This document shows positions 1 through 64,000 of a DNA stretch of 64,000 nucleotides, piece by piece. The stretch spans positions 1 through 64,000 of the IMG/VR virus record IMGVR_UViG_3300047994_000617; one strand, written 5' to 3'. The notes beneath the pieces were generated by a model that was not told the DNA's origin, did no database searches, and was given only the letters and a program-made list of their open reading frames with translations. The first letter of the stretch is position 1. The number at the start of each line of letters is the position of its first letter. The translations under genes and the position numbers were made by a program. The DNA is from a virus.

Positions 1-702
1 TCACGCGGCCCTCCGCGCCGCGATCATCGCGGCGAGCCGATCGAGCTGGTCTCGATCGGCGTCCCGGATCGCGGCCTCGATCGCTTGCTCGTCCGTCGGC
101 CTCCCGTCCCGGCACCCCGGGCACGGGAGCTTGGGGGGCACCGTCTTGGCCAGCGAGGGCACCGCGTGGAAGCACGCCAGGATCGCGTGGGTGCGCGAAG
201 CGTGCGGCCTGCTCACCTCCACCATCGGAGCATCGCCCGTCGCGGCGGAGGCTTCCGCGGCGGCCTGGGCGGCGACGAGCAGCGACAGCGCGAACGGCGA
301 GAGCCTCTCGCTCGGCTTCAGCTTCACCGCGGGGACGATCCTCCGCGGCTTGCCGGTGCCGCAGGAGAGCAGTCCCCAGGGTTGCCGGATCCGGTCCTTG
401 CTCCGCACCACCCGTTGCCAGGGCGAGGAGACGGCGATCCAGCGGCGCGAGAGGTACGGATCGAACGCGGACCCTTTCTCCTCGTCGCCCATCTCGCTGT
501 CGAAGTCGTCCGCCCGGTCCTTGATCTCGACCATCTCGATCTGGCCCGCCATCGAGGGCCAGAAGGCGACCGCGAACACGTCTCCGATGTGCGTCCCCTT
601 CTCGCGGGGCCCGGTGTGCGTGGCCGCGTGCCGGACCAGCACCCAGCGATCGGCCGGGAACCAGAGCCGGAGCTTCCTCGCGATGGCAGCTTCAGCCGAC
701 AC
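1..702 (-). CDS. MmcB-like PD-(D/E)xK nuclease-fold protein
   Basis: D..AFWPS..IEMVEIK..DF..E..K..F..Y..RW..WGLL pattern; C-terminal CxxC. Confidence 0.65.
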   Translation of the reverse strand: MSAEAAIARKLRLWFPADRWVLVRHAATHTGPREKGTHIGDVFAVAFWPSMAGQIEMVEIKDRADDFDSEMGDEEKGSAFDPYLSRRWIAVSSPWQRVVRSKDRIRQPWGLLSCGTGKPRRIVPAVKLKPSERLSPFALSLLVAAQAAAEASAATGDAPMVEVSRPHASRTHAILACFHAVPSLAKTVPPKLPCPGCRDGRPTDEQAIEAAIRDADRDQLDRLAAMIAARRAA

Positions 703-1303
703 GGCCAGCCTCCTTCCAGGGGAGGAGAGGGCAACCGCTGGGCAGGGCCGGGACGACCGTGCAGCGGGCGGAGGGCGCCCGGGGGTCGACGCGCTCCTCG
801 TCGGGCGGCGGCGGGAGGGAGGCCGGGCTCGCGCGGCGGGGGGCGCCGGGGTTCCACTCGGCGTCGGCGTCGTCGAGCTGGTCGAGCTCGGTGGTCGCCG
901 CGTCCAGGTGCTGGCGGAGCTCGATCTCCAGGCGGCGAAGGTCCCGGGGGAGCGCGGCGGCCGGGCTGAGCAGCTCGCGGCGGAGGTCCGTCAGCGCCTC
1001 GTCGACGGAGGCCAGGGTGCGGCGGACGCTCCCGAGGGCGCCGAGGGGCAGGCGGTCCACCAGGTCCTGCGCCTCGCGGACCTTCAGGGCGGCATCGTCG
1101 CCGCGATCGATGAAGGCGAGGGCCCGCGCCTTGGGGCTCAGGAGGGGCTCGGGGCCGAGCATGTCGTCGAGCGCCTGGTGGAGGCCGTCGAGGGCTCGGT
1201 TGGCGCCGGCGAGGAGGGCGCGGATGGGGTCGAGGTCGGAGCTGGAAACAGCGCCCCCGCCCGCCTGCTTGGCGGACGGAGGGCGCGGGGATACCGTGTT
1301 CAT
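692..1303 (-). CDS. Hypothetical helical protein
   Basis: ATG with GAGG RBS; overlaps the next gene. Confidence 0.6.
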   Translation of the reverse strand: MNTVSPRPPSAKQAGGGAVSSSDLDPIRALLAGANRALDGLHQALDDMLGPEPLLSPKARALAFIDRGDDAALKVREAQDLVDRLPLGALGSVRRTLASVDEALTDLRRELLSPAAALPRDLRRLEIELRQHLDAATTELDQLDDADAEWNPGAPRRASPASLPPPPDEERVDPRAPSARCTVVPALPSGCPLLPWKEAGRVG

Positions 1304-1381
1304 AGGTCGTGCCTCGGGTGTTTCGGGGTGTCGGCTCAGGGGCCCGCCGGCGGCGACAACGCCGTCGGGTCCCGCCTTTCT

Positions 1382-1627
1382 TCATCGGCTCGGCTTGCGG
1401 GCCGGCTTCTTCGTCGGGGCTCCCTTCTTGGTGACGGGCCGCTGGTAGGTGCCCGGGGGCGGGCCGATGACGTCCTCGCGGCTGGGGACGGCGACCCCGT
1501 TGCGTTCGCAGAGCTCTGCGATGGCTACCCGGGCGGCTGCGACGTCGGAACGCACGCCGATCTTGGGGCGGACCTCGCGGAGGGCCTCCCGCAGTTCGTC
1601 GGGCATCTCGATGGTCAACGTGGCCAT
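1382..1627 (-). CDS. Ribbon-helix-helix (CopG/Arc-like) repressor
   Basis: MATLTIEMPDELREAL beta-alpha-alpha pattern; basic tail; divergent from the main operon. Confidence 0.7.
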   Translation of the reverse strand: MATLTIEMPDELREALREVRPKIGVRSDVAAARVAIAELCERNGVAVPSREDVIGPPPGTYQRPVTKKGAPTKKPARKPSR

Positions 1628-1634
1628 GGGAATC

Positions 1635-1681
1635 AATTTACATCATCGAGCATTGACAATGCAAGTGGGGAGGGTCATCTT
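1635..1681. promoter_or_regulatory. Overlapping divergent sigma70-type promoters with a palindromic operator
   Basis: Plus strand TTGACA(1653)-17bp-CATCTT; minus strand TTGCAT-18bp-TAAATT 7 nt before the repressor ATG; palindrome GCATTG-A-CAATGC at 1650-1662. Confidence 0.7.
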
Positions 1682-1804
1682 CTCCGCGACGCTGGATCTG
1701 TCCGCGTCCCCGCGCTGCCGTCCCTCCTGACGCGCGCGATCGGTGAAGTCTTGCCTGCTGCTGCCTGCGCGCTCCCCCGTCGCGCAAGGCCGGAGGTCTG
1801 CCCG

Positions 1805-2722
1805 ATGAACGCCCCCCTTTCCCCCTGCCCCTCCCACGAGGCGACCGCGTGCCAACCCGGTCACCCGAACGATCCCTCCCTCTGCCGGTGGTGCGGCGAG
1901 GTCTGCCCGGATGCCCCCTTGGCCTACTGGGCGGGCCTGCCCGATGGTCCGGCCAGGCGCCCGGCGGCCCTCGCCGAGGCCGCCACCCTCTGGACCACCG
2001 CCCGCGCCGCCCATGAGGAGGCGGAACTGGAGGCGGGGGAGGCCCGCGATAGCGGCACCGAGGCCGAGGCGCGCCGGAGCGCCTTCGACATCGCGCTCGT
2101 CCTCCGGTGCGAGGACCGTCCTTCGCCGCCCCGTCTCGGGGAGCTGGCGGACTTCGCCGAGAGCCAGGGTGCCAAGATCCTGGCGGCCTACCTCCGGGAC
2201 GCGTCGAGCCCCTCGCCCACTCCGGCGCGCCGACGACGCACGACCCTCTCCGTCCGCCTGACCTTCTCCGGCCGCGACGTCGAGAAGGCGCAGGCGATGG
2301 TGAGCAAGATGCTCGACGTCGGTGTCTTCCAGGACGAGATCCGCGACTGGGCCGCTGCCGAGGGAGTGAAGATCAAGATCCGGCACTCGGCGGTCCGGAC
2401 GGTGCCGATGCGGAGCAAGGGCGCCAACCCGGCCCCCGCCGCCGAGCCGCTCGCGCCGACCTACAGCGTCCTCAAGGGCAACCGCTTCCTCGTCTCCGGG
2501 GTCTCTCTCGACGCTGCCCTGGCTGCCTCCGGTGAAGAGCAGGGGCACGCCTGCGTCATCGACGACGCCACCGACAAGCCCGCCTGCATGATCGGGGTCG
2601 AGCACGCCTGTCAGTGCGAGGTGTGCTCCCCCGAGGCGTGGAGCCAGGGGGAGCGGGAGAGCCTCGCGGCCGATGTCGCCGCCGCCCGCGAAGCGCTCGC
2701 CGCAGAAGGGAGCGCCTCGTGA
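1805..2722 (+). CDS. Hypothetical protein with Cys clusters (first gene of the early operon)
   Basis: GGAGG RBS then ATG 1805; coding-like codon use only from here. Confidence 0.7.
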   Translation: MNAPLSPCPSHEATACQPGHPNDPSLCRWCGEVCPDAPLAYWAGLPDGPARRPAALAEAATLWTTARAAHEEAELEAGEARDSGTEAEARRSAFDIALVLRCEDRPSPPRLGELADFAESQGAKILAAYLRDASSPSPTPARRRRTTLSVRLTFSGRDVEKAQAMVSKMLDVGVFQDEIRDWAAAEGVKIKIRHSAVRTVPMRSKGANPAPAAEPLAPTYSVLKGNRFLVSGVSLDAALAASGEEQGHACVIDDATDKPACMIGVEHACQCEVCSPEAWSQGERESLAADVAAAREALAAEGSAS

Positions 2723-3141
2723 GCGCGGCGCAACCCGTCGAGACCGGCGCGCGGGCGCCCACCGTCATCTTCGTCGCCTGGTGTCCGGTCCACGGACCCC
2801 TCGTGGCCGATCTGCACCGCAAGGACGCGCTGCACACGGTTTGCGGCGACCAGAGCGCGGCCAAGGAGTGTGACCGCGCCGGCGGGATCCAGGTGAGCCG
2901 CTACATCCTCGCGCCGACGGCGAAACGGACCGGGCGTCTTCCAACCCTCGCCGCTGGCGTCCTGGCGCTGCTCTCGCTCGGCGGGTGCATCGTAGTTCCG
3001 CCCGCGGCCCCCTGCTCCTCCACGGCCCCGTCGCCGACCACGTCCATGGCCTCGGCCTGCCAGGAGGCCACCAAGCCGCTCTACCCGCCGCCGGGGGACC
3101 ATCCGATCTTCACCGATCCGGGCTGGGAGACGTGCCGATGA
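2719..3141 (+). CDS. Hypothetical protein
   Basis: GTGA overlap coupling. Confidence 0.6.
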   Translation: MSAAQPVETGARAPTVIFVAWCPVHGPLVADLHRKDALHTVCGDQSAAKECDRAGGIQVSRYILAPTAKRTGRLPTLAAGVLALLSLGGCIVVPPAAPCSSTAPSPTTSMASACQEATKPLYPPPGDHPIFTDPGWETCR

Positions 3142-5717
3142 CCCCCAAGGAGTACACGCTCCTCTGCCTGTTCTGCGGCCTCGGCGGGGGCGGGCTCGGC
3201 TTCAAGAACGCGCACGCCCGGCTCTTCGGGACCGACGCGACGTTCCGTCTGCTCGGGGGGATCGACAACGATCCCGGCGCCTGTGAGGACTGGGAGTACC
3301 TGACCAAGAGCCCTGCCCTGTGCGCCGACCTCGCGACGATGACGCCGGGGGCGCTCCGCGAGTTCGTCGGGCCCGTCGCGCCCGATGTCGTGTTCGACAG
3401 CGCGCCGTGCAAGGCCGACTCCGGCCTCACCAACCGCGTGTTGGCGAAGACGGCGAAGTACGTCGACATGGCGGAGCTCTACGTCACCGGCGTCGAGCTG
3501 CTGCTCACCACGTGGGACGTCCCTCCGAAGCTCGTCCTCAAGGAGAACGTCTCTCGCATCTTGAGCAACGGCGCCGATCGCGTGGCCCGCGTGACGAAGA
3601 TGATGGAGGAGGCCGGCTACGCCGTTCACATCTCCACGCACGACTGCGGCGAGCTGGGCGGGCTCGCGCAGCACCGCCGGCGGGCGCTCATGGTCTGCCG
3701 CCTGAAGAGCAAGGTCACCTGCTACCTCTACCAGCCCCCCAAGCGCCGGGTGCGGGCCTGCGGCGAGGTCCTCGGCGAGCTCCCTCTGCCCGAGACGCCC
3801 TCCGCCGGGCCCATGCACAAGATGCCGCGGATCGGGTGGATGACCTGGCTCCGACTCGCGATGATCCCGCCCTCGGGCGACCACCGTGACCTCCCGGGCG
3901 TGCTCGCCGAGCACCAGGCGCGCAGCGCGGTGTGGGCGCGGCAGCACGTCGAAGCCTGGGGCGACCCGAGCGTCACGGTCACGACCTCGGGCACGAACGG
4001 CGCCTACGGCGTCGCCGATCCTCGGGTGGGCGACGAGCCGCTCGTCGTCGACCGGCTCAACGGCGCGTTCCGCGTGGAAGACTGGGCGGACCCCTCGCAC
4101 ACGATCGTCGGCCCGCACGGCACGGGTGGCAACCCCCACGTCGCCGACCCGCGTGTCGGCGTTCCCGCGTGCTCGTTCGGGAGCGCGTTCGGCGTGAAGG
4201 CGTGGGGGGAGCCGGGCGCCACGGCCACGGGTCATGGCGGGCCCGGCGGCGGTGCGTTCACCGTCGCCGATCCTCGGGTGGTCGGCTCCGACGACTGGCA
4301 CCCCGGCGCCTTCGGCGTGAAGGGCTTCGCCGACGCCGCCGGCACCGTGACGGGGCACGGACATCCGAGCGGCGGCGCCTTCGCGGTCGCCGATCCGAGG
4401 GTCGTCGAAGACGGTCGGTTCAACGGCGCGCACGGCGTGCGCGACTGGGACAAGCCAGCGACCACGGTCACCCAGGGTGGAGCCACCGGCGGGCGCTTCT
4501 CCGTCGCCGATCCGCGCGTCGTGGTGCCCGACAATAGTTTCCACGCCTACGGCGTGACGGATCTCGGCGAGGCCGCTGGGACCGTGACTTGCCACGGGCG
4601 CCCGGGCGGCGGTGCCTTCGCCGTCGCCGATAGCCGCGTCGTGCCCCAGGCCGGCAACGAGAACGCGCACTGGAACAAGCACCCGGTGACGCCCTGGGAG
4701 GGCCCGGCCGGCACCGTGGCGACCGCCACACGGCCCGGCTCGGGAGCGCCGTGCGTCGCCGATCCCCGCGCGATCGGCGCGAACCCGACGGATGGCCGCT
4801 TCTCGTCGCTCGGCGTGATGCCCTGGGACGCCGCGAGCGGCACGATCACGTCGGGAGCGCGCCCCTCTCGCGGCCGGTTCGCGGTCGCCGATGGCCGGCT
4901 CGTGGGTGCCGGGGGCGAGCCCGAGCCCGTCGAGATCGGCAAGGGCGCGTACGGGCGGAAGGACCAGCCCGGCGACCGCTTCCGCGGTTCGCTCGGCGTC
5001 GTGCGCTGGGACGCTCCCGTCGGCGTGGTCTCCAGCGCGGGCAACCCCGCCAAGGGGCCGTTCTCGGTGGCCGATGTCCGGATGCACCGGACGCCGGGCC
5101 GGAACCCCGACCACTGCATGTACGTCCTGCCGTGGTCGGCGCCGAGCTTCACCGTCCACGGCCAGGCCAACCCGGGCACGGGGGCCTACACGGTCGCGGA
5201 CGGCCGCGAGGAGGCGCAGGCGTTCGGCTTCCTCTCGCTCGACGAGGCGATGGGCACGATCAACGCGGAGGGCTGCGTCGAGCCGGGCCCCTGGGCGATC
5301 GTCGACACCGAGGGCGACACGCTGGCGTTCATCCACGGGGCCAAGCGGAGCCCCTTCGTGCTCATCGAGGAGCCGGCCAAGACGAAGCGCGGCAAGCCCA
5401 AGCTCCGCCGTGTCGACGTACCGGTCGTCATCCTCGTAGACGGCCTCTGGAAGCGCCCGATGACGCCCCTGGAGCTGGCCCGCCTCCAGGACCTGCCTGC
5501 GTTCGTCGACGGCAAGCCGCTCAAGCTCTCCGGCGAGAACGTCGGCGCTTGGGTCGAGCGCATCGGCAACGCCGTCCCCGTCGGCACGGCCAAGGCGATC
5601 GCCGAGCAGATGCTTCTGACGCTGCTCTCGTCCGAGATCGGGGCCGGCATGGCGCCGAGCGGCGGTCTGGTGTGGGTGACGCCGGAGGCGAGCGCGCTGG
5701 AAGCGGGGGCGCCGTGA
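3138..5717 (+). CDS. C5 DNA cytosine methyltransferase with 10 internal ~40-aa repeats
   Basis: Motifs FCGLGG, SAPC, ENV, QHRRR, TPLELARLQ, IGNAVP; VAD-x-R repeats. Confidence 0.92.
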   Translation: MTPKEYTLLCLFCGLGGGGLGFKNAHARLFGTDATFRLLGGIDNDPGACEDWEYLTKSPALCADLATMTPGALREFVGPVAPDVVFDSAPCKADSGLTNRVLAKTAKYVDMAELYVTGVELLLTTWDVPPKLVLKENVSRILSNGADRVARVTKMMEEAGYAVHISTHDCGELGGLAQHRRRALMVCRLKSKVTCYLYQPPKRRVRACGEVLGELPLPETPSAGPMHKMPRIGWMTWLRLAMIPPSGDHRDLPGVLAEHQARSAVWARQHVEAWGDPSVTVTTSGTNGAYGVADPRVGDEPLVVDRLNGAFRVEDWADPSHTIVGPHGTGGNPHVADPRVGVPACSFGSAFGVKAWGEPGATATGHGGPGGGAFTVADPRVVGSDDWHPGAFGVKGFADAAGTVTGHGHPSGGAFAVADPRVVEDGRFNGAHGVRDWDKPATTVTQGGATGGRFSVADPRVVVPDNSFHAYGVTDLGEAAGTVTCHGRPGGGAFAVADSRVVPQAGNENAHWNKHPVTPWEGPAGTVATATRPGSGAPCVADPRAIGANPTDGRFSSLGVMPWDAASGTITSGARPSRGRFAVADGRLVGAGGEPEPVEIGKGAYGRKDQPGDRFRGSLGVVRWDAPVGVVSSAGNPAKGPFSVADVRMHRTPGRNPDHCMYVLPWSAPSFTVHGQANPGTGAYTVADGREEAQAFGFLSLDEAMGTINAEGCVEPGPWAIVDTEGDTLAFIHGAKRSPFVLIEEPAKTKRGKPKLRRVDVPVVILVDGLWKRPMTPLELARLQDLPAFVDGKPLKLSGENVGAWVERIGNAVPVGTAKAIAEQMLLTLLSSEIGAGMAPSGGLVWVTPEASALEAGAP

Positions 5718-5758
5718 AGATCATCCACTGCACGAGCCGCGGCAACCTCACTTCTTTC

Positions 5759-5858
5759 GGGGTCGAGCGGTCGGCCAGCACCCTCGGGTGCGCAAACGCT
5801 CACGGCGATAATGACGATCGCCTCCTGGCGCCTGGGTTCGAGTCCCAGGGACCCCACC
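5759..5858 (+). ncRNA. tmRNA/tRNA-like small RNA (tRNA-like-domain mimic)
   Basis: Acceptor GGGGTC/GACCCC+ACC, T-arm CTGGG-TTCGAGT-CCCAG, no D-stem, GCCAG/CTGGC helix enclosing two hairpins. Confidence 0.7.
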
Positions 5859-5880
5859 TCTCCGCGCCGATCGCGGAGCC

Positions 5881-5921
5881 AACAAAAGCCGAAACCCCGC
5901 GGGTGGAGCCGCGGGGCTCGG
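5881..5921. terminator. GC-rich hairpin, possible terminator (U-tract on the minus strand)
   Basis: AAAAGCCGAAA-CCCCGCGG-GTGGAG-CCGCGGGG-CTCGG. Confidence 0.45.
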
Positions 5922-5948
5922 TGATTCATCCACCGGAGTGCATGTCCG

Positions 5949-6293
5949 ATGAACGCGTCCACAGATAGCAGAGCGGTCTTTCCCAGCAACCTTCAACGCC
6001 CGCCGTCGCTCCTTGAGCTGGCGGAGGGCGACGTCGACACGCTCGACTGCGATCCCCAAGAGATCCTCTCCGAGCCGCCCCGTTCCCCGTCCGACCGTCC
6101 CGACGCGATCGTCTGCGTCCCGCCGGCGCGCCCGACCCCGCTGCCCGAGCTCACGGAGGAGGCCAGGGCGGCGGGCTGGAACCTGTACCGCCCGGCCCCC
6201 AGGGTCGACGCGGCCCCCGCCTGGCAAGAGAGGGTCCTGACCCTCCTCGCCGAGATCGAGGCCCAGGGCGGCGCGCCGGAAGGGAGCTCGTGA
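5949..6293 (+). CDS. Hypothetical protein
   Basis: ORF coupled to the next gene. Confidence 0.55.
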   Translation: MNASTDSRAVFPSNLQRPPSLLELAEGDVDTLDCDPQEILSEPPRSPSDRPDAIVCVPPARPTPLPELTEEARAAGWNLYRPAPRVDAAPAWQERVLTLLAEIEAQGGAPEGSS

Positions 6294-7129
6294 TGCGCGA
6301 CCTGCTCGACGCCCCCTCCTCCGAGCGGCCCGTGTACCTCGCCGATCTCGCCGAGCGCGAGAAGCTCCCGCCCAAGGCCCTGGGGATGCTCCGGCTGCTC
6401 CGAGAGGACCTCTCGCACAAGGGCACCCGCGACCGGGCCGTCATCCTGCTCGCTGCCGGCGGGATGGGCTTCTCCGCCGAGGAGATCGCCAACCTCGCGC
6501 GCACGGCCTGCGCAGAGCTTCCGGAAGGTCGCGTGTCCGTCACCCGACACCACCACGGGGGGCTGTCCGGGGTGTCCACGGAAACGACGGTGGGGCCGGA
6601 CCAAGCGCTGTCGATGGCGCTGCGGCTCTGGCTCCAGGTCCGGGACACCTTGGGGCCCCTCGAGGGCCCGCTCTTCATGGGCCTGGGAGACGATCCGTCG
6701 CATGGCCTGACCGCCCTGACGCCCGGGATGGTGCGCGCGATCCTCGGTGGCTACGTGACGCCCGCCGACGCGGCGAAGCGCACCGTCGAGACCCTCCAGA
6801 TGCTCTCCGTGGTGGCGGATGCCGAAGCGCTGTCCACGACCAGTGACCTTCTGAGCTTGCTGCTGACGCAAGGGTTGAACCTCACCCGTGATCGCCTCGC
6901 CCTCACGGCTGACCCGTTGGCAAGCGTCGCCATGGCGGTGAGGCACGGGATCACGCTCCAGAAGCGCGCCATCGCCTTCCAGAGGGCCACCGGCAACCCG
7001 CTCGACACCCGCGCCCTCTCCCGGCTCGAACGGGGCCTCTTCATCCTCCGCCGCGCCCGCATGGGCATCGTCTCGCAGCGGAGGATCGAGTCCGCGGAAG
7101 CACCGGCGGGAAGGGAGGGTGCCTCGTGA
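6290..7129 (+). CDS. Degenerate tyrosine-recombinase-like protein
   Basis: RDRAVILL..GFSAEEIANL, ALRLWL, GPLF, LTPGMVRAIL; catalytic Arg, HxxR and Tyr not seen. Confidence 0.6.
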   Translation: MMRDLLDAPSSERPVYLADLAEREKLPPKALGMLRLLREDLSHKGTRDRAVILLAAGGMGFSAEEIANLARTACAELPEGRVSVTRHHHGGLSGVSTETTVGPDQALSMALRLWLQVRDTLGPLEGPLFMGLGDDPSHGLTALTPGMVRAILGGYVTPADAAKRTVETLQMLSVVADAEALSTTSDLLSLLLTQGLNLTRDRLALTADPLASVAMAVRHGITLQKRAIAFQRATGNPLDTRALSRLERGLFILRRARMGIVSQRRIESAEAPAGREGAS

Positions 7130-7494
7130 GCCCCCTCCACATCCTCGCCGACGTGATCGGCGGTCTGCTCCTCCTGGGCCTGCTCGTCGCCTTGGCCCTG
7201 GTCCGCCGCGCGGTGCCGCCCCCTCCGAAGCCCCCGCCTCCCATCCGTACGGCGGACGACTTCCTCGACGTGCTCGGGGACGACATCGAGGCGGGCCACG
7301 TCCCCGGCGTCTGGGGGCTCGACGACCACGATCCGACAGCCGCGCCCCGGGCGTTCGATCTGCTGCTGGACGATCACAAGACGCGGCTCTGCCTGACGAT
7401 CGAAGCGCTGGATCTCCGCCACGGCCCGGAGTCCGCGCGGCGCGCCAGCGACCGGGCGCGGCGCGCCATGTCCGTGGAGGTGGGCCATGGATAG
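7126..7494 (+). CDS. Hypothetical membrane-anchored protein
   Basis: N-terminal hydrophobic helix; GTGA coupling. Confidence 0.65.
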   Translation: MSPLHILADVIGGLLLLGLLVALALVRRAVPPPPKPPPPIRTADDFLDVLGDDIEAGHVPGVWGLDDHDPTAAPRAFDLLLDDHKTRLCLTIEALDLRHGPESARRASDRARRAMSVEVGHG

Positions 7495-7744
7495 CCCGAC
7501 GCACAGGTCCTCCGCCGCAGCGTCAGCGCCGACCCGGGCCGACCGGGTGGCCGACGCATGGACGGCGCCGGATGTGGTTGTGACCGCGACGGGGGGCGCC
7601 TTCCGCTTCACGTACGCGGGCTGGCCATCGCCGCTCGAGGTCCGCAACCCCACGGCCGCGCAGCAGCTTGTCAGAACGATGCGGGGCGAGGGGCTCAAGG
7701 TCCGCACGCCGGAGCCGGAGCTCCTGGAGACCTCCGATGCGTAG
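7487..7744 (+). CDS. Hypothetical protein
   Basis: GGAGG RBS, overlap coupling. Confidence 0.6.
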   Translation: MDSPTHRSSAAASAPTRADRVADAWTAPDVVVTATGGAFRFTYAGWPSPLEVRNPTAAQQLVRTMRGEGLKVRTPEPELLETSDA

Positions 7745-8069
7745 CCGCCGCTTTCGTGAGAACGACGACAGGCTCCAGAGCGCGATCAACCTCGCGGGCG
7801 CCTGGAATTTCAAACGCCCCGTCGGCACCCGCGTCGCCGTGCAACGCGATCCGGCGGGCCCCTGGTACGAGACCCGCACGCGCTGCGCGGCGTTCTCGAT
7901 CGGCTTCGAGGTGAAGGTCAGCGTCGATGGCATCGTCGGCGCGATCGGGGTGAGGCTCCTCCGCGACCTCCAGGAGGGGGAAGCGCTTCCCCTGCTCACC
8001 GAGTCGCTGGCGACGGCCGAGTCGGCGCAGCCCGGCGCGCCAGCCGAGCGCGTGCGAGGTGCAGCATGA
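7737..8069 (+). CDS. Hypothetical protein
   Basis: RBS plus ATG, overlap coupling. Confidence 0.6.
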   Translation: MRSRRFRENDDRLQSAINLAGAWNFKRPVGTRVAVQRDPAGPWYETRTRCAAFSIGFEVKVSVDGIVGAIGVRLLRDLQEGEALPLLTESLATAESAQPGAPAERVRGAA

Positions 8070-8308
8070 GCCCCCAGCGCCATGCTTTCGACGTCCTCGG
8101 CTGGACCGCTCGCCTGGTGGGCCGGATCGCCTGCCTCTGCGGCCACCACGACTGGCAGCGCTCCGCGCCGGAGCGCTTCGTCGCCAACACCTGGCGGACC
8201 ATCGCCCGATGCCGTCGGTGCCTGAAGACGCAGACCACGATCGACGAGCGCCCCGCGGCGCACCTGTCGTGGGTCCCCGGCCAGAACGCGCCTGGGGGTG
8301 ACGCGTGA
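8066..8308 (+). CDS. Small Cys/His protein
   Basis: CLCGHHDW..CRRC; ATGA coupling. Confidence 0.6.
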   Translation: MSPQRHAFDVLGWTARLVGRIACLCGHHDWQRSAPERFVANTWRTIARCRRCLKTQTTIDERPAAHLSWVPGQNAPGGDA

Positions 8309-8964
8309 CCCCGGCCTCCATGCCCTACGTGGTCGTGGTCATCGACAAGGCCCTCGTCGAGACGCGGACGCCTGCGGCCGACGAGGCGAGCGCCCGCGCG
8401 ACCTGGGAGAAGGCGTGCGGCACCGCGGGCGTGCTCGCTGCCTCCGTACAGCGGACGGAGGGCCCGCACTCCGAGCGGTTCGTCCCGGGCTGTGAGTGGT
8501 CGGCGCTTGCTGCCCAGTCCGCTTCCCCCGTGGGCCCGGACGAGCTCCGCGCGATGGCCAGGGTCTGCCTGGGCGAGCGCGACGCGCTCGTCGGGGCTCG
8601 GAGCTGGGCGCTGGTGCTCCTGGCGGCCTCCGGCGTGCTTCGGCCGTCCGAGATCGCAGACCTGGGCGTCGTGCATGTCAAATTGCGCGCGCACCACGTC
8701 GTGATCAGCGCGGGCCCGCGGGAGATCACCCTCCACGCAGCCGCCGACGACACCGTGTGTCCCGTCGTGGCCCTCTCCTGCTGGATGGCCGTGCGGGAGG
8801 AGTGGCTCCCCGCATCTGAGGGGCCCTGCTTCTTCGCGATCGAGAGCGGAAGGGCCCGCCGACTGCGGCACGAGGAGGTCAGCGCCATCGTGTCCGTTAC
8901 GCGCAACCGAGCGGGCGCTCTCGGCGCGGCTGCCGGCGAGGGAGGCTCCGATGCCCAGGGCTGA
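8305..8964 (+). CDS. Truncated Cre-like tyrosine-recombinase fragment
   Basis: ARSWALVLL..LRPSEIADL, CPVVALSCW, GPCF; ends before HxxR and Tyr. Confidence 0.65.
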   Translation: MTPASMPYVVVVIDKALVETRTPAADEASARATWEKACGTAGVLAASVQRTEGPHSERFVPGCEWSALAAQSASPVGPDELRAMARVCLGERDALVGARSWALVLLAASGVLRPSEIADLGVVHVKLRAHHVVISAGPREITLHAAADDTVCPVVALSCWMAVREEWLPASEGPCFFAIESGRARRLRHEEVSAIVSVTRNRAGALGAAAGEGGSDAQG

Positions 8965-9439
8965 CCGGCACCCCATCTCGACCCTCTACCGCGCCGACGG
9001 GCCGGAGAAACTGCCCCGCGCCTACGTCGCGGCCCTGAGGTTCCTGGCGCACCCGTGCGCCGAGCGATCCTCGTCGCCGAAGGTGCGCCCCGCGAGCACG
9101 CTCCTTCACGAGCTCTATGTGCTCGGGTTGGTCTCGCTGGGCGGTCCGGATACAGCGCTGCTCTCCACCTCCGGCTGGGCGGTGCTCGCCGCGCATGACG
9201 TACCGACCGCGAGCCGCTTCCGACGCGAGGCCCCGCCGCCGGTCTGCGAGGCGCGCGCCCGCCTCGCACGCGCGCTGAAGGTGGACCCGGTTCTCGTCGC
9301 CTGCACGGACTGCCACTCGGGCCGCCTGGCGGTGTGCTTGTCTCGCGTCGGGCGCTCGGTCGCGTTCGCCATTCCGCGCGCGGTGACGATCGGCGACGCG
9401 GCCCCGACGTCTCCCACGCCCGAGGTGGTCCGTGCCTGA
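8951..9439 (+). CDS. Hypothetical protein
   Basis: GGAGG RBS; CxxC. Confidence 0.55.
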   Translation: MPRADRHPISTLYRADGPEKLPRAYVAALRFLAHPCAERSSSPKVRPASTLLHELYVLGLVSLGGPDTALLSTSGWAVLAAHDVPTASRFRREAPPPVCEARARLARALKVDPVLVACTDCHSGRLAVCLSRVGRSVAFAIPRAVTIGDAAPTSPTPEVVRA

Positions 9440-9821
9440 GCCCGTCGTCCAAAGAGAGGCGAGCGACGTGCTGGACACCATCGCCGATTGGGTCCGCGGG
9501 CTCCCTAAATGCCCGATGTGCGGGGCGCCGACCGGCTGCTCACACGTCTGGCGGTGCGCGCTTGGACGGGTGCCCAGGCTCCATACACTGCTCGACGGTG
9601 CCAGCGATCCCGCATACCTGTTCCTCCTTGGGGAGCTGCGCCGCGAGCGCGCGGGATTCCACCTCGGAGTGCCGGAGGCTGCCCCGGAACCTCCAGCTCC
9701 CGCGACCGCGGCGTCGGCGCGAGCGACACCCGACGCGGAAGAGCCCCCGCCGAGCACGAAGCCGGAGCGACGCTCCGGTGCTCCCCGCCTCACGCTCCTG
9801 CCGCGCGGAGGGGCGTCGTGA
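9432..9821 (+). CDS. Hypothetical Zn-finger protein
   Basis: CPMCGAPTGCSH; coupled. Confidence 0.55.
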   Translation: MPEPVVQREASDVLDTIADWVRGLPKCPMCGAPTGCSHVWRCALGRVPRLHTLLDGASDPAYLFLLGELRRERAGFHLGVPEAAPEPPAPATAASARATPDAEEPPPSTKPERRSGAPRLTLLPRGGAS

Positions 9822-10651
9822 AGGGCCTCGTCGTCGAGAGCGGCGTCGCCGTCGGGGGTCGCGTGACGTACGCCGCCGCGAGTCACGAGGCTCTCCGCGC
9901 CCGGAACGAGGATCGGGCGCTCGTCGCCCCCGAGCTCGGTCTCTTCGGCGTCGCCGACGGCATGGGCGGGCACGCCGACGGCGCCAAAGCCGCCACGCTC
10001 GCCGTCGAGACGATGGCGCACACCGTCCGCGAGCGCATGATCTCGGGTCCGCTCGATCGCCATGCCGCCATCCTGTCGCGCTGTGCGCAGGCCGCCAACC
10101 TCGCCGTCTGGGAGGCGGGCCGGGGGCAAGGCGTCGCACGCATGGGGACCACGCTCGAAGCGGTCCTCGTCACCTGGCCCTGGCTTCTCGGCGTCCACGT
10201 CGGCGACAGCCGCGTGTACCTGCTCCGGCACGGTGCGCTGGTGCAGCTCACCGAGGATCACACCGTCCGCCAGGATTACATCAGGCGCGGCTTGGTCACC
10301 GCGGACGAGGCGACCGCACTCCTGCCCGCCAACGTGATCACCCGGGCGCTCGGCGCTGCGACCGTCAACGTCGACGCGTGGAACCATCGCGTGCGCCCGG
10401 GCGACAGCTTCCTGATCTGCTCTGACGGGCTTCACGGCGCCCTCCCGGACAGCGCCAGCGCCGACGCCCTCACCCAGGCACTCCGAGCCGGCCTTGGGGC
10501 CGAAGGGGCGATGCGGGCCCTCTTCGCGCGGGTGGCGCCGTTCGCGAGCGACAACGTGACCGCGGTGCTGCTCTGCGTGGGCGGACCCGCCGAGATCGAT
10601 GCCTCGCGATACCCGGATCGAAACGAAGCGCTGGAGGGATCTCGCTCATGA
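9818..10651 (+). CDS. PP2C/PPM-family Ser/Thr protein phosphatase
   Basis: RARNED, VADGMGG, MGTT, HVGDSRVY, TEDH, ITRALG, ICSDGL, DNVT. Confidence 0.95.
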   Translation: MKGLVVESGVAVGGRVTYAAASHEALRARNEDRALVAPELGLFGVADGMGGHADGAKAATLAVETMAHTVRERMISGPLDRHAAILSRCAQAANLAVWEAGRGQGVARMGTTLEAVLVTWPWLLGVHVGDSRVYLLRHGALVQLTEDHTVRQDYIRRGLVTADEATALLPANVITRALGAATVNVDAWNHRVRPGDSFLICSDGLHGALPDSASADALTQALRAGLGAEGAMRALFARVAPFASDNVTAVLLCVGGPAEIDASRYPDRNEALEGSRS

Positions 10652-12162
10652 TGTCCGTGCCGGATCGGTACCGCCGCGGTTCCCCCGTCAAGGTCGAGCC
10701 GCCTCTCGTGAACGGCCGCGTGCCGCCGCACGATCTCGACGCCGAGGCGGCCGTGCTCTCGGCCATCCTCCTGAGCCGGGACGCCCTCGATCGCGTGCTG
10801 GAGATCCTCAAGCCCGAGCACTTCTACTCGGACGCCAACGGCCGGATCTATGAGGCGGCCCAGGCCCTGGCCCTGGCGGGCCAGCCGATCGACGTGGTGC
10901 AGGTCGCCTCGTACCTCCGCGACCGTGAGCGCCTTGGGCAGGTCGGCGGGCTCGTCTATCTGGCCCAGCTCGCCGACGCCACGCCCGCCGTGGCGCACGT
11001 CGGCGCCCATGCCCAGACCGTCTACGAGAAGTGGCGGGTCCGGGCGCTGATCGCCACCTGCCAGCGGGTCTCCGCCGAGGGCTACGGCGACTACGGCACG
11101 GCGCAGGGGTTCATCGACGGCGCCGAGCACGACATCTACAAGCTCGCTCGCACCGCGGGGACCACCACCGTCCAGCCCATGAGCGCAGTCCTCCGGGTCG
11201 CGTTCAAGCAGTTGCAAGACGCAGCCGAGCGCGGCGACCGCATCACCGGGATCTCCACCGGCTACGACAAGCTCGACGGCAAGACTGCCGGCCTCCACGC
11301 CGGCGATCTCATGATCATCGCCGCCAGGCCGGGGATGGGGAAGACGAGCTTCACCACCGGGCTCGGCGTGAACGTCGCCTCACCGCGCGCGGTGGCCGGA
11401 GACCGCAACGAGCCGGAGCGCCAGGAACCCGGCTTCGGCGTGTGCATCTTCTCCCTGGAAATGCCACGCGAGCAGCTCGCCACCCGCATGGTCTGCGCCG
11501 AGGGCCGGGTCGACGTCGGCAAGGTCCGCCAGGGGTACCTTCAGCCCGACGACTGGCGCCGCCTCACCGAGGCCGCCGCTTACCTGTCGAGCCTCCCCCT
11601 CTGGATCGACGACACCTCCGCGCTCGGCATCCTTGAGCTCCGCGCCAAGGTCCGGCGGATCCAGGCCGAATACAACCGTGAGGCCATCCCTGCCGACCCG
11701 GTGAAGGGCACACCGGCGATCGCCGAGCGGAAGGTGGGCCTCGTGATCGTCGACTACCTCCAGCTCATGAAGGGGCGCGACGGGGTGAACAACCGCGAGC
11801 AGGAGATCAGCGAGATCAGCCGGGGCCTCAAGCAGCTCGCCAAGGAGCTCTCGGTCCCCGTCATCGCCCTCTCCCAGCTCAACCGCGCTGTCGAGACCCG
11901 GACCGTGAAGGGGGACAAGCGCCCCCAGCTCTCGGACCTCCGCGAATCCGGCGCGATCGAAGCGGACGCGGACACCATCATCTTCATCTACCGGGACGAG
12001 TATTACAACCCGGAGACCACCAACGCGAAGGGCATCGCGGAGCTCCTCATCGCGAAGCAGAGGAACGGTCCGACGGGCAAGGTGCTGACCCGGTTCACGG
12101 CCTCCTGCACGCGCTTCGATTCCCTCGCCGCCGGGGACTACCCCGAGATGGAGGAGCCGTGA
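10648..12162 (+). CDS. dnaB: Replicative DNA helicase DnaB
   Basis: PPHDLDAE, AARPGMGKT, FSLEM, IVDYLQL, LSQLNR, SDLRESGAIE, KQRNGPTG. Confidence 0.98.
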   Translation: MMSVPDRYRRGSPVKVEPPLVNGRVPPHDLDAEAAVLSAILLSRDALDRVLEILKPEHFYSDANGRIYEAAQALALAGQPIDVVQVASYLRDRERLGQVGGLVYLAQLADATPAVAHVGAHAQTVYEKWRVRALIATCQRVSAEGYGDYGTAQGFIDGAEHDIYKLARTAGTTTVQPMSAVLRVAFKQLQDAAERGDRITGISTGYDKLDGKTAGLHAGDLMIIAARPGMGKTSFTTGLGVNVASPRAVAGDRNEPERQEPGFGVCIFSLEMPREQLATRMVCAEGRVDVGKVRQGYLQPDDWRRLTEAAAYLSSLPLWIDDTSALGILELRAKVRRIQAEYNREAIPADPVKGTPAIAERKVGLVIVDYLQLMKGRDGVNNREQEISEISRGLKQLAKELSVPVIALSQLNRAVETRTVKGDKRPQLSDLRESGAIEADADTIIFIYRDEYYNPETTNAKGIAELLIAKQRNGPTGKVLTRFTASCTRFDSLAAGDYPEMEEP

Positions 12163-12845
12163 TGGACGCGCGACTGGACGGCTTCCGGACGCTCGCCCAA
12201 ACGGATGCGCCGACGGCCCCTGGCCCCGCCACGAGCGAGACCACGCGCCGGCGCAAGCGGGCCGCCCCTCCGGTCAACGTCGACCGTGAGATGAAGCTCG
12301 CCCCCGACGATCGGACCGATCACCTGGCCCGGATCGAGAAGGCGAGGGCCGTCGCGGCGCTCCGTTGGACCAAGGCCGAGAAGGCAGCGGAGCTCACCCG
12401 CGCCGCGTACGCGCGCCTCGGCAACGTCTCCCGGGAGGAACTCTCCATCGAGGCCGACGCCTGGGAGCTGGTCGAGGCGGACGGGGCGACTGCGGAGGCG
12501 ATCGAGGCGCACCGGAAGGAAGCGCTGGAGGACCTCGGCGCGGAGGGCAACGAAGAAGACCTCGACGTCGTAACCGTCCAGGCGACCCACGACCTGGCCA
12601 GGGACCTGCTCGAGCTGGTGGATGACGATGCCTACGAGGTCAAGACGCTCCTTGGGCTGAACCTCGGGGAGTCCGAAGAGTCCCCCGGCCAGGCCCGGGC
12701 GCGGTTCGCGATGGCGGCGAAGCTCCGCGCCCTGGTGAACGCCTACGCGGCCGAGCTCGCGGCCTACCTCGCCACCTACCCGGCGGACGAGCGAGATCAG
12801 GCGGAAGAGGCCCTTCGGGACCTCGTGTTCGGAGAGGAATCATGA
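12159..12845 (+). CDS. Hypothetical acidic helical protein
   Basis: Coupled to dnaB. Confidence 0.7.
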   Translation: MMDARLDGFRTLAQTDAPTAPGPATSETTRRRKRAAPPVNVDREMKLAPDDRTDHLARIEKARAVAALRWTKAEKAAELTRAAYARLGNVSREELSIEADAWELVEADGATAEAIEAHRKEALEDLGAEGNEEDLDVVTVQATHDLARDLLELVDDDAYEVKTLLGLNLGESEESPGQARARFAMAAKLRALVNAYAAELAAYLATYPADERDQAEEALRDLVFGEES

Positions 12846-14119
12846 AGACTGAACACCGACCGGTCTCGCGAGGGGAAGCCCTTGCGCTCCCCTCTTCCCC
12901 CGAGGTGTCGCCGGCGGCGCCCGCGTTTGCGTGCTGCCCCCTCTGCCGGGGTCCCGCCCGGCTCTGCGGCGGCCACGCCCGATGCACGGGCGGAGGGACC
13001 ACCGCCGATCAGCTCCGGTGGGTGACGGGGATCCGGTGCGTCTACGGCGCCCTCTTCCTCCTCGGCACGCCGGCCATGGTCTGGAGCGGCTCCCTGCTCC
13101 GGCTCGGGCGGCTCGTCGTGGCGGGCACGAGGCCGCCGTCTGGCGTGGTCGACGTGGCCGCCGCGCGCGTGCCGCTCGCTCTCGAGGTGGACGGCGCGTA
13201 CGCCGCCAGCCTGGCGATCGGCTACCTCACTCAGGAGGACCTCGACCAGCTCTGGGACCTCAAGACGCTGGTCGTAGAGGCCGCGAGGGCGCGGACCATC
13301 GACCCCTGGGTCGACGATCTCTGGGTGGCGGTGCGCGCCGCCCTCGCGACGCCCCTGGAGCCGAATGCCTTCCCGCTCTTCGCCGTCCGCTGCCAGGATT
13401 GCTGGAAGCCCGGCGCCGGCAGGAAGCTCCCGCCCCTCCTGGTCGACGTCGGGACGTTCGATGATGCGATCCGGTGCCCGGGGTGCGGCGAGATCCCCGC
13501 GCACCCGCTCCCGGACGTGAAGACGCGGGCGCCCCACCCGGTCGGGCGATGCCTCGGCGGCGCCTGGGGGAGCCCGAACCGGTGCCAGGCCCACGAGGGT
13601 TTCGAGCTCGACGAGACGGGCTTGTGCGTCGAAGGCCGGGCGGTGATGGAGAAGGCGGTCCCGCTGGCCGCCGCCATGGTCGACGGGACCCACCATCCCC
13701 ACGACGAGGCGCTCGTGCGCGCGGTGGTGAGGGCCCACGAGAGCGCCCAGCGAGCGCTCGCGGAGGAGCAGCACCAGGCGATCAGCCGCAGCATGGAGGC
13801 CCTCGTCCTCGGGATGAAGGCGCGCGGTGGTCCGCCCTCGAAGGATCAGATCCTCGGCAACTACGAGGAGCACATGGGGGGCTTCCAGACGGTCCTCGAG
13901 GAGGCGTTCGGGAGCGTCGATGCCTTCGTGAACCGCATGGATCAGGTCGTCGAGGGCGCGGGCGGCCTCGGGCCGTTCATCGGTAAGTTCGTTGCGGGGA
14001 TCTTCGGGGCCGGTGCGTCGGCGGAGCCGACGGCCGACGAACAAGCGGTTCTGCCGCCGGCGCCGCCCGAGAAGCGGAAGCGGAAGGCGCGCCGGCGGCG
14101 GGCAAGAGGGGGCGCGTGA
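12842..14119 (+). CDS. Hypothetical protein with several CxxC motifs
   Basis: ATGA coupling; CPLC, CQDC, CPGC. Confidence 0.7.
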   Translation: MKTEHRPVSRGEALALPSSPEVSPAAPAFACCPLCRGPARLCGGHARCTGGGTTADQLRWVTGIRCVYGALFLLGTPAMVWSGSLLRLGRLVVAGTRPPSGVVDVAAARVPLALEVDGAYAASLAIGYLTQEDLDQLWDLKTLVVEAARARTIDPWVDDLWVAVRAALATPLEPNAFPLFAVRCQDCWKPGAGRKLPPLLVDVGTFDDAIRCPGCGEIPAHPLPDVKTRAPHPVGRCLGGAWGSPNRCQAHEGFELDETGLCVEGRAVMEKAVPLAAAMVDGTHHPHDEALVRAVVRAHESAQRALAEEQHQAISRSMEALVLGMKARGGPPSKDQILGNYEEHMGGFQTVLEEAFGSVDAFVNRMDQVVEGAGGLGPFIGKFVAGIFGAGASAEPTADEQAVLPPAPPEKRKRKARRRRARGGA

Positions 14120-14673
14120 TGGGCCTCTTCGACGATCTGCGCGAGGCGGCCGCGGGCTTCGTCCAAGCCGTGGAGGGCGGACGCAAGGTAGTCACGGCTG
14201 CCGACGCGGCCGCGGTGAAGGCCGGGCGGGTCGCCGGTCACCTCACCGACGAGAAGACCGTGGCCAAGGTGGTCGGCGCCGGCGTCGGCGCCGCGCTCAG
14301 CGTCGCCGCGGACGAGGCGAGGCGCGCGGCCGATGGCGCGTCCGGCCCGCGGGCACCGGCCCCCGCGCAGGCGGGGCGGAGGCCGGGCAAGAGCCTGGGG
14401 ATCTGCTGCGCTGGACACGGCGAGCAGCGGTGGAGCACATGGCGGCACACCATCGTTTGCGCCGCCCCGCGGTGCGGGCGGATCTTCCAGACCATCAACC
14501 CGGCCGGACGGCACTTCGCGCCCCCGGTCTGCGCCTGCGGGGCCCGCCTCCTGCCGCCGGCGGTTCCGGATGGGGAGCCCTCGAGCGCGGTGCCCCTGTG
14601 CAGCCCCTGCTTCGACGAGGCCGTGGCGGCGGGCGTGGACCGCATGACCCAGGACCCGGGAGGGAGAGCCTGA
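14116..14673 (+). CDS. Hypothetical Cys-rich protein
   Basis: GTGA coupling; C-terminal Cys cluster. Confidence 0.65.
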   Translation: MMGLFDDLREAAAGFVQAVEGGRKVVTAADAAAVKAGRVAGHLTDEKTVAKVVGAGVGAALSVAADEARRAADGASGPRAPAPAQAGRRPGKSLGICCAGHGEQRWSTWRHTIVCAAPRCGRIFQTINPAGRHFAPPVCACGARLLPPAVPDGEPSSAVPLCSPCFDEAVAAGVDRMTQDPGGRA

Positions 14674-15200
14674 TGCAGTTCGACACTTACGACGCCGACC
14701 TCTCCCGGGCGCTCGGTGGGATCCCCGCCCGCGGCACGGTGCTCGTCACGGGTGCCGCCGCCACCGGGAAGAGCTCGCTGATCGCTCGGCTCCTCCGGGC
14801 GGTGGCCCTGGCCCCCACGCCCGGCGCCATCCACTGGCTCGACCGCGATCGCACGCCGGAGGGGGCGCTGGCGTTCTTGAAACGCGCCGGCGTCCAGGTC
14901 GGGCGCTTCCCGCGTCTGGTCGTGCGCGACACCGGCACCGTGCGCGTCGTGCCTGCGGACGCCGCGGCGCTCGCAATGCTCACGCTGGAGGAGTGGGCGA
15001 CCTCGGTCCAAGAGCGGGAAGCCTTGCTGCGGGACGTCTTCGCCCACCCGGCCCGGGTGAAGGTGGTGGAGCTCCGAACCCGGACCCTGCCCATGATGAT
15101 GCAGGCGATCCGCACTGAGCGGGATGGGAGCCGTATCGCGGTGGTGAACGTGCGGCAGGGCGGGATGCCGGTCTCCATCCGCGGCTGGGGAGAGTCATGA
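14673..15200 (+). CDS. Short, divergent RecA/RadA/KaiC-like P-loop protein
   Basis: LSRALGGIPARGTVLVTGAAATGKS; Walker B poorly conserved. Confidence 0.65.
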   Translation: MQFDTYDADLSRALGGIPARGTVLVTGAAATGKSSLIARLLRAVALAPTPGAIHWLDRDRTPEGALAFLKRAGVQVGRFPRLVVRDTGTVRVVPADAAALAMLTLEEWATSVQEREALLRDVFAHPARVKVVELRTRTLPMMMQAIRTERDGSRIAVVNVRQGGMPVSIRGWGES

Positions 15201-15508
15201 CCGCCCCGTGCACCGCCAAGCCCTGCCCGGAACACGTCTACCGGCCCTGGTCCACCGCCGACTGCGGCGACCTCTCGCTGAAGGACATCGAGCAGATCCG
15301 TGCCGACGCCGCCAGGGTCGAGCGTCTCGCCCAGGTGGTTCCGCTCGCCGCCAACGTGGCGCGGGGGACCCGGGCCCTCGCCGACCAACTCGAGCGGGCG
15401 GCGCATAAGCTGGGGCTGGAGTTCCTGGCCCGAACCGGCCAGATCGAACGGCGCCGGGCCGATGCGGATGCACGGGCGATGGCGCCCCTGGAGAGAGCCC
15501 CGCGATGA
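15197..15508 (+). CDS. Hypothetical protein
   Basis: ATGA coupling. Confidence 0.6.
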   Translation: MTAPCTAKPCPEHVYRPWSTADCGDLSLKDIEQIRADAARVERLAQVVPLAANVARGTRALADQLERAAHKLGLEFLARTGQIERRRADADARAMAPLERAPR

Positions 15509-15753
15509 GCGCGTCGAGCGTGCCCCGGGAGACCTGCGAGCGGTGCGGCGAGCTCCGCGTGGTCGAGGTCGTCGACGGCATCAAGGAGATCCTCGTCGGA
15601 CGTCGCCCGCCGAACCTGCGAGATGATGCGTGGAACGCGAGAATCCACGCAGCGCCCCGGGGCGACGTCCGCTGGTGCCGGGGGTGCCGAAGCGTCCTCG
15701 GGACGGGGCAGACCGAGCTCCCCCTGAACGCACCCAAGGGACGGGCAGCATGA
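15505..15753 (+). CDS. Small Zn-finger protein
   Basis: CERC..CRGC; ATGA coupling. Confidence 0.6.
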   Translation: MSASSVPRETCERCGELRVVEVVDGIKEILVGRRPPNLRDDAWNARIHAAPRGDVRWCRGCRSVLGTGQTELPLNAPKGRAA

Positions 15754-16412
15754 GCGACCCGAACGAGCCGAGGCGCTACCTCACCGGCGACGCGGACCAG
15801 GCCCGCGTCGAGCTCGTCATCCGCGGCCCCGAGGGGAACGGGGACTACTACGTCTCGATCGTCCCCGAGGGGCACAAGCTCGCGCGGCTGGCGGACGTCA
15901 CCCAGACCGGGGAGGATCTCAAGGTCGCGCTCGGGCCCTATGCGACCGTCCGGGTGGTGACCAGCGGGGAGCCGTCCCAGCACCAGGGCGTCGCGGAGGC
16001 GGTGGCGCAGCTCTACCGGGCGATGGGGGGCGAGGTCCGGCGGCAGATGCTGCTGGCGGATCCGGCGCCGACGCGGCGGGACTCGGAGGACGGGACGTCC
16101 GCCGAGCTGGAGGCGCTCCGTGCCCGCGCCGAGAAGGCCGAAGCCGCCTTCGCACCCCTCGCCGCTCACTTCGAGCGGGAGGGATTGGCGCTCGACGGGG
16201 AGACGACCCTGGAGACGGCGCTGCGGATCCTCGCGCTGCGCGGTGACGAGATCGCTTCGCTCAAGGCCCAGCTCGCCGACGCGAGCGCAGCGAGCAAAAC
16301 CGCCGTGGAGGAGATCGCGCGGGTCGGTCGCGAGATCAAGGCCGACGGGTTCCTCGTCTGGGGCTCTGCGCTTGAGGCGGTGGCCGCGCAGCTCCACCCG
16401 AGGTCCCCATGA
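15750..16412 (+). CDS. Hypothetical protein with a coiled coil
   Basis: ATGA coupling. Confidence 0.65.
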   Translation: MSDPNEPRRYLTGDADQARVELVIRGPEGNGDYYVSIVPEGHKLARLADVTQTGEDLKVALGPYATVRVVTSGEPSQHQGVAEAVAQLYRAMGGEVRRQMLLADPAPTRRDSEDGTSAELEALRARAEKAEAAFAPLAAHFEREGLALDGETTLETALRILALRGDEIASLKAQLADASAASKTAVEEIARVGREIKADGFLVWGSALEAVAAQLHPRSP

Positions 16413-17891
16413 GAGCCTTCGAGCTCTTCGCCGGCTCCGGCGCCCTCGCCTACGGCTTCCGTCAGGCCGGGATCACGTTCGAGATGGTGATCGACGCCGA
16501 TCCGAACGCCTGCGCCAGCTACGAGGCCAACCTCGGCCAGCGCCCCGTCCAGATGGACGTCCGGGATCTGATCCGGCTCCTCAAGGCCGGCTGGTCCCCG
16601 GGCCCCATCGACCTCCTCTGCGCCGATCCGCCGTGCGCCATGTGGAGCCGCGCCGGGAAGCGAGAGGGACTCGAGGATCCCCGGGACACGCTGGAGGAGA
16701 CCGTGGAGGTGGTGCGGCTGACGATGCCCACCGCGTTCCTGATCGGCAACATCCCCGGCCTCCAGGACTCGACGCACCTCCCCGTCGTGAGGGCCACGAT
16801 CGGGAGCCTGGCCAGGAAGGGCTACTGCATCCACTTCGCCGAGTTCGACGCGGTGGACTTCGGCGTCCCGCAGTTTCGGGCGCGGCCGTTTTGGTTCGGC
16901 CACCGCGCTGGTCCCTGCATCGTTTGGCCGGTGCCGACCCACGGGAACCCGAAGAAGCTGAAGCAGCACGGGCTCCCGCTCGCGGGGGTGGAGACGCGGG
17001 CGCCCTGGGTGACATGCCAGGAAGCCCTCGCCGGCCTCGCTCCGGAGGACATGGGGCGCGTCACGCACGTGAAGGAGCCGAAGGCGCGCGTCGTGAACGA
17101 GAAGCTGGTCGCGCCGCCGGCGCCTGGGCAGGCCGGGCTCGGGCTGGAGGGGACTCCGCAGCCCGAGGCGGGGCGAGTGAAAGCGCGCGCCCGCATCCCT
17201 CAGTCCGCTCGCCTTGGGGACCCGGCGGCGCCGGCGATGACGATGACCACCAAGCCCGCGAGGGCGGGCGCCGGGGATTCGGTGGTGCTCGCGCTCCACC
17301 CGAAGCACCCGATCAGCCAACCGGACGCTCCGAGCTTCGCCATCGGCGTGGGCGCATCGGGCGGAGGCGCGCAGGGCGGCAAGGTGCTGGCGCTCGGCGA
17401 CTCGCGCGACGGCCGCGCCGTGCGGGACCAGCCCCTGATGGGCAACCGGATCGGCATTGCAGAAGCGCCGAGCGCGGCGGTCACGGCGAAGCCCTCCCGA
17501 GTCGGGGCCGGCGCCGCCGTCGTCCTCGGGTGGCCCTGGGATCGGCCCTCCACCGCGGTCACGACGGACGATCGCATTGCGCCGCCGGGGCACATCGATC
17601 GACTCAAGGTCTCGGCGATCTTCTCCCAGCCCAACGCGATCGTGCTCTCCGAGAAGGCCGCCACGCGCCTCCAGGGGCTCCCGGACGGCTGGGTCTTCAT
17701 CGGCGACACCAAGAGGGCCCGCTGGTCCCAGCTCGGGCAGGCGCTGCCCCCCCCCCGTCGCCAGGGCGATCGGGCTGTCGATCCTGGTGTGCTTCAAGGG
17801 CATGCCCCAGGCGGTGCCGGTCCCCATCCGACGCCGGCGCGCGAAGCCTCCGGTGCAGCTTCCCCTCGCGGCGGAAGGGGGAAACCGATGA
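16409..17891 (+). CDS. Second C5 cytosine methyltransferase, frameshifted at a C10 tract
   Basis: FAGSG, DPPC, GNI in place of ENV, PQFRAR, RLQGLP; motif X (GQALPPP-VARAIG) continues in another frame after 17747-17756. Confidence 0.85.
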
Positions 17892-18394
17892 GCGTCGAGC
17901 ACCTCATCGCCGTACTCGGGGCCGCCGTGTCGATCCTCGTCACCATCGTGCCGATGGCGCTGCTCCCCGACGTGGATCCCCCGCCTCCGGGACCGGCGCC
18001 CGATGATCCGCTCCGCGAGGCGGTGAGCTACCGGGACAACCCCCGAGCTCGGAGGCTCTCCCGGTGGCATCGGATTCGCGCGTGGGCACGCCGAGCGTGG
18101 GCAAGTAGGCCCTGGGGTGGGGAGGGGAACGCGACGAACACGGTCGCGGGACACCTCGTCCACTTCCACGCCGGCCACGAGCGCACGGCGTGCGACAGGG
18201 CGCTGGCGGATGTGCGGGCGTGGCGCGTCGGGCGCACCAATTTCGACATCGAGGGGGACGACCGCTGCCCCGCGTGCCTCGCCGTGCTCGAAAGGCGCGA
18301 ACTGCACCGTCCGCGCCGGCAGATGAAGCTCGCGGCCCTCGGTCTCGCTGCTCTCGCTCTTGTCGCTCTCACGATCTGGAGGTGGCTGTGGTGA
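17888..18394 (+). CDS. Hypothetical membrane protein
   Basis: RBS plus ATGA overlap with the corrected MTase stop; TM helices at both ends. Confidence 0.65.
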   Translation: MSVEHLIAVLGAAVSILVTIVPMALLPDVDPPPPGPAPDDPLREAVSYRDNPRARRLSRWHRIRAWARRAWASRPWGGEGNATNTVAGHLVHFHAGHERTACDRALADVRAWRVGRTNFDIEGDDRCPACLAVLERRELHRPRRQMKLAALGLAALALVALTIWRWLW

Positions 18395-18768
18395 ACCTCG
18401 ACGACAAGTCCCTGGCCCTGCTCGAAGCTCTCCGGTCCGGCCCGGGGTACGGGCTCGATTTGGTCAGCCGCGTGCAGACCCGGCACGGCATCGCGCTCTC
18501 GCTGCCCGACGTCCACCCGATCCTCCGGGACCTGGAGACGGAGGGGCTCCTGGTGAGCTGGAACGGGGAGACGGCGCCGGCCAAGGGAGCGAGGCCGCGG
18601 AGGTACTACGCGCTGACCCCGGAGGGGGAGCGCCACGCGCGGGAGGCGCTCCAGACCGAGCCGGAGGCCCGATGGCGGCGGATCTTCAAGGGCGTGGCTG
18701 TCGGACTCGCGCTCGTGCTCCTCGTGGTGACCCTGGGGGCGCTCGTGATCCGGGGGTGCGGGGGATGA
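18391..18768 (+). CDS. PadR-family regulator with a C-terminal TM helix
   Basis: GYGLDL, VHPILRDLETEGLL, RPRRYYALTPEG. Confidence 0.85.
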   Translation: MNLDDKSLALLEALRSGPGYGLDLVSRVQTRHGIALSLPDVHPILRDLETEGLLVSWNGETAPAKGARPRRYYALTPEGERHAREALQTEPEARWRRIFKGVAVGLALVLLVVTLGALVIRGCGG

Positions 18769-19082
18769 AGATGCGACGACGAGCGGTGGTGCGCGTCTTT
18801 CACGCGGGGGCCGAACGCGTCGAGCGTCCGCTGCCCGAGGGTGGAAGCCAGACGGCGGGAGCATCTTCCGGAGGAGGCAAAGAGGTTCACGCGGTGCCGG
18901 TGTGCCCGGCGCGCGCCGGCGGCGGAACCGGTGTCGTACGACTCCCTCGCGACTGGATTGAGGTGCTGCTCATCAGGGCGACAGGCCGCGGGTGGGACGC
19001 TCCGGAGAAGTCCGACACCACGATGCCGCGACCGAACCAATCAACTTCGGCAGGGCCGTCGGCCCGAGTAGATCGTTCAGCC

Positions 19083-19397
19083 ATGACGCCTGGAAAACTC
19101 GAAGTCACGATCAAGATCAACGAGCTCCCCACCGAGGTGACCGCGAACAAGAACGGGTGGAAGGAGTTCGTGCTCGACTGCGGCGGGCGGGTCGTCACCA
19201 TCGCCCTCCGGCCGAGGATGTGGACCAAGATCGAGGAGGCCGCGAAGCAGTGGCCCCTCTGGCTCGCCAGCATCACCGGGCAGATGGGCAAGCCCAACGG
19301 GGCCGGCTTCGAGCTGCTCGAGCCGGCGGTCCAGGTCTTCGAGCGGAAGACGAAGCCCGCCGCCGAGCCCGCGCAACAGACGGGGGACCCGCGATGA
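19083..19397 (+). CDS. Conserved small beta protein (family often labelled 'FinO-like')
   Basis: GKLEVTIKINELP..NGWKEF..WLASITGQMG..FELLEPAVQVFERK; family recalled, not searched. Confidence 0.7.
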   Translation: MTPGKLEVTIKINELPTEVTANKNGWKEFVLDCGGRVVTIALRPRMWTKIEEAAKQWPLWLASITGQMGKPNGAGFELLEPAVQVFERKTKPAAEPAQQTGDPR

Positions 19398-19708
19398 TCT
19401 CCTACGGCATTTCCCCCACGCTCGGGCCCTGCATGACCATCACCATGCCCGTCGGCGGGCCGTGCGAGATCCACGACCACCCCGGGGGAGGCCCGTGCCC
19501 TGGGTGCATCGCCGAGATCCAGCGCTTCAACGAGGAGTGCCGTCGGGCGTTCCCGCCGAGCCTCCCGACGTACCCGATCCCGGCCGCGATCTGGCCGCCG
19601 CCGGTGCCGGGCGTCACCGGGCCGTGGGTGCCCCCGATCCAATACGTGGGGACGCCGATGCCCGGCCAGTGCGCGGAGATCACCTGCGGACCCGCGAGGG
19701 ACCTGTGA
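19394..19708 (+). CDS. Pro/Cys-rich hypothetical protein
   Basis: ATGA coupling. Confidence 0.55.
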   Translation: MISYGISPTLGPCMTITMPVGGPCEIHDHPGGGPCPGCIAEIQRFNEECRRAFPPSLPTYPIPAAIWPPPVPGVTGPWVPPIQYVGTPMPGQCAEITCGPARDL

Positions 19709-20199
19709 GCGCGGCCCCGATCGGCATCGAAGGCTGGACCCTCACCTCGCAGGGCTACGTCCGTGGCACCTGGCGGATCTACGCGGAGACGAGGCGGTGG
19801 TTCGCGGCCTGGCGGTCCGACGTCGAGCACAGGATGCCCCGCTTCTTCGAGTCGCCCGAGGCGGCGGTGACCTTCCTGACAAGCGCCGGCGACGCTGAGA
19901 CCGAGGACGAAGCGGTGGAGGTGATGACCCTCCGGCAGCAGCGAACGCTCGACCTCCTGGAAGAGGCGCTCGCTGCCAAGCGACGCCTGGACACCTCCGC
20001 CGACACGGAGAAGGCGTCCGCCCTCGGCGACGCGCTGGACGCGAGACGCCGCTGGCTGGCAGCGGTCGACGAGGAGATCGCGGCAACGGAGGTGTGGTGC
20101 TTCATGTGGGAGGCGGCCCGCGCAGCGTCGCCCAGGGAGCGTGAGATCGCCGCCCTCAAGGCGCTGGGCTCGTCCTCCGCAACCCCGGGGAGCGTCTGA
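19705..20199 (+). CDS. Hypothetical protein
   Basis: GTGA coupling. Confidence 0.6.
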   Translation: MSAAPIGIEGWTLTSQGYVRGTWRIYAETRRWFAAWRSDVEHRMPRFFESPEAAVTFLTSAGDAETEDEAVEVMTLRQQRTLDLLEEALAAKRRLDTSADTEKASALGDALDARRRWLAAVDEEIAATEVWCFMWEAARAASPREREIAALKALGSSSATPGSV

Positions 20200-20202
20200 G
20201 CG

Positions 20203-20460
20203 ATGCGCCGCCAGTACCCCCGGGCCCAGGTCCCCGTCGACCACGGCGAAGATGCGGCCGTCGGGCTGTTCGAGCCGGTGCCGTCGGCCGCCACTGCCGC
20301 CTCTCCGCGTCCCGCGCCTCCGCCTCCGGCGCCGTCGGCGCCCACGGACACCGACGCCGGTCCGCAGGTCCCTGACGAGCGGATGACCCCGCACGATCGG
20401 ATGGCCCGGATGCTCGGCTCCCGCACGTGGGGCGCGGCTCCGGATCGGGGCACCCGATGA
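20203..20460 (+). CDS. Hypothetical protein
   Basis: RBS plus ATG. Confidence 0.5.
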   Translation: MRRQYPRAQVPVDHGEDAAVGLFEPVPSAATAASPRPAPPPPAPSAPTDTDAGPQVPDERMTPHDRMARMLGSRTWGAAPDRGTR

Positions 20461-20750
20461 TCGGCACGCTCGTGGTCATGGCGCTGCTCTGCGGCCTGTC
20501 GGGCTTCGTCTATCGGCGGTACTGGGCTCCGGGATCGCCTCGGGCGCCCGCGCCGTTCGTGCTCGACCCGATGCTCGTCCACGTCCGGGTGCAGCTCGAC
20601 GTCGGCGCCCGCGGCGCGTTCATCGTGATCGTCAACGGCCATCCGGTCGCCGCCATCTCGGCGGACGCCAGCCGGGGCCTCGCGCGCACCGTGCTGGAGA
20701 GGCAAGGCGCGGAGGCCCTCATCTCCGCGCCCCTCCGGAGGGCCTCCTGA
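20457..20750 (+). CDS. Hypothetical membrane-anchored protein
   Basis: N-terminal TM; ATGA coupling. Confidence 0.6.
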   Translation: MIGTLVVMALLCGLSGFVYRRYWAPGSPRAPAPFVLDPMLVHVRVQLDVGARGAFIVIVNGHPVAAISADASRGLARTVLERQGAEALISAPLRRAS

Positions 20751-21466
20751 TGGACCTTCGCGCCCTCGTCGACCAGGCCGCCGGCCAGCTCGGCTACCGC
20801 GGCTCGCTCTCGGGCCGGATGCTCGGCCAGGTCCGCTACCGCATCCACGATGCTGGGCGCCGCGGCGCCTACGCGCTCCGGGACCTCGCCGACCGGTTCG
20901 ATCCCTCCGAGGTGCTCTCGGCCCGCGCCTACGAGGCCGGCTACCGGGTGGCGGCGGACGAGATCACCCAGGGGATCGCCTGCCACGTCTACGCCAAAGA
21001 GCGCGGTCTCTACCCTGGCGATCAGGATCAGCGGGTCGCGTGGAGCCGGGGGTACGACGCGGCGATCTGTGCCCACCGGCTCGGGCTCAACGTCGCCGAG
21101 CTGGTGCGCGGCGGCATGCTCCCGGAGAGCCTGGTCACGCCCCACGGCATCCTCGAGCAGCTCGACGCCGGGAAGACGATCCGGCCGGACCCTCGGCAAA
21201 GGCATTCGGTCTCGGCGCCCGAGTGGCAGCGGATGGGCATGCCGACCGTGGGCGTCCGGGCGGTCCGCTGGCAGTTCTCGGTGGTCCCGCTCGGCGCCGA
21301 GGTCCGCGTGGTGTTCCCCGGGCTGGAAGGCGCCGCCTCGGCGCGGGTGGCCGGCTACGACGCGCCTGAGGGGCGCGAGCCCCTGGTGCTCACGGACCGG
21401 TTCGGGGCGGTGCCGGCGAGCATGGTCTGGGCGCGAGCCCAGGCTGCGGAAGGGGGCGCACCGTGA
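20750..21466 (+). CDS. Hypothetical protein
   Basis: TGATG coupling. Confidence 0.65.
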   Translation: MDLRALVDQAAGQLGYRGSLSGRMLGQVRYRIHDAGRRGAYALRDLADRFDPSEVLSARAYEAGYRVAADEITQGIACHVYAKERGLYPGDQDQRVAWSRGYDAAICAHRLGLNVAELVRGGMLPESLVTPHGILEQLDAGKTIRPDPRQRHSVSAPEWQRMGMPTVGVRAVRWQFSVVPLGAEVRVVFPGLEGAASARVAGYDAPEGREPLVLTDRFGAVPASMVWARAQAAEGGAP

Positions 21467-21918
21467 TCCCGAACCTCTACGACCTCTCCCACGGGCGAGC
21501 CGGTCTCGACCAGGCGGCATGCATGCGCCGAGGCGCCGCCCGCACACGAGGCGAGCGCCGCGAGGGATGGGAAGAGATGGCGGACGGCACCGAACGGAGC
21601 GCGGACGTCCTCGAGGCGCAAGCGCGGGCCGAGTTGCTCCCCGCGGAGCTGATCGTCGGTGTCTGGCTCCTCGACTCGGACGCCCTGGCGGCCGAGGATC
21701 GATGCGCCCGCGGCGATCTCGTGGAGGTCCTCGTGGGGGCCGCGGCTTGGTCGTTGTCGACGAGTGAGCCGCCGCGCGGCATGCGCGCCAAGGTCGTCGC
21801 CATCCACGAGGTCGGCCGCTACCCGGGCCAACAGGTGGTCTCGATCGCCGGCGAGTACGGCGGCTACACCGTGGGTCGCTGCGCGCTGCGGAAGCTGGCC
21901 ACGGAAGGTGCCTCGTGA
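21463..21918 (+). CDS. Hypothetical protein
   Basis: GTGA coupling. Confidence 0.55.
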   Translation: MIPNLYDLSHGRAGLDQAACMRRGAARTRGERREGWEEMADGTERSADVLEAQARAELLPAELIVGVWLLDSDALAAEDRCARGDLVEVLVGAAAWSLSTSEPPRGMRAKVVAIHEVGRYPGQQVVSIAGEYGGYTVGRCALRKLATEGAS

Positions 21919-22664
21919 TGCGTGTCACGATCGGCGAGCTGCTCGGGGTCACCACGGCCGAGGAAGGCGAGCGCCTCGAGCACGAGGCGAGCATGAGGCG
22001 CTGGGAGCAGGAGCATGCCGCCGACATCGCTGACCGCAACGCCCGGCTCGCCGATGCCAGGGCGCGCTTCGGTCTCGCTCCCGCCGCGGCTCCTGCTGTG
22101 CCCGTGCCCCATGTCCTCACCCTGGCGGAGCTCCACGCGGCGCCCTGGGCGTCATGCGGCCCAGCCTCCCTCGCCGCGCTCCTCGGCCGCTCGCTGGCTG
22201 AGATCCACCGCGCCTTCCCGGATAAGCCCGCGGGCCAGACGTGGACGAGCCACGGTCAAATGTGCGACGCGATCGAGGCGACGTTCGGGCGCCGGCGCTG
22301 CTGGCGGCCGACGGGGTTCGATCCCCGCGAGGGGCTGCCCGCGAATCGCGCGTGGCCTGTCCGCGGCCTGGTGCTCGTCCAGTTCCGCGGCTCCTGGGAC
22401 GCCCTGCCTGAGGGCCACTCCGCGCCGTTGCAGCGGAGCCACTGGATCGCGGTGAAGCCGCACCCGACGCTGGCCGGCGTCCCGCTCATCTTCGACATCA
22501 ACGCGATCGACGACGGGCCGCCCATGTCGCTGGCGTGGTGGCAGCCGCTGGAATCGTGGCACGCCATCATCCGCCCCGAGATCGCAAAGAGCTACGAGCC
22601 GAAGGCCACAGGGGAGTGGTGGGTGCGGGCGGGGATCGAAGTGCTCGACGGAGGCGCGCGATGA
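21915..22664 (+). CDS. Papain-like (C39-like) cysteine peptidase-fold protein
   Basis: SCGPASLAALL..SHWIAV..IFDINA gives a Cys-His-Asp order. Confidence 0.55.
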   Translation: MMRVTIGELLGVTTAEEGERLEHEASMRRWEQEHAADIADRNARLADARARFGLAPAAAPAVPVPHVLTLAELHAAPWASCGPASLAALLGRSLAEIHRAFPDKPAGQTWTSHGQMCDAIEATFGRRRCWRPTGFDPREGLPANRAWPVRGLVLVQFRGSWDALPEGHSAPLQRSHWIAVKPHPTLAGVPLIFDINAIDDGPPMSLAWWQPLESWHAIIRPEIAKSYEPKATGEWWVRAGIEVLDGGAR

Positions 22665-23002
22665 GGCGCATCGGAGGGTACAAGGGCCGCCCCGCGTGGC
22701 GTTGTGGGCATTGCCACCGCACCGTGACCGACGGGGAGGTCTCCAGCCATCGCCCGAACTGCGTCGCGCAGCCGCCGGTGCCCTGGAGAGTTCCCGAGCC
22801 CGCGAGGGCGCCGCGACGCGTTCCGACGTCCTGCGACGGCAGGGTCTCGTCGGCGCGTGAGCAACCCACGCCTCTCGCTGGGCTTGCGCTCGGGTGCCGG
22901 CGGTGTCGGCTCCGCCGGTGCTGGCGGGTGAGCCGGGACGAGCTCCGCGCGACCATCGAGGCAGAGCGGGCGGCGGCGCGCACGGAACGGAGGGCCGCCT
23001 GA
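22661..23002 (+). CDS. Cys/Arg-rich hypothetical protein
   Basis: CGHC, CRRC; ATGA coupling. Confidence 0.55.
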   Translation: MRRIGGYKGRPAWRCGHCHRTVTDGEVSSHRPNCVAQPPVPWRVPEPARAPRRVPTSCDGRVSSAREQPTPLAGLALGCRRCRLRRCWRVSRDELRATIEAERAAARTERRAA

Positions 23003-23511
23003 TGGGCAAGCCTACCCGCGCCGCCCTCTTCGCGATCGCGAATACCGTTCCGCTCTCGGCCGCAGAGCACCGCGGAGACGACCCGCTCAACGGGACCTGC
23101 AACGTCTGCGGGGCGCCCGCTCCGCAGCTCAAGCTCTACTGGGAGCACGACGAGCACGACCGTCCCCGGGGGCGAGCCTTCGTCGTGTACGTCGGCGTCG
23201 GGCCCGACCACAAGCGGTGTGAGAAGGCCGTGGAGGATCACCCGCGGCTCTACGAGGTCCATCCGGGCCTCCCCGGGTGCTTCCCTCTGCTCTGCGGGCC
23301 GTGTTCCTACCGGCGCGGGCTCAACTGCACCCACCGGGATCTGAAGGCCAACGGCGGCGGGGGGCTGGTGGTCACGATGCCCGGGCCTCGCGGGATCATG
23401 TGCACCCGAGACGGGTGCATCAACCTCAACCACTTGCGGGTCGCGACGGTGTGCAAGGGGCGCAGGACCCTCCGCGTTGTCGCCGATCCGCAGCAAGGGA
23501 GCGCAGCGTGA
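23002..23511 (+). CDS. Cys-rich hypothetical protein
   Basis: TGATG coupling; multiple Cys pairs. Confidence 0.65.
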   Translation: MGKPTRAALFAIANTVPLSAAEHRGDDPLNGTCNVCGAPAPQLKLYWEHDEHDRPRGRAFVVYVGVGPDHKRCEKAVEDHPRLYEVHPGLPGCFPLLCGPCSYRRGLNCTHRDLKANGGGGLVVTMPGPRGIMCTRDGCINLNHLRVATVCKGRRTLRVVADPQQGSAA

Positions 23512-26500
23512 AGGGATCGAAGGATCTGGACGGGAAGCGCGTCCGCCTCTTGCGGGACGCGCAGACCAAGGGCCGCGTCAAGTTCAAGGCCGGGGACGAG
23601 GGCCGCTTCACCAAGCTCGGCACCGTCAGGTGCGAGTTCAAGACGGACGATGGCCGCACGATCGATGCCGGCCACATGGATCGCAGCGACTTCGCCCTCG
23701 TGGCGACGAAGAAGAAGAAGAGGCCCGGGAGGATCGAGCATGTCGACGACGAGCGTGACCAAGTGCGACGCGGCGGAGTGCGGAAAGGTGGAGCCGGAGA
23801 CCGGCCCGTTCTTCCACTTCGTGATCCCCTGCAACCTGCTCAACCACCCGCGCCTGAGCGATCACCGGCACGCGTGCAGCCTCGCCTGCCTGGAGACAGT
23901 GCTGCGGGCCTTCGCGGACGAGGTGCATGCGACGGTGGCGGCGATCCCGCCGCCGCCCGCTCCGGTGCCCCCGGTGCCGGCGACGCCACCGGCCGGACGC
24001 CCAAAGCGCCGGTTCGCGGGCGACCCGCCAGACTGAGGCCGCCCGCCGGTCCCTCGGTCGCCCAGGTCGTCAAGGTGTTCGTCGACTGCCTCTCGGACGG
24101 TCGCCCCTGGCCGATCCTCGCCTTGGAGATCGAGCTGCGCGAGCGCCTCTCGCCGCCGCTCTCCTGGGACGGGCTGGAGGTGATGCGCGCCGCCGCCCTC
24201 CAGCTCGTGGAGCACGGGAAGGCGACCCGGGAAGGCCAGGTGATCACGGCTGCGACACCTAGGGCCGACCGAGACCACCCGAAGGACACGAAGGGAGCAG
24301 GCGACCATGCAGAAGACCGAACCGCAGGCGCCGACCGAGGCCGATCTCGTGCGAGAGACCAGGGCAACGATCCTGGCCTACCGGAGGATCGCACGGCTCC
24401 CCGAGGTCGTGGAGGCCGTAGACGCGATTCTGCAACGGGATTGGGAGACGTGCGACGCCCTGCTCGAAGCGTTCGCCCCGTGGATGGATCGCGAGAGTCG
24501 GTGGCGGGAGATGCTCGAGCGCATCGCGCCGACGCCGCCCTGGGCGCCTCGCCGGTAGCGATCCTCGCCTCCCTCCCCCAGCACCCTCCGGGCTACGACG
24601 CCCACTCGCGCAAGAAGCTCGCCGAGCTACGGATGACGCCCCCGACGCCCCGGGACGTCCTGGCGGCGCTGAAGGACAAGCCGAGCGACGTCCGCCCCCT
24701 GACCAGCCGCTGGCGCTCCGCGCTCGGGGGCGCCGGCTGGGTGCTGGTGACGGTCCGGGCCCTCCTGGAGGGGGGGCTTGTGGTCCGGGGAGCCGGGAAG
24801 GTCTACAGGCCCTCCAAGGCCGGCCTGGCGGCCCTAGGCGCGCCCGCGACGGTTCGCGTCGAGCCCCAGGCCGCTCCCGACGCGCCGGCGCCTCAAGCGC
24901 CGACGACGGGCGAGCTGCCTCCGCTCACCCCCGCCGCGTTGCGCGTCCTCGTCGAGCTCGTGCAGAGTCCCGTCCCTCGCCAGGAGGTCAACCCCGGCAT
25001 CGTGGACCGCCTGACGCGCGGGGATCTCGTCGAAGAGATCGATCTCCCGAGCCCGTACAAGATGGTCAAGGGGAGGGTTCCGCACCTGAGCATCACGCCA
25101 ACGGGGCGTGCGGAGCTCACGGAAGCCTACGCGCGAGGCTTCGAGCGTGGGGGCTTCAGCCGCAGCTCGCCGTCCGTGGCGCGCGCCGTGGCGGAGATCG
25201 CGACCACGCCCCCTCGGCCCGATGAGAAGACCCAGGACGCCCTCGCCGAGCGGATCGTCCACTACCTCGAGCCGGGGCCCGCGCCCGGCTTGGACATCCT
25301 CGGCGACCTCTCCGACGGGGATCCCGTCGCCTGGGCCCACGTGGAGTTCGTGCTCCGCCAACTCGTCCGCACGGGGAGGATCTCCTACGACGAGAAGGAC
25401 GTCTACGCCGTGATCCCGGCCCCAGGGGAGGCCGCGGCTTCCGCGCCGGTCGACCCCGCGTTGCCGGCGCCCACCATGGACCGCGTCGACGCGCGCGTCG
25501 CCGAGGGGACCCGCTGTCTCTCCCTCGTCAACCCTTTCGAGGGCCTCCCTCCGGTCCCAGCGATCTACGGCGAGGGCCCCGCCCACGCCGATCTCTTCGC
25601 CCGCCTGGCCCAGGGCCCCGCGACGCATCTGGTCCTCTGCAAGGCATGGCCTGGCCAGGGCGGAGCGATCTCCGAGGCGCTCGCCATCCTCGCCGACGCC
25701 GGCCTCGTGCGGACGCGGAAGGGGACGAAGGACTGGGCGCTCACCGAGATCGGGGTCCGCCTCGCCTCGCGCCTGGCGAGAGAGGGCGCACCGGCGAAGG
25801 GAAAGAGGCGCGGAGGGGAGATCGACACCCTCAAGGACCAGATCCGGGCCGAGCTCGCCGCGGGGACCGTCGAGATTCCCCAGCGGCTCCTCGGGATGCC
25901 GCGCGACGCCTCGGCCCTCTTCTCCCTCGCCCTCAATGCGCTCGTCATGGGCGGCGAGGCGTATGGCTCGTGCGACACGGGGGACGGGCTGACCTACCGC
26001 CTCCACCATAGAGAGGGAGCCGACCATGCGCGTCACGAGGGGGGATCTGGCCTCGGCAGCGGAGGAGGGGCGGCAGACGCCGCGGCGGAAGTCCGCACGG
26101 CTCTCGCCGGTGACGAGGAAGCCGACGCGACCCCCTCCGACGCTGGCTCGGCGGATCCTTCACCGGCGCCTGCTGCGCCCGCGCTCCCGTCGCCGGGGCT
26201 CCCCACCTGGTACAACGAGGCCGCCTGCCGTTGGGAGCCCCGTTACGAGGTCATCTGCGGCTGCGGATTCGTGAGCCGGTGCGATCCCCTCCCCGAGCTG
26301 ATCGAGGCTCTGGAGGGGGCAGGGTGCCCGGCCTGCAGGGTGGTGTGGCGAAGGGCGGTGAGGGCGACGCCAGCGGCGGAGATCCATCAGGAGGAGGCTG
26401 CTCGTGAACAAGGCAAAGAAGGCCGCCAAGCAGATCGTCAGGGCCGCGCAGCGCAAGGCGGCGCGCAAGGCGCGAACGCTGATCCACCTCAGAGCCCGGG

Positions 26501-27905
26501 ACCTGAAGGGGCAGCCGAGCCTCTGCCCCGAGCCCGGACAGTCGCCGATTCCGAGGCCGTGGACCATGCGGGGCCCGTCGTAGCGGAGGCGGAACTGGTC
26601 GATGACCGAAGCAAGCAAGACGCGACGGAGCGGGGGCCCCTGGAAGATCCCGAGCGGATCCACGTGGATGTCCTGGAAGCGCCCTCGCCGGCTAGTGCGG
26701 GCGAAGGACTCCACGATCTCGACGCGGGTCGGGGTGGGCGGCCGGACGCACCGGCGCCGTCGCCGTCGACGGCCCCGCAAGCCTTCGCCCTCTGCGCGCC
26801 TCCGCTCCGTCTCGTTCCCATGCTCGAGCCCGGCGTGCCGTCGCGCGACCCCAGCGACGACGACCCTGGCGCCCGAGGCGGTCCGGATTCAGAGGCGCCC
26901 CTCCTTGATGACGACGCGCCCATCGATCCGGAGATGCCGGCGTCCCCGCCCCCGCCACCCTCCTACACCCGACCGACGCCGATCCCCGGAGTGGCCGAGG
27001 CAAGCCTCCCGGATCCCCTGGCCGTGCTCACCGGCGAGCAGGTCCTCGACGAGGAGATCGCGCTCCTTCCCGCGGACGCCCGCGCGGTGAGCCTGGGCGT
27101 CGACGCCGATGCCCATTTCGACGTGTCGGGGATCCCGCGCAACACAGCCACGGTCTACTCGCAACGATGGCGGCTCTTCGTCGCGTGGTGCGCCGCGAAC
27201 GGGCTTCGCGCGCGGCCCGTTCACCCGGAGACCCATCGCCTGTACCTCCTCTCGCTCGCGAGCGCGGGCAAGAGCCCCTCGACCATCGAGGTGAGCCACG
27301 CCGCCATCGGGATGGCCCATCGGAAGTCAGGGATCCCCTACGCCGGCTCGGAAAAACTGCGGAGGGTGGTCGCTGCCCTCCGCCACTCGCTGGGATCGCG
27401 GGCCCAAGGCGAACCCATCGACCTCGAAGTGCTCGGGCGGATCTCTCGGGCCTGCCGGGGCGACATCCTCGCGGTCCGCGATCGGGCCCTGCTCCTGACG
27501 GTCTACTTCGCCCGCCTCCAACGGCCCGACGCGGTGCAGCTCACGCGAGGACACCTCGAGCGGCACGGGTCCACGTTCCTGGTCCGGCTCGACGCGCGCG
27601 ACGTGCGGATGCTGCGCACCGGCCAGGACGAGGACCTCTGCCCGGTGAGGGCGCTCGACGCCTGGCTCGCCGAGCGTGTCCAGTGCCGACTCCCCGAGCG
27701 CACCGGACCGCTTTTTGTCGGCCTGCATCGTGGGCGTCGGCGTCCCGTCCGGGCGGGCAAACCGCTCACGCCGAAGGACATCGACCGCGTGCTCCACCGT
27801 CGGCTGATCAAGGCCGGGCTGAAGGCGGACGCCTTCGCATCGCTCGACCTTCGGGCGACATTGCTGGTGGACCCAAAGCCGCGCGCGCAGGGGGAGGCCC
27901 GCTGA
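23508..27905 (+). CDS. ~1465-aa multidomain protein: winged-helix-like segments plus a C-terminal degenerate Cre-like recombinase
   Basis: NTATVYSQRWRLFVAWC, KSPSTIE, RDRALLL, CPVRALDAWL, GPLF, FASLDLRA. Confidence 0.7.
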   Translation: MKGSKDLDGKRVRLLRDAQTKGRVKFKAGDEGRFTKLGTVRCEFKTDDGRTIDAGHMDRSDFALVATKKKKRPGRIEHVDDERDQVRRGGVRKGGAGDRPVLPLRDPLQPAQPPAPERSPARVQPRLPGDSAAGLRGRGACDGGGDPAAARSGAPGAGDATGRTPKAPVRGRPARLRPPAGPSVAQVVKVFVDCLSDGRPWPILALEIELRERLSPPLSWDGLEVMRAAALQLVEHGKATREGQVITAATPRADRDHPKDTKGAGDHAEDRTAGADRGRSRARDQGNDPGLPEDRTAPRGRGGRRRDSATGLGDVRRPARSVRPVDGSRESVAGDARAHRADAALGASPVAILASLPQHPPGYDAHSRKKLAELRMTPPTPRDVLAALKDKPSDVRPLTSRWRSALGGAGWVLVTVRALLEGGLVVRGAGKVYRPSKAGLAALGAPATVRVEPQAAPDAPAPQAPTTGELPPLTPAALRVLVELVQSPVPRQEVNPGIVDRLTRGDLVEEIDLPSPYKMVKGRVPHLSITPTGRAELTEAYARGFERGGFSRSSPSVARAVAEIATTPPRPDEKTQDALAERIVHYLEPGPAPGLDILGDLSDGDPVAWAHVEFVLRQLVRTGRISYDEKDVYAVIPAPGEAAASAPVDPALPAPTMDRVDARVAEGTRCLSLVNPFEGLPPVPAIYGEGPAHADLFARLAQGPATHLVLCKAWPGQGGAISEALAILADAGLVRTRKGTKDWALTEIGVRLASRLAREGAPAKGKRRGGEIDTLKDQIRAELAAGTVEIPQRLLGMPRDASALFSLALNALVMGGEAYGSCDTGDGLTYRLHHREGADHARHEGGSGLGSGGGAADAAAEVRTALAGDEEADATPSDAGSADPSPAPAAPALPSPGLPTWYNEAACRWEPRYEVICGCGFVSRCDPLPELIEALEGAGCPACRVVWRRAVRATPAAEIHQEEAAREQGKEGRQADRQGRAAQGGAQGANADPPQSPGPEGAAEPLPRARTVADSEAVDHAGPVVAEAELVDDRSKQDATERGPLEDPERIHVDVLEAPSPASAGEGLHDLDAGRGGRPDAPAPSPSTAPQAFALCAPPLRLVPMLEPGVPSRDPSDDDPGARGGPDSEAPLLDDDAPIDPEMPASPPPPPSYTRPTPIPGVAEASLPDPLAVLTGEQVLDEEIALLPADARAVSLGVDADAHFDVSGIPRNTATVYSQRWRLFVAWCAANGLRARPVHPETHRLYLLSLASAGKSPSTIEVSHAAIGMAHRKSGIPYAGSEKLRRVVAALRHSLGSRAQGEPIDLEVLGRISRACRGDILAVRDRALLLTVYFARLQRPDAVQLTRGHLERHGSTFLVRLDARDVRMLRTGQDEDLCPVRALDAWLAERVQCRLPERTGPLFVGLHRGRRRPVRAGKPLTPKDIDRVLHRRLIKAGLKADAFASLDLRATLLVDPKPRAQGEAR
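23740..24036 (+). CDS. Nested +1-frame Zn-finger-like protein
   Basis: GGAGG RBS; CDAAECGK..HACSLAC; codon bias favours this frame. Confidence 0.6.
   Translation: MSTTSVTKCDAAECGKVEPETGPFFHFVIPCNLLNHPRLSDHRHACSLACLETVLRAFADEVHATVAAIPPPPAPVPPVPATPPAGRPKRRFAGDPPD
24307..24558 (+). CDS. Nested +1-frame helical protein
   Basis: GGGAG RBS; codon bias favours this frame. Confidence 0.55.
   Translation: MQKTEPQAPTEADLVRETRATILAYRRIARLPEVVEAVDAILQRDWETCDALLEAFAPWMDRESRWREMLERIAPTPPWAPRR
26404..26583 (+). CDS. Nested +1-frame basic protein (MNKAKKAAKQIVRAAQRKAARKAR)
   Basis: GGAGG RBS plus GTG; TAG at 26581. Confidence 0.5.
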   Translation: MNKAKKAAKQIVRAAQRKAARKARTLIHLRARDLKGQPSLCPEPGQSPIPRPWTMRGPS

Positions 27906-28138
27906 TGGCCTCGTGGTACCACACCGAGGTCGAATGGACGGCAGATGTGTCGTCGGAGCGGGCGTGCGAGGCGCTCGCGGACCTGTCGGGGCGGCGCCTC
28001 GACGTCTTCGAGCCGGCCGCCGGTTTCTCGCGCCGATTTTCTAGGTTCTTGCCGCCCCCGCCGGCGCCCTGGGTCAACGACTCGCGGCGTCGCAACGCCG
28101 GCCAGAAGGCGTGCCAGAGAGAGGAGGCTCGGGCGTGA
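27905..28138 (+). CDS. Hypothetical protein
   Basis: TGATG coupling. Confidence 0.5.
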   Translation: MASWYHTEVEWTADVSSERACEALADLSGRRLDVFEPAAGFSRRFSRFLPPPPAPWVNDSRRRNAGQKACQREEARA

Positions 28139-28374
28139 ACGAGGACGACAAGATCAGCCGGCTTCTCCGCGAACTGCGCTCCGAGGGCGCGGATGTGGCC
28201 ATGGCAGCCGAGGCGCTCCTGAAGACGGCGGAGGACCGGGGACAAGAAACCCTCTTCGAGAGCGAAGCCGTGCGAGGCCTTGAGGACGCACTCGCGGTCT
28301 ACCGCCTCAAGGCGGCCGAGGGCGCCGCGATGATCGAGCGGGCCGAGGCCAAGATGGAGGTGCGCTGTGGGTGA
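28135..28374 (+). CDS. Hypothetical protein
   Basis: GTGA coupling. Confidence 0.6.
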   Translation: MNEDDKISRLLRELRSEGADVAMAAEALLKTAEDRGQETLFESEAVRGLEDALAVYRLKAAEGAAMIERAEAKMEVRCG

Positions 28375-28690
28375 TCGGAGCATGAGACCCCTCCCCGGTA
28401 TGGCAGCGGCGCTCGCCGCGCTCGGTGTCCTGCCGCCGCTGCCGGAGCCGCGCCCTGCGCCGACCCCCGAGTCTCCGGAGCCGTTCGAGCTGCCGAGGCT
28501 GCCCCGCGAGGCGTTCGGCAAGTACGAGACCGCGCTGGAGCTCGGGAGCCGGTTCGAGGACCGAGCGAGCTTGCCGGATGCCGCCGAAGAGCGAGAGCCC
28601 GCAGAGCGCGAGCGGAGGCGCCCGCTCGCCGAGCGGAAGGAGCGACGCAGGAAGCGCGCGGAGAAGTCCAAGGCGAGGAGGCGACCGTGA
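28367..28690 (+). CDS. Hypothetical protein with a basic tail
   Basis: GGAGG RBS. Confidence 0.55.
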   Translation: MGDRSMRPLPGMAAALAALGVLPPLPEPRPAPTPESPEPFELPRLPREAFGKYETALELGSRFEDRASLPDAAEEREPAERERRRPLAERKERRRKRAEKSKARRRP

Positions 28691-28860
28691 GCGACGAGGA
28701 CCTCGACACGCCGATTGGCGACCCCGGCGACTCCATCACGCTCCGCGAGGTGATCGCCCTCAGTGACGAGCTCGCCGCCCACCCGGACAGGAACCCCGTC
28801 ACCCTCGTGTGGCACGGAGAGCCCGATGGCGAGCCCGGCGCGGGAGGAGGTGCCCGATGA
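28687..28860 (+). CDS. Small acidic protein (57 aa, not in the ORF track)
   Basis: GTGA and ATGA overlaps on both sides. Confidence 0.55.
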   Translation: MSDEDLDTPIGDPGDSITLREVIALSDELAAHPDRNPVTLVWHGEPDGEPGAGGGAR

Positions 28861-29351
28861 AGGGGATCGCCACGACGGCCAGGCTCCACGTGAAGGCGGG
28901 TGCCTACTACCGCGTCGACACCATGGTGCCCGCGCCGGCCGGAATGCGCGCCGTGTTCTATCACGAGAGCGTGGCCTGGGAGGCTCCCGTGCTGGCCCTG
29001 GGCACGGGACGTCGACAGATCGACGAGGACGGCCAGCTCGTCTTCTGCGACGAGAGCGACCCGCTCGGCTTCTTCCTCGACGGCGATGGCGCGCTTCAGA
29101 TCGTCGAGGGGGAAGATCCGGACCAGAGCGGGTGTTTCGTCGGCTACCGCTTCGCGCAGGAGGGGTCGCTGGAGGCGTGGATCGAGGAGCACGCCGAAAC
29201 GGGATCGGTACCCGAGACCGGGCGGAGCGAGGCCCAGAAGGCGGCGATGGAGCGTGTCCGCCTCGCCGACGCTGAACTGCGGGCTGCTCACGCGGCCTTC
29301 GCGGTGGCGGCGGGATGGGCCGAGGCCCCCGCGGGAGAGGGAGGGACCTGA
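28857..29351 (+). CDS. Hypothetical protein
   Basis: GGAGG RBS, ATGA coupling. Confidence 0.65.
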   Translation: MKGIATTARLHVKAGAYYRVDTMVPAPAGMRAVFYHESVAWEAPVLALGTGRRQIDEDGQLVFCDESDPLGFFLDGDGALQIVEGEDPDQSGCFVGYRFAQEGSLEAWIEEHAETGSVPETGRSEAQKAAMERVRLADAELRAAHAAFAVAAGWAEAPAGEGGT

Positions 29352-30208
29352 TGGGCCGCCGATCAGCCTTCTCGCGCAAGCAGTCCTCCGGCCCGTCGAC
29401 GCTCCGCCTCCGCGACGAGGCGGCGCGCGCCATCGCCGAACGCGCCGACCGCTACCGCCGGGAGCTCGACCACGCCACCACGGCAAAGGCGCGCAGCGCG
29501 GCGCTGGAGACACTCGGCGCCGATCTTGGTCCGCTGGTCGACCGGTACCGGGAGCGAGACCGGACCCACGAGAGCCTCAAGACCGACTCGATCGCCATCG
29601 CCGACGGTGCCGGGCTGCTCGACCGGCTCAAGAAAGCTCCTTGGGACAGCCCGCAGAAAAAGCGCGTCGCGGATGCGGCCCAGAAGTGGCTTCTGTTGCC
29701 CGCGCAGCGCGTGAGGGTCGGGGCCGAGGGGCGCCCCGTCGTGCTCCGGATGGCCGGGAGGCACGGGGAGAACCTCTACGGCTCCCGCGAGGGGCGGAGC
29801 AACTTCGTAGCAATCGAGACGGCTCTCGAGTCGGAGCGCTGCACCACATTCGAGCCGTTCATCGGGCCGGAACTGCCGCCTGACGACGACCAAACCACCT
29901 GCTACTGCGAGAAACGCCACGCCTTCGTCGACTGCCCCTTTGCCCGTCCGTGCGAGGGGGGCTGCGGGACGCTGACGAAGCACGGCGACAAGTGCAGGTT
30001 CTGCGACTACCCGCGTTGGGTCGCCGCGGCCTGGCTGGTCCCGTCCAAGTCGACCCTGCCCGATCTGACCAAGGTGCTCCGGGAGGCCGAGATCGAGACG
30101 TTCGAGGTCCCGCCTCTGCCGGACGGTGCATGGGGTCCGCGGTGGTGCTGCCGGCTCAAGTTCCCGCGCCCTGCCGATGCGACCGTGGAGGTTTCCCGTG
30201 TGGTGTGA
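29351..30208 (+). CDS. Hypothetical protein with a Cys cluster
   Basis: TGATG coupling. Confidence 0.65.
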   Translation: MGRRSAFSRKQSSGPSTLRLRDEAARAIAERADRYRRELDHATTAKARSAALETLGADLGPLVDRYRERDRTHESLKTDSIAIADGAGLLDRLKKAPWDSPQKKRVADAAQKWLLLPAQRVRVGAEGRPVVLRMAGRHGENLYGSREGRSNFVAIETALESERCTTFEPFIGPELPPDDDQTTCYCEKRHAFVDCPFARPCEGGCGTLTKHGDKCRFCDYPRWVAAAWLVPSKSTLPDLTKVLREAEIETFEVPPLPDGAWGPRWCCRLKFPRPADATVEVSRVV

Positions 30209-30728
30209 CCGCTTCGACGGCGACCTCTATGCCCTCGTCCCCCAGGCGAGAGAGGTGCTTGCGCCCCTCGCCGAGGTGAAGCTCTGGACCCACGGTCACG
30301 AGACCGACGGGAAGCTCAACCACCCCTCGGTCTGGAACCACGACCGAGGCTTCGTCGCCTTCTTCGGCCTGGCCGCACAGCCTCCCCAACCGGGCTTCTA
30401 CTACACCGGGGAGCCGCTCGTCGCCTGCACCCTGGAGGAGGCCGTGCGCCACCTCTGGGCGCACGGGCCGGTCCTGCTCAAACTCTGCCGTGACGACTGG
30501 CCGCGCTCGGCTCGCTACACCGATCTCTGGGACTCGGGGAAGGTCCAAGGCGCCTTCTGGAAGCTGCTCTTCCTCGCCCGGGGCTCGACGCTGGCCCGGC
30601 ACGGCAACGCCGACCAGGAACGGGGACACGTCCTCGACAACCTGATCGCCCTCGTGCGGCGGGTGCGCGAACTGGGCCTTCTCCCGGTGGAGCAAGCGGT
30701 GCCGGCGACGTCGACGGGGGCGGCATGA
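30198..30728 (+). CDS. Hypothetical protein
   Basis: GGAGG RBS plus GTG. Confidence 0.6.
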   Translation: MWCDRFDGDLYALVPQAREVLAPLAEVKLWTHGHETDGKLNHPSVWNHDRGFVAFFGLAAQPPQPGFYYTGEPLVACTLEEAVRHLWAHGPVLLKLCRDDWPRSARYTDLWDSGKVQGAFWKLLFLARGSTLARHGNADQERGHVLDNLIALVRRVRELGLLPVEQAVPATSTGAA

Positions 30729-31153
30729 AGGTCTCCGCTGGCCATACCAAGCGCGCGGCCACCGCGAACCGCATGCTGCGCCATCTGGCGAAAGTGGGGG
30801 TCGACGCGACGCTCGATTTCCTGCCGGAGCCCGGGAGCGCCCGCCTGCATGTCCTCGACCTGGACGTCGTGCTCTACGTGGGCGACGGCCACGTCGTCTT
30901 CCCGTGCACGACGACTCATGGCTTCGTGCCCGTGAGCAAGCGCCGGCAGCGCTATCCACGACGCACACACCCCGCGTTCTCCCGGCAGGAGATCGTCCGG
31001 ATGCTCGCGCTCTGCGCACCTGAGGCAGCCCCGTCGAGCGCTGCCAGCGTGACGCTCAACGACCCGCGGCTTCGCTGCCCCGCGTGCGGCGACCCGAGGA
31101 TGGTCGGGCACTTCCACCACTGCTGGCCGGCGCCGGCGACGGGGGCAGCATGA
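30725..31153 (+). CDS. Hypothetical protein
   Basis: ATGA coupling; CPAC. Confidence 0.6.
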   Translation: MKVSAGHTKRAATANRMLRHLAKVGVDATLDFLPEPGSARLHVLDLDVVLYVGDGHVVFPCTTTHGFVPVSKRRQRYPRRTHPAFSRQEIVRMLALCAPEAAPSSAASVTLNDPRLRCPACGDPRMVGHFHHCWPAPATGAA

Positions 31154-31611
31154 GGCTCCGCCCCACGACGTCCACCGACCTCGGCCCCAACGGCCTCGAC
31201 GCCAACGAGGTCCATCCGGGGCTCTGGGTCGGCGCTCTGCCGCCGGAGGGATATGCGGTGCGTCGGGCCGGCTTCGACGCCGTGGTCCTCTGCGCCCGGC
31301 AGTACCAGGACGGCCACTACGAGGGCGTCCACGTCCTCCGCTGCCCTCTTGATGACGGGGGCGTGCCCCTCGTCCCGGTGCAGTGGGATCGGGCCGTCGA
31401 CGCGGCGAGGAAGGTGGCCGGCGCCGTGAAGCGCGGGGCTCGGGTCCTGGTCACCTGCCAGATGGGGATCAACCGTAGCGCCTTGGTGGCGGCGCTGGCG
31501 CTGCGGATGCTCACCGGCTGGTCGGGGGCGGTCTGCCGGATGACGGTGCAGATGGGCCGTCCGGGATCGCTCGGCAACCAGGGCTTCGTCCGCCAGTTGG
31601 AGGGGACGTGA
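31150..31611 (+). CDS. Dual-specificity protein phosphatase
   Basis: LWVG, PLDD, VLVTCQMGINRS (CX5R). Confidence 0.9.
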   Translation: MRLRPTTSTDLGPNGLDANEVHPGLWVGALPPEGYAVRRAGFDAVVLCARQYQDGHYEGVHVLRCPLDDGGVPLVPVQWDRAVDAARKVAGAVKRGARVLVTCQMGINRSALVAALALRMLTGWSGAVCRMTVQMGRPGSLGNQGFVRQLEGT

Positions 31612-32251
31612 CGATGCTCTGGTCTCTCTCATGGCGCGCCGACCCGCGCGCGAAGGCGCTGGCGGATCAGCACTACAACCGCCAGAACAAGGACTCCGCG
31701 CAGTTCGTGCCGCCGGGCCGCTGCCTCGTGCTCTACCGCGAGACGTCCCTCGGGCGCGCCTTCTGGGTGTCGAGTTACCCCTTCGCCGAGCACGTGAAGC
31801 ACGCGTGCGCCGGAGCCTTCGTCTGCTCTGCGTTCCGGAACGAGGGCGCCGGGCTGTCGAGCGACATGATCCGCGAGGCCGTTGCGGCGACACGCTGGCG
31901 ATGGCCGGACGTGCCGTCGCTCGGCATGGTGACCTTCGTCGATCCGGCGCAGACGACAGCGGGAAGAGGTCGGTTCTCGCGGCCGGGCAAGTGCTACGTC
32001 GAGGCCGGCTTTCAGGCCCCGAAGTGCCGTCCCTGCCACGGGCTCGGGTCGCGGACCGAGGCGCGGCGGTCGGAGGATCGTCGGCGAGCGCGCCGCGGGG
32101 TGCGGCGGCCGGCGGACTGCCCGGCGTGCTTCGGTACGGGCGACGCGCACACGGCGGGCGGGCTGCCCGCGTTCCAGATGGTGCCGGGAAGGATGCCCCC
32201 CCCGCGGCACCCCTCGGCGTGCAGGGCGATCTTTTCGGGAGGGTGGCGTGA
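31608..32251 (+). CDS. Mom-like/GNAT-type phage DNA-modification protein, probable frameshift at a C8 tract
   Basis: LADQHYNRQ, PPGRCLVL, CSAFRNEG, SSDMIREA, VTFVD, PGKCY..AGF; tail PLGVQGDLF lies in the adjacent frame. Confidence 0.6.
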
Positions 32252-32355
32252 TGCGCCGGATCAAGCACGAGACGGTCGCCGCCCTCCAGCCCGGCGGCCT
32301 GGGCGATCGGACCGGCGCGCAGGGCGATCTGTTCACCGAGAGGAGGGCTTCCTGA
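32251..32355 (+). CDS. 34-aa peptide with QGDLF near its C-terminus
   Basis: TGATG overlaps at both ends; RBS. Confidence 0.45.
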   Translation: MRRIKHETVAALQPGGLGDRTGAQGDLFTERRAS

Positions 32356-33251
32356 TGATGTCCGAACGCGACGCAAACCTGTTCCTGTCCGTCATCGACC
32401 GCGCAACGGAGGCGTTGGACCGGGCAGCGGGCGACCTCCTCGCCGGCCGCAGAGGCGACATGGACGGGGCCGCCCAGGCGCTCGACGAGGTTCGTGACGC
32501 CGCCGTGCGCTTCCTCGCGGCAGGCACCGCTTCACCGACCGAGGCGCTGGGCGCCGCCGCGATCCGCGATCACGCACAGGAACATGCCGAGGCCCTGCGC
32601 GGTCGTCCGCGGCCTACCGCCGGCGCCGTGCGCCGCTGGTACTCGTTCTGGCAGGGAACCGCCGTCGGAGCGCGGGACGCGTGGCGCTCCCAGCGGGATC
32701 CCGCCGGACCGGTTACCGACGGCGACCGCTGGCCGCCTTCCCCGCCGAGCGAAGCGGCGAAGGTGAGCGACGCGATGCTGGACGCGACGCTCGCCGCGGC
32801 GCGTGGCGCCCGCGAGCGCATGCTGATCCAACTCGTCGTTGGTGGGTGGCTCCCGGAAGACCTCTGCACGCTCCGTCTCGACCAGGTGCAGCCCTACGTC
32901 GGCACGCTTCTCCGCCTCGTGGACGATGAGCCGTCGCCCAGCGGGATGACGCATTACACGGTGCTCGACGAGACGAAGAGCGAGACGATGCGCGTTTGGC
33001 TGGCTCTGCGGGTGGTCACCGCCGCCGGGACCCCCTTCCTCTTTCCGGGGCTCACGCCCGAACGCGTCGCGGAGACGCTGCGCGACGTGGCGCATCGCGC
33101 CGGCGTTCCGGAGGTGACGCTCGACGCAATCAGGGTGCGCCGCGACGCCGAGATCGAAGCCATGGCAGAGCGCATCTTCTATTCCAGCCCCAGGGTTCAC
33201 GCGCACCTCGCCACGCAGGCGGCCAGGCGCGGAAAGGACCGGCCGTCGTGA
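32355..33251 (+). CDS. Protein with a degenerate XerC-like C-terminal domain
   Basis: RERMLIQL..LPEDLCTLRLDQV, FLFPGLTPERV, AGVPEVTLDAIR (HxxR His replaced). Confidence 0.6.
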   Translation: MMSERDANLFLSVIDRATEALDRAAGDLLAGRRGDMDGAAQALDEVRDAAVRFLAAGTASPTEALGAAAIRDHAQEHAEALRGRPRPTAGAVRRWYSFWQGTAVGARDAWRSQRDPAGPVTDGDRWPPSPPSEAAKVSDAMLDATLAAARGARERMLIQLVVGGWLPEDLCTLRLDQVQPYVGTLLRLVDDEPSPSGMTHYTVLDETKSETMRVWLALRVVTAAGTPFLFPGLTPERVAETLRDVAHRAGVPEVTLDAIRVRRDAEIEAMAERIFYSSPRVHAHLATQAARRGKDRPS

Positions 33252-33369
33252 AAGGACTCGGCATCTGCCAGCCCAAGGGTCGCGCCCACGCCGAGACGGC
33301 TCTCACCGAACCGCCGAAGGGAGACTCGGTCTCCGACGGGTTCACCTACTCCGAGAGGAGGGCCGGCTG

Positions 33370-33558
33370 ATGAGCGCGGTGTTCCCCTGGAAGCGCGGCC
33401 CCTCCGCGCGCCGCGATGACATCGACCCCGGGCGTGAGATCGGGAGCTTCCAGCACCGGCCCATCGCCCAGCTCCTGACGCTCGGCCTCGTCGAGCGAGC
33501 GGATCCCGACGGGCGACGCTACCGGGCCGTCCAGCAGACCGACAGGAGGGCCGGGTGA
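33370..33558 (+). CDS. Small winged-helix-like protein
   Basis: LLTLGLVERADPDGRRY; TGATG coupling. Confidence 0.5.
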   Translation: MSAVFPWKRGPSARRDDIDPGREIGSFQHRPIAQLLTLGLVERADPDGRRYRAVQQTDRRAG

Positions 33559-33863
33559 TGTTCGACCTGCAAATTGAAGAGCGCGTGCTCAGCGAGCTTC
33601 TCGCAGCGCCCGCACCCTCGCTCCCGCACCTCCCGCTTCGCACCCGCCTGCCGCGGTACCGGCTGGCGCCGCCCTCGTTCCGCGTCGCGCTAATGACCCC
33701 GGCGCAGGAAGCAGCCCTCATGGGTCTCGTCTGCGCGTGCTCCAGCGACGCATGCCTTCGAGGCAACCACCAGGACCACGAGCCTATCGACACCGCCCTC
33801 TGCCCGGCTGGACAGGCCGCAGAAGGCGCATGGCGCGACAGCGCCGGGAGCACCAACCGATGA
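33555..33863 (+). CDS. Hypothetical protein
   Basis: GTGA coupling. Confidence 0.5.
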   Translation: MMFDLQIEERVLSELLAAPAPSLPHLPLRTRLPRYRLAPPSFRVALMTPAQEAALMGLVCACSSDACLRGNHQDHEPIDTALCPAGQAAEGAWRDSAGSTNR

Positions 33864-34135
33864 TCCCTTCCCCCGTCGTCGACACGATTCTTCCCCCCTC
33901 CCTCGCCTACGAGATCGGCCGCGACGCCGAGAAGCGCGCCGCTGACGTGCGCGAGGGGCGCGCCACCCAGGAGGGCCGCTTCGTCGAGCTCCCTGGACGT
34001 TGGACCCAGACCATCCTCCGGCCCGAGGACTTTCTCGGCTGGGAGGAGCCGGCGCTCTCGCTCACGGAGAAGCACCCCAAGCGCCACGGGGGCGTCCCAA
34101 GCCCGGTGGCCGATCTCGTGCGGAGGCCCCGATGA
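33860..34135 (+). CDS. Hypothetical protein
   Basis: ATGA coupling. Confidence 0.55.
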   Translation: MIPSPVVDTILPPSLAYEIGRDAEKRAADVREGRATQEGRFVELPGRWTQTILRPEDFLGWEEPALSLTEKHPKRHGGVPSPVADLVRRPR

Positions 34136-34407
34136 ACGATCCCAAGAAGACCCCCGAGCGCGTGGTCCATGAGCACCCCAACGGCGCACCCCACCTCACC
34201 GTCGACCCCGCCGGCGCCGTCCGCCACTACTGCCACGGCACCGGCGCCCAGGGCGAGGACTTTGGCACCCTCGGCCCGGGTGACGCCCTGGTACTGGTCC
34301 GGCCCGCACGGGCCTCCACGGGCCCCGCCATGGTCGCTTCCAGCGCCTACCGGGCCGGCTGGGAGGGGATCGACTGGACCCGGAAGGAAGGGGGCAAGCC
34401 CTCGTGA
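34132..34407 (+). CDS. Hypothetical protein
   Basis: ATGA coupling. Confidence 0.55.
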   Translation: MNDPKKTPERVVHEHPNGAPHLTVDPAGAVRHYCHGTGAQGEDFGTLGPGDALVLVRPARASTGPAMVASSAYRAGWEGIDWTRKEGGKPS

Positions 34408-34958
34408 GAACCCTCTCCGATCTGCTCGGCATCGACGGCGCCGATGCGCGCCTCGTCAACGCCTTGCCCTACCTCGGCGCCTACTTCGTCGGCCGCAAGG
34501 TCGGCCGCAAGGCGCGCGCCTCCCTGAACCGCCTCCCGCGCCGGACGATCGCCTCCGAGGCCGGGCCCTACCTCACCCGCTACACCCTCGCCGATCTCCC
34601 CGGAGGCCGGCACGCCTACCTGCACTTCTTCCACAGGGGCGACCACGATCGCCAGCTTCACTCGCACCCGTGGAACGGCCTGTCCCTGATCTTGACCGGC
34701 GGCTACCGGGAGGAGCGCCGAGCCGGATCTCCGGGCAGCTACCGGATCGAGGAGCGGATCTACCGGCCCGGGTCCGTGAACCTCCTTCAGCCCGACACCT
34801 TCCACCGCGTCGAGCTGCTCGACGAAGCCGCGGGGTGCTGGACGCTCTTCCTCGCAGGGAAGCGCTCGGACGAGTGGGGGTTCTGGGACAGGGACAACGA
34901 GAGCTTCACACACTGGGAAGTGTTCCAGGGCCCCCGCGTGGCGGGGAGGGCTTCCTGA
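34404..34958 (+). CDS. Phage-type cupin/dioxygenase-like protein
   Basis: YLHFF..LHSHPW..SLILTGGYRE..FHRVEL..WTLF. Confidence 0.75.
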   Translation: MRTLSDLLGIDGADARLVNALPYLGAYFVGRKVGRKARASLNRLPRRTIASEAGPYLTRYTLADLPGGRHAYLHFFHRGDHDRQLHSHPWNGLSLILTGGYREERRAGSPGSYRIEERIYRPGSVNLLQPDTFHRVELLDEAAGCWTLFLAGKRSDEWGFWDRDNESFTHWEVFQGPRVAGRAS

Positions 34959-36157
34959 TGTCCAGGCTCGCCGCCCCGTTCCCTTACTTCGGCAGCAAGC
35001 GCGCGGCCGCGCCTCTGATCTGGGCGGCGCTCGGCGCCGAGGTACCCAACTTCGTCGACGCCTGCTGCGGATCCGCCTCCGTGCTCTGGGCTCGTCCGAC
35101 GGTCGGTAAGGTCGAGACGCTCAACGATGCCTGGGGGGCCATCCCGAACTTCCTCCGGGCGCTTCAGCGCGACCCGGAGGGCACGGCCGAGCACGCTTCC
35201 TACCCCGTGTCCGAGCTCGACATGCAGGCGTGGCACGCCTGGCTGGTCGAGAAGATGGACGCGGCCTTCGTCGAGAAGCTCCGCCGCGATCCGAGGTTCT
35301 ACGATGTCGAGGTCGCCGGGCGCTGGGTCTGGGGCCAGTCGATGTGGATCGGCTCAGGCTGGTGCGTCGCCGGTCATGGCGGAGGCAGCAACCGCCAGCG
35401 CCCTGCGCTCTCAGGGGGCACCACGAAGGCGAAGAAGCGGCCGATGCTCGGCGGACACGCCGGCGGCGGGCGCGAGGGCTACCCCAAGGAGGGGGTCGGC
35501 ATCTTCCGCAACCTGTCCCGCCAGCTTCCGCACCTCTCGGGGACGACCACGAAGAACGGCGAGCACGCTGGGCACGTGCGTGAAGGCGTCGGCCTCCACC
35601 GTGCCGGACTGCACCACAAGCGCCCCGAAATCGGAGGGACCGGCGCCGCCGGTGAGGGACGCGCGAGCCGCCGCGGGATCTTCGCCCAGGGCCGCGCCGA
35701 CCTCTTCGCCTACTTCCACGCGCTCGCCGGTCGGCTCGCTCGGGTCCGGATCATCTGCGGCGACTGGAAGCGCGTCGTCACGCCGGCGGTCACCACCTCC
35801 AACGGACTGACGGGCGTCTTGCTCGACTTCCCGTACGGCAAGGCGGCGAAGCGCACCAAGGGCCTCTACGCCAAGGACGACGGCGACGTTGCGACCGCCG
35901 GGCGCGCGTGGTGCGCGAAGAACGGCGCGAACCCGCTGCTCCGGATCGTCCTCTGCGGCTACGAGGGCGAGCACGAGGCCCTCCTGGCTCACGGCTGGCG
36001 CTGCATCCCCTGGAAGGCTGGCGGGGGCTACGGGAACCAGGATGGCGAGAACGCCAACGCGGGCCGCGAGCGCCTCTGGCTCTCGCCTTACTGCAACCAG
36101 CGCGAGAACCAGCTCGATCTGTTCACCGCCGAGATGGCCCCGGAGGCTGCCGAATGA
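34958..36157 (+). CDS. Dam/D12-class N6-adenine DNA methyltransferase
   Basis: PFPYFGSK, DACCGSAS, ETLND, ICGDW, LLDFPY (DPPY variant), ERLWLSP. Confidence 0.88.
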   Translation: MSRLAAPFPYFGSKRAAAPLIWAALGAEVPNFVDACCGSASVLWARPTVGKVETLNDAWGAIPNFLRALQRDPEGTAEHASYPVSELDMQAWHAWLVEKMDAAFVEKLRRDPRFYDVEVAGRWVWGQSMWIGSGWCVAGHGGGSNRQRPALSGGTTKAKKRPMLGGHAGGGREGYPKEGVGIFRNLSRQLPHLSGTTTKNGEHAGHVREGVGLHRAGLHHKRPEIGGTGAAGEGRASRRGIFAQGRADLFAYFHALAGRLARVRIICGDWKRVVTPAVTTSNGLTGVLLDFPYGKAAKRTKGLYAKDDGDVATAGRAWCAKNGANPLLRIVLCGYEGEHEALLAHGWRCIPWKAGGGYGNQDGENANAGRERLWLSPYCNQRENQLDLFTAEMAPEAAE

Positions 36158-36627
36158 TCACCCCCACCAACTTCGACGCCACCCGCGCCCAGGTGCTCAA
36201 GCACCCCATCGCCCGATCGGCGTTCGATCGCGCGCTTTTCGAGCGCTACCGCGATCCTCCCCCCGTCCCTGACACGGTGCTCGCCGTCGCCTTCCGCCGC
36301 CCCTGGGGTGCGATGGTGGTCGATGGGGTGAAGCCGACCGACACCCGCGAGCGCCCCTTCGATCGGCCGGGCGGCCCGCAGTGGATCGCCGTCTACAACT
36401 GCCTGCGCGTCGACGAGCTCCAGGCGAACGCCCGCATCCTCCCCGGCGCGTTGCCCTACCACTACGGCGGGAGCCCGGACGAGGATCGCTTCGTCGAGGA
36501 GCGCCAGGGCCCGCCCCAGACGGTGATTTGCAACGCGTACGTCGTCGACCTCGAAGCCTTGGCGGGCTGGGCCGGGAAGCCGCGTCCCTCGAACTGGACC
36601 GCCCGTGAAGGGAGCGTCGGCGCGTGA
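36154..36627 (+). CDS. ASCH-like protein (shorter paralog)
   Basis: AFRRPWGAMVVDGVKPTDTR matches the ASCH GxKxxExR region. Confidence 0.65.
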   Translation: MITPTNFDATRAQVLKHPIARSAFDRALFERYRDPPPVPDTVLAVAFRRPWGAMVVDGVKPTDTRERPFDRPGGPQWIAVYNCLRVDELQANARILPGALPYHYGGSPDEDRFVEERQGPPQTVICNAYVVDLEALAGWAGKPRPSNWTAREGSVGA

Positions 36628-38036
36628 TCGACCTTCGCCCTTACCAGGAGCGCACCGTCGAGCGGATCCTCGGGTATGCGACGGAGCGGCCCCGTGGGCG
36701 GCTCCTCGTGGTCCTGCCTCCGCGCACCGGCAAGACGCCGACGTTCTGCGTGGCGGCGCGCTTGCTCCTCGGCGCGACACCCCCGCCGGGAGGAGCGCGG
36801 GCGCGGGGTCTGTGCGTCGTGCCCAGGGTGGAGATCCTCGACGCGACGCTTGAGCACGCGCTCGACGTCGGCATCCCCGAGAGCGACATCGGTGTGGTCT
36901 ACCAGGATCGCCCGCTCGACCTCTCGCGGCCCTTCCAGATCGCCACCGAGGGCACGCTCGACCGAAGGAACAAGCCCGAGGCCGATTTCGTCGTCTGGGA
37001 CGAGGGGCATCACAACGCCTGCCCGCGGCGGCGGAGGATCCACGGGCTCTACCCGAACGCCCTCCACCTCGGCTTCACCGGCACCCCGGAGCGGCTCACC
37101 GGCGCCGGCCTCGATGAAGACTACGACGACATGATCGTGCCGGCGCGTTCGTACGAGCTGATCCACGACGGGTTCTTGTCAGTGCCGACCATTTTCGACC
37201 CGGGCGAGAAGGTGTTGCCGAAGACGAAGGGGCTCCGGGTCCGGGGCGGTGACTTCGCGGTCGATCAGCTCGAGAAGCTCGTCGGGCACGGCGCCTTCGT
37301 GGACCGCCTGGTGGACGACTGGCTCCGCCTCGCAGAGGGCCGTCGGACGGTCGTCTTCGCCGTCTCGGTGGCGCACTCTAAGATGATCGTAGAGCGCTTC
37401 CGCGCGCGGGGTGTGCCTGCCCATCACCTCGACGGCGACACCTCCAAGGCCGACGTCTCCCGCGATCCCAACGTCCTGACCCGGCGACAGATCCTCGAGC
37501 AGCTCCGGACGGGAGACCTACGGGTGGTGTCTTCGGTCGACGTCCTCGGCGAAGGCGTCAACTTGCCCGAGGTCAAATGCGTGGTGCTCGGTCGGCCCAC
37601 GCTCTCCCTGGCGCTGCACATCCAGCAGTCTGCTCGCTGCATGACGCCGTTTCGCGGCGAGCGGCCCCGGATCCTGGACATGGTGGGCAACACGCGCTGG
37701 CGGCACGGTCTCCCTTGGGAAGACCGGCCCTGGTCGCTCGCCCGGCGACGAAAGAGTCGGGGGCGCGCAGCGGGGAACGGGGGCGCGAAGGTGCGGGGGT
37801 GCGAATGCGGCGCGCTCTCGCCCATCGGGTCGCTCGCCTGCGCGGCGTGCGGCCACGTCGTCCCCGTCGCGGATCCGCCCCCCGTCGACGCCAAGCCCCT
37901 CGTCGAGGTCCGGTTCACGCCCGATGAGCTGGACGCGCGACGGGAGAACCTCCGGACGTTCGCGCGATCGAACGACTTCGGCGAGGCGTGGGTGGAACGG
38001 GTGATGGCGGAGATCGTCGGCGCGGAGGCGGCATGA
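36624..38036 (+). CDS. SF2 helicase (RadD/YejH-like) with a C-terminal Zn finger
   Basis: LRPYQ, PRTGKT, DEGHH, TGTPER, LGEGVNLP, QQSARC, CEC..CAAC. Confidence 0.9.
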   Translation: MIDLRPYQERTVERILGYATERPRGRLLVVLPPRTGKTPTFCVAARLLLGATPPPGGARARGLCVVPRVEILDATLEHALDVGIPESDIGVVYQDRPLDLSRPFQIATEGTLDRRNKPEADFVVWDEGHHNACPRRRRIHGLYPNALHLGFTGTPERLTGAGLDEDYDDMIVPARSYELIHDGFLSVPTIFDPGEKVLPKTKGLRVRGGDFAVDQLEKLVGHGAFVDRLVDDWLRLAEGRRTVVFAVSVAHSKMIVERFRARGVPAHHLDGDTSKADVSRDPNVLTRRQILEQLRTGDLRVVSSVDVLGEGVNLPEVKCVVLGRPTLSLALHIQQSARCMTPFRGERPRILDMVGNTRWRHGLPWEDRPWSLARRRKSRGRAAGNGGAKVRGCECGALSPIGSLACAACGHVVPVADPPPVDAKPLVEVRFTPDELDARRENLRTFARSNDFGEAWVERVMAEIVGAEAA

Positions 38037-38494
38037 CCCGGGCGGCGTGCGGCGAGAACAAGCGCACGAAGATGCGCGACTTCCTGCGCGGCTTCGACGG
38101 CTTGCAGGCCGCCCAGGAGCCCGAGGCGCGGCGCCAGCGTACCTCTTACCAACCTCGCCGGCGCCGGCGCTCCTTCTCCAACGCCGAGAAGCGCTACGAG
38201 CTCGGCGGCAAGCTCCTGTCGCTGCGCGATCTCGACAAGATCAGCGTCGTCAACATCGGCACGTTGCGCGCGCGGCTCGACGCGGGGATGCCGGTCGCGG
38301 AAGCGTGTTTCAAGCCTGCTGCCCCCCGCGCCCCGGTTGACCGCTCCGTGCGCTACGATGTCGGCGGTGGCACCTTCATGACGGTGCCGGAGATGGCGCT
38401 CGCCGCGGGTGTCAGCCGCTGCACCATCTATGTCCGGCTCCGCTATGGCTACACGCCGGGCGAGGCGATCAGGATGGGAAGGGCCGCCCGATGA
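38033..38494 (+). CDS. Protein with two HTH-like repeats
   Basis: LSLRDL..GTLRARLDAGM and MTVPEMA..CTIYVRLRYGY. Confidence 0.65.
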   Translation: MTRAACGENKRTKMRDFLRGFDGLQAAQEPEARRQRTSYQPRRRRRSFSNAEKRYELGGKLLSLRDLDKISVVNIGTLRARLDAGMPVAEACFKPAAPRAPVDRSVRYDVGGGTFMTVPEMALAAGVSRCTIYVRLRYGYTPGEAIRMGRAAR

Positions 38495-39027
38495 TGGCGA
38501 ACCTCGCCACCATGGCCACCCGCTGGCTCGCGCTCGTGCGCGGAGCGCCGGCTCCGGCCGCGGCCCAGGCGCCCGCACCCGACGTGGACCATTCCAGCGC
38601 CGACGCTCTTGCACCCAGCGCGCCGCGCGCGGTGCCGCCCGCGCCCACGAGGGCACCGCCGACGCCGATGGTGAACGCCGCGCCGCGGGGACCCTCGACG
38701 GCACCAACAACCCCTGGGCCTGTCCGCGCCGAAGCGCGACCCGCCCCGGCGCCCGCCGGGCGAGCCCTGCCCGTGTTGGCGGTGAGCGCGATCACCACCG
38801 CGCGCGATCTCTTCTTCTGCGACCCCTTTAAGACGAAGCTCTCGGCGGGCGCCTGCATGCACCGCCAGCGGGCCGCCGATCCCGATACCCGCAGGGCGAT
38901 GACCGCTGGCGACCGCCTCGCCTCGGGCTCCGCCGAAGCGCTCGCCAAGTGCCGATCCTGCGCACTCGGCAAGGCCGTCGCGGCGCGGCTCCCCACCCCT
39001 GTACCCACCGAAAGGAAGGTCGGATGA
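38491..39027 (+). CDS. Hypothetical Pro-rich, Cys-containing protein
   Basis: ATGA coupling. Confidence 0.6.
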   Translation: MMANLATMATRWLALVRGAPAPAAAQAPAPDVDHSSADALAPSAPRAVPPAPTRAPPTPMVNAAPRGPSTAPTTPGPVRAEARPAPAPAGRALPVLAVSAITTARDLFFCDPFKTKLSAGACMHRQRAADPDTRRAMTAGDRLASGSAEALAKCRSCALGKAVAARLPTPVPTERKVG

Positions 39028-41351
39028 ACACCCACCCCCTCCCCGAGCCGGGCGCGCCGGATGCCCTCTACCTGCTCGATCTGTCGAGCTGGGCCCGAGC
39101 CTTCTACGAGATGGCGCGCCACCTGACGCGCACCAACCCGAAGGCCCCCGATCCGGACGCTCCCGATCACGTCGGCGTCGCGCACAGCGTCGCCCGCCGG
39201 CTCATCGACGACGTGATCGTCGCCCGCAAGCCCGCCTTCCTGGGGATCGCGCTCGACGTGATCGGCGAGCGCCCCGCCCGGGCCGACATCTGGGACGGCT
39301 ACAAGATCGGCCGCAACCCGCCCGGCCCCGGCTACGCCCGCCAGGTAGGGATCTTGCTCGAAGTGTTCCTGGCGCACCGGATCCCGTGCTTCCAGTCGTC
39401 GGGCCTCGAGGCGGACGACTTCGTGGCCACGCTCACCCGGCGCGCGCGTCGCGCCGGGCTTCGGGTCGTCAACCTCACCGCCGATCAGGACCTCTGGCAG
39501 CTCTTCGAGACCGCTGATCCTGCGGGCGTGCTCTCGTGGGACGTCGGGAAGGGCCAGGTCTGGAGCGCCGAGGACTGCCTGAAGAAGTACGGCGTCCCGC
39601 CCGAGCAGCTCGCCGACGCGATGGCCCTTGCCGGCGACGGCGACGAGGCTCCCGGCATCAAGGGGATCGGGGTCGACAAGGCCGCGAAGCTCCTCCGGCG
39701 GCACGGCAACCTGGAGACCGTCCTCCTGCGCTGGCAGTGGGAGCGCGGCAAGCTCTCGACGAACCTCCGCGACGGCGCCGAGGACGCCCGGATGTCGAAG
39801 CGCCTGGTCGCTCTGGACGATCGGGCGCCGATCGTCTGCCCGCTCCAGGCCCTCGCGCTCGGCTGGAGCGAGGAGGATGCCCGCGCGATCGCCCGGTTGG
39901 GGGTGAAGTACGGCCTCGGCGTGCTCGGGTACGTGAAGCCGGGCGCTTACCCCAAGGCGATCGTCGATCCGGCACTGGAAGCCCGCTGGGCCGGTGCCGC
40001 CACGACCAGCGCGAGCAACGCTGCGACCGCCGAGGTCGAGCTTCCCCCGCTTCCCGAGAGGGATCCTGTCGAGCAGCAAGAGCCCCTCGCACACGAGGCC
40101 CTGGCCGGCGATGGCCCCACGTCGGCCATGTCGATGGGGGAGCCCGTTGTCGAGGACGACGAGGACAAGGTCGATCCTCTCACCGAGGACCTCGATGAGA
40201 ACGATCCGGGGGTGGGCGACTGCAGCCACCGGCGCCGGGCACGCGAGCGCTTCTCCGCCGTCCTCCGCGCGGCCGAGAGCGACAACCCCGAGGCCAACAA
40301 GGCTCTCGAACGGCTGCGCAACCATCGGATCGCCCTGTTCGATGCCCACGTCGCCAAGGTCCGCGTTCGGTGCCCCACCGAGGAGAAGCTCAAGGCAGCG
40401 TGCCGAGCCCGATTCGCAGAGCTGCGCCCGGACCTCCCTCCGGTTTTCCTCCTCGCCGAGGTCCGCTTCAGCCTGGAGCGGCTCGCCGTAGACGCTCCTC
40501 TGGACGGGAGCGGCGCTCTCTCCGCCGGGAGCGCGGACGAGGCCCTGGACCCGGCAGCCCCCGCTAGCGCTCCCGAGGAAGCGAGCGGCACTCCCTCCGC
40601 CGGGAGCGCGGACGCGCCTCCGGCGCCCGGCCGGTGCGCCGACCCGACGTGCTTCATCCACGATGGGGAGCGGTGCGCCCGTGGCCAGATGCGCCCCGTC
40701 GACTGTCCCATGGCCGCTGCCCTCTTCGCTGCCGGCTGGCGGTCCATGCTCACCTGGCCGACCGCGGAAGAGGAAGACGCCACGCCGGTCAACCGGTGGT
40801 CGCTCGTCGAGGGCCGCTGGGCCGAGCTCGTCCGCGAAGGTGCCGCGCCCGAGGCCGCGCTGCTCTACGTTCTACGGTCGGAGTACGACGAGGAGGCCGC
40901 CACGACCGAGGGCCGCATGCACAAGCCCCGGTCCCTCGTCCGGGTGTTCTGGCGGGGGACGACGGAGGACGTCGAGATCCCCAACCGCCTCGTCGCCCGC
41001 TACCTCCAATTCGGCGAGCCCGTGCCGGATCCCGCGCTTCCGATCCTGCCGGTGAAGCGCCCCCGCGTCGTGGGCACCCCCGCGCCGGCACACTACGCGG
41101 ACGCCGACCGTCGCGGCGCCGGAGCCCGCGCGCGGGCCATCCTCGCGGGGCACAGCGTCGCCTGTGCCGAGTTCGGCAACGACCCCGCTTGCAGAGCGGC
41201 AGACCCGGCGCCGAGTCCCACGGCGGTGACGCCCTCGCCAGCGTCCACCGCGACCGCCGAGGCACTCCACGGCAGGACGCGGCACGGGAACACCGGCGCG
41301 AAGGCGCCGCCGCCCGATGACCAACTCGCCATGTTCGGAAGGCCCCGTTGA
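39024..41351 (+). CDS. 5'-3' exonuclease/flap endonuclease (Pol I N-terminal type) with a long C-terminal extension
   Basis: LLDLS, GYKIGR, EADDF, DQDLWQ, ALAGD..PGIKGIGVDKA. Confidence 0.9.
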   Translation: MNTHPLPEPGAPDALYLLDLSSWARAFYEMARHLTRTNPKAPDPDAPDHVGVAHSVARRLIDDVIVARKPAFLGIALDVIGERPARADIWDGYKIGRNPPGPGYARQVGILLEVFLAHRIPCFQSSGLEADDFVATLTRRARRAGLRVVNLTADQDLWQLFETADPAGVLSWDVGKGQVWSAEDCLKKYGVPPEQLADAMALAGDGDEAPGIKGIGVDKAAKLLRRHGNLETVLLRWQWERGKLSTNLRDGAEDARMSKRLVALDDRAPIVCPLQALALGWSEEDARAIARLGVKYGLGVLGYVKPGAYPKAIVDPALEARWAGAATTSASNAATAEVELPPLPERDPVEQQEPLAHEALAGDGPTSAMSMGEPVVEDDEDKVDPLTEDLDENDPGVGDCSHRRRARERFSAVLRAAESDNPEANKALERLRNHRIALFDAHVAKVRVRCPTEEKLKAACRARFAELRPDLPPVFLLAEVRFSLERLAVDAPLDGSGALSAGSADEALDPAAPASAPEEASGTPSAGSADAPPAPGRCADPTCFIHDGERCARGQMRPVDCPMAAALFAAGWRSMLTWPTAEEEDATPVNRWSLVEGRWAELVREGAAPEAALLYVLRSEYDEEAATTEGRMHKPRSLVRVFWRGTTEDVEIPNRLVARYLQFGEPVPDPALPILPVKRPRVVGTPAPAHYADADRRGAGARARAILAGHSVACAEFGNDPACRAADPAPSPTAVTPSPASTATAEALHGRTRHGNTGAKAPPPDDQLAMFGRPR

Positions 41352-41908
41352 TGCGCGCGATCGTGTGCTGGCCAGCCTGGATCCCCCTTCTCCAAGCTCG
41401 TGCTGAAGGAGAACGCTTCGATCTCGTGCTCGGCAAGGTCGAGCGCCCCCGGATCCCCCTGCTCCCGCGGGACGGGCTCGCGTCGAAGCCGTCCGAGCCG
41501 GTGAAGGTCTACCTCATCGCCCACGGCCGACTCCGAGCCCACGTTCCCCTCTCGGCGATCCGCAACACCGTGCAGGGCTTCGTCCTGGAGCTCCACGACC
41601 TCGCCGCCCTCGAGCCGGTGACCGTCCGGGGCCTCGTGCTCCCCTGGTGGCTCGGCGCCAAGGTCGTGGAGGACGTCTTTGCACGAGGCCAGGACGAGGG
41701 CGCCTGGAAGGACTCCGAAGAGATCCCCTTCCCGGGATGGGCCACCGAGGGCCTACCTGCGCCTCTCCAGGCCGAGGCGGCGCAGTTCGCCGCCCGCGTC
41801 CGCCGCCCCGCCCCCATCGCTCCTGCCACGCCTGCGGCGCAGTCCGGCGCCCGCGGACGCCCCGCGCCCGCCGCATCGTCCAGCTCTGCACAGCCCACCC
41901 TGTTTTGA
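41351..41908 (+). CDS. Hypothetical protein ending in QPTLF
   Basis: TGATG coupling. Confidence 0.65.
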   Translation: MRAIVCWPAWIPLLQARAEGERFDLVLGKVERPRIPLLPRDGLASKPSEPVKVYLIAHGRLRAHVPLSAIRNTVQGFVLELHDLAALEPVTVRGLVLPWWLGAKVVEDVFARGQDEGAWKDSEEIPFPGWATEGLPAPLQAEAAQFAARVRRPAPIAPATPAAQSGARGRPAPAASSSSAQPTLF

Positions 41909-41916
41909 GGGATCCG

Positions 41917-42534
41917 ATGACCAGCTTGGCCACCGTCACCGACCACCATGCCACCCGCCCCGGCGTGCCGCACCCTGCTCCCGTCGCCCGCTCGCCCTTC
42001 GACGCTGCCCTCCTGGAGCGCTACCGCAAGCCGCCTCCGATCCCGGACGTCGTGCTCGCCGTCGCGTTCCGTCGTCCCTACGGCGGCCTGGTGGCCGACC
42101 GCGTGAAGCTCATCGACGCCCGGGACCAGCCCTTCAACAGGCCGGGGGGCGCGCAGTGGATCGCGATCTACAACTGCAAGCACGTCGACGAGCTCCAGGT
42201 GGGCGTCCGCGGCCGCGCCGGCGCGCTGCCCTACCAATTCGGCAAGGGGCCGGACGCCGATCGCCTCGTCGAGAGGCGCCAAGGACCGGCCCAGCGGGTG
42301 ATCGGGTTGGTGTTCGTGGTGGGCTCGCGGCTCCTTCGTCTGGAGGACATCCCGCTGAGCTATTTCTTCGAGCGTGGGCGCTTCGCCTGGCTCCTCGCGC
42401 ACGCGGTCCGGTTCTCGACGCCGGTCACGATGGAGGCCCTCGGCCTCCGGAACGGCCCGCAGGGGCCCGTGAGGGTCCCCGGCGCGCCGCTCCGGGCGGC
42501 TCTCGCACAGACACAGAAGGATTCGGATCGATGA
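41917..42534 (+). CDS. ASCH-like protein (full-length paralog)
   Basis: AFRRPYGGLVADRVKLIDAR, IGLVFV, FAWLL, GPQG. Confidence 0.7.
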   Translation: MTSLATVTDHHATRPGVPHPAPVARSPFDAALLERYRKPPPIPDVVLAVAFRRPYGGLVADRVKLIDARDQPFNRPGGAQWIAIYNCKHVDELQVGVRGRAGALPYQFGKGPDADRLVERRQGPAQRVIGLVFVVGSRLLRLEDIPLSYFFERGRFAWLLAHAVRFSTPVTMEALGLRNGPQGPVRVPGAPLRAALAQTQKDSDR

Positions 42535-44033
42535 CGCCCGCGGCTCTCCCTGTTGCCGCGGCCGAGGCCGCAGAGCCCACGGCCTCGCCGACGCGAAGGC
42601 GCTGGAAGCCGAAGCCCGGTGAGCCCGGGGCCCTGGATTGCCTCCGGTACGTCTGGATCGGTGCCGACGGCACCGTCCGTCAGCCGAGCGATGTGGCGGA
42701 AACCTGGCTCGACCGAGAGGCCCGGGTGCTGACTGTGCTCCTGCTCCTCGCCTGGGCCGAAGCGAAAACGGACGTGAACGGCGATCGCATCGTGGTGAAG
42801 GGCTACGTCCTGGAGTACCTGCTCCAAAGAAGCCGGCTGTCGCGCTCCGATTGGTTCCGGGCCGTCAACTTGCTCAAGCTCGCCGGGGTGCTCTCGGTAG
42901 GTGGCGGCAAGCGCCGTGACGCGAAGGGGAAGGTCCGGAGCGTCATCAACGGGTACGTCCTCCACGTCCAGCGGCTTCTGGAATGGACCGGCAAGCCCCG
43001 GCCGCTCGAATGGCCAAAGGCGGCGACACGAGCGAGCCAGCCGGATCAGGGGCCCGGCGAGCTGGAAGCCGCCCTCGAGGAGGCCCGGGTCACCTTGGGC
43101 CTCGCCGAGGCCGACGTCGCCGCCAAGCGCGCCCTCGCCCGCCAGGCCGACCGAGAGGCCCGGCGCCTCAACGCAACCGAGGAGCGCCTCAACAGGGAAA
43201 TCAAGCGCCTCCGCGAGCGCCGGGAGGAGTTCGAGCGGCTTAAGGCGACGAAGGCCGTGGCCGAGGTCTCCGCGCTCCGCCTCCAGGCCGGGCTCTGCGA
43301 GGCGCCGGCCAGCCTGGTGCGCCCTGTCCGGCTCGATACTCACGCGACGGACACCGCTCTTTCACCCGTGATCTCGGATGGTTCCGAGAGCCACCGGCGG
43401 TACAACGAGACCCCCGTAGGCGCCGCGGCGCCGTCCCTGGGGAAACCCCCGGTGGCTTCCTGCGCTCCGCTGGCTGACGCCCCGCCTTCGTCTGTGATCT
43501 CGGAGGGTTCCGAGGGCCACCGGCGGTACAACGAGACCACCGCCACCACCGCCACCACCGCCACCACCGCCACCACCGCCACCACCGCCACCACCGCCAC
43601 CACCGCCACCACCGCCACCGCCACCGCCACCACCGCCACCGCCACCGCCACCACCGCCACCGCCACCACCGCGGCCTCCGTGCCGCCGCCCGGCGCCGAA
43701 GCAACCGTGCCGACCAAGCCCCGCCCCGAGCTCCGCGAGCAGGACCGCGAGCTCGTCGAGGCTGCCGAGGAGCTCGGTCCGTTCGTCCCCATCTGCGCCA
43801 ACATGTGCGCCAACGCGCGCGCCCGCGGCTTCGTGACGCTCCGCGAGCGTCCAATCCTCGAGCAGGAAGTAGCAGCCAAGCGGGGGCCAGGTCCCCGCAA
43901 GACGGGCGATCCAATGCACAACAGCCTCCAGCCCATGGCCGGGCCGGGCGAGCACAACTGGGTGACGAAGCACAAGGAGAAGGGGCTCATCATCCGCGCG
44001 AACGCCCGATCACGGGCGGGAGGAAGCCAATGA
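42531..44033 (+). CDS. Putative replication initiator (N-terminal wHTH, coiled coil, internal repeats)
   Basis: LSRSDWFRAVNLLKLAGVL; internal DNA repeats; directly upstream of the DnaC-like gene. Confidence 0.6.
   Translation: MTPAALPVAAAEAAEPTASPTRRRWKPKPGEPGALDCLRYVWIGADGTVRQPSDVAETWLDREARVLTVLLLLAWAEAKTDVNGDRIVVKGYVLEYLLQRSRLSRSDWFRAVNLLKLAGVLSVGGGKRRDAKGKVRSVINGYVLHVQRLLEWTGKPRPLEWPKAATRASQPDQGPGELEAALEEARVTLGLAEADVAAKRALARQADREARRLNATEERLNREIKRLRERREEFERLKATKAVAEVSALRLQAGLCEAPASLVRPVRLDTHATDTALSPVISDGSESHRRYNETPVGAAAPSLGKPPVASCAPLADAPPSSVISEGSEGHRRYNETTATTATTATTATTATTATTATTATTATATATTATATATTATATTAASVPPPGAEATVPTKPRPELREQDRELVEAAEELGPFVPICANMCANARARGFVTLRERPILEQEVAAKRGPGPRKTGDPMHNSLQPMAGPGEHNWVTKHKEKGLIIRANARSRAGGSQ
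43368..43538 (+). repeat. Two 45-bp direct repeats, iteron-like
   Basis: 43368-43412 and 43494-43538, 2 mismatches; each contains CTCGGA-N4-TCCGAG. Confidence 0.9.
43536..43672 (+). repeat. ACC/GCC microsatellite encoding poly-Thr/Ala
   Basis: Uninterrupted ACCACCGCC and ACCGCC units. Confidence 0.97.
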
Positions 44034-45049
44034 CCGCGACAGCACCGGTAACGGAGCCCTCGACGATCGACTCGATGAGCGACCAGGAGGCGTTCCGCCT
44101 GCTCGCCGATCTCACCGCCACCAGCCGCACGCGCCTGGGGCTCGGGCCCGACGGCCGCGCGCCCCCCGCCCCGCCGAATCAGCGCACGCCAGCAACCGCG
44201 CCAGCTTCGAAGATCGATCTGTCCCTGGCCGTCGGCAGCCTCGGCGCGGTCGCCCCCGAAGTCGACGACCCCGAGGAGCACGAGCCCGAGATGCTCGATC
44301 CCGTGCGCCTGCCCGGCTGGAGCCGCGCCCAGCGGGCCTTCGCCCTCCGAGGGGCTCACGTCTGCCGCGGTGGGCCGCTCGTCCGGGGGAAGCCCTCTTG
44401 GGCGTGCAGCGTGCCCCTCCCTGGCCCCGGCCTCTGCGTCGAGTGCTTCAAGCGCATCCGCGCCGCCGAGCGCGCCGAGGCGATCGACGCCCTCGTGCGG
44501 GAGCGCATGCCCCAGAAGCACTGGGATTGCTCCTGGGAGACGCTGCCCACCCTTCGAGACGAGGAGGACGATGGTCCTCGCGTGGATGTCTCGGTCGAGA
44601 CCCTGGCCGAGATCCGCGCGGCACTCGACAGCCGACGGCGGGCAATCCTTCACGGCCCCCCCGGCGCTGGGAAGAGCACCCTCGCAGCCTGCTATCTCCG
44701 AGCCGCCATCGAAGCAGGCGCGCGGGCGTACTTCGTGATGGCGGTGCTTCTGGATGACACCGAAGAGGGCCGGGCCCTCTTCGATCGGTGCCTCCACGCC
44801 GACACGCTCGTGCTCGACGATCTCAGCGGCGAGTTCCTTGGTGCGCCGCCCGAGGGGAGCGTAGGCGCCATCCGGGCGAAGCTCACGCTCAAGCTCCTCA
44901 CCCTGCGCTTCGCCCACAGCCGACGCACGGTGGTCACCTCGGGACGCTCCCTCGAGGAGCTCGCACCCCTTTACGGGGGCGGGCCGCTCCGCCGGATCTT
45001 CCAAGGCGCGGCCGAGATCGAAGTCGGCGGAAGCGCGGGGGACGAATAG
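44030..45049 (+). CDS. DnaC/IstB-like AAA+ helicase loader
   Basis: LHGPPGAGKST, LVLDDLSGE, RTVVTSG, LRRI. Confidence 0.85.
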   Translation: MTATAPVTEPSTIDSMSDQEAFRLLADLTATSRTRLGLGPDGRAPPAPPNQRTPATAPASKIDLSLAVGSLGAVAPEVDDPEEHEPEMLDPVRLPGWSRAQRAFALRGAHVCRGGPLVRGKPSWACSVPLPGPGLCVECFKRIRAAERAEAIDALVRERMPQKHWDCSWETLPTLRDEEDDGPRVDVSVETLAEIRAALDSRRRAILHGPPGAGKSTLAACYLRAAIEAGARAYFVMAVLLDDTEEGRALFDRCLHADTLVLDDLSGEFLGAPPEGSVGAIRAKLTLKLLTLRFAHSRRTVVTSGRSLEELAPLYGGGPLRRIFQGAAEIEVGGSAGDE

Positions 45050-45109
45050 CGTGGCGGTCGCGCCCCCCATTGCTCTTGCCGCGCGCCGGCCGGTGGTAAC
45101 GTTGACCCG

Positions 45110-47131
45110 ATGGATCGTCCGGTAGAGCAGCTCCCCTACCGCTGCCCGATCTGCCTGCGGCGCACCGGCGATCCGACCGAGACCTGCGGAGGGTGCGGAG
45201 CGCTCGCCTGGGAGAACACCTCCCCCGCCCCGAGGCCGGCTCCCGCGCCCGCCGGGCGCGCGCTCCCTCCTTCGGCGCCTCAGGCGGGTGCCCGGGCGCT
45301 CGCTGCCCTCGCGACGAGCTCGTCCTCCCCGCGCCCCATCGATCTGCCCTACCGGTGCCCGGGCTGCGGACGGCGAGGGGATGACCCGAACGCGGCGTGC
45401 AGCGGGTGCGGTCGGGTCGCCTGGGAGAACACTACGCCGCGCCCGCTCGCCCAGGGCCCGCGGCGCCCCTTCCCGGCGCCCGCGAGGCGCCCGATGGCCG
45501 GATGGCCTCTCGGGCCTCCTGCTCGCCCTCTCACGCCCCCTGAGCGGGCTCCTGTCGCCCCCCGCAGCCCTGTCGCTGGCGCGCCCCCGGCCGCCCCGAG
45601 CCCCCCTGTCGCTGGCGCGGCGGTCCCTGGCCCGGCTGTGGTCGCCGAGGAGCCGCACACCGCGGAAGATCGCAAGTGGCTGAAGGCGATGGAGGCCCAG
45701 ACGCGAAGCGCTCTCCACCAAGCGAAGGCGATCCGCGTCCGGCTTACCCCAAACAGCGCCCTGCTCACCTTCGCCGGGTCCGCCAACCTGACGGTGGACC
45801 AGATCCAGAAGCGGCGCTCGGAGCTCTTGACCACGTTCGGGGTGGAGATCATCGCTGTCCAGCCGGAAGCGGGCGCGATCACGCTCGCCATCGCGCGGCC
45901 CACCCGGCGGGTCGTTCGGTTCCAAGACCTCTGGGGGCAGTGGCGGCCGGAGTCGACCCAAGGCAACAGCGATCTCCTCATCGGCGTCCGCGAGGCCGAC
46001 GGGGCGCTCCTGGTCCTCTCCCCGGGAGCAGCCCATGCTCCGCACACGCTGATCGCGGGCTCGACCGGCAGCGGCAAGTCCGTGCTGATGCAAAACATCT
46101 GCCTCTGCATCGCCGCGACGAACACGGTGGAGCAGGCGGAGATCGTGCTCATCGACCCGAAGCTCGGCGTCGATTACTTCCAGCTCGAGGATCTCCCCCA
46201 CCTTCGCGACGGTGTGATCTGTGACCAGGCGACCGCGCTCAGCCGCCTCCGGGCCCTGGTCGAGGAGATGAACGACCGGTACCGGCGCTTCAAGGAGGCC
46301 AAGGTCCCGAACCTGCGCGCCTACAACACGAAGGCCGGCGCGAGCGATCGGCTCCCGACCATCTGGCTCATCCACGACGAGTTCGCCGAGTGGATGATGG
46401 TCGAGGAGTACAAGGCGGAGGTGATCTCGATCGTGGGTCGCCTCGGCGTGAAGGCCCGCGCCGCCGGCATCCACCTCGTCTTCGCGGCGCAGCGGCCGGA
46501 GGCCAGCGTCATGCCGATGCAGCTCCGCGCGAACCTTGGCAACCGCCTGATTCTGCGCGTCGACTCCAAGGGCACCTCCGAGATCGCCCTCGGCGGCGAG
46601 AAGGGCGCCGAGCAGCTCCTCGGCAAGGGCCACCTACTGGCCAAGCTCGAAGGGACCAGCGGGCTCCACTACGCCCAGGTCCCCTACGTCGACCCCGAGA
46701 CGATGGAGAGCTTCGTGCGGGAGATCGCCCCCGCGGGCACCCCGCGGGTTCGGCGGCCGCCACCCGTGGTGATCGGCCCCGAGGAAGCGCCGCGCCCCAC
46801 CCAGGACCCCGCTCGCAGCTCACGGTCCGCCGGCGCGGCGGGCGGCGACGAGCGGCGGGACGCGCCCGACGGGCGAGGGCGCGGCGCCTCGCCGGACTTC
46901 ACCCGTCCCTTCCTCGCCCACGCCGCCCGCCGCTGGGGCGCCCCCGAGGTCGAGGGCTACCTGGCCGAGCTTCGCGCGAGCGGCGTCCACCCGCAGTCCG
47001 TCAAAGGCTGGCACGACTCCTTCCTGGCCGTCCGCAAAGAACTTCAAGCGATGGCGCGCGAGGACGACGACGGCGAGGACGACGACGGCGATCCGCCGGT
47101 CGGATCGACGGGCTCCAAGCTCTTCCACTGA
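45110..47131 (+). CDS. FtsK/SpoIIIE-family ATPase with duplicated N-terminal Zn ribbons and no TM segments
   Basis: IAGSTGSGKS, LIDPK, HDEFAE, ARAAGIHLVFAAQRP, AEQLLGKG. Confidence 0.92.
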   Translation: MDRPVEQLPYRCPICLRRTGDPTETCGGCGALAWENTSPAPRPAPAPAGRALPPSAPQAGARALAALATSSSSPRPIDLPYRCPGCGRRGDDPNAACSGCGRVAWENTTPRPLAQGPRRPFPAPARRPMAGWPLGPPARPLTPPERAPVAPRSPVAGAPPAAPSPPVAGAAVPGPAVVAEEPHTAEDRKWLKAMEAQTRSALHQAKAIRVRLTPNSALLTFAGSANLTVDQIQKRRSELLTTFGVEIIAVQPEAGAITLAIARPTRRVVRFQDLWGQWRPESTQGNSDLLIGVREADGALLVLSPGAAHAPHTLIAGSTGSGKSVLMQNICLCIAATNTVEQAEIVLIDPKLGVDYFQLEDLPHLRDGVICDQATALSRLRALVEEMNDRYRRFKEAKVPNLRAYNTKAGASDRLPTIWLIHDEFAEWMMVEEYKAEVISIVGRLGVKARAAGIHLVFAAQRPEASVMPMQLRANLGNRLILRVDSKGTSEIALGGEKGAEQLLGKGHLLAKLEGTSGLHYAQVPYVDPETMESFVREIAPAGTPRVRRPPPVVIGPEEAPRPTQDPARSSRSAGAAGGDERRDAPDGRGRGASPDFTRPFLAHAARRWGAPEVEGYLAELRASGVHPQSVKGWHDSFLAVRKELQAMAREDDDGEDDDGDPPVGSTGSKLFH

Positions 47132-47662
47132 GCCAGGGAGATGAAGGGCCTGGGATCGCTCCCAAGCTCTCCGTGGTGGCCGTGGGCCAGCTTGCCCCTC
47201 TCGATGGGGTCCGGCGCCAGCGCTTCCACGCTCCCACCAATGGGCTCGGCTGCGCGGCGGTTCATGCGGGATCGCGTCGCGCCCACTTCGCGAAGCCGCC
47301 CGTGCCCATCTCCGGCGGCGAGGTCGCGACGTGTTGAAGCCCCGACCGAAAGGCCGGCGGCCGCCTCTGTCCAGCGGTCCGGCTCCCCACGGGATCCCGG
47401 GTCCGCGCCCTCGCCGAGGTCTCCCCGTGGTCGAAACCCGTCCCCCTGTGGGACGCGCCGAGATCCCACCCCGCGACGCATTCTGATCTGCCTCCGGATC
47501 GATCTGCCTCCTGCCCTCGGAGAGAGACAGCGGTCTCTCTCCGGGGGTGATGATGAGGGGATCCCGGAGAGCAGAAGCGCACCTTTCCACACATTACTTC
47601 CAGGGAGCAAGCCAGCGTGGGTACCTCGCTGCGGTCCACCCTGCCTCGGACCCTGGCCCCCC

Positions 47663-47767
47663 GGGTGGGGAGGTGGGGTGGCCCCGGGGGTGGGGGGATG
47701 GGTGGCTCTTGGGTGGGGGGTGGGGTGGTCGAGGGTGGCAAATCGCTGGGTTTGGGTGGGTCCGGGG
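47663..47767 (+). other. G-run cluster with G-quadruplex potential
   Basis: About 14 runs of 3 or more G in 105 bp. Confidence 0.7.
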
Positions 47768-47780
47768 TCCGGCCGCAAAT

Positions 47781-47836
47781 TCGGCGTGACCCGATTCCAC
47801 TTATCAGTTTGCAGAGGCTTGTCCGGGCCCCATGCT
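47781..47836 (+). promoter_or_regulatory. 24-bp motif copy 1 plus putative promoter
   Basis: TCGGCGTGACCCGATTCCACTTAT, then TTGCAG-16-CATGCT, 6 nt before ATG 47843. Confidence 0.7.
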
Positions 47837-47842
47837 GGCGGC

Positions 47843-49612
47843 ATGACCCAGCACCCGGAGGGCGAGCATGCACCCTACGATCCCTCTGGGGGGGCTGGCG
47901 TACAGACAGGCTATCGACCCTCGCCGCCGCATCCGCCGATCAAGTCACATCCGCTGTTTCCGCTCCCGCTCGACGAGCAGGGGGCGCCCGTCGGCTTCGA
48001 GACGGTCGAGATCTGCTACGTCTGCTTCCTCCGCAAGGGGCAGCCCAATATCTACGCACCGCAGAACTTCGAGGCTGACGACCCGCGCGTACAGGATTGG
48101 GCCTGGGTCGCCGCGACGTGGGGCGGCGGCCAGTACCAGGCCATCGCCAAGGACGCGCAGCGGAGGGTGATCCGGCACTCCGGTGAGTGGATCCTCTTCG
48201 ATGGACCGTCGAAGCCGATGGTGATGCCGCCCGACGGCCCGCCGATGGCGACTGTCGCAGCGCATCAGGCCCCGCCAGCGCCCGCTGCCACTGCCGCGCA
48301 GGTGCCTCCGCCCGCCGCCAGCCTCTCCCCGGAGGTGGCTGCACTCGTCGGCGTGGTCAAGGCGCTCGCCGAGGAGGTCCAGCACATGAAGGCCGCTCCG
48401 CCGGCGCCGCCTCCCCCGACTCCAGAGCAGACGATCCTGCTGAAGGTCGTCGAGAAGCTGGACCGGATGGACGAGAGGTCGCGCGAGCGCCCGCCGGCGC
48501 CAGCGGATTCGCTGGTGGCCGTGATGCCGATGTTCCTTCAGCAGATGAAAGACGCCAGCGACAACAACCGGCTCATCATGCAGGCGATGATGGACCGGAG
48601 GAACGAGACTCCGGTGGCGAGCGTGGTTCCACCGTCGCCGGTGGACCAGATGGCCACTCTCATCAAGATGCTCGAGCCGTGGATCAAGCCCCCGCCGCAG
48701 GCCCCCGCGCCGGCCCCGACTGCACCGGCAGCACCGGCCCCAGATCCGCTCGCTTCGACGTTCGCGGTCATGGACAAGCTCAAGGAGCACGGGATGATGC
48801 CCGGTGCCACCGGAGCAGGGAGCAACGACTTGAAGTCGGTGATCGATGGTGGCGCGGCGGTCGTGACGAGGTTCATCGACGCGAAGGCGAAGACGGACGC
48901 GGCTGCCCTCGAGCTGAAGAGGGAAGAGCTCCGGGCGAGCAGGACGGTCCTCCCGCCGCCGGCCCAGGCCGCACCTCCGCCCCAGGCCGCGCCGCCGGCC
49001 CAGGCAGCGCCGCCGGCCCAGGCCGCGCCTCCGCCCCAGGCCGCGCCGCTGGCGGTCCAGGCCGCGCCTCCGCCCCAGGCCGCGCCGCCGGTGGTCCAGG
49101 CCGCGTCTCCGCCCCAGGCCGCGCCGCCGGTGGTCCAGGCCGCGTCTCCGCCCCAGGCCGCGCCGCAGGCGGTCCAGGCCGCGTCTCCGCCCCAGGCCGC
49201 GCCGCCGGCGGTCCAGGCCGCGCCGTCGCGCGACGAGGCACCTGTGGTGGCCCCTTCACCGCCTCCGCCACCGGGCGCGCGGTCTCCCGCTCCGCCGTCG
49301 CCCGTCGCCGAAGCCGCTTCGATCCTCGAAGAGCTGCCCGCCGACACAACGAGCCTTCTCAGGGAGGCTGCGTCGTCGATCACGGTCGAGGAGCAGATGG
49401 GCGCCGCGCAGGCGTTTGCTGGGCTGAAGAGCCTTTCTCAGTCCGAGCGCGTACCGGTCTTGGAGAGCATGTTCCCCAACATGGACACCGGGATGGCCAC
49501 CGGCGTCTCCCGCATGCTCGACGACCTCCCTGTGGACATGCTCCTGCAGAGCCTCCACGGCATGAAGATGAAGATCCTCCTCAACGGGCATAACCCGCCC
49601 CCGGTGGCCTGA
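47843..49612 (+). CDS. Pro/Met-rich protein with QAAPP repeats (first gene of the late-type module)
   Basis: Coding-like codon use from ATG 47843. Confidence 0.75.
   Translation: MTQHPEGEHAPYDPSGGAGVQTGYRPSPPHPPIKSHPLFPLPLDEQGAPVGFETVEICYVCFLRKGQPNIYAPQNFEADDPRVQDWAWVAATWGGGQYQAIAKDAQRRVIRHSGEWILFDGPSKPMVMPPDGPPMATVAAHQAPPAPAATAAQVPPPAASLSPEVAALVGVVKALAEEVQHMKAAPPAPPPPTPEQTILLKVVEKLDRMDERSRERPPAPADSLVAVMPMFLQQMKDASDNNRLIMQAMMDRRNETPVASVVPPSPVDQMATLIKMLEPWIKPPPQAPAPAPTAPAAPAPDPLASTFAVMDKLKEHGMMPGATGAGSNDLKSVIDGGAAVVTRFIDAKAKTDAAALELKREELRASRTVLPPPAQAAPPPQAAPPAQAAPPAQAAPPPQAAPLAVQAAPPPQAAPPVVQAASPPQAAPPVVQAASPPQAAPQAVQAASPPQAAPPAVQAAPSRDEAPVVAPSPPPPPGARSPAPPSPVAEAASILEELPADTTSLLREAASSITVEEQMGAAQAFAGLKSLSQSERVPVLESMFPNMDTGMATGVSRMLDDLPVDMLLQSLHGMKMKILLNGHNPPPVA
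48952..49225 (+). repeat. Tandem coding repeat, QAA(P/S)PP-type units
   Basis: CAGGCCGCG core repeated in 18- and 21-nt units. Confidence 0.9.
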
Positions 49613-49615
49613 GAC

Positions 49616-50644
49616 ATGCGCTACGCCGACCTGGGCCACGGACTCGAGCGCGCTCCCCGTGGTCCCTTCCTGTCCTTCCCGCCCGTGGACGCTCCGGTCC
49701 CCGACATCCGCCCGATCGGCGGGTTCGGACCGGTGCAACTGCACCCCTGGCGCGGCCCCTTCCCTCCCGTGCCCCTGCACGTCGCGCGCTGGCGCTGGAC
49801 CGGCTACCCCGATCTCTTCGACGCGCTCGACGCGAACGACGACGAGGCTGTCGACGAGGACGAGCTCGCCCGAGGCATCGGCCGGGGGCTCCATCTCCTG
49901 CGCGGCGAGGCGGCGGGGCCGATCGACGAAGAGGACTGGCAGGGAGACCCCGAGGCATTCCGTCTGGTCGACGCCGACGGCGACGGCCGCGTGAGCCACC
50001 GCGAGCTGGCGCAGGCCCTCGGGCCTCACGCCATCCGCCTCGCGCACGGGCATCCGGCGCACGGCCCGATGCTGCCTGCGGGATCGGAGCAGGCGTTCAC
50101 CGCCCACGCCCGCTGGGTCGTGTTCAAGAACCGCGAGGACAAGGCGCAGTACATGCGCCGCGCGGCGATCCACGACGCACAGGATCCCCAGGTCAAGTCG
50201 TGGGCGGTGGAGTTCCTCAAGCTGCCCGAGGACAAGCGCGCGACCGCGATCCTCCGCTTCGTGCAGGAGTGCGTCCGCTACGAGAGGGACCCGGCCACCT
50301 TCGATCCCGATGGCACCCGCCACGGCATCGAGCTCCTCGACAGCGCGCCCACGGGGCTCTGCCGCGGCTACGGGGACTGCGATCTCAAGGCGAGGCTGTT
50401 CGTGGCGCTCTGCCTCGCCTCGGGGATCCCCGCGCAGATCGACCCGGTGTTTCGGGGCGAGACGGGGTTTCCCCATGTCCGCGCGCGGGTGCTGCGCATC
50501 GGGGGAGAGACGTCGGACCCCAGGAACTGGGACGTCGCCGACCCCACGATCGTCAACTCCGACATCGGCAAGCTCCCGGCCAAGCCGCTCACCGCCTGGC
50601 CGGAGCACGCGGGAGAGGCACGGCGGGACACCGGGCCCGAGTGA
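49616..50644 (+). CDS. EF-hand pair plus transglutaminase-like cysteine enzyme
   Basis: DANDDEAVDEDE and DADGDGRVSHRE loops; GDCDLKA, PHV, ADPT triad. Confidence 0.88.
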   Translation: MRYADLGHGLERAPRGPFLSFPPVDAPVPDIRPIGGFGPVQLHPWRGPFPPVPLHVARWRWTGYPDLFDALDANDDEAVDEDELARGIGRGLHLLRGEAAGPIDEEDWQGDPEAFRLVDADGDGRVSHRELAQALGPHAIRLAHGHPAHGPMLPAGSEQAFTAHARWVVFKNREDKAQYMRRAAIHDAQDPQVKSWAVEFLKLPEDKRATAILRFVQECVRYERDPATFDPDGTRHGIELLDSAPTGLCRGYGDCDLKARLFVALCLASGIPAQIDPVFRGETGFPHVRARVLRIGGETSDPRNWDVADPTIVNSDIGKLPAKPLTAWPEHAGEARRDTGPE

Positions 50645-50706
50645 GCCCCGGCCGGGTCGGAGACGCGAAGCGTCGAGTCGCACGGACCACGCCGCCCGCC
50701 GAAAAA

Positions 50707-50763
50707 TCGGCGTGACCCGATTCCGCTTATGCGTTGGTGCCTGTCCTTGGGCGGAGGAATACT
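50707..50763 (+). promoter_or_regulatory. 24-bp motif copy 2 plus putative promoter
   Basis: TCGGCGTGACCCGATTCCGCTTAT, TTGGTG-18-AATACT, 6 nt before GTG 50770. Confidence 0.7.
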
Positions 50764-50769
50764 CACGTC

Positions 50770-51723
50770 GTGGACTTCTCCTTCAGCCGGGGCTCGGGGG
50801 TTCCCACACCGCCGCCGGCGCTCGGTTCTGACACGAACCCGGCGACGCTGACCGGCGCCGCGGCGGCGGCCTACGTCACCAACGACAACTGCGTCACCTT
50901 CCAGCTCGTCGAGGCCGGACCGCAACCGCTGCACCTCGCCGTCGCGGCCGCCTTCGTGGGGACCGGCACGCCGGGGCTGGTGACGCTTAGCCTGTACGTC
51001 TGGGACCCGACCACGGGGACCTGGTTTGCCCTCCCGACCCCCGCGACGCTCGACGTTGGCCAGGAGGTTACGGTCGACGTCCCGGTGGTGATGAGCACGA
51101 CCCTGGCCTGGACGCTGGCGATCGTCGCGTCGGTGGCCTCCCCGGGGGCCGGGATCTACACGTTCGAGGCGGGGCTCAGCGAGAGCGCCGCCGCCGGGAC
51201 CGGCGGCGGCGGGCCGACGACCGTCGTCGCGAACCAGGGCCTGCCAACGGCGGACACGACCAGCGCCGCGTGGCCCGAAATCGCGGCCAACTCGACGTAC
51301 GGTGCATGCTGGGGGGGCACGGCGCCGTTCGGCGCGCCGACCGCTCCGCCGCTCGCCCCTAACTTCGCGCCGGGCGGCTCGGCGGTGGAAGCCGGCGCGG
51401 TGCGGGTGGTCGCCGGCGGCGTCGTGCGCTGCCTCACGGGCGGGCACGTCGCCGCGAACCCGCCGCCCAATGGCGCGCAGGGCGTGACGAGCACGGACGG
51501 CGCCGGCAACGAATGGCTCGGGCTCGGCCCGCTCAAGCAGGGCATCGTCCTGCGAAACCTCGACGCGACCAACGTGCTCATGTGGGACTGGTTCCCCGAC
51601 CAGGCCGCGGGGTTCCCCATCGGCCCCGGCGCCGCGATGGAGATCCCGGTCTCGGACCCCTCGCTGATCTACGTCTGGGGTGCGACGGCCGCCGTCGGGT
51701 GGGCCGTCGCGGGGGCGTCGTGA
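50770..51723 (+). CDS. Beta-rich putative virion spike/vertex protein
   Basis: Thr/Gly/Ala/Val-rich, few charged residues, two apparent beta domains. Confidence 0.6.
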   Translation: MDFSFSRGSGVPTPPPALGSDTNPATLTGAAAAAYVTNDNCVTFQLVEAGPQPLHLAVAAAFVGTGTPGLVTLSLYVWDPTTGTWFALPTPATLDVGQEVTVDVPVVMSTTLAWTLAIVASVASPGAGIYTFEAGLSESAAAGTGGGGPTTVVANQGLPTADTTSAAWPEIAANSTYGACWGGTAPFGAPTAPPLAPNFAPGGSAVEAGAVRVVAGGVVRCLTGGHVAANPPPNGAQGVTSTDGAGNEWLGLGPLKQGIVLRNLDATNVLMWDWFPDQAAGFPIGPGAAMEIPVSDPSLIYVWGATAAVGWAVAGAS

Positions 51724-52121
51724 GGCGCGGACTGGCCTACGTGGCCGCGCCCGGATCATCGGGGCCGACGTCGTTCACGCGCTCAGCCGTCGTGACCACG
51801 ACGGGGAACGGCGCGACCCCCGCTGACATCGCCGTCGCGCCCGGCGCGATCGGTGTGGCCTCGGCGACGTTCGTTCCGGATCCGACCTCGATCGTTCCGT
51901 ACGCGATCCAGGTGACCTTCACGTCGCCGATGCCGTACGCGCTGTACGTCGTGGAAATCCAGTTGGACGGGCAGACCAGCGCCTACGAAATCGGTGCCGG
52001 TTTCGTGGCGCCGGGGACGATGACCGAGAACGGCTTCGTATTTCGGGTGAGCTTCGGAGGGTTTGTCGACCCGAGCACCTACGCGCTGAACATCAGCCTG
52101 ATCTGCATCTCAGGCCCGTGA
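51720..52121 (+). CDS. Beta-rich putative virion protein
   Basis: GTGA coupling; alternating hydrophobic pattern; slightly lower GC. Confidence 0.55.
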   Translation: MRRGLAYVAAPGSSGPTSFTRSAVVTTTGNGATPADIAVAPGAIGVASATFVPDPTSIVPYAIQVTFTSPMPYALYVVEIQLDGQTSAYEIGAGFVAPGTMTENGFVFRVSFGGFVDPSTYALNISLICISGP

Positions 52122-52242
52122 TGGCCGCGCCGCGATTGGTCAGCCGCAACGGCGCCCTCTCCCCGCGACCCGTGACGCATCGGCGCGTCGTGGCAGCGCG
52201 CTCCCGCTGCTCGACGCACGACGCTCCGCCGACCCCGTCGGC

Positions 52243-52278
52243 GTCGCGACCCAATAAGTCGATTTATTGGGTCGCGAC
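52243..52278. repeat. 36-bp near-perfect palindrome
   Basis: GTCGCGACCCAATAA-GTCGAT-TTATTGGGTCGCGAC. Confidence 0.95.
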
Positions 52279-52284
52279 CCCGTA

Positions 52285-52353
52285 ATAAGCCAAATCGGGT
52301 CACGCCAAACACCCTATCAGGGGTTGTCTCGTACGGTGTGCTCAGCGCACGCT
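52285..52353. promoter_or_regulatory. 24-bp motif copy 3 (inverted) plus putative plus-strand promoter
   Basis: Reverse complement TTGGCGTGACCCGATTTGGCTTAT (21/24 versus copy 2); TTGTCT-18-CACGCT 6 nt before ATG 52360. Confidence 0.65.
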
Positions 52354-52359
52354 GACCAC

Positions 52360-55300
52360 ATGGAGACTGAGATGCCGGCGCTGCTGGTGGATGGCGACAC
52401 TCGGGCCGCCGACACGCGTCCACTCGACTTGTCGGGCGGCGAGACCGGGGCGGACATCCTGCCCGTCGGCGGCAAGCCCGCGCGCGCGCCGGAGCCCCTC
52501 CACCTGGACAACCTCGCTGGGCAGCCGGCCCCCCTCCAGCTTTCGCCGGAGCCCGCTCCGAGCGCGCCGAAGCCCGCGCCGCGCGCGCCGTCGCCGCCTC
52601 TCCAGCTCAGCGGCGAGCCCGCTCCCAGCCCGCCGCGGTCTCCGGGGCCCCGTCCCCTCCACCTCGGCGCGTCGCCGGCTTCTCCCGTCAACCCGGTCAC
52701 CCCCAGCGCGCCGTCGGCGCGACCGAGGGGGCCGGGCGAGCCGCGGTCGCTGGTCCCCGGCCTCGGCGGGATCCACGCGGGTCACATGGGCGCGGCCACC
52801 GGCCTCGTCCACGGCGCGGTCTCCCAGGTCGGCCGAACGCACCCCCACAACGTCCACATGGGCCAGCTCGCCCACGGCGCGCACGCCGATCCGGTGCGGT
52901 ACGGCGGCGACTTCCTGATCGCGAGCCACGGACCGAAGCGCTTCCACGAGCTCCACGGGGAAGGGCGGCTCCCGTCGCAGGCGTGGGAGCGCCACCGCGA
53001 TATCGCGCGCCATGCGCGCCGCGTCCACGAGGAGCTGGGCGGCGAGCTCGCGCGCCGCCACGGACGCCGGCCCCTCGGGGAGCGCACCCTGATCGGGATC
53101 GCCGCCATGAACGGGGCGCACGACGACATGGCGCGTTACCTCGACGCCCAGCGGGTCCACCCGCACCACCCGGCGCACGAGAGCTGGCACGTCCTGATGC
53201 GCGGCTTTCACCCGCGCGAGATCGCTCGCGTGGGCTCGGAGATCGTGCCCGGGGGGGCCATCGAGCCGGCGGTCGACGCCTACCGCGCGATCTGGGTGGA
53301 GCGCGCTTCAAAGGCACGCGCGGCGCGCCGCGCGTTGCTCGCGCGCCTCCGCGCCCTCTGGGCCTCAGGCGATCCCTCGCTCGTGCCGGCCTTCGAGGGC
53401 GTCGTCCGGGGCATGAGCCCGGAGCAGACGGCGCGGCTCCGTACGACGATCGAGCAGGACGGGGACATCGCGCGCGTGCTCGAGGAGATCGAGGCCGCCA
53501 ATGCCGAGGCGCGCATGGCCTCACGCGAGGCCGCCATGCGGCGCTGGCTCGCCGAGTACCACGCCAACCGCGACCCGGAGGCCCAGACCCCCCTGGACGA
53601 GCTGGCGATGACGCCCCCCTCAAGCGCGCTCATCGGCGCGGCCGAGGGCGACGAGGACGACGACGAGGACGAGGGGGACACGGGCGGTCGCGGCGGAGGC
53701 GGCGGTCACGGCGGAGGCAGCGGACGCGGCGGAGGCCGCCGTCCGAGCGCATGGGGAGGTGCGTGGGGTGGCGGGGGCACACCTGGCTGGTTCTTCCTGC
53801 CCGAGGACCCCGACGAGGCTCTCGACGACCCCGATCCCGAGGCGGGCGCTCCGATGGGCGCCCCGGCCGTGGCCCCGCTGCGGGCGCCGTCTCCCGGCGC
53901 GCACACCGCCGACGGCGTGGTCCCCCTCCACGAGCTCGTGCAGGGCTTCGGTCGCGCCGGCCGCGAGCAGCTCCGCCAAGCCTGGGACCGCGGCAACCCC
54001 TACGACGCCTACCGCGCGATCCTCGATCAGCGGGGCGAGGCGACGCGCGCCGCGCGCGAGGCCGCGTTCGTGGCGCGTCTGGAGCGCCTCGGCTGCATGG
54101 CCGACGGGCTCTGCGAGATCCCCCGCGAACGGCTCACCGCATTCAGCGACCTCACCGAGATGTTCAGCCCGGAGCAGTGGGCGCGGTTCGCGGCCGCGCT
54201 CACCCAGGGCGAGGACAAGCCGCTCGACCTCTTCCGCCAGATCGAGGCGGAGAACCTCGACGCCGCGAAGGCCACCCGGCCGCTCGCCTTCATGCGCTAC
54301 TTCGGATCCTGGGGGCAGCACGCCGCCCGCTGGAACCCGCTGGAGTGGGCCATGCTGGCCCCCCGGATCGGGGTCGACGCGGCGGACGCGGCGGACGCCG
54401 CTGGGATCTTCGACGACCTGAGCGGCGCCCTGGGCGGCGCGCTCAGCGGAGCGGGCGGTGGCGGCGGCGGCAACCCGCTGTCCGGGCTGTCCGGGCTCCT
54501 GGGCGGCGGTGGCGGGGGCGGCGGGGGCGGCGGGGGTGGTCCGGACTTCGGGCAGATCGCCGGCCTCGTCACCAAGGTCGGCGGCGCGATCGCTGGTGCA
54601 GCAGGGGGGCACCCGGGTGCGGGTCTCCCGCCCGACCTGGCCGGCTTCGCCGCCAAGGCCGTCGGAGCACTCACGGGGCGGGCGGCAGCGCCTCCCGTGG
54701 GGCCTCCCATCGGCGCGCCCGCGGCCCAACCGATCCAGGCCCCGACCCGGCCGGTCGTGCATCCAGCGCCCCCGCCGCCGCCCACGCACGAAGGACCGCC
54801 GCGGCACTTCTTCAAGGTGATCGAGGCGTGGGGCCCGCGCGGCAAGACGCAGCTCGCCCACGAGTGGGTCAAGGGGCTCGTCGGGATCGGCCTCGGCGAG
54901 ATGGCGCAGGCGCAGGGGCCCGCCCTCCTGGATCGGATCGCGGTGCGGGAGCTCCCCGCCGCCAACACCGATCCGGCCCAGGGGTGGTGGTCGCAGCTCA
55001 TCGCGCACCAGGGGATCGACGGGAACGAGGCGGAGGTCGTGCTCGCCGCGATCAACGCCGGCCCGGACGCGATCCCGCAGGCCGTCGCGGCCTACCGCCG
55101 CGTGCTCGAGGGGCCCGTACGCCACCAGGCCCTGGAGCGCGAACACCTCTTCGCCGAGGTGCTCGCCGCGGCGCAGAAGGCCGCCGGCAAGCCCGGCTTC
55201 GACCCGAAGCGGCTCCCCGGCCTCGGCAACCCGTTCGAGGCGTTCTCCCACCGCGCCGGCCGCTGGGGCGCCGTCCACCAGGCGCTCCTCAACGGTTCGG

Positions 55301-58300
55301 GCGCCGCGGAGGCATTCCGCGGGAGCGAGGACCAGCGCGTCGCCGACTACCTCCGCCTGGCCGGTGAGCGGATGGAGCACTTCGCCCGCGAGCTCTGGGC
55401 ACGTCGCTCCAAGGCGGCCCCCGCGCCGTCGCCGGCGGCGCCGTCGGGCCCCGAGGCGGGCGACCCGTTCGAGGCGGGCGCCCTGTGGGGCAATCGCTTC
55501 GGGCGCGAGGGCATCCGCCGCGAGGGCATCGTTCGCGAGGGCTTCGGGCGCGAGGGCATCCGCCGCGAGGGCGTCCTTCGCGAGGGCTTCGGGCGGGAAG
55601 GCATCCGCCGCGAGGGCATCCTCCGGGAGGGCTTCGGGCGCGAGGGCATCCGCCGCGAGGGCGCGCTCCGCGGTCCCCCGATGGGTCCCGGCTGGGGCGG
55701 CCGGCAGTGGTCCGCCGGTCACCCGGGGGCGCACAGCTTCGTCGGGTACGACGGCAAGACCCGCATGGGGGAGCACTTCGTCGATTCGCACGGCTATCAG
55801 GCGATGCGGACGGCGGACGGCCACGTCTGGCTGTGGCAGACGGACGGGTCGGGGTGGAAGGACAATGGCCCGGGAGGGAAAAGCCCCGGGTACAGCGAGA
55901 GAGGCCTCCAGGGCTTCTTCGCGCACGTTCACGCGGCCGAGACCCACGGGCCGGAGGAGGAGGCGGGCTTCGCTGTCCGTCGTCCGCGTCCCTTCTTCCA
56001 CCTCGGATTCAACCGGCCGTGGAGCCGGCTCGAGATGGCCCGCATGCTGGAGGCGGTCCCACAACTCCGGGCGCATCCCGATGGTGTGCTCCAGGAGATC
56101 GCGGGGCGCCGGGCGCGTCCGCGCGACCTGCGAGGCGTGGACGCGACACGCCTCGAATACCACATCCTGCCTCGCGGCGAGTCCTTCAACGACATCGCCG
56201 CGAAGCTGGTCGGGGACCGCCGCCGCGGGGCCGAGATCGTCTTCGCCAACCCCGGGCTCGGCGAGGGCCAACGGACCCTCCGGATCCCTCCGGGATGGCT
56301 CGGCCGGATCCCCCTCCGGATCCCCGCGCACCTCGTTCACGAAGCCGCCGGCCTCGATGCCGGGGAAGCCGGCGAAACCGGCGAGGCCGGGTCGGTCCGA
56401 CGTTCTCGGCGCCGCAACGGCGGTGGGAGAGGGCGGGGAGGGCGGGGCGGCCACGGGGGCGGAGGAGGCGGCTACGGCGGCTTCCAGGGCCCCCAGGGGC
56501 CCCCGGGACCCCCGGGCGACGCCGAGCCGGACGACGACGACGCCAGCGGCTTCGTCGACGACCTCCGGGCCCTCGTGCTCGGGGGCGGCGCCCCCGCGCC
56601 CATGATCTCCCCCCAGCCGGAGCCGCCCATCGACGAGACCCCGGTCGATCTCCTGGAGACGCCCCGCGGCCTCGAGACGCCGGCCCCCGGCCACGGCAGC
56701 GCGGTGGACGGTCCGCGGAGCCCGCTGACCCGCACCACCTACAAGGTCGAGCGGTCCGGCATGGGGATGTTCGCCATCGCCCAGAAGTTCGGAGCCGTGC
56801 CGCCGAAACGCGCCCACTGGTTCGGCGAGCTCCGCGACGCGAACCCGCACAAGCACATCGCCGTCGACAGCGCTGGCAAGCAGATCGGCTGGCAGAGCCT
56901 CGGCAAGGGCGAGGAGATCAACATCCCCGACGCCTGGATCGCGAAGGGCGAGGCCTCCGGCGTCGACGAGGAGGCCGGACAGCCCCTCGCGCTGACCGAC
57001 GAGAACCTCGTGGAGGCGGGGCCCCCCATCTTCGCCAAGCTCGGCGACATCGCCGGCGCGACCAAGATCCTGAGGGCCATCCAGGGGCGCCTCGGGAACG
57101 AGGGGCTCGACACGTTTCAGCGAAGGATCTTCGACGCCATCACGGGGTACTCGGACAAGGACCCGGCGATCGTCGAGGTCTATGCGCTCCTCGGCCGTGA
57201 CCGCGGCGTGGCGGCGGCGCTGGACGGACTCCGGAGCGGGCGGCGCGACAGCAAGGACATCTCCCGCTTCGGCCGGAGGGTGCTCGCTGCGCTCACGGGC
57301 GAGCTCGAAGTGGCCCCTCGCCCCCGCAACTACGACACGCAGGGCCTCGACGAGGCGGGCGACACGGGCGCCATCGACGAGGACGCCCTCCGCCAGAACA
57401 TCACCCAGCGCACGTACGTGGTCCAGCGCGGCGACGGGATGCAGGCGATCGCGAAAAAGCTGGGCGCCTTCCCCGCGCGGCCCAAGTGGTTCGCGGAGCT
57501 CCGGGACGCCAACCCCCACAAGGAGATGGCCACCCAGGGCGGCAAGCAGATCGGCTGGAAGCGCCTCTACGCCGGCAAGGTCATCAACATCCCCGACGTC
57601 TGGCCGGAGTCGCCCGCGCTGGTCGCGCCGCCGAGCGGACCGACCGTCGCTCCCCCGCACCCCGGGATCGAGCACGCGCCCGGAGGCCCGGGAGGGGCAA
57701 CCCCCTCCGTGACGGCCCCGCCGGGGACGATCCCCGCGGCCGCCACGATCGACAAGGGGACCATCCATCGGGTGCAGGCGTACCTCGTGCTGTTCCGCAC
57801 GGGTCACCCGGACGCGATCGATCCGAAAGACTTCGGCGTCGGGATGCCGGTCTCCCAGGACGTGATCGGCGTTCCCTCGGCGCGCACGACGAGGGCCATC
57901 GGGAGCTTCCAGCGCTGGAGCAACCGGACCGCGGGCACGCACCTCCGCGAGGACGGTCAGCTCGACCCGGCCACGATCGAGGCGCTCGATCACTACGCGC
58001 TCACGGCCCTCGACCTGCCCCCGCGGCCGGCCCTGGCGCCGGTCCTCGGCGGGGAGATGCCCCACCCGGCCGACCCCTACGGGCCGCTGCTCGACGGCGC
58101 GGCCCACGACGTGACCCAGGTCGCCGTGGACATCGCCCGCAAGGCCGGCGAGCTCCCGCGCCCGCAGACGCCGCCGCCCGGCGCCGCCCAAATCCCCGAG
58201 GACCCGTACCGAGACCTCCCCAAGCTGCGCGGCGAGGTGATCCGCGTGCTCGACGGCGGCCCCCCGGCCCAGCCGCCCGGTCCCGCTCCGCAGCCGCCGG

Positions 58301-58647
58301 CGCCGGCGCCCCCGCCCGCGGGCCCGCCGCCGCGTCCGGGTCCCCCGCCGCGCCGGCACCGTCCGCCGCGTGACGCGGGGCCCGACATGCGCGCCTCCTA
58401 CGACGCGCCGATCCCGTCGCTCGCGCCCGCCCCTCGGGCGCCGGACGGGCTCCCGCCCGCCGCGCCCCCGGACGCGTCGCGCCCGCCGCCGAAGAAGAAG
58501 GCGGAGGGCGACGTCGGCCCGATGATCGGCGGGACGCTGCTGGGCGGCCTGCTCGGCGGCCCGATCGGAGCGGTCATGGGCTTCATCGGCGGCGCGATCG
58601 CGTCGGAGGACCCGAAGCCGACCCCGCCGCCCGCGAGAAGGGCCTGA
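52360..58647 (+). CDS. ~2095-aa modular protein: 3 helical repeats, 3 LysM-like domains, PG-binding domain, C-terminal glycine-zipper TM
   Basis: YVVQRGDGMQAIAKK..ANP..INIP; AIGSFQR..EDGQLDPATIEAL; GGLLGGPIGAVMG. Confidence 0.85.
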   Translation: METEMPALLVDGDTRAADTRPLDLSGGETGADILPVGGKPARAPEPLHLDNLAGQPAPLQLSPEPAPSAPKPAPRAPSPPLQLSGEPAPSPPRSPGPRPLHLGASPASPVNPVTPSAPSARPRGPGEPRSLVPGLGGIHAGHMGAATGLVHGAVSQVGRTHPHNVHMGQLAHGAHADPVRYGGDFLIASHGPKRFHELHGEGRLPSQAWERHRDIARHARRVHEELGGELARRHGRRPLGERTLIGIAAMNGAHDDMARYLDAQRVHPHHPAHESWHVLMRGFHPREIARVGSEIVPGGAIEPAVDAYRAIWVERASKARAARRALLARLRALWASGDPSLVPAFEGVVRGMSPEQTARLRTTIEQDGDIARVLEEIEAANAEARMASREAAMRRWLAEYHANRDPEAQTPLDELAMTPPSSALIGAAEGDEDDDEDEGDTGGRGGGGGHGGGSGRGGGRRPSAWGGAWGGGGTPGWFFLPEDPDEALDDPDPEAGAPMGAPAVAPLRAPSPGAHTADGVVPLHELVQGFGRAGREQLRQAWDRGNPYDAYRAILDQRGEATRAAREAAFVARLERLGCMADGLCEIPRERLTAFSDLTEMFSPEQWARFAAALTQGEDKPLDLFRQIEAENLDAAKATRPLAFMRYFGSWGQHAARWNPLEWAMLAPRIGVDAADAADAAGIFDDLSGALGGALSGAGGGGGGNPLSGLSGLLGGGGGGGGGGGGGPDFGQIAGLVTKVGGAIAGAAGGHPGAGLPPDLAGFAAKAVGALTGRAAAPPVGPPIGAPAAQPIQAPTRPVVHPAPPPPPTHEGPPRHFFKVIEAWGPRGKTQLAHEWVKGLVGIGLGEMAQAQGPALLDRIAVRELPAANTDPAQGWWSQLIAHQGIDGNEAEVVLAAINAGPDAIPQAVAAYRRVLEGPVRHQALEREHLFAEVLAAAQKAAGKPGFDPKRLPGLGNPFEAFSHRAGRWGAVHQALLNGSGAAEAFRGSEDQRVADYLRLAGERMEHFARELWARRSKAAPAPSPAAPSGPEAGDPFEAGALWGNRFGREGIRREGIVREGFGREGIRREGVLREGFGREGIRREGILREGFGREGIRREGALRGPPMGPGWGGRQWSAGHPGAHSFVGYDGKTRMGEHFVDSHGYQAMRTADGHVWLWQTDGSGWKDNGPGGKSPGYSERGLQGFFAHVHAAETHGPEEEAGFAVRRPRPFFHLGFNRPWSRLEMARMLEAVPQLRAHPDGVLQEIAGRRARPRDLRGVDATRLEYHILPRGESFNDIAAKLVGDRRRGAEIVFANPGLGEGQRTLRIPPGWLGRIPLRIPAHLVHEAAGLDAGEAGETGEAGSVRRSRRRNGGGRGRGGRGGHGGGGGGYGGFQGPQGPPGPPGDAEPDDDDASGFVDDLRALVLGGGAPAPMISPQPEPPIDETPVDLLETPRGLETPAPGHGSAVDGPRSPLTRTTYKVERSGMGMFAIAQKFGAVPPKRAHWFGELRDANPHKHIAVDSAGKQIGWQSLGKGEEINIPDAWIAKGEASGVDEEAGQPLALTDENLVEAGPPIFAKLGDIAGATKILRAIQGRLGNEGLDTFQRRIFDAITGYSDKDPAIVEVYALLGRDRGVAAALDGLRSGRRDSKDISRFGRRVLAALTGELEVAPRPRNYDTQGLDEAGDTGAIDEDALRQNITQRTYVVQRGDGMQAIAKKLGAFPARPKWFAELRDANPHKEMATQGGKQIGWKRLYAGKVINIPDVWPESPALVAPPSGPTVAPPHPGIEHAPGGPGGATPSVTAPPGTIPAAATIDKGTIHRVQAYLVLFRTGHPDAIDPKDFGVGMPVSQDVIGVPSARTTRAIGSFQRWSNRTAGTHLREDGQLDPATIEALDHYALTALDLPPRPALAPVLGGEMPHPADPYGPLLDGAAHDVTQVAVDIARKAGELPRPQTPPPGAAQIPEDPYRDLPKLRGEVIRVLDGGPPAQPPGPAPQPPAPAPPPAGPPPRPGPPPRRHRPPRDAGPDMRASYDAPIPSLAPAPRAPDGLPPAAPPDASRPPPKKKAEGDVGPMIGGTLLGGLLGGPIGAVMGFIGGAIASEDPKPTPPPARRA
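55498..55662 (+). repeat. 11 copies of a 15-bp unit encoding xxREG, with a 45-bp higher-order period
   Basis: FGREG-IRREG-(I/V)(V/L)REG array. Confidence 0.95.
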
Positions 58648-58649
58648 CC

Positions 58650-59558
58650 GTGGCAACGGTGCCCCAGGCGCTCGCCTCGCCGACGTCGATCACGTGGAAA
58701 CACGTCGATCCGGATCTCGGCGCCCAGGTCAAGGCGGCGCTCGCGCTGCGCTCGAGGCCGGGCGCTGACCCACGCGAGGCGTTCCGGAAGATGAGCAGCT
58801 CAGAGCGCGTGCGCTTCCTGCGCGCCCTCTCGATCGGGACGCTGCTCGCCATCGAGGACAGCCGCGTGGGCGGGATCCCTCCCCTCGGGGAGATGGACAC
58901 CGCGCTCACGCTGGGGCGCAAGCCCGTCCGAGCGGACCAGTTCGCGACGCCCGGTCACCTCTACGCCGCGTCGATGCTGGCGCGGGCGCCGATGATGATC
59001 GGCGATCCGGGCAAGCACATGGTCTACAGCGCGGAGACGCGCGAGGGTGACCCCGCTGCCCTCGACACCAAGGGCCCCTCGGCGGAGACCGGAGGAGGCA
59101 CGGACACGGGCCTCGCCCCGATCTTGGTCGGGGTGGCCATCGTGGCGACCACGGGCGTGCTCGGCATCGCCATCTGCTACTGCGGCCAGCTCGCCGCCGA
59201 GGTCGTCGATCGCAAGCTGGCGGACGACGCGCTGACCGCGCGCATGGTGATGACCCAGGCATCGGCCTCGGATCTGGTCATGGCGCACACGGCCCGCGAG
59301 CAGGCCGCGGGCGGCGCCCCGATCCCGTACGACGCGGGGGAGCTGAAGGTGCTCGACATGCTCGGCGGCGCGTACGTCGCGCTGGCGAAGAGAGACAGGA
59401 GCCCGATCCCCAACCCCTTCGCCGGTGCGGTGAAGAGCGCGGGGCGGGCCGTAGAGAACGCTGCGAGCGGCGTGGGCTTCGGCCTGGTCGTCGCGCTGGC
59501 AGCCGCGGGGGCCCTCTACGCCGCATCGCGCGCGGAGGCCGCTCCAGCAGAGCACTGA
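58650..59558 (+). CDS. Putative virion membrane protein
   Basis: Two hydrophobic segments; ETG/DTG motifs just before the first. Confidence 0.7.
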   Translation: MATVPQALASPTSITWKHVDPDLGAQVKAALALRSRPGADPREAFRKMSSSERVRFLRALSIGTLLAIEDSRVGGIPPLGEMDTALTLGRKPVRADQFATPGHLYAASMLARAPMMIGDPGKHMVYSAETREGDPAALDTKGPSAETGGGTDTGLAPILVGVAIVATTGVLGIAICYCGQLAAEVVDRKLADDALTARMVMTQASASDLVMAHTAREQAAGGAPIPYDAGELKVLDMLGGAYVALAKRDRSPIPNPFAGAVKSAGRAVENAASGVGFGLVVALAAAGALYAASRAEAAPAEH

Positions 59559-59618
59559 TTTTCGGCCGCGCCGAGCGGAAGCAGGCGCGCGCCCCAGGAC
59601 AACGAAGGAGACGGTGAG

Positions 59619-60209
59619 ATGACGACTCAAGCAGCGGGAGCGGGTGTGATCACGGTGGACGAGAAGGAGTACGCGTCCGGCGTCCGAGCGAAGGCGAAGC
59701 TCGAGGAGCTGAAGCTCGCCGGGAACACCGAAGAGGGTATGGGCCTCATCAAGGGCGGGAAGTACGGCGCCGGCGTGCTCAAGATCGCGGGCGGCTGGGG
59801 CCCCCTGATCACGGCGGCGCTCGCGGGCGGAGCGATCTTCGCCCTGTCCGAGATGAAGTCCGTCAAGGGCATCCAGTTCTTCAAGGACCACTGGTACGCG
59901 AGGGGCATCGCCGGCCTCTTGCTCGCCGCGTTCTTGTGGAAGAAGGGCTATCAAGTGTGGGCCGCGGCCCTCGCCTCCACCGCGCTCGGCCTGATGTACG
60001 CCGACCACGAGAACCGCCAGGGCGCGCCCCCGAAGGAGGCCAGCGGCCCGGAGGACCCGGACGCCGGGTACTGGATCGGCGGCGCGTGGTACCCGCGGCG
60101 CCACTGGGACGACCCGCGGCTCGTCGAGCGCTACCGCCTGGAGGAGCTGCTCCCCGCGCGGCGCGCGGCCGAGGCGCGGGCGGAGCGCCTCTACGAGGTC
60201 GGGGTCTAG
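59619..60209 (+). CDS. Putative membrane protein with 3 hydrophobic segments
   Basis: AAGGAG RBS; TM-like helices. Confidence 0.75.
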   Translation: MTTQAAGAGVITVDEKEYASGVRAKAKLEELKLAGNTEEGMGLIKGGKYGAGVLKIAGGWGPLITAALAGGAIFALSEMKSVKGIQFFKDHWYARGIAGLLLAAFLWKKGYQVWAAALASTALGLMYADHENRQGAPPKEASGPEDPDAGYWIGGAWYPRRHWDDPRLVERYRLEELLPARRAAEARAERLYEVGV

Positions 60210-60231
60210 GCGCGGCGGCGAGGCCGTGAAC

Positions 60232-60268
60232 GCGCAGCCGCGGACCCGAGGGGTCCGCGGGGCTGCGC
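60232..60268 (+). other. Stable hairpin 5' of the capsid candidate
   Basis: CCGCGGACCC-GAG-GGGTCCGCGG within GCGCAG..CTGCGC. Confidence 0.6.
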
Positions 60269-60304
60269 TCCACAAGGATGAGACGAGGACGGGAGAGCAA
60301 GGAC

Positions 60305-61627
60305 ATGGACGCACAGCAGGTTCTCAGTGAAGTGAAGGGTAAGGTCTCCGCCGCCGCGGCGCGGGAGGCCGCCGGGATGGAGGCTGGCGAAGCGGCGGGT
60401 GACACCGCCGGCGTGGACACGGCCCTGGCCGAGGCCGGCGCGGCCGCGGAGGCGCCCGCCGTGATCGTGACGGCGCCGTCGATCGAAGCCGGCATCGAGC
60501 ACCTCAAGCGCGAGGGCGCCCTCAACGTGGAGACCCTGGTGGGCCTCACGCACCACGCGGCGCGGGTCCAGGGCAAACACAGCCATCGGCATGGCTTCCG
60601 CCAGGGCCTGAACCACCACCGCAGGGTCCGGGGAGCGTTCATGCGGCCCCACGACTTCCCGGTGCCGTACGGCCGGAGCGAGGACATGAAGGGGTTCCGG
60701 TACGACGTCATCCAGCGCTTCGCCGAGGGGAACGGCGGCAAGGTGGTGTCGCAGGCGGGCGAATACTACGGGACCTTCCAGACCGCCTTCACCGTTTCGT
60801 CCTTCGGCGGATCGAGCCCGACGAGCGGTCTCTTCTCGATCGTGGTCCCGCCCACGCCGGCGAGCAGCACCTACTACGTCAACCCCCCCGCCGACACCTG
60901 CTTCGACTTCAGCATCGGGGAGTCGGACCCGAACTGGTTCGGGGGGCCACACACGATGACCCTCGCGGACACGAACCTGCAATACCCCGGCCAGGGCCTC
61001 TACCAGAAGGAGGTCTTCATCATCGAGGCGTGGGAGGCCCGCTTCAAGGGGCTCCGGATTCAGTTCGACACCACGAAGATCCCGGGCTTCTCGGCCCTCC
61101 CGCTGCCCATCCAGGCCATGCTGCAGGGGCAGGCATGCATCTGGGATCGCGAGAACCTGGTGCTGCCCTCGGGCATCTTCAACAAGCTCACCGACGTCTG
61201 CGAGCTCGCGCAGGCGCTGGCGGAGGTCGCCAGCATCCAGCTCGAGTGGGTCAACCTCGGGCCCGGGTCGAACAACGTCGTCGCCACGAAGCCTCTCGGG
61301 CGCATGTGCGGCAACCCCTCGACCTACCGCCGGAGCGTCGTGGAAACGAGCGGCGGCGGTCTCGCGCTCGACCTCCCCCGCGGCTACATCTGGTGCCAGG
61401 ACGAGACGTTCCAGCCCAACGAGGACAGCGGCGGCAATGGCTTGCTCTACGGGCAGCTCCTCCTGAACGACAACGTGGACTGGCCGTTCCCGGCGCTCGC
61501 GTCGGTCTACGGGTCGGGCCCCATCGTGCCGACGGGGATCGCCCTGGAGTGGCAGTTCAAGGTCTACGGCACCGCGCTCCTGCCCTCGAAGGCGGACCGG
61601 CGCCTGAACGTCCAGCGCCGAAGCTAG
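60305..61627 (+). CDS. Candidate major capsid protein (jelly-roll type) with an N-terminal leader
   Basis: Beta-rich C-terminal ~270 aa with TLADTNL..GQG..FII; strong codon bias; flanking hairpins. Confidence 0.5.
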   Translation: MDAQQVLSEVKGKVSAAAAREAAGMEAGEAAGDTAGVDTALAEAGAAAEAPAVIVTAPSIEAGIEHLKREGALNVETLVGLTHHAARVQGKHSHRHGFRQGLNHHRRVRGAFMRPHDFPVPYGRSEDMKGFRYDVIQRFAEGNGGKVVSQAGEYYGTFQTAFTVSSFGGSSPTSGLFSIVVPPTPASSTYYVNPPADTCFDFSIGESDPNWFGGPHTMTLADTNLQYPGQGLYQKEVFIIEAWEARFKGLRIQFDTTKIPGFSALPLPIQAMLQGQACIWDRENLVLPSGIFNKLTDVCELAQALAEVASIQLEWVNLGPGSNNVVATKPLGRMCGNPSTYRRSVVETSGGGLALDLPRGYIWCQDETFQPNEDSGGNGLLYGQLLLNDNVDWPFPALASVYGSGPIVPTGIALEWQFKVYGTALLPSKADRRLNVQRRS

Positions 61628-61643
61628 AGCGCCGGAGGAGCAA

Positions 61644-61669
61644 GCCCCGCGCCGGCGACGGCGCGGGGC
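61644..61669 (+). terminator. 11-bp stem with a GNRA loop after the capsid candidate (attenuator or stabiliser)
   Basis: GCCCCGCGCCG-GCGA-CGGCGCGGGGC; no adjacent U-tract. Confidence 0.5.
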
Positions 61670-61703
61670 GCAGCGGCTCAACCTTTCGAGGAGTCGACCA
61701 AAA

Positions 61704-62288
61704 GTGCCCGTCCCGCTCCTCCCCGCCAACGTCAACGCCCAGAAGATCGATCCTCGGGAGCGCGATCCGAGGAAGAACGTGCTGGAGATCGCTCTCCCCT
61801 CGCCTGGCATCCGGCGGGCGTACATCGTCCTCCAGACCGGCACGATCACGGACGAGGAGTGGAATCGGATCTGGTGGACGCTTCAGGCCGACGTGATGCT
61901 TGCGGAGACCTTCGACGGCCTCGACCACATCTCCCTCCTGCCAGGCCTGCTGGAGATCGCGCCGCTCACGACCACCGTCGCTCACGTGGCCACGGCATAC
62001 TGGGTGGAGGGTTTGCCCGCGACGAGTATCCGCGTGCGCGTGTCGAGCTACGGAGAGCAGCCCTCGGGCTATGCGCAGGTCTACGGCTGGGGCGACACGA
62101 CCCCGCACGACAAGTCGGGGCTCTGGCCGGCGCCCTATGGGCACGTCCGTCAGCCGCGACGCATCGTCGCGCCACTGCCCGATCCCGAGCAGACCCTCGG
62201 CGAGACGTCGCTCGTCGATTTCCTCATGTTCACCGACCGGATCGGCGCGCCGCCGCGCGAACCGCAGGTGAAGCTGCACAAACGTTAA
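61704..62288 (+). CDS. Hypothetical structural-module protein
   Basis: GAGGAG RBS plus GTG. Confidence 0.7.
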   Translation: MPVPLLPANVNAQKIDPRERDPRKNVLEIALPSPGIRRAYIVLQTGTITDEEWNRIWWTLQADVMLAETFDGLDHISLLPGLLEIAPLTTTVAHVATAYWVEGLPATSIRVRVSSYGEQPSGYAQVYGWGDTTPHDKSGLWPAPYGHVRQPRRIVAPLPDPEQTLGETSLVDFLMFTDRIGAPPREPQVKLHKR

Positions 62289-62313
62289 CGGCCCCAGGCC
62301 AAGGATTTTTGCC

Positions 62314-62757
62314 ATGTCCGCTGTTGCCCCCAGCCTCATCCTGCCCGTACAAGTCATCAGCCCCGTCCCGTGGACGGGGAACATGCAAGCCGTCGTCACC
62401 GTCAACTGCCTCGACGGCGATACCGGCCAGACGGCCTCCCGCGCGAGCGCCTGGATCCAAGTGCCACCGGGCATGATCCCCCAGCTCTCGCTCGGCCTCA
62501 GCGCGGAGACCGGTACCTTCGGGTGCTACCTCGAGACCTGCAACCAGGTCGTCGCCGGCGCCGCCGTCGACACCCCCCGCCCCATCGGCTACTTCAAGCA
62601 GACCCCCGGGGCCGCGCTGCCGACCTCCACGCCGATGTCGGGAGGCCAGCCCACCGACAACTGGGTCCGCGTCCAGAGTCAGGTCGGCAACGGCGGCAGC
62701 GTCGCATGGCTGGTGAGCGGTCGCTTCATCGCCGCGTCGTACGCGCAGCAGCTCTGA
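62314..62757 (+). CDS. Small beta-rich protein, possible single jelly-roll minor capsid protein
   Basis: AAGGA RBS; beta-strand pattern. Confidence 0.6.
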   Translation: MSAVAPSLILPVQVISPVPWTGNMQAVVTVNCLDGDTGQTASRASAWIQVPPGMIPQLSLGLSAETGTFGCYLETCNQVVAGAAVDTPRPIGYFKQTPGAALPTSTPMSGGQPTDNWVRVQSQVGNGGSVAWLVSGRFIAASYAQQL

Positions 62758-62769
62758 TCTCGAGGTCGA

Positions 62770-64000
62770 GTGGCCCTCTTGCTGATCCAGGCGGGGACTG
62801 GCGGCGCGCTCTGCGTCTACGCCAGCCCCTTGCCTGACGTCAGCCCGGGCCACCCGGACACCACCACCGCGCCCGGCATGCCCGGGCCGACCAAGGCCGC
62901 CCTCGGCCCCGTCCCCTGCATCGTCGGCGTCAACGCCCGGGGCTCCGAGACCCCGGAAGAGATCCTCGCCTTCGCCACGGCGAAGACGGGCCGGGAGCTC
63001 TGGTGGGGTGCGCTGATCGGCGTCTCCCGGGGCTGCCAGAGGGTCCGCGACCTGTGGATCGCCGGCGCTGGGGCCCTCGCCCTGGTCCTCATCGACGGCA
63101 TGGCTGGCGTGAAGCCGCCCACCGAGATGCAGAAGGGCTTCACCCAAACCATCGTCGCCCTCGCGCGGTCCGGCGCGATCCTTTTGGTCGTCAGCCACAC
63201 GTACATCGACCAGGGCAAGGCGATCACCTCGACCGCCGAGATGGCGCGGACCGCCACGGGGTGGTCGCTGCCCCCTCCGCCCGTCGGGGAGACCGTGCGC
63301 CGGGTCCAGATGCCCGCCGGCGAGACGCCAGCCCCTCCCGGCTGGCGCGGGGGCCTGGTGGTCTTCTCGACGGGCTCGGGCCCGGCCGATGGCGGCGCCC
63401 ACCGCGACCAGATGGGCAAGCTGCTCCCGCTCATCCTCGAGGATCGGGTGCGGCCCCTGGTGAGCCTGGCGGAGCGGCCCGAGGTGGTCGCCTCCGCGGT
63501 GCCGGCGAGCTCGCCGGAGCCGGAGGCCGAGACGGGGCCGTGGAGTCGCCTGGGCGCCTTGCCGGCGCATGGATCTACGGCTGCACCTACCGCTGCACCA
63601 ACCGCTGCACCAACCGCTGCACCAGGGCGCACGACCGCAGACGGGGCGCGGCGCTACCTCTTGATCGGCGACTCGTTCGCCCAGGGCTTCGGGCCGCCCC
63701 TCGCCGAGCTGGCCGGGAAGCGGCGCCTCGCCTTCCGGGGGGTCGGCATCAAGTCGACCACGATGGGCGACTGGCTCACGGGCGGGCGCGGGGCGGACCT
63801 CCGCGGCGCCGTCGAGGCCGCCGACCCAACGGTCACGATCGTGTCGCTCGGTGCGAACGACATGGCCGGAGGCGATGCAGCGGGCCGCCGGGCCGGGGAC
63901 GTTATCGACACCCTCCGCCGCAACGGCTCGGCCGCAGTGCTCTGGGTGGCGCCGCCGAAGATGCCCACCGAGAGCGCCCCCTTCCGCACCGCCCTCGCCG
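62770..64000 (+). CDS. Alpha/beta-hydrolase-like plus SGNH/GDSL hydrolase fusion (partial, not in the ORF track)
   Basis: Open frame from GTG 62770: LIGVSRG (GxSxG), then LIGDS, SLGAND, LWVAPP. Confidence 0.8.
   Translation, partial: MALLLIQAGTGGALCVYASPLPDVSPGHPDTTTAPGMPGPTKAALGPVPCIVGVNARGSETPEEILAFATAKTGRELWWGALIGVSRGCQRVRDLWIAGAGALALVLIDGMAGVKPPTEMQKGFTQTIVALARSGAILLVVSHTYIDQGKAITSTAEMARTATGWSLPPPPVGETVRRVQMPAGETPAPPGWRGGLVVFSTGSGPADGGAHRDQMGKLLPLILEDRVRPLVSLAERPEVVASAVPASSPEPEAETGPWSRLGALPAHGSTAAPTAAPTAAPTAAPGRTTADGARRYLLIGDSFAQGFGPPLAELAGKRRLAFRGVGIKSTTMGDWLTGGRGADLRGAVEAADPTVTIVSLGANDMAGGDAAGRRAGDVIDTLRRNGSAAVLWVAPPKMPTESAPFRTALA
63577..63624 (+). repeat. Four 12-bp units encoding a TAAP linker
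   Basis: ACCGCTGCACC(A/T)-type units. Confidence 0.9.

Follow-up and report, generated by a model that had tools for sequence, protein, structure and literature searches.

The 100-nt stretch at positions 5759–5858 of a viral DNA is a non-coding, non-decoding element with the shape of a tRNA, in which a canonical acceptor/T-arm half is joined to a non-canonical body. The window analysed here comprises 64,000 nucleotides, positions 1 to 64,000 of IMG/VR virus record IMGVR_UViG_3300047994_000617. Judged by sequence comparison, the element is conserved in one relative. We tentatively favour the reading that it is a processing or stability element in an early transcript. Its probable effect is to flag the viral message to host enzymes that trim tRNAs. 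The original prediction of a tRNA-like but non-canonical element that mimics tmRNA thus holds in its first part and fails in its second.

A tRNA fold with a non-canonical body

Coordinates of the element and of its surroundings are collected in Table 1. The 5' end GGGGTCGAGCGGTCGGC (first base 5759), the T-arm, the GACCCC-ACC end, the sequences GCCAG (5774–5778) and CTGGC (5825–5829) and the two internal hairpins (5778–5791 and 5804–5822) are all present as originally listed. The absence of a G3-U70 pair, an in-frame stop and an encoded CCA was also upheld: at acceptor position 3, G5761 pairs with C5853, and ACC is followed by T.

Table 1. Features of the tRNA-shaped element and its flanks (positions in the window)
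Feature	Positions	Strand	Basis or remark
C5 cytosine DNA methyltransferase gene, upstream	2985–5717	+	PF00145, E 3.8e-18
Spurious ORF over the element	5714–5968	+	GC3, family search, frame not kept in P0123
Leader, methylase stop codon to element, 41 nt	5718–5758	+	Sequence, gene map
tRNA-shaped element, 100 nt, four-way junction	5759–5858	+	Sequence, fold, model R1, relative P0123
Acceptor stem, 5' strand	5759–5764	+	Pairs with 5850–5855, pair probability 1.0
Long arm in D-arm position	5765–5801	+	Stem 5765–5769/5797–5801 bearing hairpin 5778–5791; fold prediction
Arm in anticodon position	5804–5822	+	6 bp and 7-nt loop AAUGACG; sequence and fold
T-arm	5831–5849	+	6-bp stem (5 bp in tRNA register), loop TTCGAGT
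Acceptor 3' strand GACCCC, discriminator A5856 and CC	5850–5858	+	Sequence
G+C-rich hairpin, 33 nt downstream of element	5892–5919		Minus-strand intrinsic-terminator look, U-run 5891–5882
Downstream gene, 114 aa	5949–6293	+	GC3 0.88, no family found

The favoured fold of the 100 nt (minimum free energy −51.7 kcal/mol, z-score −3.1) was equalled by none of 200 shuffled sequences. It is a four-way junction with helices in tRNA order, consisting, in element numbering, of an acceptor stem (1–6/92–97), a long arm (7–43), a 6-bp arm with a 7-nt loop (46–64) followed by an 8-nt linker, and a T-arm (73–91). Pair probabilities are 0.8–1.0 for all helices, the fold is retained inside a 251-nt context, and no pseudoknot is predicted. 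GCCAG and CTGGC had been proposed to form a helix; both sequences are there, but forcing them to pair raises the energy to −45.5 kcal/mol, a cost of 6.2 kcal/mol, and their pair probability is about 0.

With a canonical tRNA the element shares four helices in order, a consensus T-loop, a 12-bp acceptor/T-stem stack (all 12 pairs intact) and the discriminator A. In tRNA register its T-arm reads CTGGG-TTCGAGT-CCCAG (5832–5848), a GTTCRANYC-type loop closing a 5-bp stem. Against the 7-bp acceptor of tRNA it has six Watson-Crick pairs followed by facing G-G at position 7, with A73 present and CC encoded. The rest departs from a tRNA: a 37-nt arm stands in place of the D-arm, the 8–9 linker nucleotides are missing, the variable region is 8 nt, and the arm in anticodon position has 6 bp rather than 5. 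The loop of that arm lacks both U33 and a purine at 37 (these positions are A and C), and it is not conserved in the relative.

Chance was gauged in random genomes generated by a first-order Markov model and matched in size and composition to the record. Of 1000 such genomes, 6 had a strict consensus T-arm, and none had one together with at least six Watson-Crick acceptor pairs. Under a loose definition, with G-U allowed and a TTCRANY loop, a T-arm with six acceptor pairs turned up in 14% of 200 random genomes. Since the loose definition is often satisfied by chance, the weight rests on the exact consensus, and the strict site is unique on both strands of the 128,625-base virus record. The record holds no second copy of the element; a 17-mer of its 5' part recurs at 89,646, inside a minus-strand gene, and was taken as chance.

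Detectors of known RNAs respond to the T-arm. ARAGORN called neither a tRNA nor a tmRNA at the element under default settings, and called it only at the 80% threshold, as one of 410 such calls in the record. (Its "tRNA-Gly(acc)" at 125,561–125,648 lies in coding DNA and is spurious.) Rfam gave no match at gathering score. Searched at E up to 10, Rfam matched the T-arm as the sole part, with 11.7 bits for tRNA (RF00005, gathering 29) and 14.6 bits for mascRNA, and no tmRNA or YrlA model matched. The comparison with tmRNA, tRNA and YrlA models that had been suggested as a check therefore returned a T-arm match to tRNA and nothing else; no trace of a D-arm or an anticodon arm aligned with the tRNA model. 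In GenBank phages, blastn found nothing that matched the element.

Genomic setting and conservation

The element lies in a 231-nt gap (5718–5948) between plus-strand genes, on the same strand as a tightly spaced gene run that includes DnaB. (The DnaB is 45% identical to that of a Myxococcota genome and 43% to that of an alphaproteobacterial one.) Viral genes flank it on both sides, the methylase having viral relatives and ORF 1–702 matching phrog_14517, so the element is not a present integration junction. For the methylase, 1682 homologues were found, and candidate stretches in viral contigs encoded a methylase relative in 564 of 591 cases.

No sigma-70-like promoter was found in 5000–7000. 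RNA libraries X3 and X4, which resemble one data set filed twice, contain a 151-nt contig covering 5666–5816; it runs from the 3' end of the methylase into the element and bridges 5758/5759. It fits co-transcription with the methylase, and it may also stem from DNA carry-over. Both libraries cover this stretch and no other, and absent cover elsewhere says nothing. A DNA run (X5), which gave pieces of 19–38 nt, was set aside.

The frame across the element reads ...GCANAHGDNDDRLLAP... and belongs to ORF 5714–5968, which the original prediction took for a coupled ORF. The open frame is real, and it is not a gene, because the frame is lost in the relative. The ORF has a GC3 of 0.76 against 0.85–0.94 in called genes, and no Pfam or NCBIfam family. 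Its translation was nonetheless of use: a search with it brought up a single relative, P0123, and a spurious ORF drawn by a gene caller can in this way lead to a non-coding element's relatives. A profile-free search of 1.84 billion representatives returned P0123 again together with P0124, an FG-GAP-type repeat protein that was rejected because the match runs solely through an Asp/Gly-rich motif.

P0123 is seen as a translated ORF only, so that 67 of the 100 element positions are visible and 33, of which 19 are in stems, are hidden, and compensatory change is undemonstrable. The relative keeps the element without an indel. Only 3 of the 67 visible positions differ, and all three lie unpaired in loops (hypergeometric p = 0.054). 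One, seen as the change L24H, falls in the hairpin loop of the long arm (element position 26). The others are positions 52 and 56 in the loop in anticodon position, and therefore no anticodon is conserved. Past the downstream hairpin, by contrast, at least 5 of about 24 visible positions in a 36-nt stretch have changed (Fisher p = 0.028). The flanks have indels and a frame shift, with indels confined to sequence outside the element and the hairpin, and the tail of P0123 matches the frame starting at 5917 instead of that of the ORF. What is conserved is therefore not a protein. At the translated level, the 5' arm of the hairpin and the A-rich sequence on its plus-strand 5' flank are identical in the relative; a change in the 3' arm, at 5913, is uncompensated.

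Wider searches did not add further members. A covariance model (R1) built from the single sequence of the element recovered this copy alone in its own record (129.6 bits) and nothing in 5 large viral records. In 50 further viral records it gave 7 weak matches of 13–21 bits, which were discarded as G+C-rich noise because the T-loop is missing in each; these scans took in 55 of the 80 viral methylase loci that we fetched. Among all 80, blastn, nhmmer and a T-loop motif revealed no look-alike of the element. None shares the downstream genes, DnaB alone being matched, in 7 loci. ARAGORN, run on 60 of them, found 2 genes, neither adjoining the methylase. A degenerate acceptor plus T-loop pattern matched 3 stretches in viral contigs, all ordinary tRNAs, and at least 120 stretches in genomes, with only ordinary tRNAs among the matches listed. 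Without the 5' strand the pattern had no match in viral contigs.

Look-alikes and alternative readings

Two kinds of viral look-alike emerged. The same 17-nt T-arm occurs at 13 loci in viral contigs as part of a minihelix of about 43 nt (41–48 nt), with three covarying acceptor versions; a same-strand ORF starts 6–51 nt downstream in 5 of the 7 loci checked. The minihelices, which we did not find in the literature, resemble the element in the identical T-arm, the A-C tail, the G+C-rich viral genome and the location in a gap between same-strand genes. They differ from it in that a conserved 12-nt linker joins their acceptor 5' strand to the T-arm, where the element has a 66-nt body of two hairpins. 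The second look-alike, a 68-nt tRNA-like element in a phage-like metagenome contig of 38% G+C (L224:3257–3324), shares 26 identical bases comprising the T-arm, the acceptor 3' strand, the A and a C. It is called by neither ARAGORN nor Rfam and sits in a gap with small same-strand genes on either side; its body is a single 8-bp hairpin that cannot be aligned, and its acceptor 5' strand has another sequence and pairs more poorly. The identity may be a coincidence among very many tRNA-like sequences.

If the element worked at the level of DNA, or not at all, its T-arm and 3' acceptor strand would be a partial copy of a tRNA gene left by an integrating element, that is, a relic or a secondary attachment-type site, and the 5' GGGGTC complement would be fortuitous. 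The partial tRNA genes made by integration that are described in PMC9897764 typically retain precisely those two parts, and programs that search for tRNAs can give them an odd "tRNA" fold (PMC9897764). Given a T-arm, a 6-bp complement 40–130 nt upstream is not rare either: about one third of T-arms have one under loose rules, and about 6%, by an arithmetic estimate, if Watson-Crick pairs alone are counted. Moreover, two paralogous genes (6290–7129 and 8305–8964) bear a weak likeness to the first half of a tyrosine recombinase (16.8 bits in Pfam against a cut-off of 27.1, 16.5 bits in NCBIfam, pairwise E 4e-6). This half-likeness keeps the DNA-site reading alive, although no recombinase in the record passes a family cut-off, the best integrase-like match (2.4 kb from the element) included. 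Structure models of the paralogues are poor (pLDDT 37 and 46), and neither has a sequence match in the PDB. For gene 6290–7129 there is one homologue, P0122, among 5.8 billion proteins and none in viral contigs.

Searches for a source of the putative partial gene argue against this origin. The exact 3' 22-mer is absent from the genomes of 185,579 species and a 23-mer from 2.9 million viral contigs. None of 401 Myxococcota genomes has a match within 2 mismatches, the closest being 3 in 25 (13 genomes). No matching complete tRNA or repeat was found, and the record, which is 81% complete so that an end may be missing, holds no second copy. In addition, the element is internal to the virus, between viral genes, and its 5' body is as conserved in the relative as its 3' part, with changes only in loops. 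We consider an origin of this kind unlikely, and the same grade applies to the decayed att-site fragment against which the original prediction had been set.

The full size and conservation of the body, beyond the half needed for processing, could instead point to a stand-alone gene whose product is a trans-acting tRNA mimic, matured like a tRNA, which would decoy or sponge up a tRNA-binding factor of the host or a defence enzyme, with message processing incidental. Presence in a single copy agrees with such a gene, and precedent exists in the YrlA RNAs, tRNA mimics that bacteria and phages use in the instances treated in PMC4201824. These RNAs measure about 100 nt, include a tRNA-like module and are substrates of RNase P and of CCA addition; the stem that binds Ro60 is made by their ends, and a loop closes the acceptor-like stem (PMC4201824). 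In our element, by contrast, the ends form the acceptor stem, and no TROVE (Ro60) gene is present in the 128-kb record, nor are the partner genes RtcB and SmpB (a control of the TROVE search matched in 2 of 14 genomes). Further points against it are the missing promoter-like site, the RNA-library contig, which gives no sign of a discrete RNA, and the loop in anticodon position, which, not being conserved, cannot pose as one anticodon to anticodon nucleases. A stand-alone mimic is thus quite unlikely. Quite doubtful, too, is a broader version in which full-size, non-decoding tRNA-shaped RNAs form a new class in large viruses, acting in trans and also punctuating the early message.

Large phages often carry tRNAs, and a virus-borne tRNA gene in decay, a pseudogene with no present function, could have kept a canonical 3' half beside a 5' half that is not, and be called by ARAGORN at the 80% threshold as one of many. 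However, in the relative the element has changed less than its flanks and has no indel, its whole acceptor/T-stem stack has stayed intact, and its D-arm and anticodon-arm regions leave no trace that aligns to a tRNA. We regard decay as very unlikely.

An SmpB-binding, miniature mimic of tmRNA would be expected to have tRNA-like ends, no normal D-stem and a discriminator A, as the element does; tmRNA likewise has an aberrant D region and need not encode CCA, and the jakobid mitochondrial examples in PMC3590771 include reduced tmRNAs without an mRNA part. Even those reduced forms keep G3-U70 (PMC3590771), which the element of about 100 nt lacks, along with pseudoknots, a resume codon with an in-frame stop, and any tmRNA model or ARAGORN match. 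The proposed tag does not survive, as its frame stays open to 5968 and two codons in it differ in the relative. The SmpB missing from the virus record would come from the host. This mimicry is highly improbable. A small protein gene at 5714–5968, coupled to the methylase and with an incidental likeness to tRNA, is scarcely credible: the ORF opens with GTGA overlapping the methylase stop, its GC3 is the highest among the three frames there, and in the relative a gene caller placed a 74-aa ORF across this region, but the two ORFs have only their middle in common, the N-terminus of the relative differs and its C-terminus matches another frame (8 of 12 positions, stop included), no protein family was found for it, and its codon log-odds of 0.07 per codon compare with 0.23–0.33 in three neighbouring small genes, a measure that separates "intergenic" from "coding" poorly in this record because its background was built from wrong gene frames.

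A candidate processing signal in an early message

The acceptor/T-arm half is the part of a tRNA recognised by RNase P, by 3'-end trimming enzymes and by the CCA-adding enzyme, and tRNA-like folds steer RNA processing in plant mitochondria, in plant RNA viruses and in a mammalian long non-coding RNA. In the tentatively preferred reading, the element would form part of an early plus-strand transcript from a large provirus, in the interval that separates the methylase from the next gene. Host RNase P would cut between 5758 and 5759, and a 3' activity would trim near 5856–5858. The cuts would part the methylase message from the downstream message, giving each a defined, structured end, and would release a tRNA-like RNA of about 98 nt that may be CCA-tailed and stable. 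We infer transcription as an operon, both cleavages and any role that the released RNA may have.

Parallels among known systems include mascRNA and the plant-mitochondrial t-elements, tRNA-like sequences that define mRNA ends in the cases covered by PMC1920247. Both are non-decoding tRNA-like folds within a longer transcript, as the element would be. For them cuts by RNase P or RNase Z have been proposed or shown, whereas those of the element are predicted only, and it differs from t-elements in coming from a different domain of life and in having one copy per genome. Our literature search found no description of tRNA-like processing folds between genes of DNA phages. RNase P does cut phage RNAs and polycistronic mRNAs in the examples given in PMC11143913.

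What speaks for the processing reading is the consensus T-arm with its acceptor stem, unmatched in 1000 random genomes, the robust fold, the gap between same-strand genes, conservation in P0123, the contig consistent with co-transcription, the missing promoter-like site, and the precedents of minihelices and t-elements. Against it, the sole RNA-library contig runs unbroken through the site where the 5' cut is proposed, and the pattern of loop-only changes rests on 3 changes in one relative. The element is also single-copy, and punctuation systems usually have several copies per genome. RNase P prefers U at −1, where the element has C. Finally, the downstream hairpin resembles a terminator of the opposite strand, which the model leaves unexplained.

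Were the new class to exist, an RNA cut by RNase P and tailed with CCA could decoy or soak up defence enzymes or host factors gripping the corner of acceptor and T-arm or the 3' end of tRNA, and the 26 bases shared with the unrelated element of a 38% G+C phage would represent a conserved recognition surface. If the processing reading is right and host tRNA-maturing enzymes do cut the element, large viruses would borrow these enzymes to split their early messages and keep them stable, and would also make a tRNA look-alike with a possible role of its own.

Sequence, fold and setting of the element

All the letters quoted in the original prediction are present at 5759-5858, and its sequence observation is confirmed. 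On both strands of the 128,625-base record, a consensus bacterial T-arm with five Watson-Crick pairs occurs once. In 1000 first-order Markov genomes matched to the record in length and base composition, the strict T-arm appeared in six and its combination with at least six Watson-Crick acceptor pairs in none. With the rules relaxed to admit G-U pairs and a TTCRANY loop, 14% of 200 random genomes contained a T-arm and six acceptor pairs. As the loose combination is this common, the strength of the case comes from the exact consensus; pairing by itself would not carry it.

The element has a minimum free energy of −51.7 kcal/mol (z −3.1; none of 200 shuffled sequences folded equally well), and its fold was unchanged when embedded in 251 bases of context. 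The acceptor pairs with a probability of 1.0 and the stem 7-11/39-43 with 0.99; the two inner hairpins reach 0.9-1.0 and the T-stem 0.82. The favoured shape is predicted to be a four-way junction with its helices in tRNA order, and the tRNA-mimic part of the original prediction is supported. A GCCAG/CTGGC helix, previously placed in the P2 position of a tmRNA, survives as letters only, the helix being 6.2 kcal/mol worse with zero ensemble weight.

Parts of the element, neighbouring genes and minihelix loci
Feature	Position	Strand	Basis
Acceptor stem, 6 bp	5' and 3' ends of the element	plus	favoured predicted fold
37-base arm in the place of the D-arm	after the acceptor 5' strand	plus	favoured predicted fold
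6-bp arm with 7-base loop in the place of the anticodon arm	after the 37-base arm	plus	favoured predicted fold
8-base linker	between the 6-bp arm and the T-stem	plus	favoured predicted fold
6-bp T-stem and perfect T-loop, then A and CC	3' part of the element	plus	favoured predicted fold
C5 DNA methyltransferase gene, 910 aa	ends 5717	plus	PF00145, E 3.8e-18
Next gene downstream of the gap	5949-6293	plus	called by third-position G+C
DnaB gene, reached by the tightly spaced plus-strand run	10648-12162	plus	
Minihelix family	L239, L243, L247, L251, L256, L274, L287, L292, L296, L297, L303, L334, L335		

At about 72% G+C, the IMG/VR provirus record, of which the window is the first half, is estimated to be 81% complete. 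DNA sequencing runs containing the entire stretch carry a moss metagenome label and may be where it came from. With genes called by third-position G+C, the element lies inside a 231-base gap between the methyltransferase end and 5949, which interrupts an otherwise tightly spaced gene run reaching DnaB. Further upstream, the minus-strand genes end at 1636 and are followed, up to the plus-strand methylase gene, by about 1.35 kb (1637-2984) in which no ORF has gene-like third-position G+C; this stretch is a candidate divergent control region. Bases 5757-5773 (the leader end and element bases 1-15) recur as an exact 17-base direct repeat within a minus-strand coding region at G000:C1:89646-89662 of the record; the repeat is probably due to chance, at our estimate of ~2-3% for any such match.

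Conservation and the overlapping reading frame

The element had been described as overlapped by a coupled ORF, 5714-5968. G+C at its three codon positions is 0.65/0.53/0.76, compared with 0.85-0.94 at the third position of called genes, and it belongs to no Pfam or NCBIfam family. Its translation, used as bait against 5.8 billion proteins, found one match, P0123 (74 aa, on a single 2,364-base contig), with 49 of 57 residues identical across 5753-5917. The two have only this middle in common: P0123 starts differently, and its tail past the downstream hairpin follows not the frame of the ORF but the window frame that starts at 5917, agreeing at 8 of 12 positions with the stop counted. A frame that shifts between relatives indicates that no protein is made. 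With its frame lost in P0123, no family and lower third-position G+C, the ORF does not stand as a gene; the gene caller read across conserved non-coding sequence.

P0123 is one relative, seen in translation with third codon positions hidden, and leaves 67 element positions visible (41 paired, 26 unpaired). There were no indels within the 100 bases, and the three differing positions are all unpaired (hypergeometric p = 0.054): 26 in the first hairpin loop, and 52 and 56 in the 7-base loop. As this would-be anticodon loop varies, the RNA does not decode. With a single relative and unseen third positions, no compensatory pair is demonstrable. Outside the element, the spacer in P0123 is longer by a 6-base insertion, a one-base indel lies past the hairpin, and our reading of the frames tentatively places a further one-base indel just upstream of the element. 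Changes are more frequent in the 36 bases past the hairpin, where at least 5 of ~24 visible positions differ, than in the element with its 3 of 67 (Fisher p = 0.028). The element is real, non-coding and conserved in its sole known relative. Gene 6290-7129 is 67-70% identical to its sole homologue, P0122, which may derive from another contig or relative than P0123.

Identity, look-alikes and origin

The suggestion of a miniature tmRNA was not supported. Position 3 is a G-C pair, bearing out the noted absence of G3-U70, and the proposed tag frame indeed lacks a stop. Reduced jakobid mitochondrial tmRNAs without an mRNA part, in contrast, still keep G-U at position 3 (PMC3590771, in excerpt). At default settings ARAGORN reported no tRNA or tmRNA in the window, and it called the element site only at the 80% threshold, as one among 410 calls in the record. 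Covariance models for tmRNA and YrlA gave no match. Rfam gave none at gathering score, and at E up to 10 the T-arm alone matched, the tRNA model scoring 11.7 bits (threshold 29) and the mascRNA model 14.6 bits. In the loop that takes the place of the anticodon loop, position 33 is A and position 37 is C. SmpB, Ro60 and RtcB genes were absent from the 128,625-base record, with search controls positive. The topology of YrlA RNAs differs, since their ends form the Ro-binding stem (PMC4201824, in excerpt). Cumulatively, these results indicate that the element is tRNA-shaped, yet belongs to none of the tRNA, tmRNA and Y RNA classes. The sole default ARAGORN call in the record, an 88-base 'tRNA-Gly(acc)' of 81% G+C (G000:C1:125561-125648, minus strand), appears to be a false positive, which would leave the virus without a canonical tRNA.

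Look-alikes were found elsewhere. Two metagenome contigs from one phage-like genome of 38% G+C also contain a 21-mer of the 3' end, which there terminates a 68-base tRNA-like element (L224:3257-3324; L225:2579-2646) uncalled by ARAGORN and Rfam. Small same-strand genes border the gap in which this element sits, and its body is an 8-bp hairpin; the two elements have 26 bases in common, from the T-arm, acceptor 3' strand, A and C, and nothing else. This identity may reflect kinship or shared constraint, or may be coincidence, as the collection holds many tRNA-like sequences. The T-arm 18-mer occurs at at least 119 viral loci. Among the 120 matches listed, ARAGORN called 91 as tRNAs (48 tRNA-Lys-UUU) and left 29 uncalled, 13 of which form one family of ~43-base minihelices in viruses of 60-65% G+C. 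These have a 5-bp acceptor stem in three fully compensated versions (6, 5 and 2 loci), a conserved 12-base linker and the same T-arm, then A-CU. Most lie in gaps ahead of same-strand ORFs: in a crude check of seven of the 13 loci, a same-strand ORF begins 6-51 bases downstream in five, and an ORF of high third-position G+C spans the minihelix in two. Lacking the linker and having a 66-base body, our element falls outside the family, of which it is in concept a full-size relative. Some other uncalled matches look like non-canonical phage tRNAs, such as that in L299 (plus strand, T-arm 11912-11929; Phe-type anticodon loop, odd D region), and others like att-type 3' tRNA fragments, such as L270 (tRNA-Lys-like).

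Mobile elements that integrate leave behind tRNA gene fragments in which just the T-arm and 3' acceptor strand persist, and such fragments can be folded into odd tRNAs (PMC9897764, in excerpt). Such a remnant is the main mundane alternative for our element, and we consider it unlikely. The exact 3' 22-mer is absent from 185,579 species (one genome each) and a 23-mer from viral contigs; the closest matches among 401 sampled Myxococcota genomes, present in 13 of them, differ at three of 25 bases, and each differs in the acceptor. The record has no second copy, and the 5' body is conserved to the same degree as the 3' part. Viral genes flank the element on both sides: of 591 candidate viral stretches, 564 encode a relative of the methylase, and ORF 1-702 has a match in phrog_14517. 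An integration remnant would nevertheless be in keeping with genes 6290-7129 and 8305-8964, which are paralogous over ~94 residues (34% identity, E 4e-6), the second of which has a weak similarity to tyrosine recombinases over their first half (Pfam 16.8 bits, cut-off 27.1; NCBIfam 16.5 bits). Both resemble the first half of the catalytic domain below every family cut-off, with poor structure models (pLDDT 37 and 46), and may be degenerate recombinase-like DNA binders. The shorter paralogue stops before what we take to be the region of the catalytic tyrosine.

A possible signal in the early transcript

RNase P and 3'-end enzymes recognise, in model substrates, an acceptor/T-stem stack with T-loop and A-C tail, and the conserved, canonical part of the element is such a coaxial stack. 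RNase P cuts phage RNAs (M3; C4 of P1/P7) and polycistronic mRNAs (PMC11143913, in excerpt), and in plant mitochondria mRNA ends are associated with tRNA-like t-elements (PMC1920247, in excerpt). No promoter-like site was found upstream of the element. Two RNA libraries, which are probably a single data set entered twice, contain a 151-base contig that reaches from the methylase 3' end to element position 58. It is compatible with co-transcription of the two and leaves the 5' border uncut; it could also be DNA carry-over. Because of the enzyme-recognised part, these precedents, the lack of a promoter-like site and the possible co-transcription, we tentatively propose, with somewhat less than even confidence, that the element would serve as a processing and stability signal within an early transcript, and that processing would also free a tRNA-like RNA of ~98 bases.

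The G+C-rich hairpin at 5892-5919, with its A-rich flank, lies outside what this processing model explains. It scores as a minus-strand intrinsic terminator (U-run 5891-5882), although the called genes around it are without exception plus-strand genes, and the translation of P0123 shows no change in its flank and 5' arm. An antisense transcript covering the start of gene 5949-6293 may end there.

Structural signals of tRNA-like form are already known as such; this element has no Rfam match, and literature searches found no description of its like. Its conserved full-size body hints that a released RNA might act in trans.

Follow-up and report, generated by a model that had tools for sequence, protein, structure and literature searches.

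What kind of virion, if any, is encoded by the right-hand part of this viral sequence? The stretch analysed (the window, 64,000 nt) makes up the first half of an IMG/VR provirus record 128.6 kb long, and a sequence-only reading had taken its last 16 kb for the structural module of a large, apparently tailless, temperate virus. We consider it reasonably likely that the element is a non-tailed, temperate, integrated virus, and that the region from 45 to 64 kb of the window, continuing to approximately 73 kb of the contig, is its morphogenesis module. It is probably a tailless single-jelly-roll (SJR) virus with an oversized genome, and its host is most likely a soil myxobacterium of the Polyangia type.

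Extent and gene content of the element

All genes between 47.8 and 64 kb, as delimited by a codon-bias ORF caller, lie on the + strand and are closely packed (Table 1). Homologs of the genes from window ~8 kb to contig ~127 kb co-occur in two ~100-kb regions of one MAG contig, two further copies in which ~100 kb of synteny is kept. A Byssovorax MAG contains three copies of the element, and a second MAG contains two or three. The recurrence of these ~100-kb gene sets supports the earlier estimate of more than 64 kb, and we infer that the whole element measures about 100-128 kb. Its temperate character, also proposed earlier, agrees with the serine recombinase, ParA and Ant/Rha/P22-AR-like regulators encoded in the record. 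The early region encodes DnaB, a PolA exonuclease, an SF2 helicase and methylases; a DarB-like giant protein and three paralogous fibre-like genes (contig 67.8-72 kb) follow past the window end, and the record further encodes a GH25 lysozyme, and a tRNA near its right end.

Table 1. Features of the putative morphogenesis module (window coordinates).
Feature	Position	Strand	Basis and properties
FtsK/SpoIIIE-family ATPase, 673 aa	45110..47131	+	Pfam PF01580 E 9.1e-33; PHROG FtsK/SpoIIIE-like E 1.6e-54
Pro/Ala-rich protein, 823 aa	47141..49612	+	17.7% Pro, 17.8% Ala; no Pfam/PHROG match
EF-hand pair + transglutaminase-fold (papain-like) cysteine enzyme	49616..50644	+	Pfam EF-hand E 1.3e-7, Transglut_core E 9.4e-6
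Low-charge Thr/Gly/Val/Ala-rich protein, 329 aa; candidate virion protein	50734..51723	+	Composition; no Pfam/PHROG match
Giant protein, 2126 aa	52267..58647	+	Residues ~1655-1942 homologous to F1 family
Membrane-protein candidate, 302 aa, two hydrophobic segments	58650..59558	+	Crude hydropathy scan; 5 homologs in MAG copies
Ala/Gly/Leu/Glu/Lys-rich protein, 196 aa	59619..60209	+	Directly upstream of capsid gene; scaffold-/core-like candidate
GC-rich hairpin, upstream spacer of capsid gene	60205..60310	+	MFE -48.3 kcal/mol, z -2.94; 1/200 shuffles as good
Major-capsid-protein candidate, 440 aa	60305..61627	+	~110-residue helical leader + single jelly-roll domain
GC-rich hairpin, downstream of capsid gene	61622..61710	+	11-bp perfect stem; MFE -42.9 kcal/mol, z -1.90
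194-aa protein	61704..62288	+	5 homologs in MAG copies; restricted to large myxobacterial elements
Low-charge protein, 147 aa, possibly small beta-sandwich	62314..62757	+	4 homologs in MAG copies
1039-aa protein, start	62770..64000 (to contig 65889)	+	Pfam Lipase_GDSL_2 E 4.7e-11, SpoIID E 8.8e-11

Search for tailed-phage hallmarks

Terminase, portal, HK97 capsid and tail genes had been reported missing from the window, and Pfam, PHROGs and six-frame searches bear this out. Pfam hmmscan was run on 50 of the 68 window ORFs (the other 18 are all small) and PHROGs on 16; across about 90 proteins hmmscan gave no tailed-phage hallmark, and PHROGs gave none in the ten ORFs from 45110 to 62757. Six-frame searches with six hallmark Pfam families (PF03237, PF03354, PF04466, PF05065, PF04860 and PF10145, comprising three TerL families plus HK97, portal and tape-measure) returned no match for any family in the whole record or in two MAGs with related elements (11.2 and 9.4 Mb), while the controls were positive throughout. 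TerL is normally the easiest of the tailed-phage hallmarks to detect. Nor was a head-tail module detected just outside the window, in the 64 kb to its right (the window starts at the record end), or over the entire length of the two MAGs. No A32/P9-type packaging ATPase was found.

Structure of the capsid candidate

The jelly roll proposed for the capsid candidate is present in a confident AF2 model of its beta domain (pLDDT 89.5, pTM 0.87). When 48,161 PDB chains were searched without bias, the top matches were all jelly rolls, the best being the major capsid protein (MCP) of SPV1 (Z 6.5, rmsd 4.5, 159 of 178 residues aligned), followed among capsid proteins by HCIV-1 (5.9), P23-77 VP17 (4.9) and VP16 (4.8) and HHIV-2 (4.7), with Z values of 5-6.7 being graded “common arrangement” by the search tool. 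Re-scoring gave 6.7 for SPV1, 5.9 for SH1 and 5.5 for HCIV-1, and cellular jelly rolls are interleaved with these matches (PHM, 6.1-6.5; dopamine beta-hydroxylase, 6.1; nucleoplasmins, 5.5-5.8). Foldseek against the PDB gave no E-value past 1e-3. The cement or decoration jelly rolls of phages also match (Z 4.4-5.2: KHP40 and Pam1, 5.2; XepA, 4.4), and a non-shell role is possible for this reason. Head-to-tail self-association of the protein is predicted (ipSAE 0.54, versus 0.02 for the best control), with a partner pLDDT of at least 72 and at least 75% of contacts agreeing between runs; the calibration of the tool (20 of 30 solved homomers versus 1 of 23 single chains) applies only roughly here. 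We infer that this protein is the MCP. The evidence is for one jelly-roll protein only, and neither a penton protein nor a second capsid protein was found.

The jelly-roll family is rare, accounting for 65 of 1.84 billion cluster representatives. Within IMG/VR it is confined to this record, tblastn with the capsid candidate gave no match in 50,697 phage records, and at least 2 of 401 sampled Myxococcota genomes contain the family, one of them being the query’s own MAG. The gene has a GC3 of 0.93, as does the small gene directly upstream, which is joint highest in the window. It is also flanked by hairpins, as had been noted: both spacers contain a GC-rich hairpin, although 11 of 200 shuffles are as good as the downstream one. 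Both are devoid of a T-run, and a consensus terminator scan found none there.

Other proteins of the module

The FtsK-family protein has a zinc-ribbon-like segment at its N terminus and a motor domain that shares 53-63% identity with the C-terminal domain of plasmid proteins about 1,750 aa in length, which adjoin Dnd/Ssp-like loci. It is of the cellular FtsK/SpoIIIE type, with its nearest relatives on plasmids, and not of the A32/P9 packaging type; it is a candidate motor for DNA packaging or DNA transfer. The position of the gene differs among copies of the element, the homolog of MAG element B being located within the module on the opposite strand. The Pro/Ala-rich protein that follows contains internal tandem repeats (48954-49222).

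The transglutaminase-like enzyme recognised earlier is confirmed by its Pfam domains and by an invariant Cys and His together with a conserved acidic residue, and it is a candidate maturation protease or cross-linker. The beta-rich proteins of the same reading correspond to several low-charge, Thr/Gly/Val-rich proteins found by composition. The 329-aa protein is conserved in both MAG elements, and the atlas places it nearest to clusters of viral hypothetical proteins (score 0.77), which is no more than a lead; for the 147-aa protein the feature score to viral hypothetical clusters is 0.92, and among named families XepA and Bbp16 come closest (0.88), again as leads only. The 194-aa protein between the capsid gene and the latter has no hhalign link to the small-element families F3, F4 or F0.

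Two other expectations were borne out in part. For membrane proteins, crude hydropathy yields a few transmembrane (TM) candidates (two segments in 58659-59558 and three in the 1039-aa protein), but an internal membrane is not evidenced. For cell-wall-binding domains, the 1039-aa protein combines hydrophobic segments and an SGNH/GDSL esterase domain with a SpoIID domain, though the last (residues 813-896) is past the window end, and LysM was detected in the giant protein's small-element relatives alone. The giant protein itself has no Pfam or PHROG match, and PDB phmmer with its last 495 residues found no LysM. From its domains, the 1039-aa protein may be a virion-associated enzyme that degrades the envelope or cell wall.

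Small relatives of approximately 24 kb

A block of four module genes recurs in metagenomic contigs that bear an integrase and whose lengths cluster at ~24 kb (8 of 52 contigs measure 23.4-24.9 kb, and none is longer). These genes encode the transglutaminase-fold enzyme (family F6; hmmsearch 1.6e-32, hhalign 99.8%), the protein with two TM segments (F7; 6.9e-22, 99.6%), the small protein (F2; 1.6e-6, 95.3%) and the jelly-roll protein, and a segment of the giant protein recurs with them (F1; hmmsearch domain E 2.7e-20). F1 proteins are LysM-bearing and 600-980 aa long, and the F1 profile matches PDB LysM proteins (E 1.7e-4). By tblastn, an SGNH protein (F17) is encoded 3' of the jelly-roll gene. 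Gene order is circularly permuted among the contigs, the small relatives look circular, and the integrase is of the tyrosine type. In the contig parts examined, the sole consistent Walker-A (P-loop) protein is RadA-like, and no terminase-like or FtsK/HerA ATPase was found. The ~110-residue leader of the large-element capsid protein is missing from the small-element proteins.

Comparison with known viruses

In structure the jelly-roll domain comes closest to SPV1 (Z 6.5-6.7, rmsd 4.3-4.5; cellular jelly rolls tie), at a sequence identity of 4-6%. SPV1 infects an archaeon and has a linear genome of ~20 kb. Here, in contrast, the host is bacterial, the small relatives look circular, and the large element has ~100-128 kb and an FtsK-type ATPase. 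The ~24-kb relatives resemble SPV1 in having one detected SJR protein and no FtsK/HerA ATPase in the parts examined; PMC8812541 places SPV1 basal to the vertical-SJR capsid proteins, with one SJR MCP and without a packaging ATPase.

The Helvetiavirae (P23-77/IN93, SH1, HCIV-1, HHIV-2; Simuloviridae) are tailless, with jelly-roll capsids that match the candidate at Z 4.7-5.9 and, as here, an ATPase gene near the capsid genes. Proviruses are described in the group (PMC12642351), as are genomes of 16-31 kb (PMC12642351, PMC12643093). The two SJR capsid proteins by which they are defined were not both found here, and the elements differ from them in size (~24 kb and ~100-128 kb), in the cellular FtsK-type ATPase and in that no internal membrane is evidenced.

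PRD1 and PM2 (Tectiviridae/Corticoviridae, Bamfordvirae) share the concept of a tailless virion; lytic enzymes carried in the virion, and vertex spikes whose variable tips sit on a common anchor, are further points of analogy. Their capsid proteins are double jelly rolls, whereas that of the present element is single according to its secondary structure (alignments cover 120-160 residues); no A32/P9-type ATPase or protein-primed polymerase is seen here, and the genome is 5-10 times larger. The Varidnaviria-like temperate virus of the sequence-only reading is supported in part: the jelly roll, the size above 64 kb and the temperate lifestyle favour it, but it is weakened by the jelly roll being single and closest to SPV1 and the Helvetiavirae, by the Z values that tie with cellular folds and by the cellular-type FtsK. 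Its range of ~10-20 kb for characterised tailless membrane phages leaves out SSIP-1, which has a 44-kb genome and T=49 and is, to our knowledge, the largest cultured phage of this kind. According to PMC6356626, SSIP-1 is a bacteriophage in culture that lacks a tail, contains a membrane and has capsid proteins of two types, and its genome resembles nothing in GenBank.

The myxobacterial comparison is Mx alpha, a prophage of M. xanthus described in PMC6070905 as ~80 kb, multi-copy and associated with tail-less particles of ~35 nm, too small for its genome. Going by that description, the present elements resemble it in their myxobacterial host, ~100-kb size and 2-3 copies per genome, and in that no tail genes were found. 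The Mx alpha literature searched makes no mention of capsid, tail or terminase genes.

Alternative explanations

The homology of the module to the ~24-kb elements might alternatively reflect a ~100-128-kb mobile island that captured the shell genes of a small virus, and whose small tailless particles carry DNA fragments only, in the manner of a GTA or of Mx alpha. A capsid that kept the inherited geometry would fall far short of the size needed for 100 kb or more; the particle size of Mx alpha (PMC6070905) and the multiple copies per MAG would agree with this reading. We regard this as unlikely: the ~110-residue leader, the much bigger size of several module proteins in the large element and the encoded FtsK motor together fit a re-scaled particle, and the jelly-roll family was detected in few of the sampled Myxococcota genomes (2 of 401, a lower bound). 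Quite unlikely, in our view, is a highly divergent Caudoviricetes phage whose hallmarks escape the profiles and whose jelly-roll protein serves as a cement, decoration or receptor-binding protein. The tailed-phage matches KHP40, Pam1 and XepA point in this direction, as do the early region, which is like that of large tailed phages, the DarB-like protein, several 300-800-aa module proteins without predicted folds, and the atlas clusters closest to two small proteins of the module (mostly labelled Uroviricota; leads only). The consistent absence of hallmarks described above argues against it, and so do the ~24-kb relatives, in which the RadA-like protein is the only consistent Walker-A protein (contig parts examined) and an integrase, a replication protein and the module leave scant space for a head-tail set.

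Still another explanation dispenses with a virus: an integrative conjugative or cell-contact element with an FtsK-type translocase, in which the jelly-roll protein is a carbohydrate-binding module and the “structural” block consists of proteins that are secreted, lie at the surface or remodel the cell wall. In its favour, the ATPase belongs to the true FtsK/SpoIIIE family (PF01580, E 9e-33) and has plasmid-borne nearest relatives, and TraB of actinomycetes is an FtsK-type translocase that moves DNA between cells. Envelope-active domains are abundant in the module (LysM-related, SGNH, SpoIID and transglutaminase-fold), cellular carbohydrate-active jelly rolls score on a par with capsid proteins, and giant polyvalent proteins reportedly occur on conjugative elements too, according to Iyer et al. 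in 2017. This is nevertheless very improbable, as the Pfam scans found neither a relaxase nor a T4SS nor any further family of conjugation genes, a lysis-type GH25 lysozyme and phage-type anti-repressors are encoded, the record is classed by IMG/VR as a provirus, the module is kept in small relatives even though they are without FtsK, and the predicted head-to-tail self-association suits a lattice former.

Proposed assembly of the virion

For the tailless virus that we favour, the jelly-roll protein would build the virion shell as its MCP, and the helical leader and the small upstream protein may have roles in assembly. The Ca-binding transglutaminase-fold enzyme would cleave or cross-link virion proteins during maturation, while the SGNH/SpoIID protein of 1039 aa could assist in crossing the envelope together with the LysM-related giant protein, and the fibre-like paralogs might form the vertex spikes. 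The FtsK-type ATPase, which is missing from the small relatives, may have been recruited to pump a far larger genome into the shell.

Fold and relatives of the capsid candidate

We consider a non-tailed jelly-roll provirus of about 100 kb or more to be the best reading of this record, and a fairly probable one. It centers on the capsid candidate, a protein of the structural module at ~45-64 kb (see the table). Searching 5.8 billion proteins turns up 14 homologs of this protein (35-45% identity), all of them unnamed, and an exhaustive profile search places 65 of 1.84 billion cluster representatives in its family; there are no relatives in 50,697 phage records, among PDB sequences or in other IMG/VR records. 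Relatives are found in a Byssovorax MAG (three copies) and in a MAG labeled 'delta proteobacterium', which supports a myxobacterial host. At least two of 401 sampled Myxococcota genomes contain a match, one being the query's own MAG, and this figure is a floor, as the first look was stricter.

In the first whole-protein model (pLDDT 69), a helical leader of ~110 residues precedes a body rich in beta-strands, and a wide structural search with it was uninformative, as the leader dominated. The body was refolded from a deeper alignment of 62 sequences, made up of the domain from the window and 61 hits, with 15 fragments left out, and the resulting model (pLDDT 89.5, pTM 0.87) is one beta-sandwich of about 11 strands. 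As modeled, the fold is a single jelly roll (SJR) of the SPV1/Helvetiavirae kind, which bears out the jelly roll that the sequence-only reading had looked for here.

When the body was structurally aligned with 48,161 PDB chains, the top matches were all jelly rolls, and no HK97-fold protein was among the structural matches. The best of these chains is the SPV1 major capsid protein (Z 6.5, rmsd 4.5), with 159 of 178 residues aligned (89% of the SPV1 chain). Other viral proteins follow at 5.9 (HCIV-1), 4.9 (P23-77 VP17), 4.8 (VP16) and 4.7 (HHIV-2), and cellular proteins at 6.1-6.2 (PHM), 6.1 (dopamine beta-hydroxylase) and 5.5-5.8 (nucleoplasmins). Re-scoring of the Foldseek top 1000 gave 6.7 for SPV1, 5.9 for SH1 and 5.5 for HCIV-1. 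The lead of SPV1 over the next unrelated match is less than one Z unit, and the match to the model is best described as a likeness, not proven kinship. Since the Z-scores are modest by the tool's calibration, and cellular jelly rolls tie with the capsid proteins, we regard the modeled jelly-roll fold as established and capsid kinship as not. Foldseek itself never reached E 1e-3 against the PDB; against BFVD it gave 34 matches at E<=1e-3, all with TM-scores <=0.24 and mostly to CRESS/circovirus-type capsid proteins, which we take as a jelly-roll hint only.

In a prediction run with three copies, the domain associates head-to-tail, with a score of 0.54 versus 0.02 for the best control (partner pLDDT >=72; runs agree in >=75% of contacts). 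In calibration, 20 of 30 solved homomers and one of 23 single chains attained the mark used, counts that hold only roughly here. The capsid-candidate gene and its upstream neighbor have the highest GC3 in the window (0.93). Strong GC hairpins flank the gene, where a scan for consensus terminators detected none of the T-run type.

Tailed-phage hallmarks

Six-frame searches covered three records, namely the 128.6-kb record itself and two MAGs (11.2 and 9.4 Mb) with related elements. None of the three matched profile-detectable large terminase subunit (TerL; PF03237, PF03354, PF04466), HK97 capsid or portal protein (one Pfam family each, PF05065 and PF04860) or tape measure protein (PF10145); the controls of these searches fired in 2-8 of 14 reference genomes. 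No hmmscan with Pfam or PHROG profiles returned a terminase, portal, HK97 capsid or tail family, and no Pfam scan returned a relaxase or T4SS family, as would be carried by conjugative elements. The FtsK protein gives a weak P-loop cross-match to a TerL PHROG (8.6e-7), far below its own FtsK matches. The capsid candidate itself is a jelly roll and not an HK97 fold as in Caudoviricetes, and TerL is not found by these profile searches, which a very divergent TerL could escape.

The left flank lies beyond the start of the record, and the related MAG copies compensate for it. A head-tail module just outside the window, which would speak against the tailless virus of the sequence-only reading, was found neither in the record to the right of the window nor in the two related-element MAGs by hmmscan or six-frame search, and these MAGs appear to hide no canonical head-tail set. 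On one MAG contig, homologs of genes located from ~8 kb in the window to ~127 kb of the record co-occur in two syntenic regions of ~100 kb (elements A and B), with a third, weaker copy; the Byssovorax MAG has three. The two syntenic regions indicate that it is the element family, and not this copy only, that is large.

Related elements of about 24 kb

Shorter jelly-roll homologs (263-303 aa, corresponding to the body only) occur on 52 metagenome loci. The longest of the 52 contigs are a group of eight measuring 23.4-24.9 kb, although this pile-up could in principle reflect a length limit of the collection. The gene order is also circularly permuted, running integrase-F5-F6-F8-F1... on locus L072 versus F1...integrase-F5 on L065 (F denotes protein families of these elements). 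Based on the length pile-up and the permutation, the ~24-kb contigs are probably complete small circular genomes.

Gene families were analyzed on the 21 longest loci, and 17 of the 52 were used for tblastn; the GC3-based gene caller performs poorly on loci of 50-55% GC (L060, L063, L066). The order is conserved on the 21 loci: tyrosine integrase (PDB match XerA, 4e-11), F5, F6, F8, F1, F7, F2, F0 (the jelly-roll protein), F3, F4 and an SGNH esterase, F17, with F8 on the opposite strand within the block. Several families correspond to proteins of the window. F6 matches its transglutaminase domain (profile search 1.6e-32; hhalign 99.8%), and F1, a protein of 600-980 aa with LysM, matches residues 1655-1942 of its giant protein (2.7e-20); the matches of F7, F2 and F0 are listed in the table. 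The last 495 residues of the giant protein have no match in the PDB (phmmer), and the 194-aa and 147-aa proteins have no hhalign link to F3 or F4. In the transglutaminase-fold enzyme, the Cys, the His and an acidic residue are kept in 12 of 12 aligned sequences, so that the enzyme is probably active; it may act as a maturation protease or cross-linker.

F8, a P-loop protein of ~260 aa, was suspected to be a packaging ATPase because it sits where FtsK sits in MAG element B. This identity was rejected, as its PDB profile is RadA/Sms-type (E 8e-34). Since no family other than F8 has a consistent Walker A motif in the examined parts of the ~24-kb loci, no terminase and no FtsK/HerA packaging enzyme is seen in these parts of the small elements. 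These soil elements look like an undescribed tailless virus family in their own right.

The FtsK gene

The motor domain of the FtsK protein shares 53-63% identity with the C-terminal domain of plasmid-borne proteins of ~1,750 aa from sphingomonads, rhizobia, Chlorohelix and Hymenobacter. These relatives form conserved three-gene clusters beside PAPS-reductase/cysteine-desulfurase/DUF4007 (Dnd/Ssp-like) loci in distant phyla, and they possibly constitute a defence-associated FtsK family. Among phages, the tblastn matches were confined to accessory FtsK-like genes in tailed mycobacteriophages and in Bacillus phages, with identities not above about 34%. Because these matches are weak and the plasmid genes much closer, homology lends no support to an A32/P9-type packaging ATPase, and by its relatives the window protein is a bona fide FtsK/SpoIIIE of the cellular type. 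In the window its gene immediately precedes the module; in MAG element B it sits within the module, on the opposite strand; in element A, the only match is C-terminal, fragment-like and 20 kb away. Recruitment of FtsK as the packaging motor for an enlarged genome is plausible but unproven.

Relationship to known viruses and alternative explanations

Of the characterized groups, Portogloboviridae are closest in having an SJR major capsid protein, with that of SPV1 as the top match to the model (Z 6.5-6.7). SPV1 has an archaeal host and a linear genome of ~20 kb. The present element differs in its bacterial host, in its size of about 100 kb or more and in the presence of an FtsK ATPase, whereas the ~24-kb elements resemble SPV1 in that no packaging ATPase is seen in their examined parts. 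Krupovic et al. 2022 (PMC8812541) describe SPV1 as having one SJR capsid protein and no packaging ATPase, and place it at the base of the vertical-SJR branch.

The Helvetiavirae (VP16/VP17, VP4/VP7) are matched at Z-scores (SH1 5.9, HCIV-1 5.5-5.9, P23-77 4.8-4.9) that cellular jelly rolls equal or exceed. They have a pair of adjacent SJR capsid genes; by hhalign, the neighbors here show no paralogy with the jelly-roll protein (probabilities <=0.9%). The packaging ATPase of Helvetiavirae and Varidnaviria is of the A32/P9 type; the FtsK that adjoins the module here is of the cellular type and variable in position, and it is not seen in the examined parts of the ~24-kb relatives. For Bamfordvirae of the PRD1/PM2 type, the alignments span 120-160 residues of single jelly rolls, and double-jelly-roll (DJR) proteins (PBCV-1 4.6, STIV 5.0-5.3) match the capsid candidate through one domain only. 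The sequence-only reading, which had proposed a Varidnaviria-like tailless temperate virus of more than 64 kb, was largely right in what it observed, and its interpretation is supported in part. Its non-tailed, jelly-roll virus is retained as the best reading, now at about 100 kb or more, and the fold is an SJR, not the DJR of PRD1 or PM2.

The main rival explanation is that the module would make small particles carrying DNA fragments only, and it is motivated by the parallel with the M. xanthus prophage Mx alpha. According to a review (PMC6070905), Mx alpha is a multi-copy prophage of ~80 kb whose tail-less particles of ~35 nm are too small for its own genome. The outward likeness is striking, in the large multi-copy unit, the myxobacterial host and the lack of detected tail genes; the Mx alpha literature, as far as searched, does not mention capsid, tail or terminase genes.

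A broader proposal, which we regard as rather doubtful when all its parts are taken jointly, is that of an undescribed bacterial tailless lineage with one SPV1-like SJR shell protein. It would run from ~24-kb circular temperate viruses of soil bacteria, without a dedicated packaging ATPase, to myxobacterial forms of at least 100 kb. The latter would have acquired the capsid leader, larger virion proteins and a cellular FtsK motor, would have by far the largest genomes of any non-tailed prokaryotic virus, and would be a plausible identity for Mx-alpha-type tail-less particles. To our knowledge, the vertical SJR lineage has otherwise been seen in haloarchaea, Thermus and SSIP-1 only; a myxobacterial provirus of at least 100 kb with an SPV1-like capsid protein, homologous to a soil-wide family of ~24-kb elements, would extend it to ordinary soil bacteria. 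The DJR phages of prokaryotes are given as smaller than 20 kb (PMC8812541) and the SJR families as 16-31 kb (PMC12642351, PMC12643093). Such a provirus would also break the size ceiling of tailless prokaryotic viruses, and it would offer a natural series for how capsid and packaging scale with genome size (for example, through a recruited FtsK motor that the small relatives lack). The module in addition provides a testable candidate for the genes behind the tail-less particles of Mx alpha and other large, multi-copy prophages of myxobacteria. The jelly-roll family escapes standard viral marker searches, as is evident from its lack of named homologs and of matches in phage and other IMG/VR records.

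Gene content and integration of the record

The record is 128,625 bp long, is classed by IMG/VR as a provirus and has a CheckV completeness estimate of 81%. Both ends fall exactly on stop codons, from which we infer that the record was trimmed to gene boundaries. A contig of 684,557 bp also carries the capsid-candidate protein of the window itself, which indicates that the element is integrated. Genes were called by codon bias (GC3), as raw ORF lists are useless at 72% GC. The 68 genes called in the window are all on the plus strand, with stops and starts mostly overlapping, and are followed by a minus-strand block (74-91.5 kb) and a second plus-strand block (92-125 kb).

Positions of features discussed in the text (those above 64000 lie on the same record, beyond the window)
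Feature	Position	Size	Description
Duplicated segment	517-957; 77991-78437		75% identical to each other
C5-methylase fusion	2985-5717	910 aa	N-terminal C5 cytosine methylase, long unannotated C-terminal region
C5-methylase fusion	16409-18394	661 aa	N-terminal C5 cytosine methylase, long unannotated C-terminal region
Internal duplication	36205-36527; 41980-42302		77% identical; joins two early-region genes
FtsK/SpoIIIE ATPase	45110-47131		Pfam E 9e-33; adjoins module
Tandem repeats	48954-49222		Near-perfect; offset about 36-39 nt, 87-93% identical
EF-hand/transglutaminase-core protein	49616-50644		Pfam match
Module segment	50770-51720		Atlas search: unnamed viral clusters only
F7 counterpart	58659-59558		Profile search 6.9e-22; hhalign 99.6%
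F2 counterpart	59646-60209		Profile search 1.6e-6; hhalign 95.3%
Capsid candidate	60305-61627 (+)	440 aa	Jelly-roll protein; F0 by hhalign 99.0%
Module segment	62314-62754		Atlas search: unnamed viral clusters only
GDSL gene	from 62770	1039 aa	GDSL + SpoIID domains; runs past window
Three fibre-like paralogs	67831-72042		Common N-termini; ~300-nt 5' regions 76-79% identical
Tandem repeats	73247-73394; 93317-93538		Similar in kind to those at 48954-49222
Methylase-helicase protein	94238-104299	3353 aa	Eco57I/N6-methylase + SNF2/helicase domains
Serpin protein	105950-115546	3198 aa	Complete serpin domain (E 1.2e-104), then weak C39-like peptidase match
tRNA-Gly	c[125561-125648]	88 nt	Anticodon ACC; ARAGORN

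Pfam hmmscan of 50 of the 68 window ORFs identified, in the early region, a DnaB helicase, two C5-methylase fusions, PP2C and dual-specificity phosphatases, PadR, an SF2 helicase, a PolA-type 5'-3' exonuclease and an IstB-like AAA protein. Within the module region, its only matches are the EF-hand/transglutaminase-core protein and the GDSL domain, and PHROG searches with 10 ORFs (45110 to 62757) matched nothing except FtsK. A crude hydropathy scan gave only a few candidate transmembrane proteins, no evidence for an internal lipid membrane such as Helvetiavirae and Tectiviridae have. The near-perfect repeats at 48954-49222 lie in an 823-aa Pro/Ala-rich protein.

Beyond the window, one of the fibre-like paralogs has a weak C1q-like C-terminus (also PHROG 15750) and one is 25% Gly; together the three follow a pattern typical of spike or fibre proteins, in which the anchor is shared and the tips vary. 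The minus-strand block encodes Ant/Rha/P22-AR-like regulators, a Ser/Thr kinase and a TPR protein. The methylase-helicase protein, which has a 64%-identical homolog in MAG element B, resembles the virion-delivered anti-restriction proteins of the P1 DarB type. A full serpin within a giant phage-borne protein is unusual; LigT, Nudix, PAPS-reductase and DUF6884 proteins are also encoded there. At the right end, a GH25 lysozyme gene is followed closely by the tRNA-Gly and then by ParA and a serine recombinase; the tRNA, unusual in length and anticodon, may serve as an attachment site or be one carried by the phage. In gene content, the record is that of a large temperate virus.

The 157-aa and 205-aa genes joined by the internal duplication have no family match. 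The copy of the other duplicated segment at 77991-78437 sits in minus-strand genes with DNA-repair-like PHROG matches, and this duplication points to minus-strand genes, and not the start of the long plus-strand ORF called there, in the first ~1.4 kb of the window. None of the sequencing runs listed as containing the stretch is an RNA run; it is present in full in two moss-metagenome runs, from which it may originate, and four more contain 8-10% of the sampled words.

Follow-up and report, generated by a model that had tools for sequence, protein, structure and literature searches.

An acidic-[Ala/Thr]-Gly peptide signal at the module junctions of virion-type proteins in large myxobacterial proviruses, and its possible role in proteolytic maturation

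The window (the whole stretch of DNA that was analysed, 64,000 nucleotides in length) carries in its last part a series of genes, all on the plus strand, encoding a 342-aa protein (49616..50644) with EF-hand loops at residues 72-83 and 119-130 followed by a transglutaminase-fold domain (about 165-325); a 329-aa protein (50734..51723), whose relatives were collected by tblastn and alignment; a 2095-aa Gly/Ala/Pro-rich protein (52360..58647) ending in a C-terminal hydrophobic segment; a 302-aa membrane protein (58650..59558); a 196-aa protein (59619..60209); a 449-aa capsid-like protein (60278..61627), composed of a helical leader (residues 12-116), a His/Arg-rich segment and a beta-rich domain (135-444); and the start (62770..64000) of a 1039-aa hydrolase with SGNH and SpoIID domains assigned by Pfam, whose gene runs to 65889 of the contig.

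A sequence-only reading of this DNA had proposed that short acidic motifs ending in glycine punctuate the structural proteins, and all of the peptide strings which it quoted are present in the genes to which it assigned them; in the 2095-aa protein these are EGDTG (position 438), DPEAG (492), DAADAAG (676), PEAGDPFEAG (1031), EEEAG (1199), EAAGLDAGEAGETGEAG (1328), DDASG (1393), EASGVDEEAG (1531) and DEAGDTG (1664). The number of sites in this protein, given there as about 20, depends on the definition of the motif: the strict form [ED][AT]G occurs 15 times and the loose form [ED][AT][AS]?G 19 times. The 15 strict sites are to be compared with 6.14 expected after global shuffling and with 5.10-5.69 expected when residues are shuffled within windows of 12-100 aa (5000 shuffles for each null, global and windowed; P 0.0000-0.0010), in a protein composed of 14.5% Gly, 13.9% Ala and 11.9% Asp+Glu. 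Among the six orderings of the residue classes tested, only [ED][AT]G (15) and G[ED][AT] (10) are high; it is EAG that accounts for the excess (9 vs 1.86), DAG being at chance in this protein (2 vs 2.15). Collapsing sites no more than 10 aa apart leaves a modest excess, 10 vs 5.05 (P=0.026), and four of the sites belong to one 9-bp tandem array at 56355-56390. The motif was picked post hoc, after looking at the sequence, and when the 5968 tripeptides of the genome are ranked by z-score, EAG comes only 24th.

The location of the sites between domains, as had been claimed, is borne out: all 15 strict sites lie in linkers, outside the conserved blocks that make up 39% of the protein. Of the modules which cutting had been supposed to release, helical and basic Gly-rich segments are indeed found between conserved sites, while the LysM-like and peptidoglycan-binding-like ones are present as sub-threshold Pfam matches only (LysM, E 0.014; PG_binding_1, E 0.0077). 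Seven homologues of the 2095-aa protein, at 36-41% identity, all have observed/expected ratios above one (1.64-3.58; in sum 92 sites vs 28.7), with 10 to 19 separate motif clusters per giant protein. Six anchor sites are found at the same alignment position in at least five of the seven homologues, no such site arising in 1000 fixed-column shuffles or in 33 replicates in which linkers were shuffled and realigned; since both nulls destroy all linker homology, this test shows conservation and not function. The anchor sites sit in linkers that are otherwise unalignable among the homologues, and at the conserved positions the members of the class interchange (EAG, DAG or ETG). Anchor site 1 (52441..52449, ETG at residue 28; 6/7 homologues) ends a short N-terminal leader, anchor site 2 (53839..53847, EAG-AP at residue 494; 5/7) lies 7 residues ahead of a conserved block, and anchor site 3 (55453..55479; 6/7) is PEAGDPFEAG at residues 1032-1040. 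Anchor site 4 (56356..56391, DAGEAGETGEAG at residues 1333-1344), which is the 9-bp tandem array and has a basic Gly-rich segment after it, and anchor site 5 (57352..57369, DEAGDTG at residues 1665-1670), right ahead of the last LysM-like module and with the consensus DAGAL-RQN among homologues, are both present in all seven; all five are on the plus strand.

The same motif had also been claimed for the proteins starting at 58650 and 59619, for the leader of the capsid candidate and for the hydrolase linker, and was found in all four. In the 302-aa protein, ETGGGTDTG (residue 146; DNA 59085-59111) directly precedes the first hydrophobic helix, and four of five members of the family carry [ED][AT]G ahead of this helix (e.g., GEAGFPPLLL); the 196-aa protein has EASG and DAG, at residues 140 and 148, respectively. 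The leader of the 449-aa protein contains the motif at residues 35, 52 and 70 (DNA 60365-60439), with EAAGMEAGEAAGDTAG at 30; in a printed alignment read by eye, the leader position x-[DE]-[A/T/C]-G-A-P-P-x-L carries the strict motif in 12 of 17 sequences, and the region around the conserved DAGAPP is predicted to be disordered (pLDDT under 50 for residues 37-59). In support of its assignment as a capsid candidate, this protein has a beta-rich domain whose best fold matches, all of them weak, are single-jelly-roll capsid proteins: the best Foldseek match is SPV1 (6oj0, E 0.045), and the VIA-align comparison of model residues 135-444 (Z 7.0, rmsd 4.5, 158 aligned) is interspersed with unrelated helical matches of similar Z. 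Its atlas neighbours are mostly viral (67-93% in the top three clusters). In the hydrolase, EAETG (residue 252; DNA 63523-63537) lies in the linker ahead of the SGNH domain, and of the relatives at the aligned place L014 has DAG-PP and L010 has none. The 329-aa protein has three sites vs 0.68 expected; its relatives in L014 and L015 stop just past the place where it has EAG (residue 145), after which the protein of the window continues for about 180 more residues, an added module. Within the family of the 329-aa protein the motif is also seen in a folded part, as LVEAGPQP in a conserved stretch.

That the motif should be enriched in late versus early proteins once composition is controlled, the check proposed with the sequence-only reading, was confirmed: the virion-type proteins are enriched and the replication side is at chance. 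The virion-type module (50734-72042) has 32 sites vs 15.30 expected, and a 3285-aa serpin-bearing mosaic protein outside the window has 25 vs 7.83, with [ED][AT]GAP occurring six times vs 0.09 and the motif often accompanied by DPF (6 vs 0.74). No enrichment was found among the 44 replication-side proteins (26 vs 29.27), in a 3427-aa giant (5 vs 5.54), in a related host chromosome (400 kb, 317 ORFs; 174 vs 178.63, ratio 0.97) or for the control motifs (reversed, basic, or with other middle residues). In a second element, in G001, the giant (20 vs 6.4), the capsid-like protein (3 vs 0.8) and the serpin mosaic (7 vs 2.5) have an excess and two DarB-like giants do not (2 vs 3.5 and 4 vs 3.4); in two G001 ORFs made of shuffled mosaic modules the motif stands 0-23 residues before six of the seven distinct module starts, and 98 residues away from the seventh. 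The 57 motif sites use 29 distinct 9-mers with the same codon use as in genes at large, and the DNA pattern occurs 57 times in the reading frame vs 4 and 16 times in the other two sense frames; since the codons of the sites vary as elsewhere in these genes, selection acts on the peptide. [ED]-[AT]-G is thus a real, selected short peptide signal in one protein class, and it marks the module junctions and N-terminal leaders of virion-type proteins; in its extended form it is roughly acidic-acidic-[A/T]-G-[A/D]-[P/L/V], often DAGAP or DAGAL. The class is composed of the 2095-aa wall-binding/membrane-anchored giant, the 302-aa membrane protein, the 449-aa capsid candidate, the SGNH/SpoIID hydrolase and the 3285-aa mosaic, and the elements that carry the signal form a family of large proviruses whose hosts are myxobacteria of Polyangiaceae type.

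The 342-aa protein matches EF-hand_6/7/1/5 and Transglut_core (E 9.4e-6) in Pfam, the match to PF01841 being above the curated cut-off (26.3 bits vs 23; 28.2 bits for the catalytic domain alone). The catalytic triad is intact in all 50 aligned sequences (C255 50/50, H287 50/50, D/E309 50/50, that is, Asp in 29 and Glu in 21), and each of the residues flanking the catalytic Cys, D254 and D256, is conserved in 49 of 50. The AF2 model (pLDDT 82.7) has as Foldseek matches in the PDB 3isr, 3kd4, TgpA, LapG, PNGase, Rad4, TG2/3 and PeiP; the LapG structures (4u65_E, E 1.6e-3; 4fgq; 4fgo) rank below 3isr, 3kd4 and TgpA and are interleaved with PNGase, Rad4, TG2/3 and PeiP. The catalytic domain gave no match to the LapG family PF06035 (MEROPS C93), hmmscan at E up to 10 returning only PF01841, and the LapG-type site [TAP]AAG is not enriched in the module (5 vs 5.89) or in the mosaic (2 vs 1.83); [ED]AAG, on the other hand, occurs five times in the module vs 1.68 expected. 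Strong copies of the gene number three in G001 and three in G002, equal to the copy number of the capsid-like gene, and it is the only protease-like gene seen travelling with the module; wall-binding-like and wall-degrading genes adjoin it. The 342-aa protein is a conserved core gene product which, from its predicted fold, is a candidate Ca-gated cysteine protease and could equally be a cell-wall enzyme. A further motif site inside a folded part, in ETGFPH, adjoins the catalytic His of this protein itself; sites so placed speak against a role in cutting.

Since the signal stands at module joints and distant relatives have it at these joints as well, the sites are probably protease cutting sites. 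As the best of the readings, to which we give almost even chances, we tentatively propose that a maturation protease recognises and cuts them, the 342-aa protein being the best candidate for it; bond cutting, the identity of the bond and of the enzyme, and gating by Ca2+ are the parts that we infer. During particle assembly or after it, such a protease would remove leaders and divide the giant precursors into their modules; the candidate enzyme, with its EF-hands and its transglutaminase-fold Cys-His-Asp/Glu triad, would act like the Ca-dependent LapG/DvhG, and at the low Ca2+ of the cytoplasm the EF-hands would keep it inactive. The most extended form of the proposal, which we regard as rather unlikely, would have tailless proviruses of about 130 kb and of jelly-roll type in myxobacteria mature their particles in the manner of ASFV, adenoviruses and poxviruses, through cutting of giant precursors at many short Gly-containing sites by an unrelated, independently recruited, EF-hand-gated transglutaminase-fold protease; the cutting would start once the particle encounters high Ca2+, either on lysis or in the next host's periplasm.

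Other points speak against cutting: in the 2095-aa protein the excess is modest after clusters are collapsed, in the 302-aa family the motif abuts the membrane helix, where a soluble protease would not easily act, and a motif conserved at junctions may just as well be a hinge, cap or docking signal that is never cut. A signal that is real and selected yet remains uncut, serving as a hinge or cap between modules or as a docking motif recruiting proteins to the assembling particle or membrane, is a genuine possibility, if one that we doubt; an acidic-small-Gly sequence followed by Ala-Pro-Pro breaks helices, and docking may be likened to the action of scaffold-binding tags or of capsid-targeting sequences. 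This reading fits the junction position, the conservation and the class specificity as well as cutting does, and a cap is suggested by the motif directly before the membrane helix and before folded modules (DAGAL-RQN-LysM-like). Generic hinges, however, would be expected also in host proteins, in the 3427-aa giant and in the multidomain proteins of the replication side, but the motif is at chance in all of these; one docking tag per protein would suffice, yet each giant has its many clusters and the unit has been amplified in tandem; repeats at every junction resemble the sites of a polyprotein.

It is improbable, in our estimate, that the sites are cut by another protease (the C39-like domain of the 3285-aa mosaic, an unrecognised protein of the element, or a host enzyme), with the 342-aa protein being a Ca-dependent wall endopeptidase for entry or exit, or an enzyme that cross-links the putative Gln-repeat protein nearby. 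The mosaic does contain a Peptidase_C39_2-like stretch with motif sites on both sides (896-919 and 1116-1135), although the match is below the Pfam cut-off (19.7 vs 24 bits) and mosaic residues 901-1150 were not found with this query in G001 or G002, though both carry motif-rich proteins. The fold neighbours of the 342-aa protein include cross-linking transglutaminases and the viral pseudomurein endoisopeptidase PeiP, a wall enzyme, which speaks for this reading, as do its wall-related gene neighbours and the putative Gln-repeat protein upstream of it; its standing as the sole protease-like companion seen with the module weighs on the opposite side. A functionless motif, arising as a by-product of Ala/Gly/Glu-rich low-complexity linkers, from triplet-repeat slippage or as an in-frame DNA signal, would fit the composition, the tandem array, the post hoc choice and the modest rank of EAG, but it is very improbable, being largely refuted by the host-chromosome, anchor-site, class, codon and second-element results, given that the excess survives shuffling down to 12-aa windows, that different class members keep the same positions in homologues, and that codons are not fixed while the DNA pattern falls mainly in the coding frame.

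Tailed phages are known to mature by site-specific proteolysis, and so are eukaryotic giant and adeno-type viruses; a literature search found no report of it for tailless bacterial viruses of the membrane type. If the sites are cut, a lineage of bacterial viruses would have arrived independently at polyprotein-style assembly, using another protease fold, and a simple sequence rule would predict the mature virion proteins of this provirus group, of which we know no cultured member. Even if uncut, the motif is a usable marker for one functional protein class of dark-matter elements, and it marks the module limits of these proteins.

With the poxvirus, ASFV and adenovirus proteases the likeness is one of function only, their fold being different from that of the 342-aa protein; clan CE proteases (adenain, pS273R, I7L) were not found among the 38 Pfam-scanned genes of the 91 called ORFs. 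C39 peptidases cut after double-glycine leaders of the Gly-Gly type, a small-small pair with Gly comparable to the present motif, and a C39-like stretch lies within the mosaic protein; this match is below the cut-off and was not found in relatives, and no transporter context was seen. The lasso-peptide enzyme McjB (MEROPS C96), according to PMC10885120, has a transglutaminase-like domain acting as a sequence-specific leader peptidase. Unlike the candidate enzyme, McjB belongs to small-peptide biosynthesis and needs a recognition element. In SPN3US (phiKZ-type), the prohead protease gp245 is described in PMC10052503 as cutting after A-X-E, with 42 other head proteins uncut; leader trimming and the cutting of long propeptides at many three-residue motifs, limited to a particular set of virion proteins, are what the present system putatively shares with the giant-phage prohead proteases. 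Those, however, belong to tailed phages (tailed-phage families were not seen among the genes scanned with Pfam), act inside the prohead and cut after Glu, whereas here the acidic residue comes first. ASFV is a large membrane-containing icosahedral DNA virus whose pS273R is a SUMO-protease-like enzyme (PMC10308890, the title of its reference 14), which cuts the giant precursors pp220 and pp62 at several Gly-Gly-X sites into core/shell modules (PMC10308890). A giant precursor with several short Gly-containing sites is found here too, the cutting being putative; the fold of pS273R differs, the site is GG-X and not acidic-A/T-G, the host is an animal, and the resemblance is an analogy only, no homology having been found. 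The site of the LapG family has a di-alanine scissile bond. LapG and DvhG cut giant adhesins at a [T/A/P]AAG site that follows a helix and a 'DP' turn, and the Ca site of DvhG flanks the catalytic Cys (D316/C317/E318), as given in PMC13090378. The 342-aa protein differs from them in being outside PF06035, in the proposed sensing of Ca by added EF-hands, in the lack of [TAP]AAG enrichment, in having many sites per substrate instead of one, and in belonging to a provirus and not to a periplasmic biofilm switch. It resembles them in its transglutaminase-like Cys-His-Asp fold, with D-C-D in place of the D-C-E of DvhG, in the Ca theme, in the predicted role of a small-residue site ending in Gly within very large proteins and, as regards the 'DP' turn before the site, in the DPF that stands beside the motif in the mosaic protein.

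In the 2095-aa giant protein (52360-58647), from which the sequence-only reading had quoted a series of acidic peptides (all of them present at the places it gave), the strict motif [ED][AT]G occurs 15 times and the looser form [ED][AT][AS]?G 19 times. The proposed enrichment beyond composition is borne out, the 15 strict sites being observed vs 6.14 expected from a global shuffle and 5.10-5.69 from local shuffles within windows of 12-100 residues (P 0.0000-0.0010); the excess is mostly due to EAG (9 vs 1.86), with DAG at chance level. Four of the sites form one cluster, in a 9-bp tandem array, and when sites no more than 10 residues apart are merged the count becomes 10 vs 5.05 (P=0.026); since the motif was picked after the sequence had been viewed, the excess in the giant is, by itself, suggestive only.

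Six homologues of the giant (2091-2477 aa, 36-41% identity) were found, and once the seven proteins are aligned, matching positions in otherwise unalignable linkers carry the motif; in particular, the last LysM-like module is preceded by DEAGAL, DDAGAL or SDAGAL-RQN, and the basic segment by DDAG-x-VRR. Six sites are common to at least five of the seven giants, two of them to all seven, while shared sites were obtained in none of 1000 fixed-column shuffles and in none of 33 replicates in which the linkers alone were shuffled and then realigned. In the giant of the window these anchor sites fall at residues 28-33, 494-497, 1032-1041, 1342-1345 and 1665-1671, and the 449-aa protein has one at 52-55. 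The member of the class that is employed differs by lineage, one homologue carrying eight DAG and no EAG and another four ETG; as judged from these sequences, such lineage-dependent use of EAG, DAG and ETG is how a selected class motif behaves. Between the third and fourth of the shared sites, in a region highly variable among the homologues, the giant gene contains a tandem repeat (55496-55662), described either by a 45-bp unit (3.7 copies) or by a 15-bp unit (10.6 copies), which encodes REGIRREG-type pentapeptide repeats (GREGIRREGIVREGF...). In two related loci the giant gene lies in two open frames (L014:9665-17062, 937 and 957 aa with a 1.7-kb gap; L012:2540-7360, 862 and 584 aa); frameshifts introduced by assembly, an insertion or genuine splits may account for this.

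The claim that the sites cluster between domains holds for the giant, in which 15 of 15 lie outside the conserved blocks, and a similar arrangement is seen in the 3285-aa mosaic protein (G000:C1:105689-115546, also L003:3689-13546, and L036:2613-8138), composed of a full serpin domain (E 1.2e-104), a weak C39-like stretch and further modules; no motif site falls inside the serpin domain (residues 519-887). In its own size range no homologue besides the mosaic itself was found; its modules recur, reordered, in the genome G001, where a related element has two ORFs, of 1124 and 474 aa, that combine modules widely separated in the mosaic of the window element. In these reshuffled ORFs the BLAST matches start at 38, 243, 333 and 652 and the motifs at 38, 226, 326 and 647; a mosaic module of about 115 aa is present in at least two copies per protein. 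Relatives of the 329-aa protein in two loci (L014 and L015) terminate at the EAG of the window copy, in which a further module comes next. Other families bear the motif as well: the leader of the 449-aa family carries a conserved x-[DE]-[A/T/C]-G-A-P-P-x-L (strict motif in 12 of 17 members, the alignment being read by eye) in a stretch disordered in the AlphaFold model, the motif stands ahead of the SGNH domain in two of three SGNH/SpoIID proteins, and in the 302-aa family it is immediately N-terminal to the first membrane helix in four of the five proteins.

A short signal present at every junction and in the N-terminal leaders of one class of proteins argues for protease sites, at which the virion-type proteins would be cut; by analogy with known maturation systems, we tentatively predict that the motif marks such cutting sites, at a little under even confidence. 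The motif may instead be a hinge or a docking signal that stays uncut, an account to which we give a substantial if minority probability: it is favoured by the motif abutting the membrane helix in one family and by the few copies that lie within folded parts, and it is the recurrence at junctions and in leaders that points back to protease sites.

Myxobacterial linkers give the impression of being rich in DAG, and the motif might have been a lineage-wide linker dialect; this is ruled out by the host control, a 400-kb sample of the G001 chromosome lying clear of the elements, whose 317 ORFs have 174 sites observed vs 178.63 expected (ratio 0.97). Composition-controlled counts by protein class uphold the enrichment: the module of virion-type genes (50734-72042) has 32 sites vs 15.30 and the mosaic 25 vs 7.83 (the extended form [ED][AT]GAP 6 vs 0.09), whereas 44 replication-side proteins have 26 vs 29.27, and control motifs (reversed, basic and others) are at chance level. 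In a second element, in G001, the same holds for the giant (20 vs 6.4), the capsid-like protein (3 vs 0.8) and the serpin mosaic (7 vs 2.5); with rows summed by hand, homologues of module and mosaic reach 33 vs about 11.8 and the remaining element homologues 21 vs about 27.3. The 3427-aa DarB-like giant (G000:C1:94016-104299; homologues in the G001 element, G001:C18:1006515-1017715) shows no excess in its own genome (5 vs 5.54) or in G001, where two DarB-like giants have 2 vs 3.5 and 4 vs 3.4; unlike the other giants it lacks the motif excess, which places the two kinds of giant in different classes. A motif acting at the DNA level is ruled out, as the 57 sites are encoded by 29 different 9-mers, in which codon usage is ordinary, and the DNA pattern occurs predominantly in frame. 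Taken together, the shared positions, the recurrence in other families, the class specificity, the selection at the peptide level and the position at junctions establish, on sequence grounds, that the motif is real.

The window covers the initial 64 kb of one contig of 128,625 bp, catalogued as a virus record; it has a GC content of 70-76% and carries nearly all its genes on the + strand. Upstream of the motif-bearing genes, Pfam identifies DnaB, two C5 methylases, an SF2 helicase, a PolA-type 5'-3' exonuclease, a PP2C phosphatase and an FtsK/SpoIIIE-type ATPase (45110-47131), as well as a 342-aa EF-hand and Transglut_core protein (49616-50644); a 1039-aa SGNH and SpoIID protein starts at 62770 and extends past the window end. 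The 2095-, 302-, 196-, 449- and 194-aa proteins have no Pfam or PHROG family match; a PHROGs search with nine module proteins gave a single weak match of unknown function, an NCBIfam search with ten gave EF-hand-type and chance matches only, and 45110-50644, compared by blastn with 50,697 phage records, gave no match. The 449-aa and 3285-aa proteins are also catalogued under a contig of 684,557 bp, so that the element probably represents an integrated provirus and the 128.6-kb record probably its excised region. Related loci are found in a Byssovorax MAG, a Polyangiaceae MAG and three metagenome contigs, with two more on one 1.78-Mb contig (uncultured deltaproteobacterial MAG); a viral contig collection scanned with alignment A1 yielded 85 pattern matches, none confirmed, and no related locus. 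The gene order is kept: transglutaminase-fold gene, 329-aa, giant, 302-, 196-, 449-, 194-, 147-aa, SGNH/SpoIID. The capsid-like 449-aa gene is present in three copies in each of the related genomes G001 and G002, and the transglutaminase-fold gene in three in G002 and three strong ones in G001 (among five matches listed there). A preprint on myxobacterial viruses (10.64898/2026.09.14.751636) describes head-tailed groups; the accessible part of its text contains none of the terms jelly, tailless, non-tailed or FtsK.

The fold of the 449-aa protein (60278-61627) consists of a helical leader followed by a beta-rich domain, whose best matches, weak ones (Foldseek E 0.045; Z 7.0 over 158 aligned residues), are with jelly-roll capsid proteins, that of SPV1 among them; the closest atlas clusters of the protein are mostly viral. 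The premise that the motif-bearing proteins are structural is thus favoured, short of proof. Between leader and beta-rich domain, residues ~95-125 are His/Arg-rich (consensus HAHRxGHxRGFRRG, conserved across the 17 family members); this segment might serve to bind DNA or membrane.

The transglutaminase-fold gene is the sole protease-like gene observed travelling with the module, and its product would be the protease cutting at the motif; that this 342-aa protein is the enzyme is possible, on balance doubtful. Its triad is invariant, the catalytic Cys lying between two nearly invariant Asp; the model (pLDDT 82.7) has a Pro-rich N-terminus (residues 1-46) modelled as disordered (pLDDT <50). Relatives of the catalytic domain also occur as stand-alone proteins of 150-200 aa and in fusions of up to 1286 aa. 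The fold neighbours of the candidate include the Ca-dependent protease LapG, a viral wall enzyme (PeiP) and true transglutaminases; the enzyme alignment, run as a profile against the sequences of solved structures, returned only Rad4 (E 0.23). PeiW and PeiP need cations. The predicted complex of enzyme residues 47-342 with the capsid-like leader 1-130 (score 0.01, mark 0.32) weighs neither way. The C39-like stretch of the mosaic matches below the cut-off and, used as a query, was not found in relatives.

Site rules are known for poxviruses (AG/X) and for adenoviruses, and the background also includes T4 gp21 and the concept of the 'polyvalent protein'. Members of the LapG family cleave giant adhesins at [T/A/P]AAG sites that follow a helix and a DP turn (PMC13090378); LapG is among the fold neighbours of the candidate, but the latter has no Pfam membership in the LapG family. 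A LapG-type [TAP]AAG site was considered for the element proteins and rejected, as it is not enriched in them. Short-signal protease sites, as [ED][AT]G is read here, are exemplified by the A-X-E sites of giant phage heads (PMC10052503) and the Gly-Gly-X sites of ASFV pp220/pp62 (PMC10308890), both experimentally mapped. In the literature searched, no description was found of such a combination of motif, enzyme and provirus. Maturation by site-specific cutting is an already known kind of system; what would be new, if the protease-site reading is true, is the union of this motif, an EF-hand transglutaminase-fold enzyme and a tailless-type bacterial provirus.
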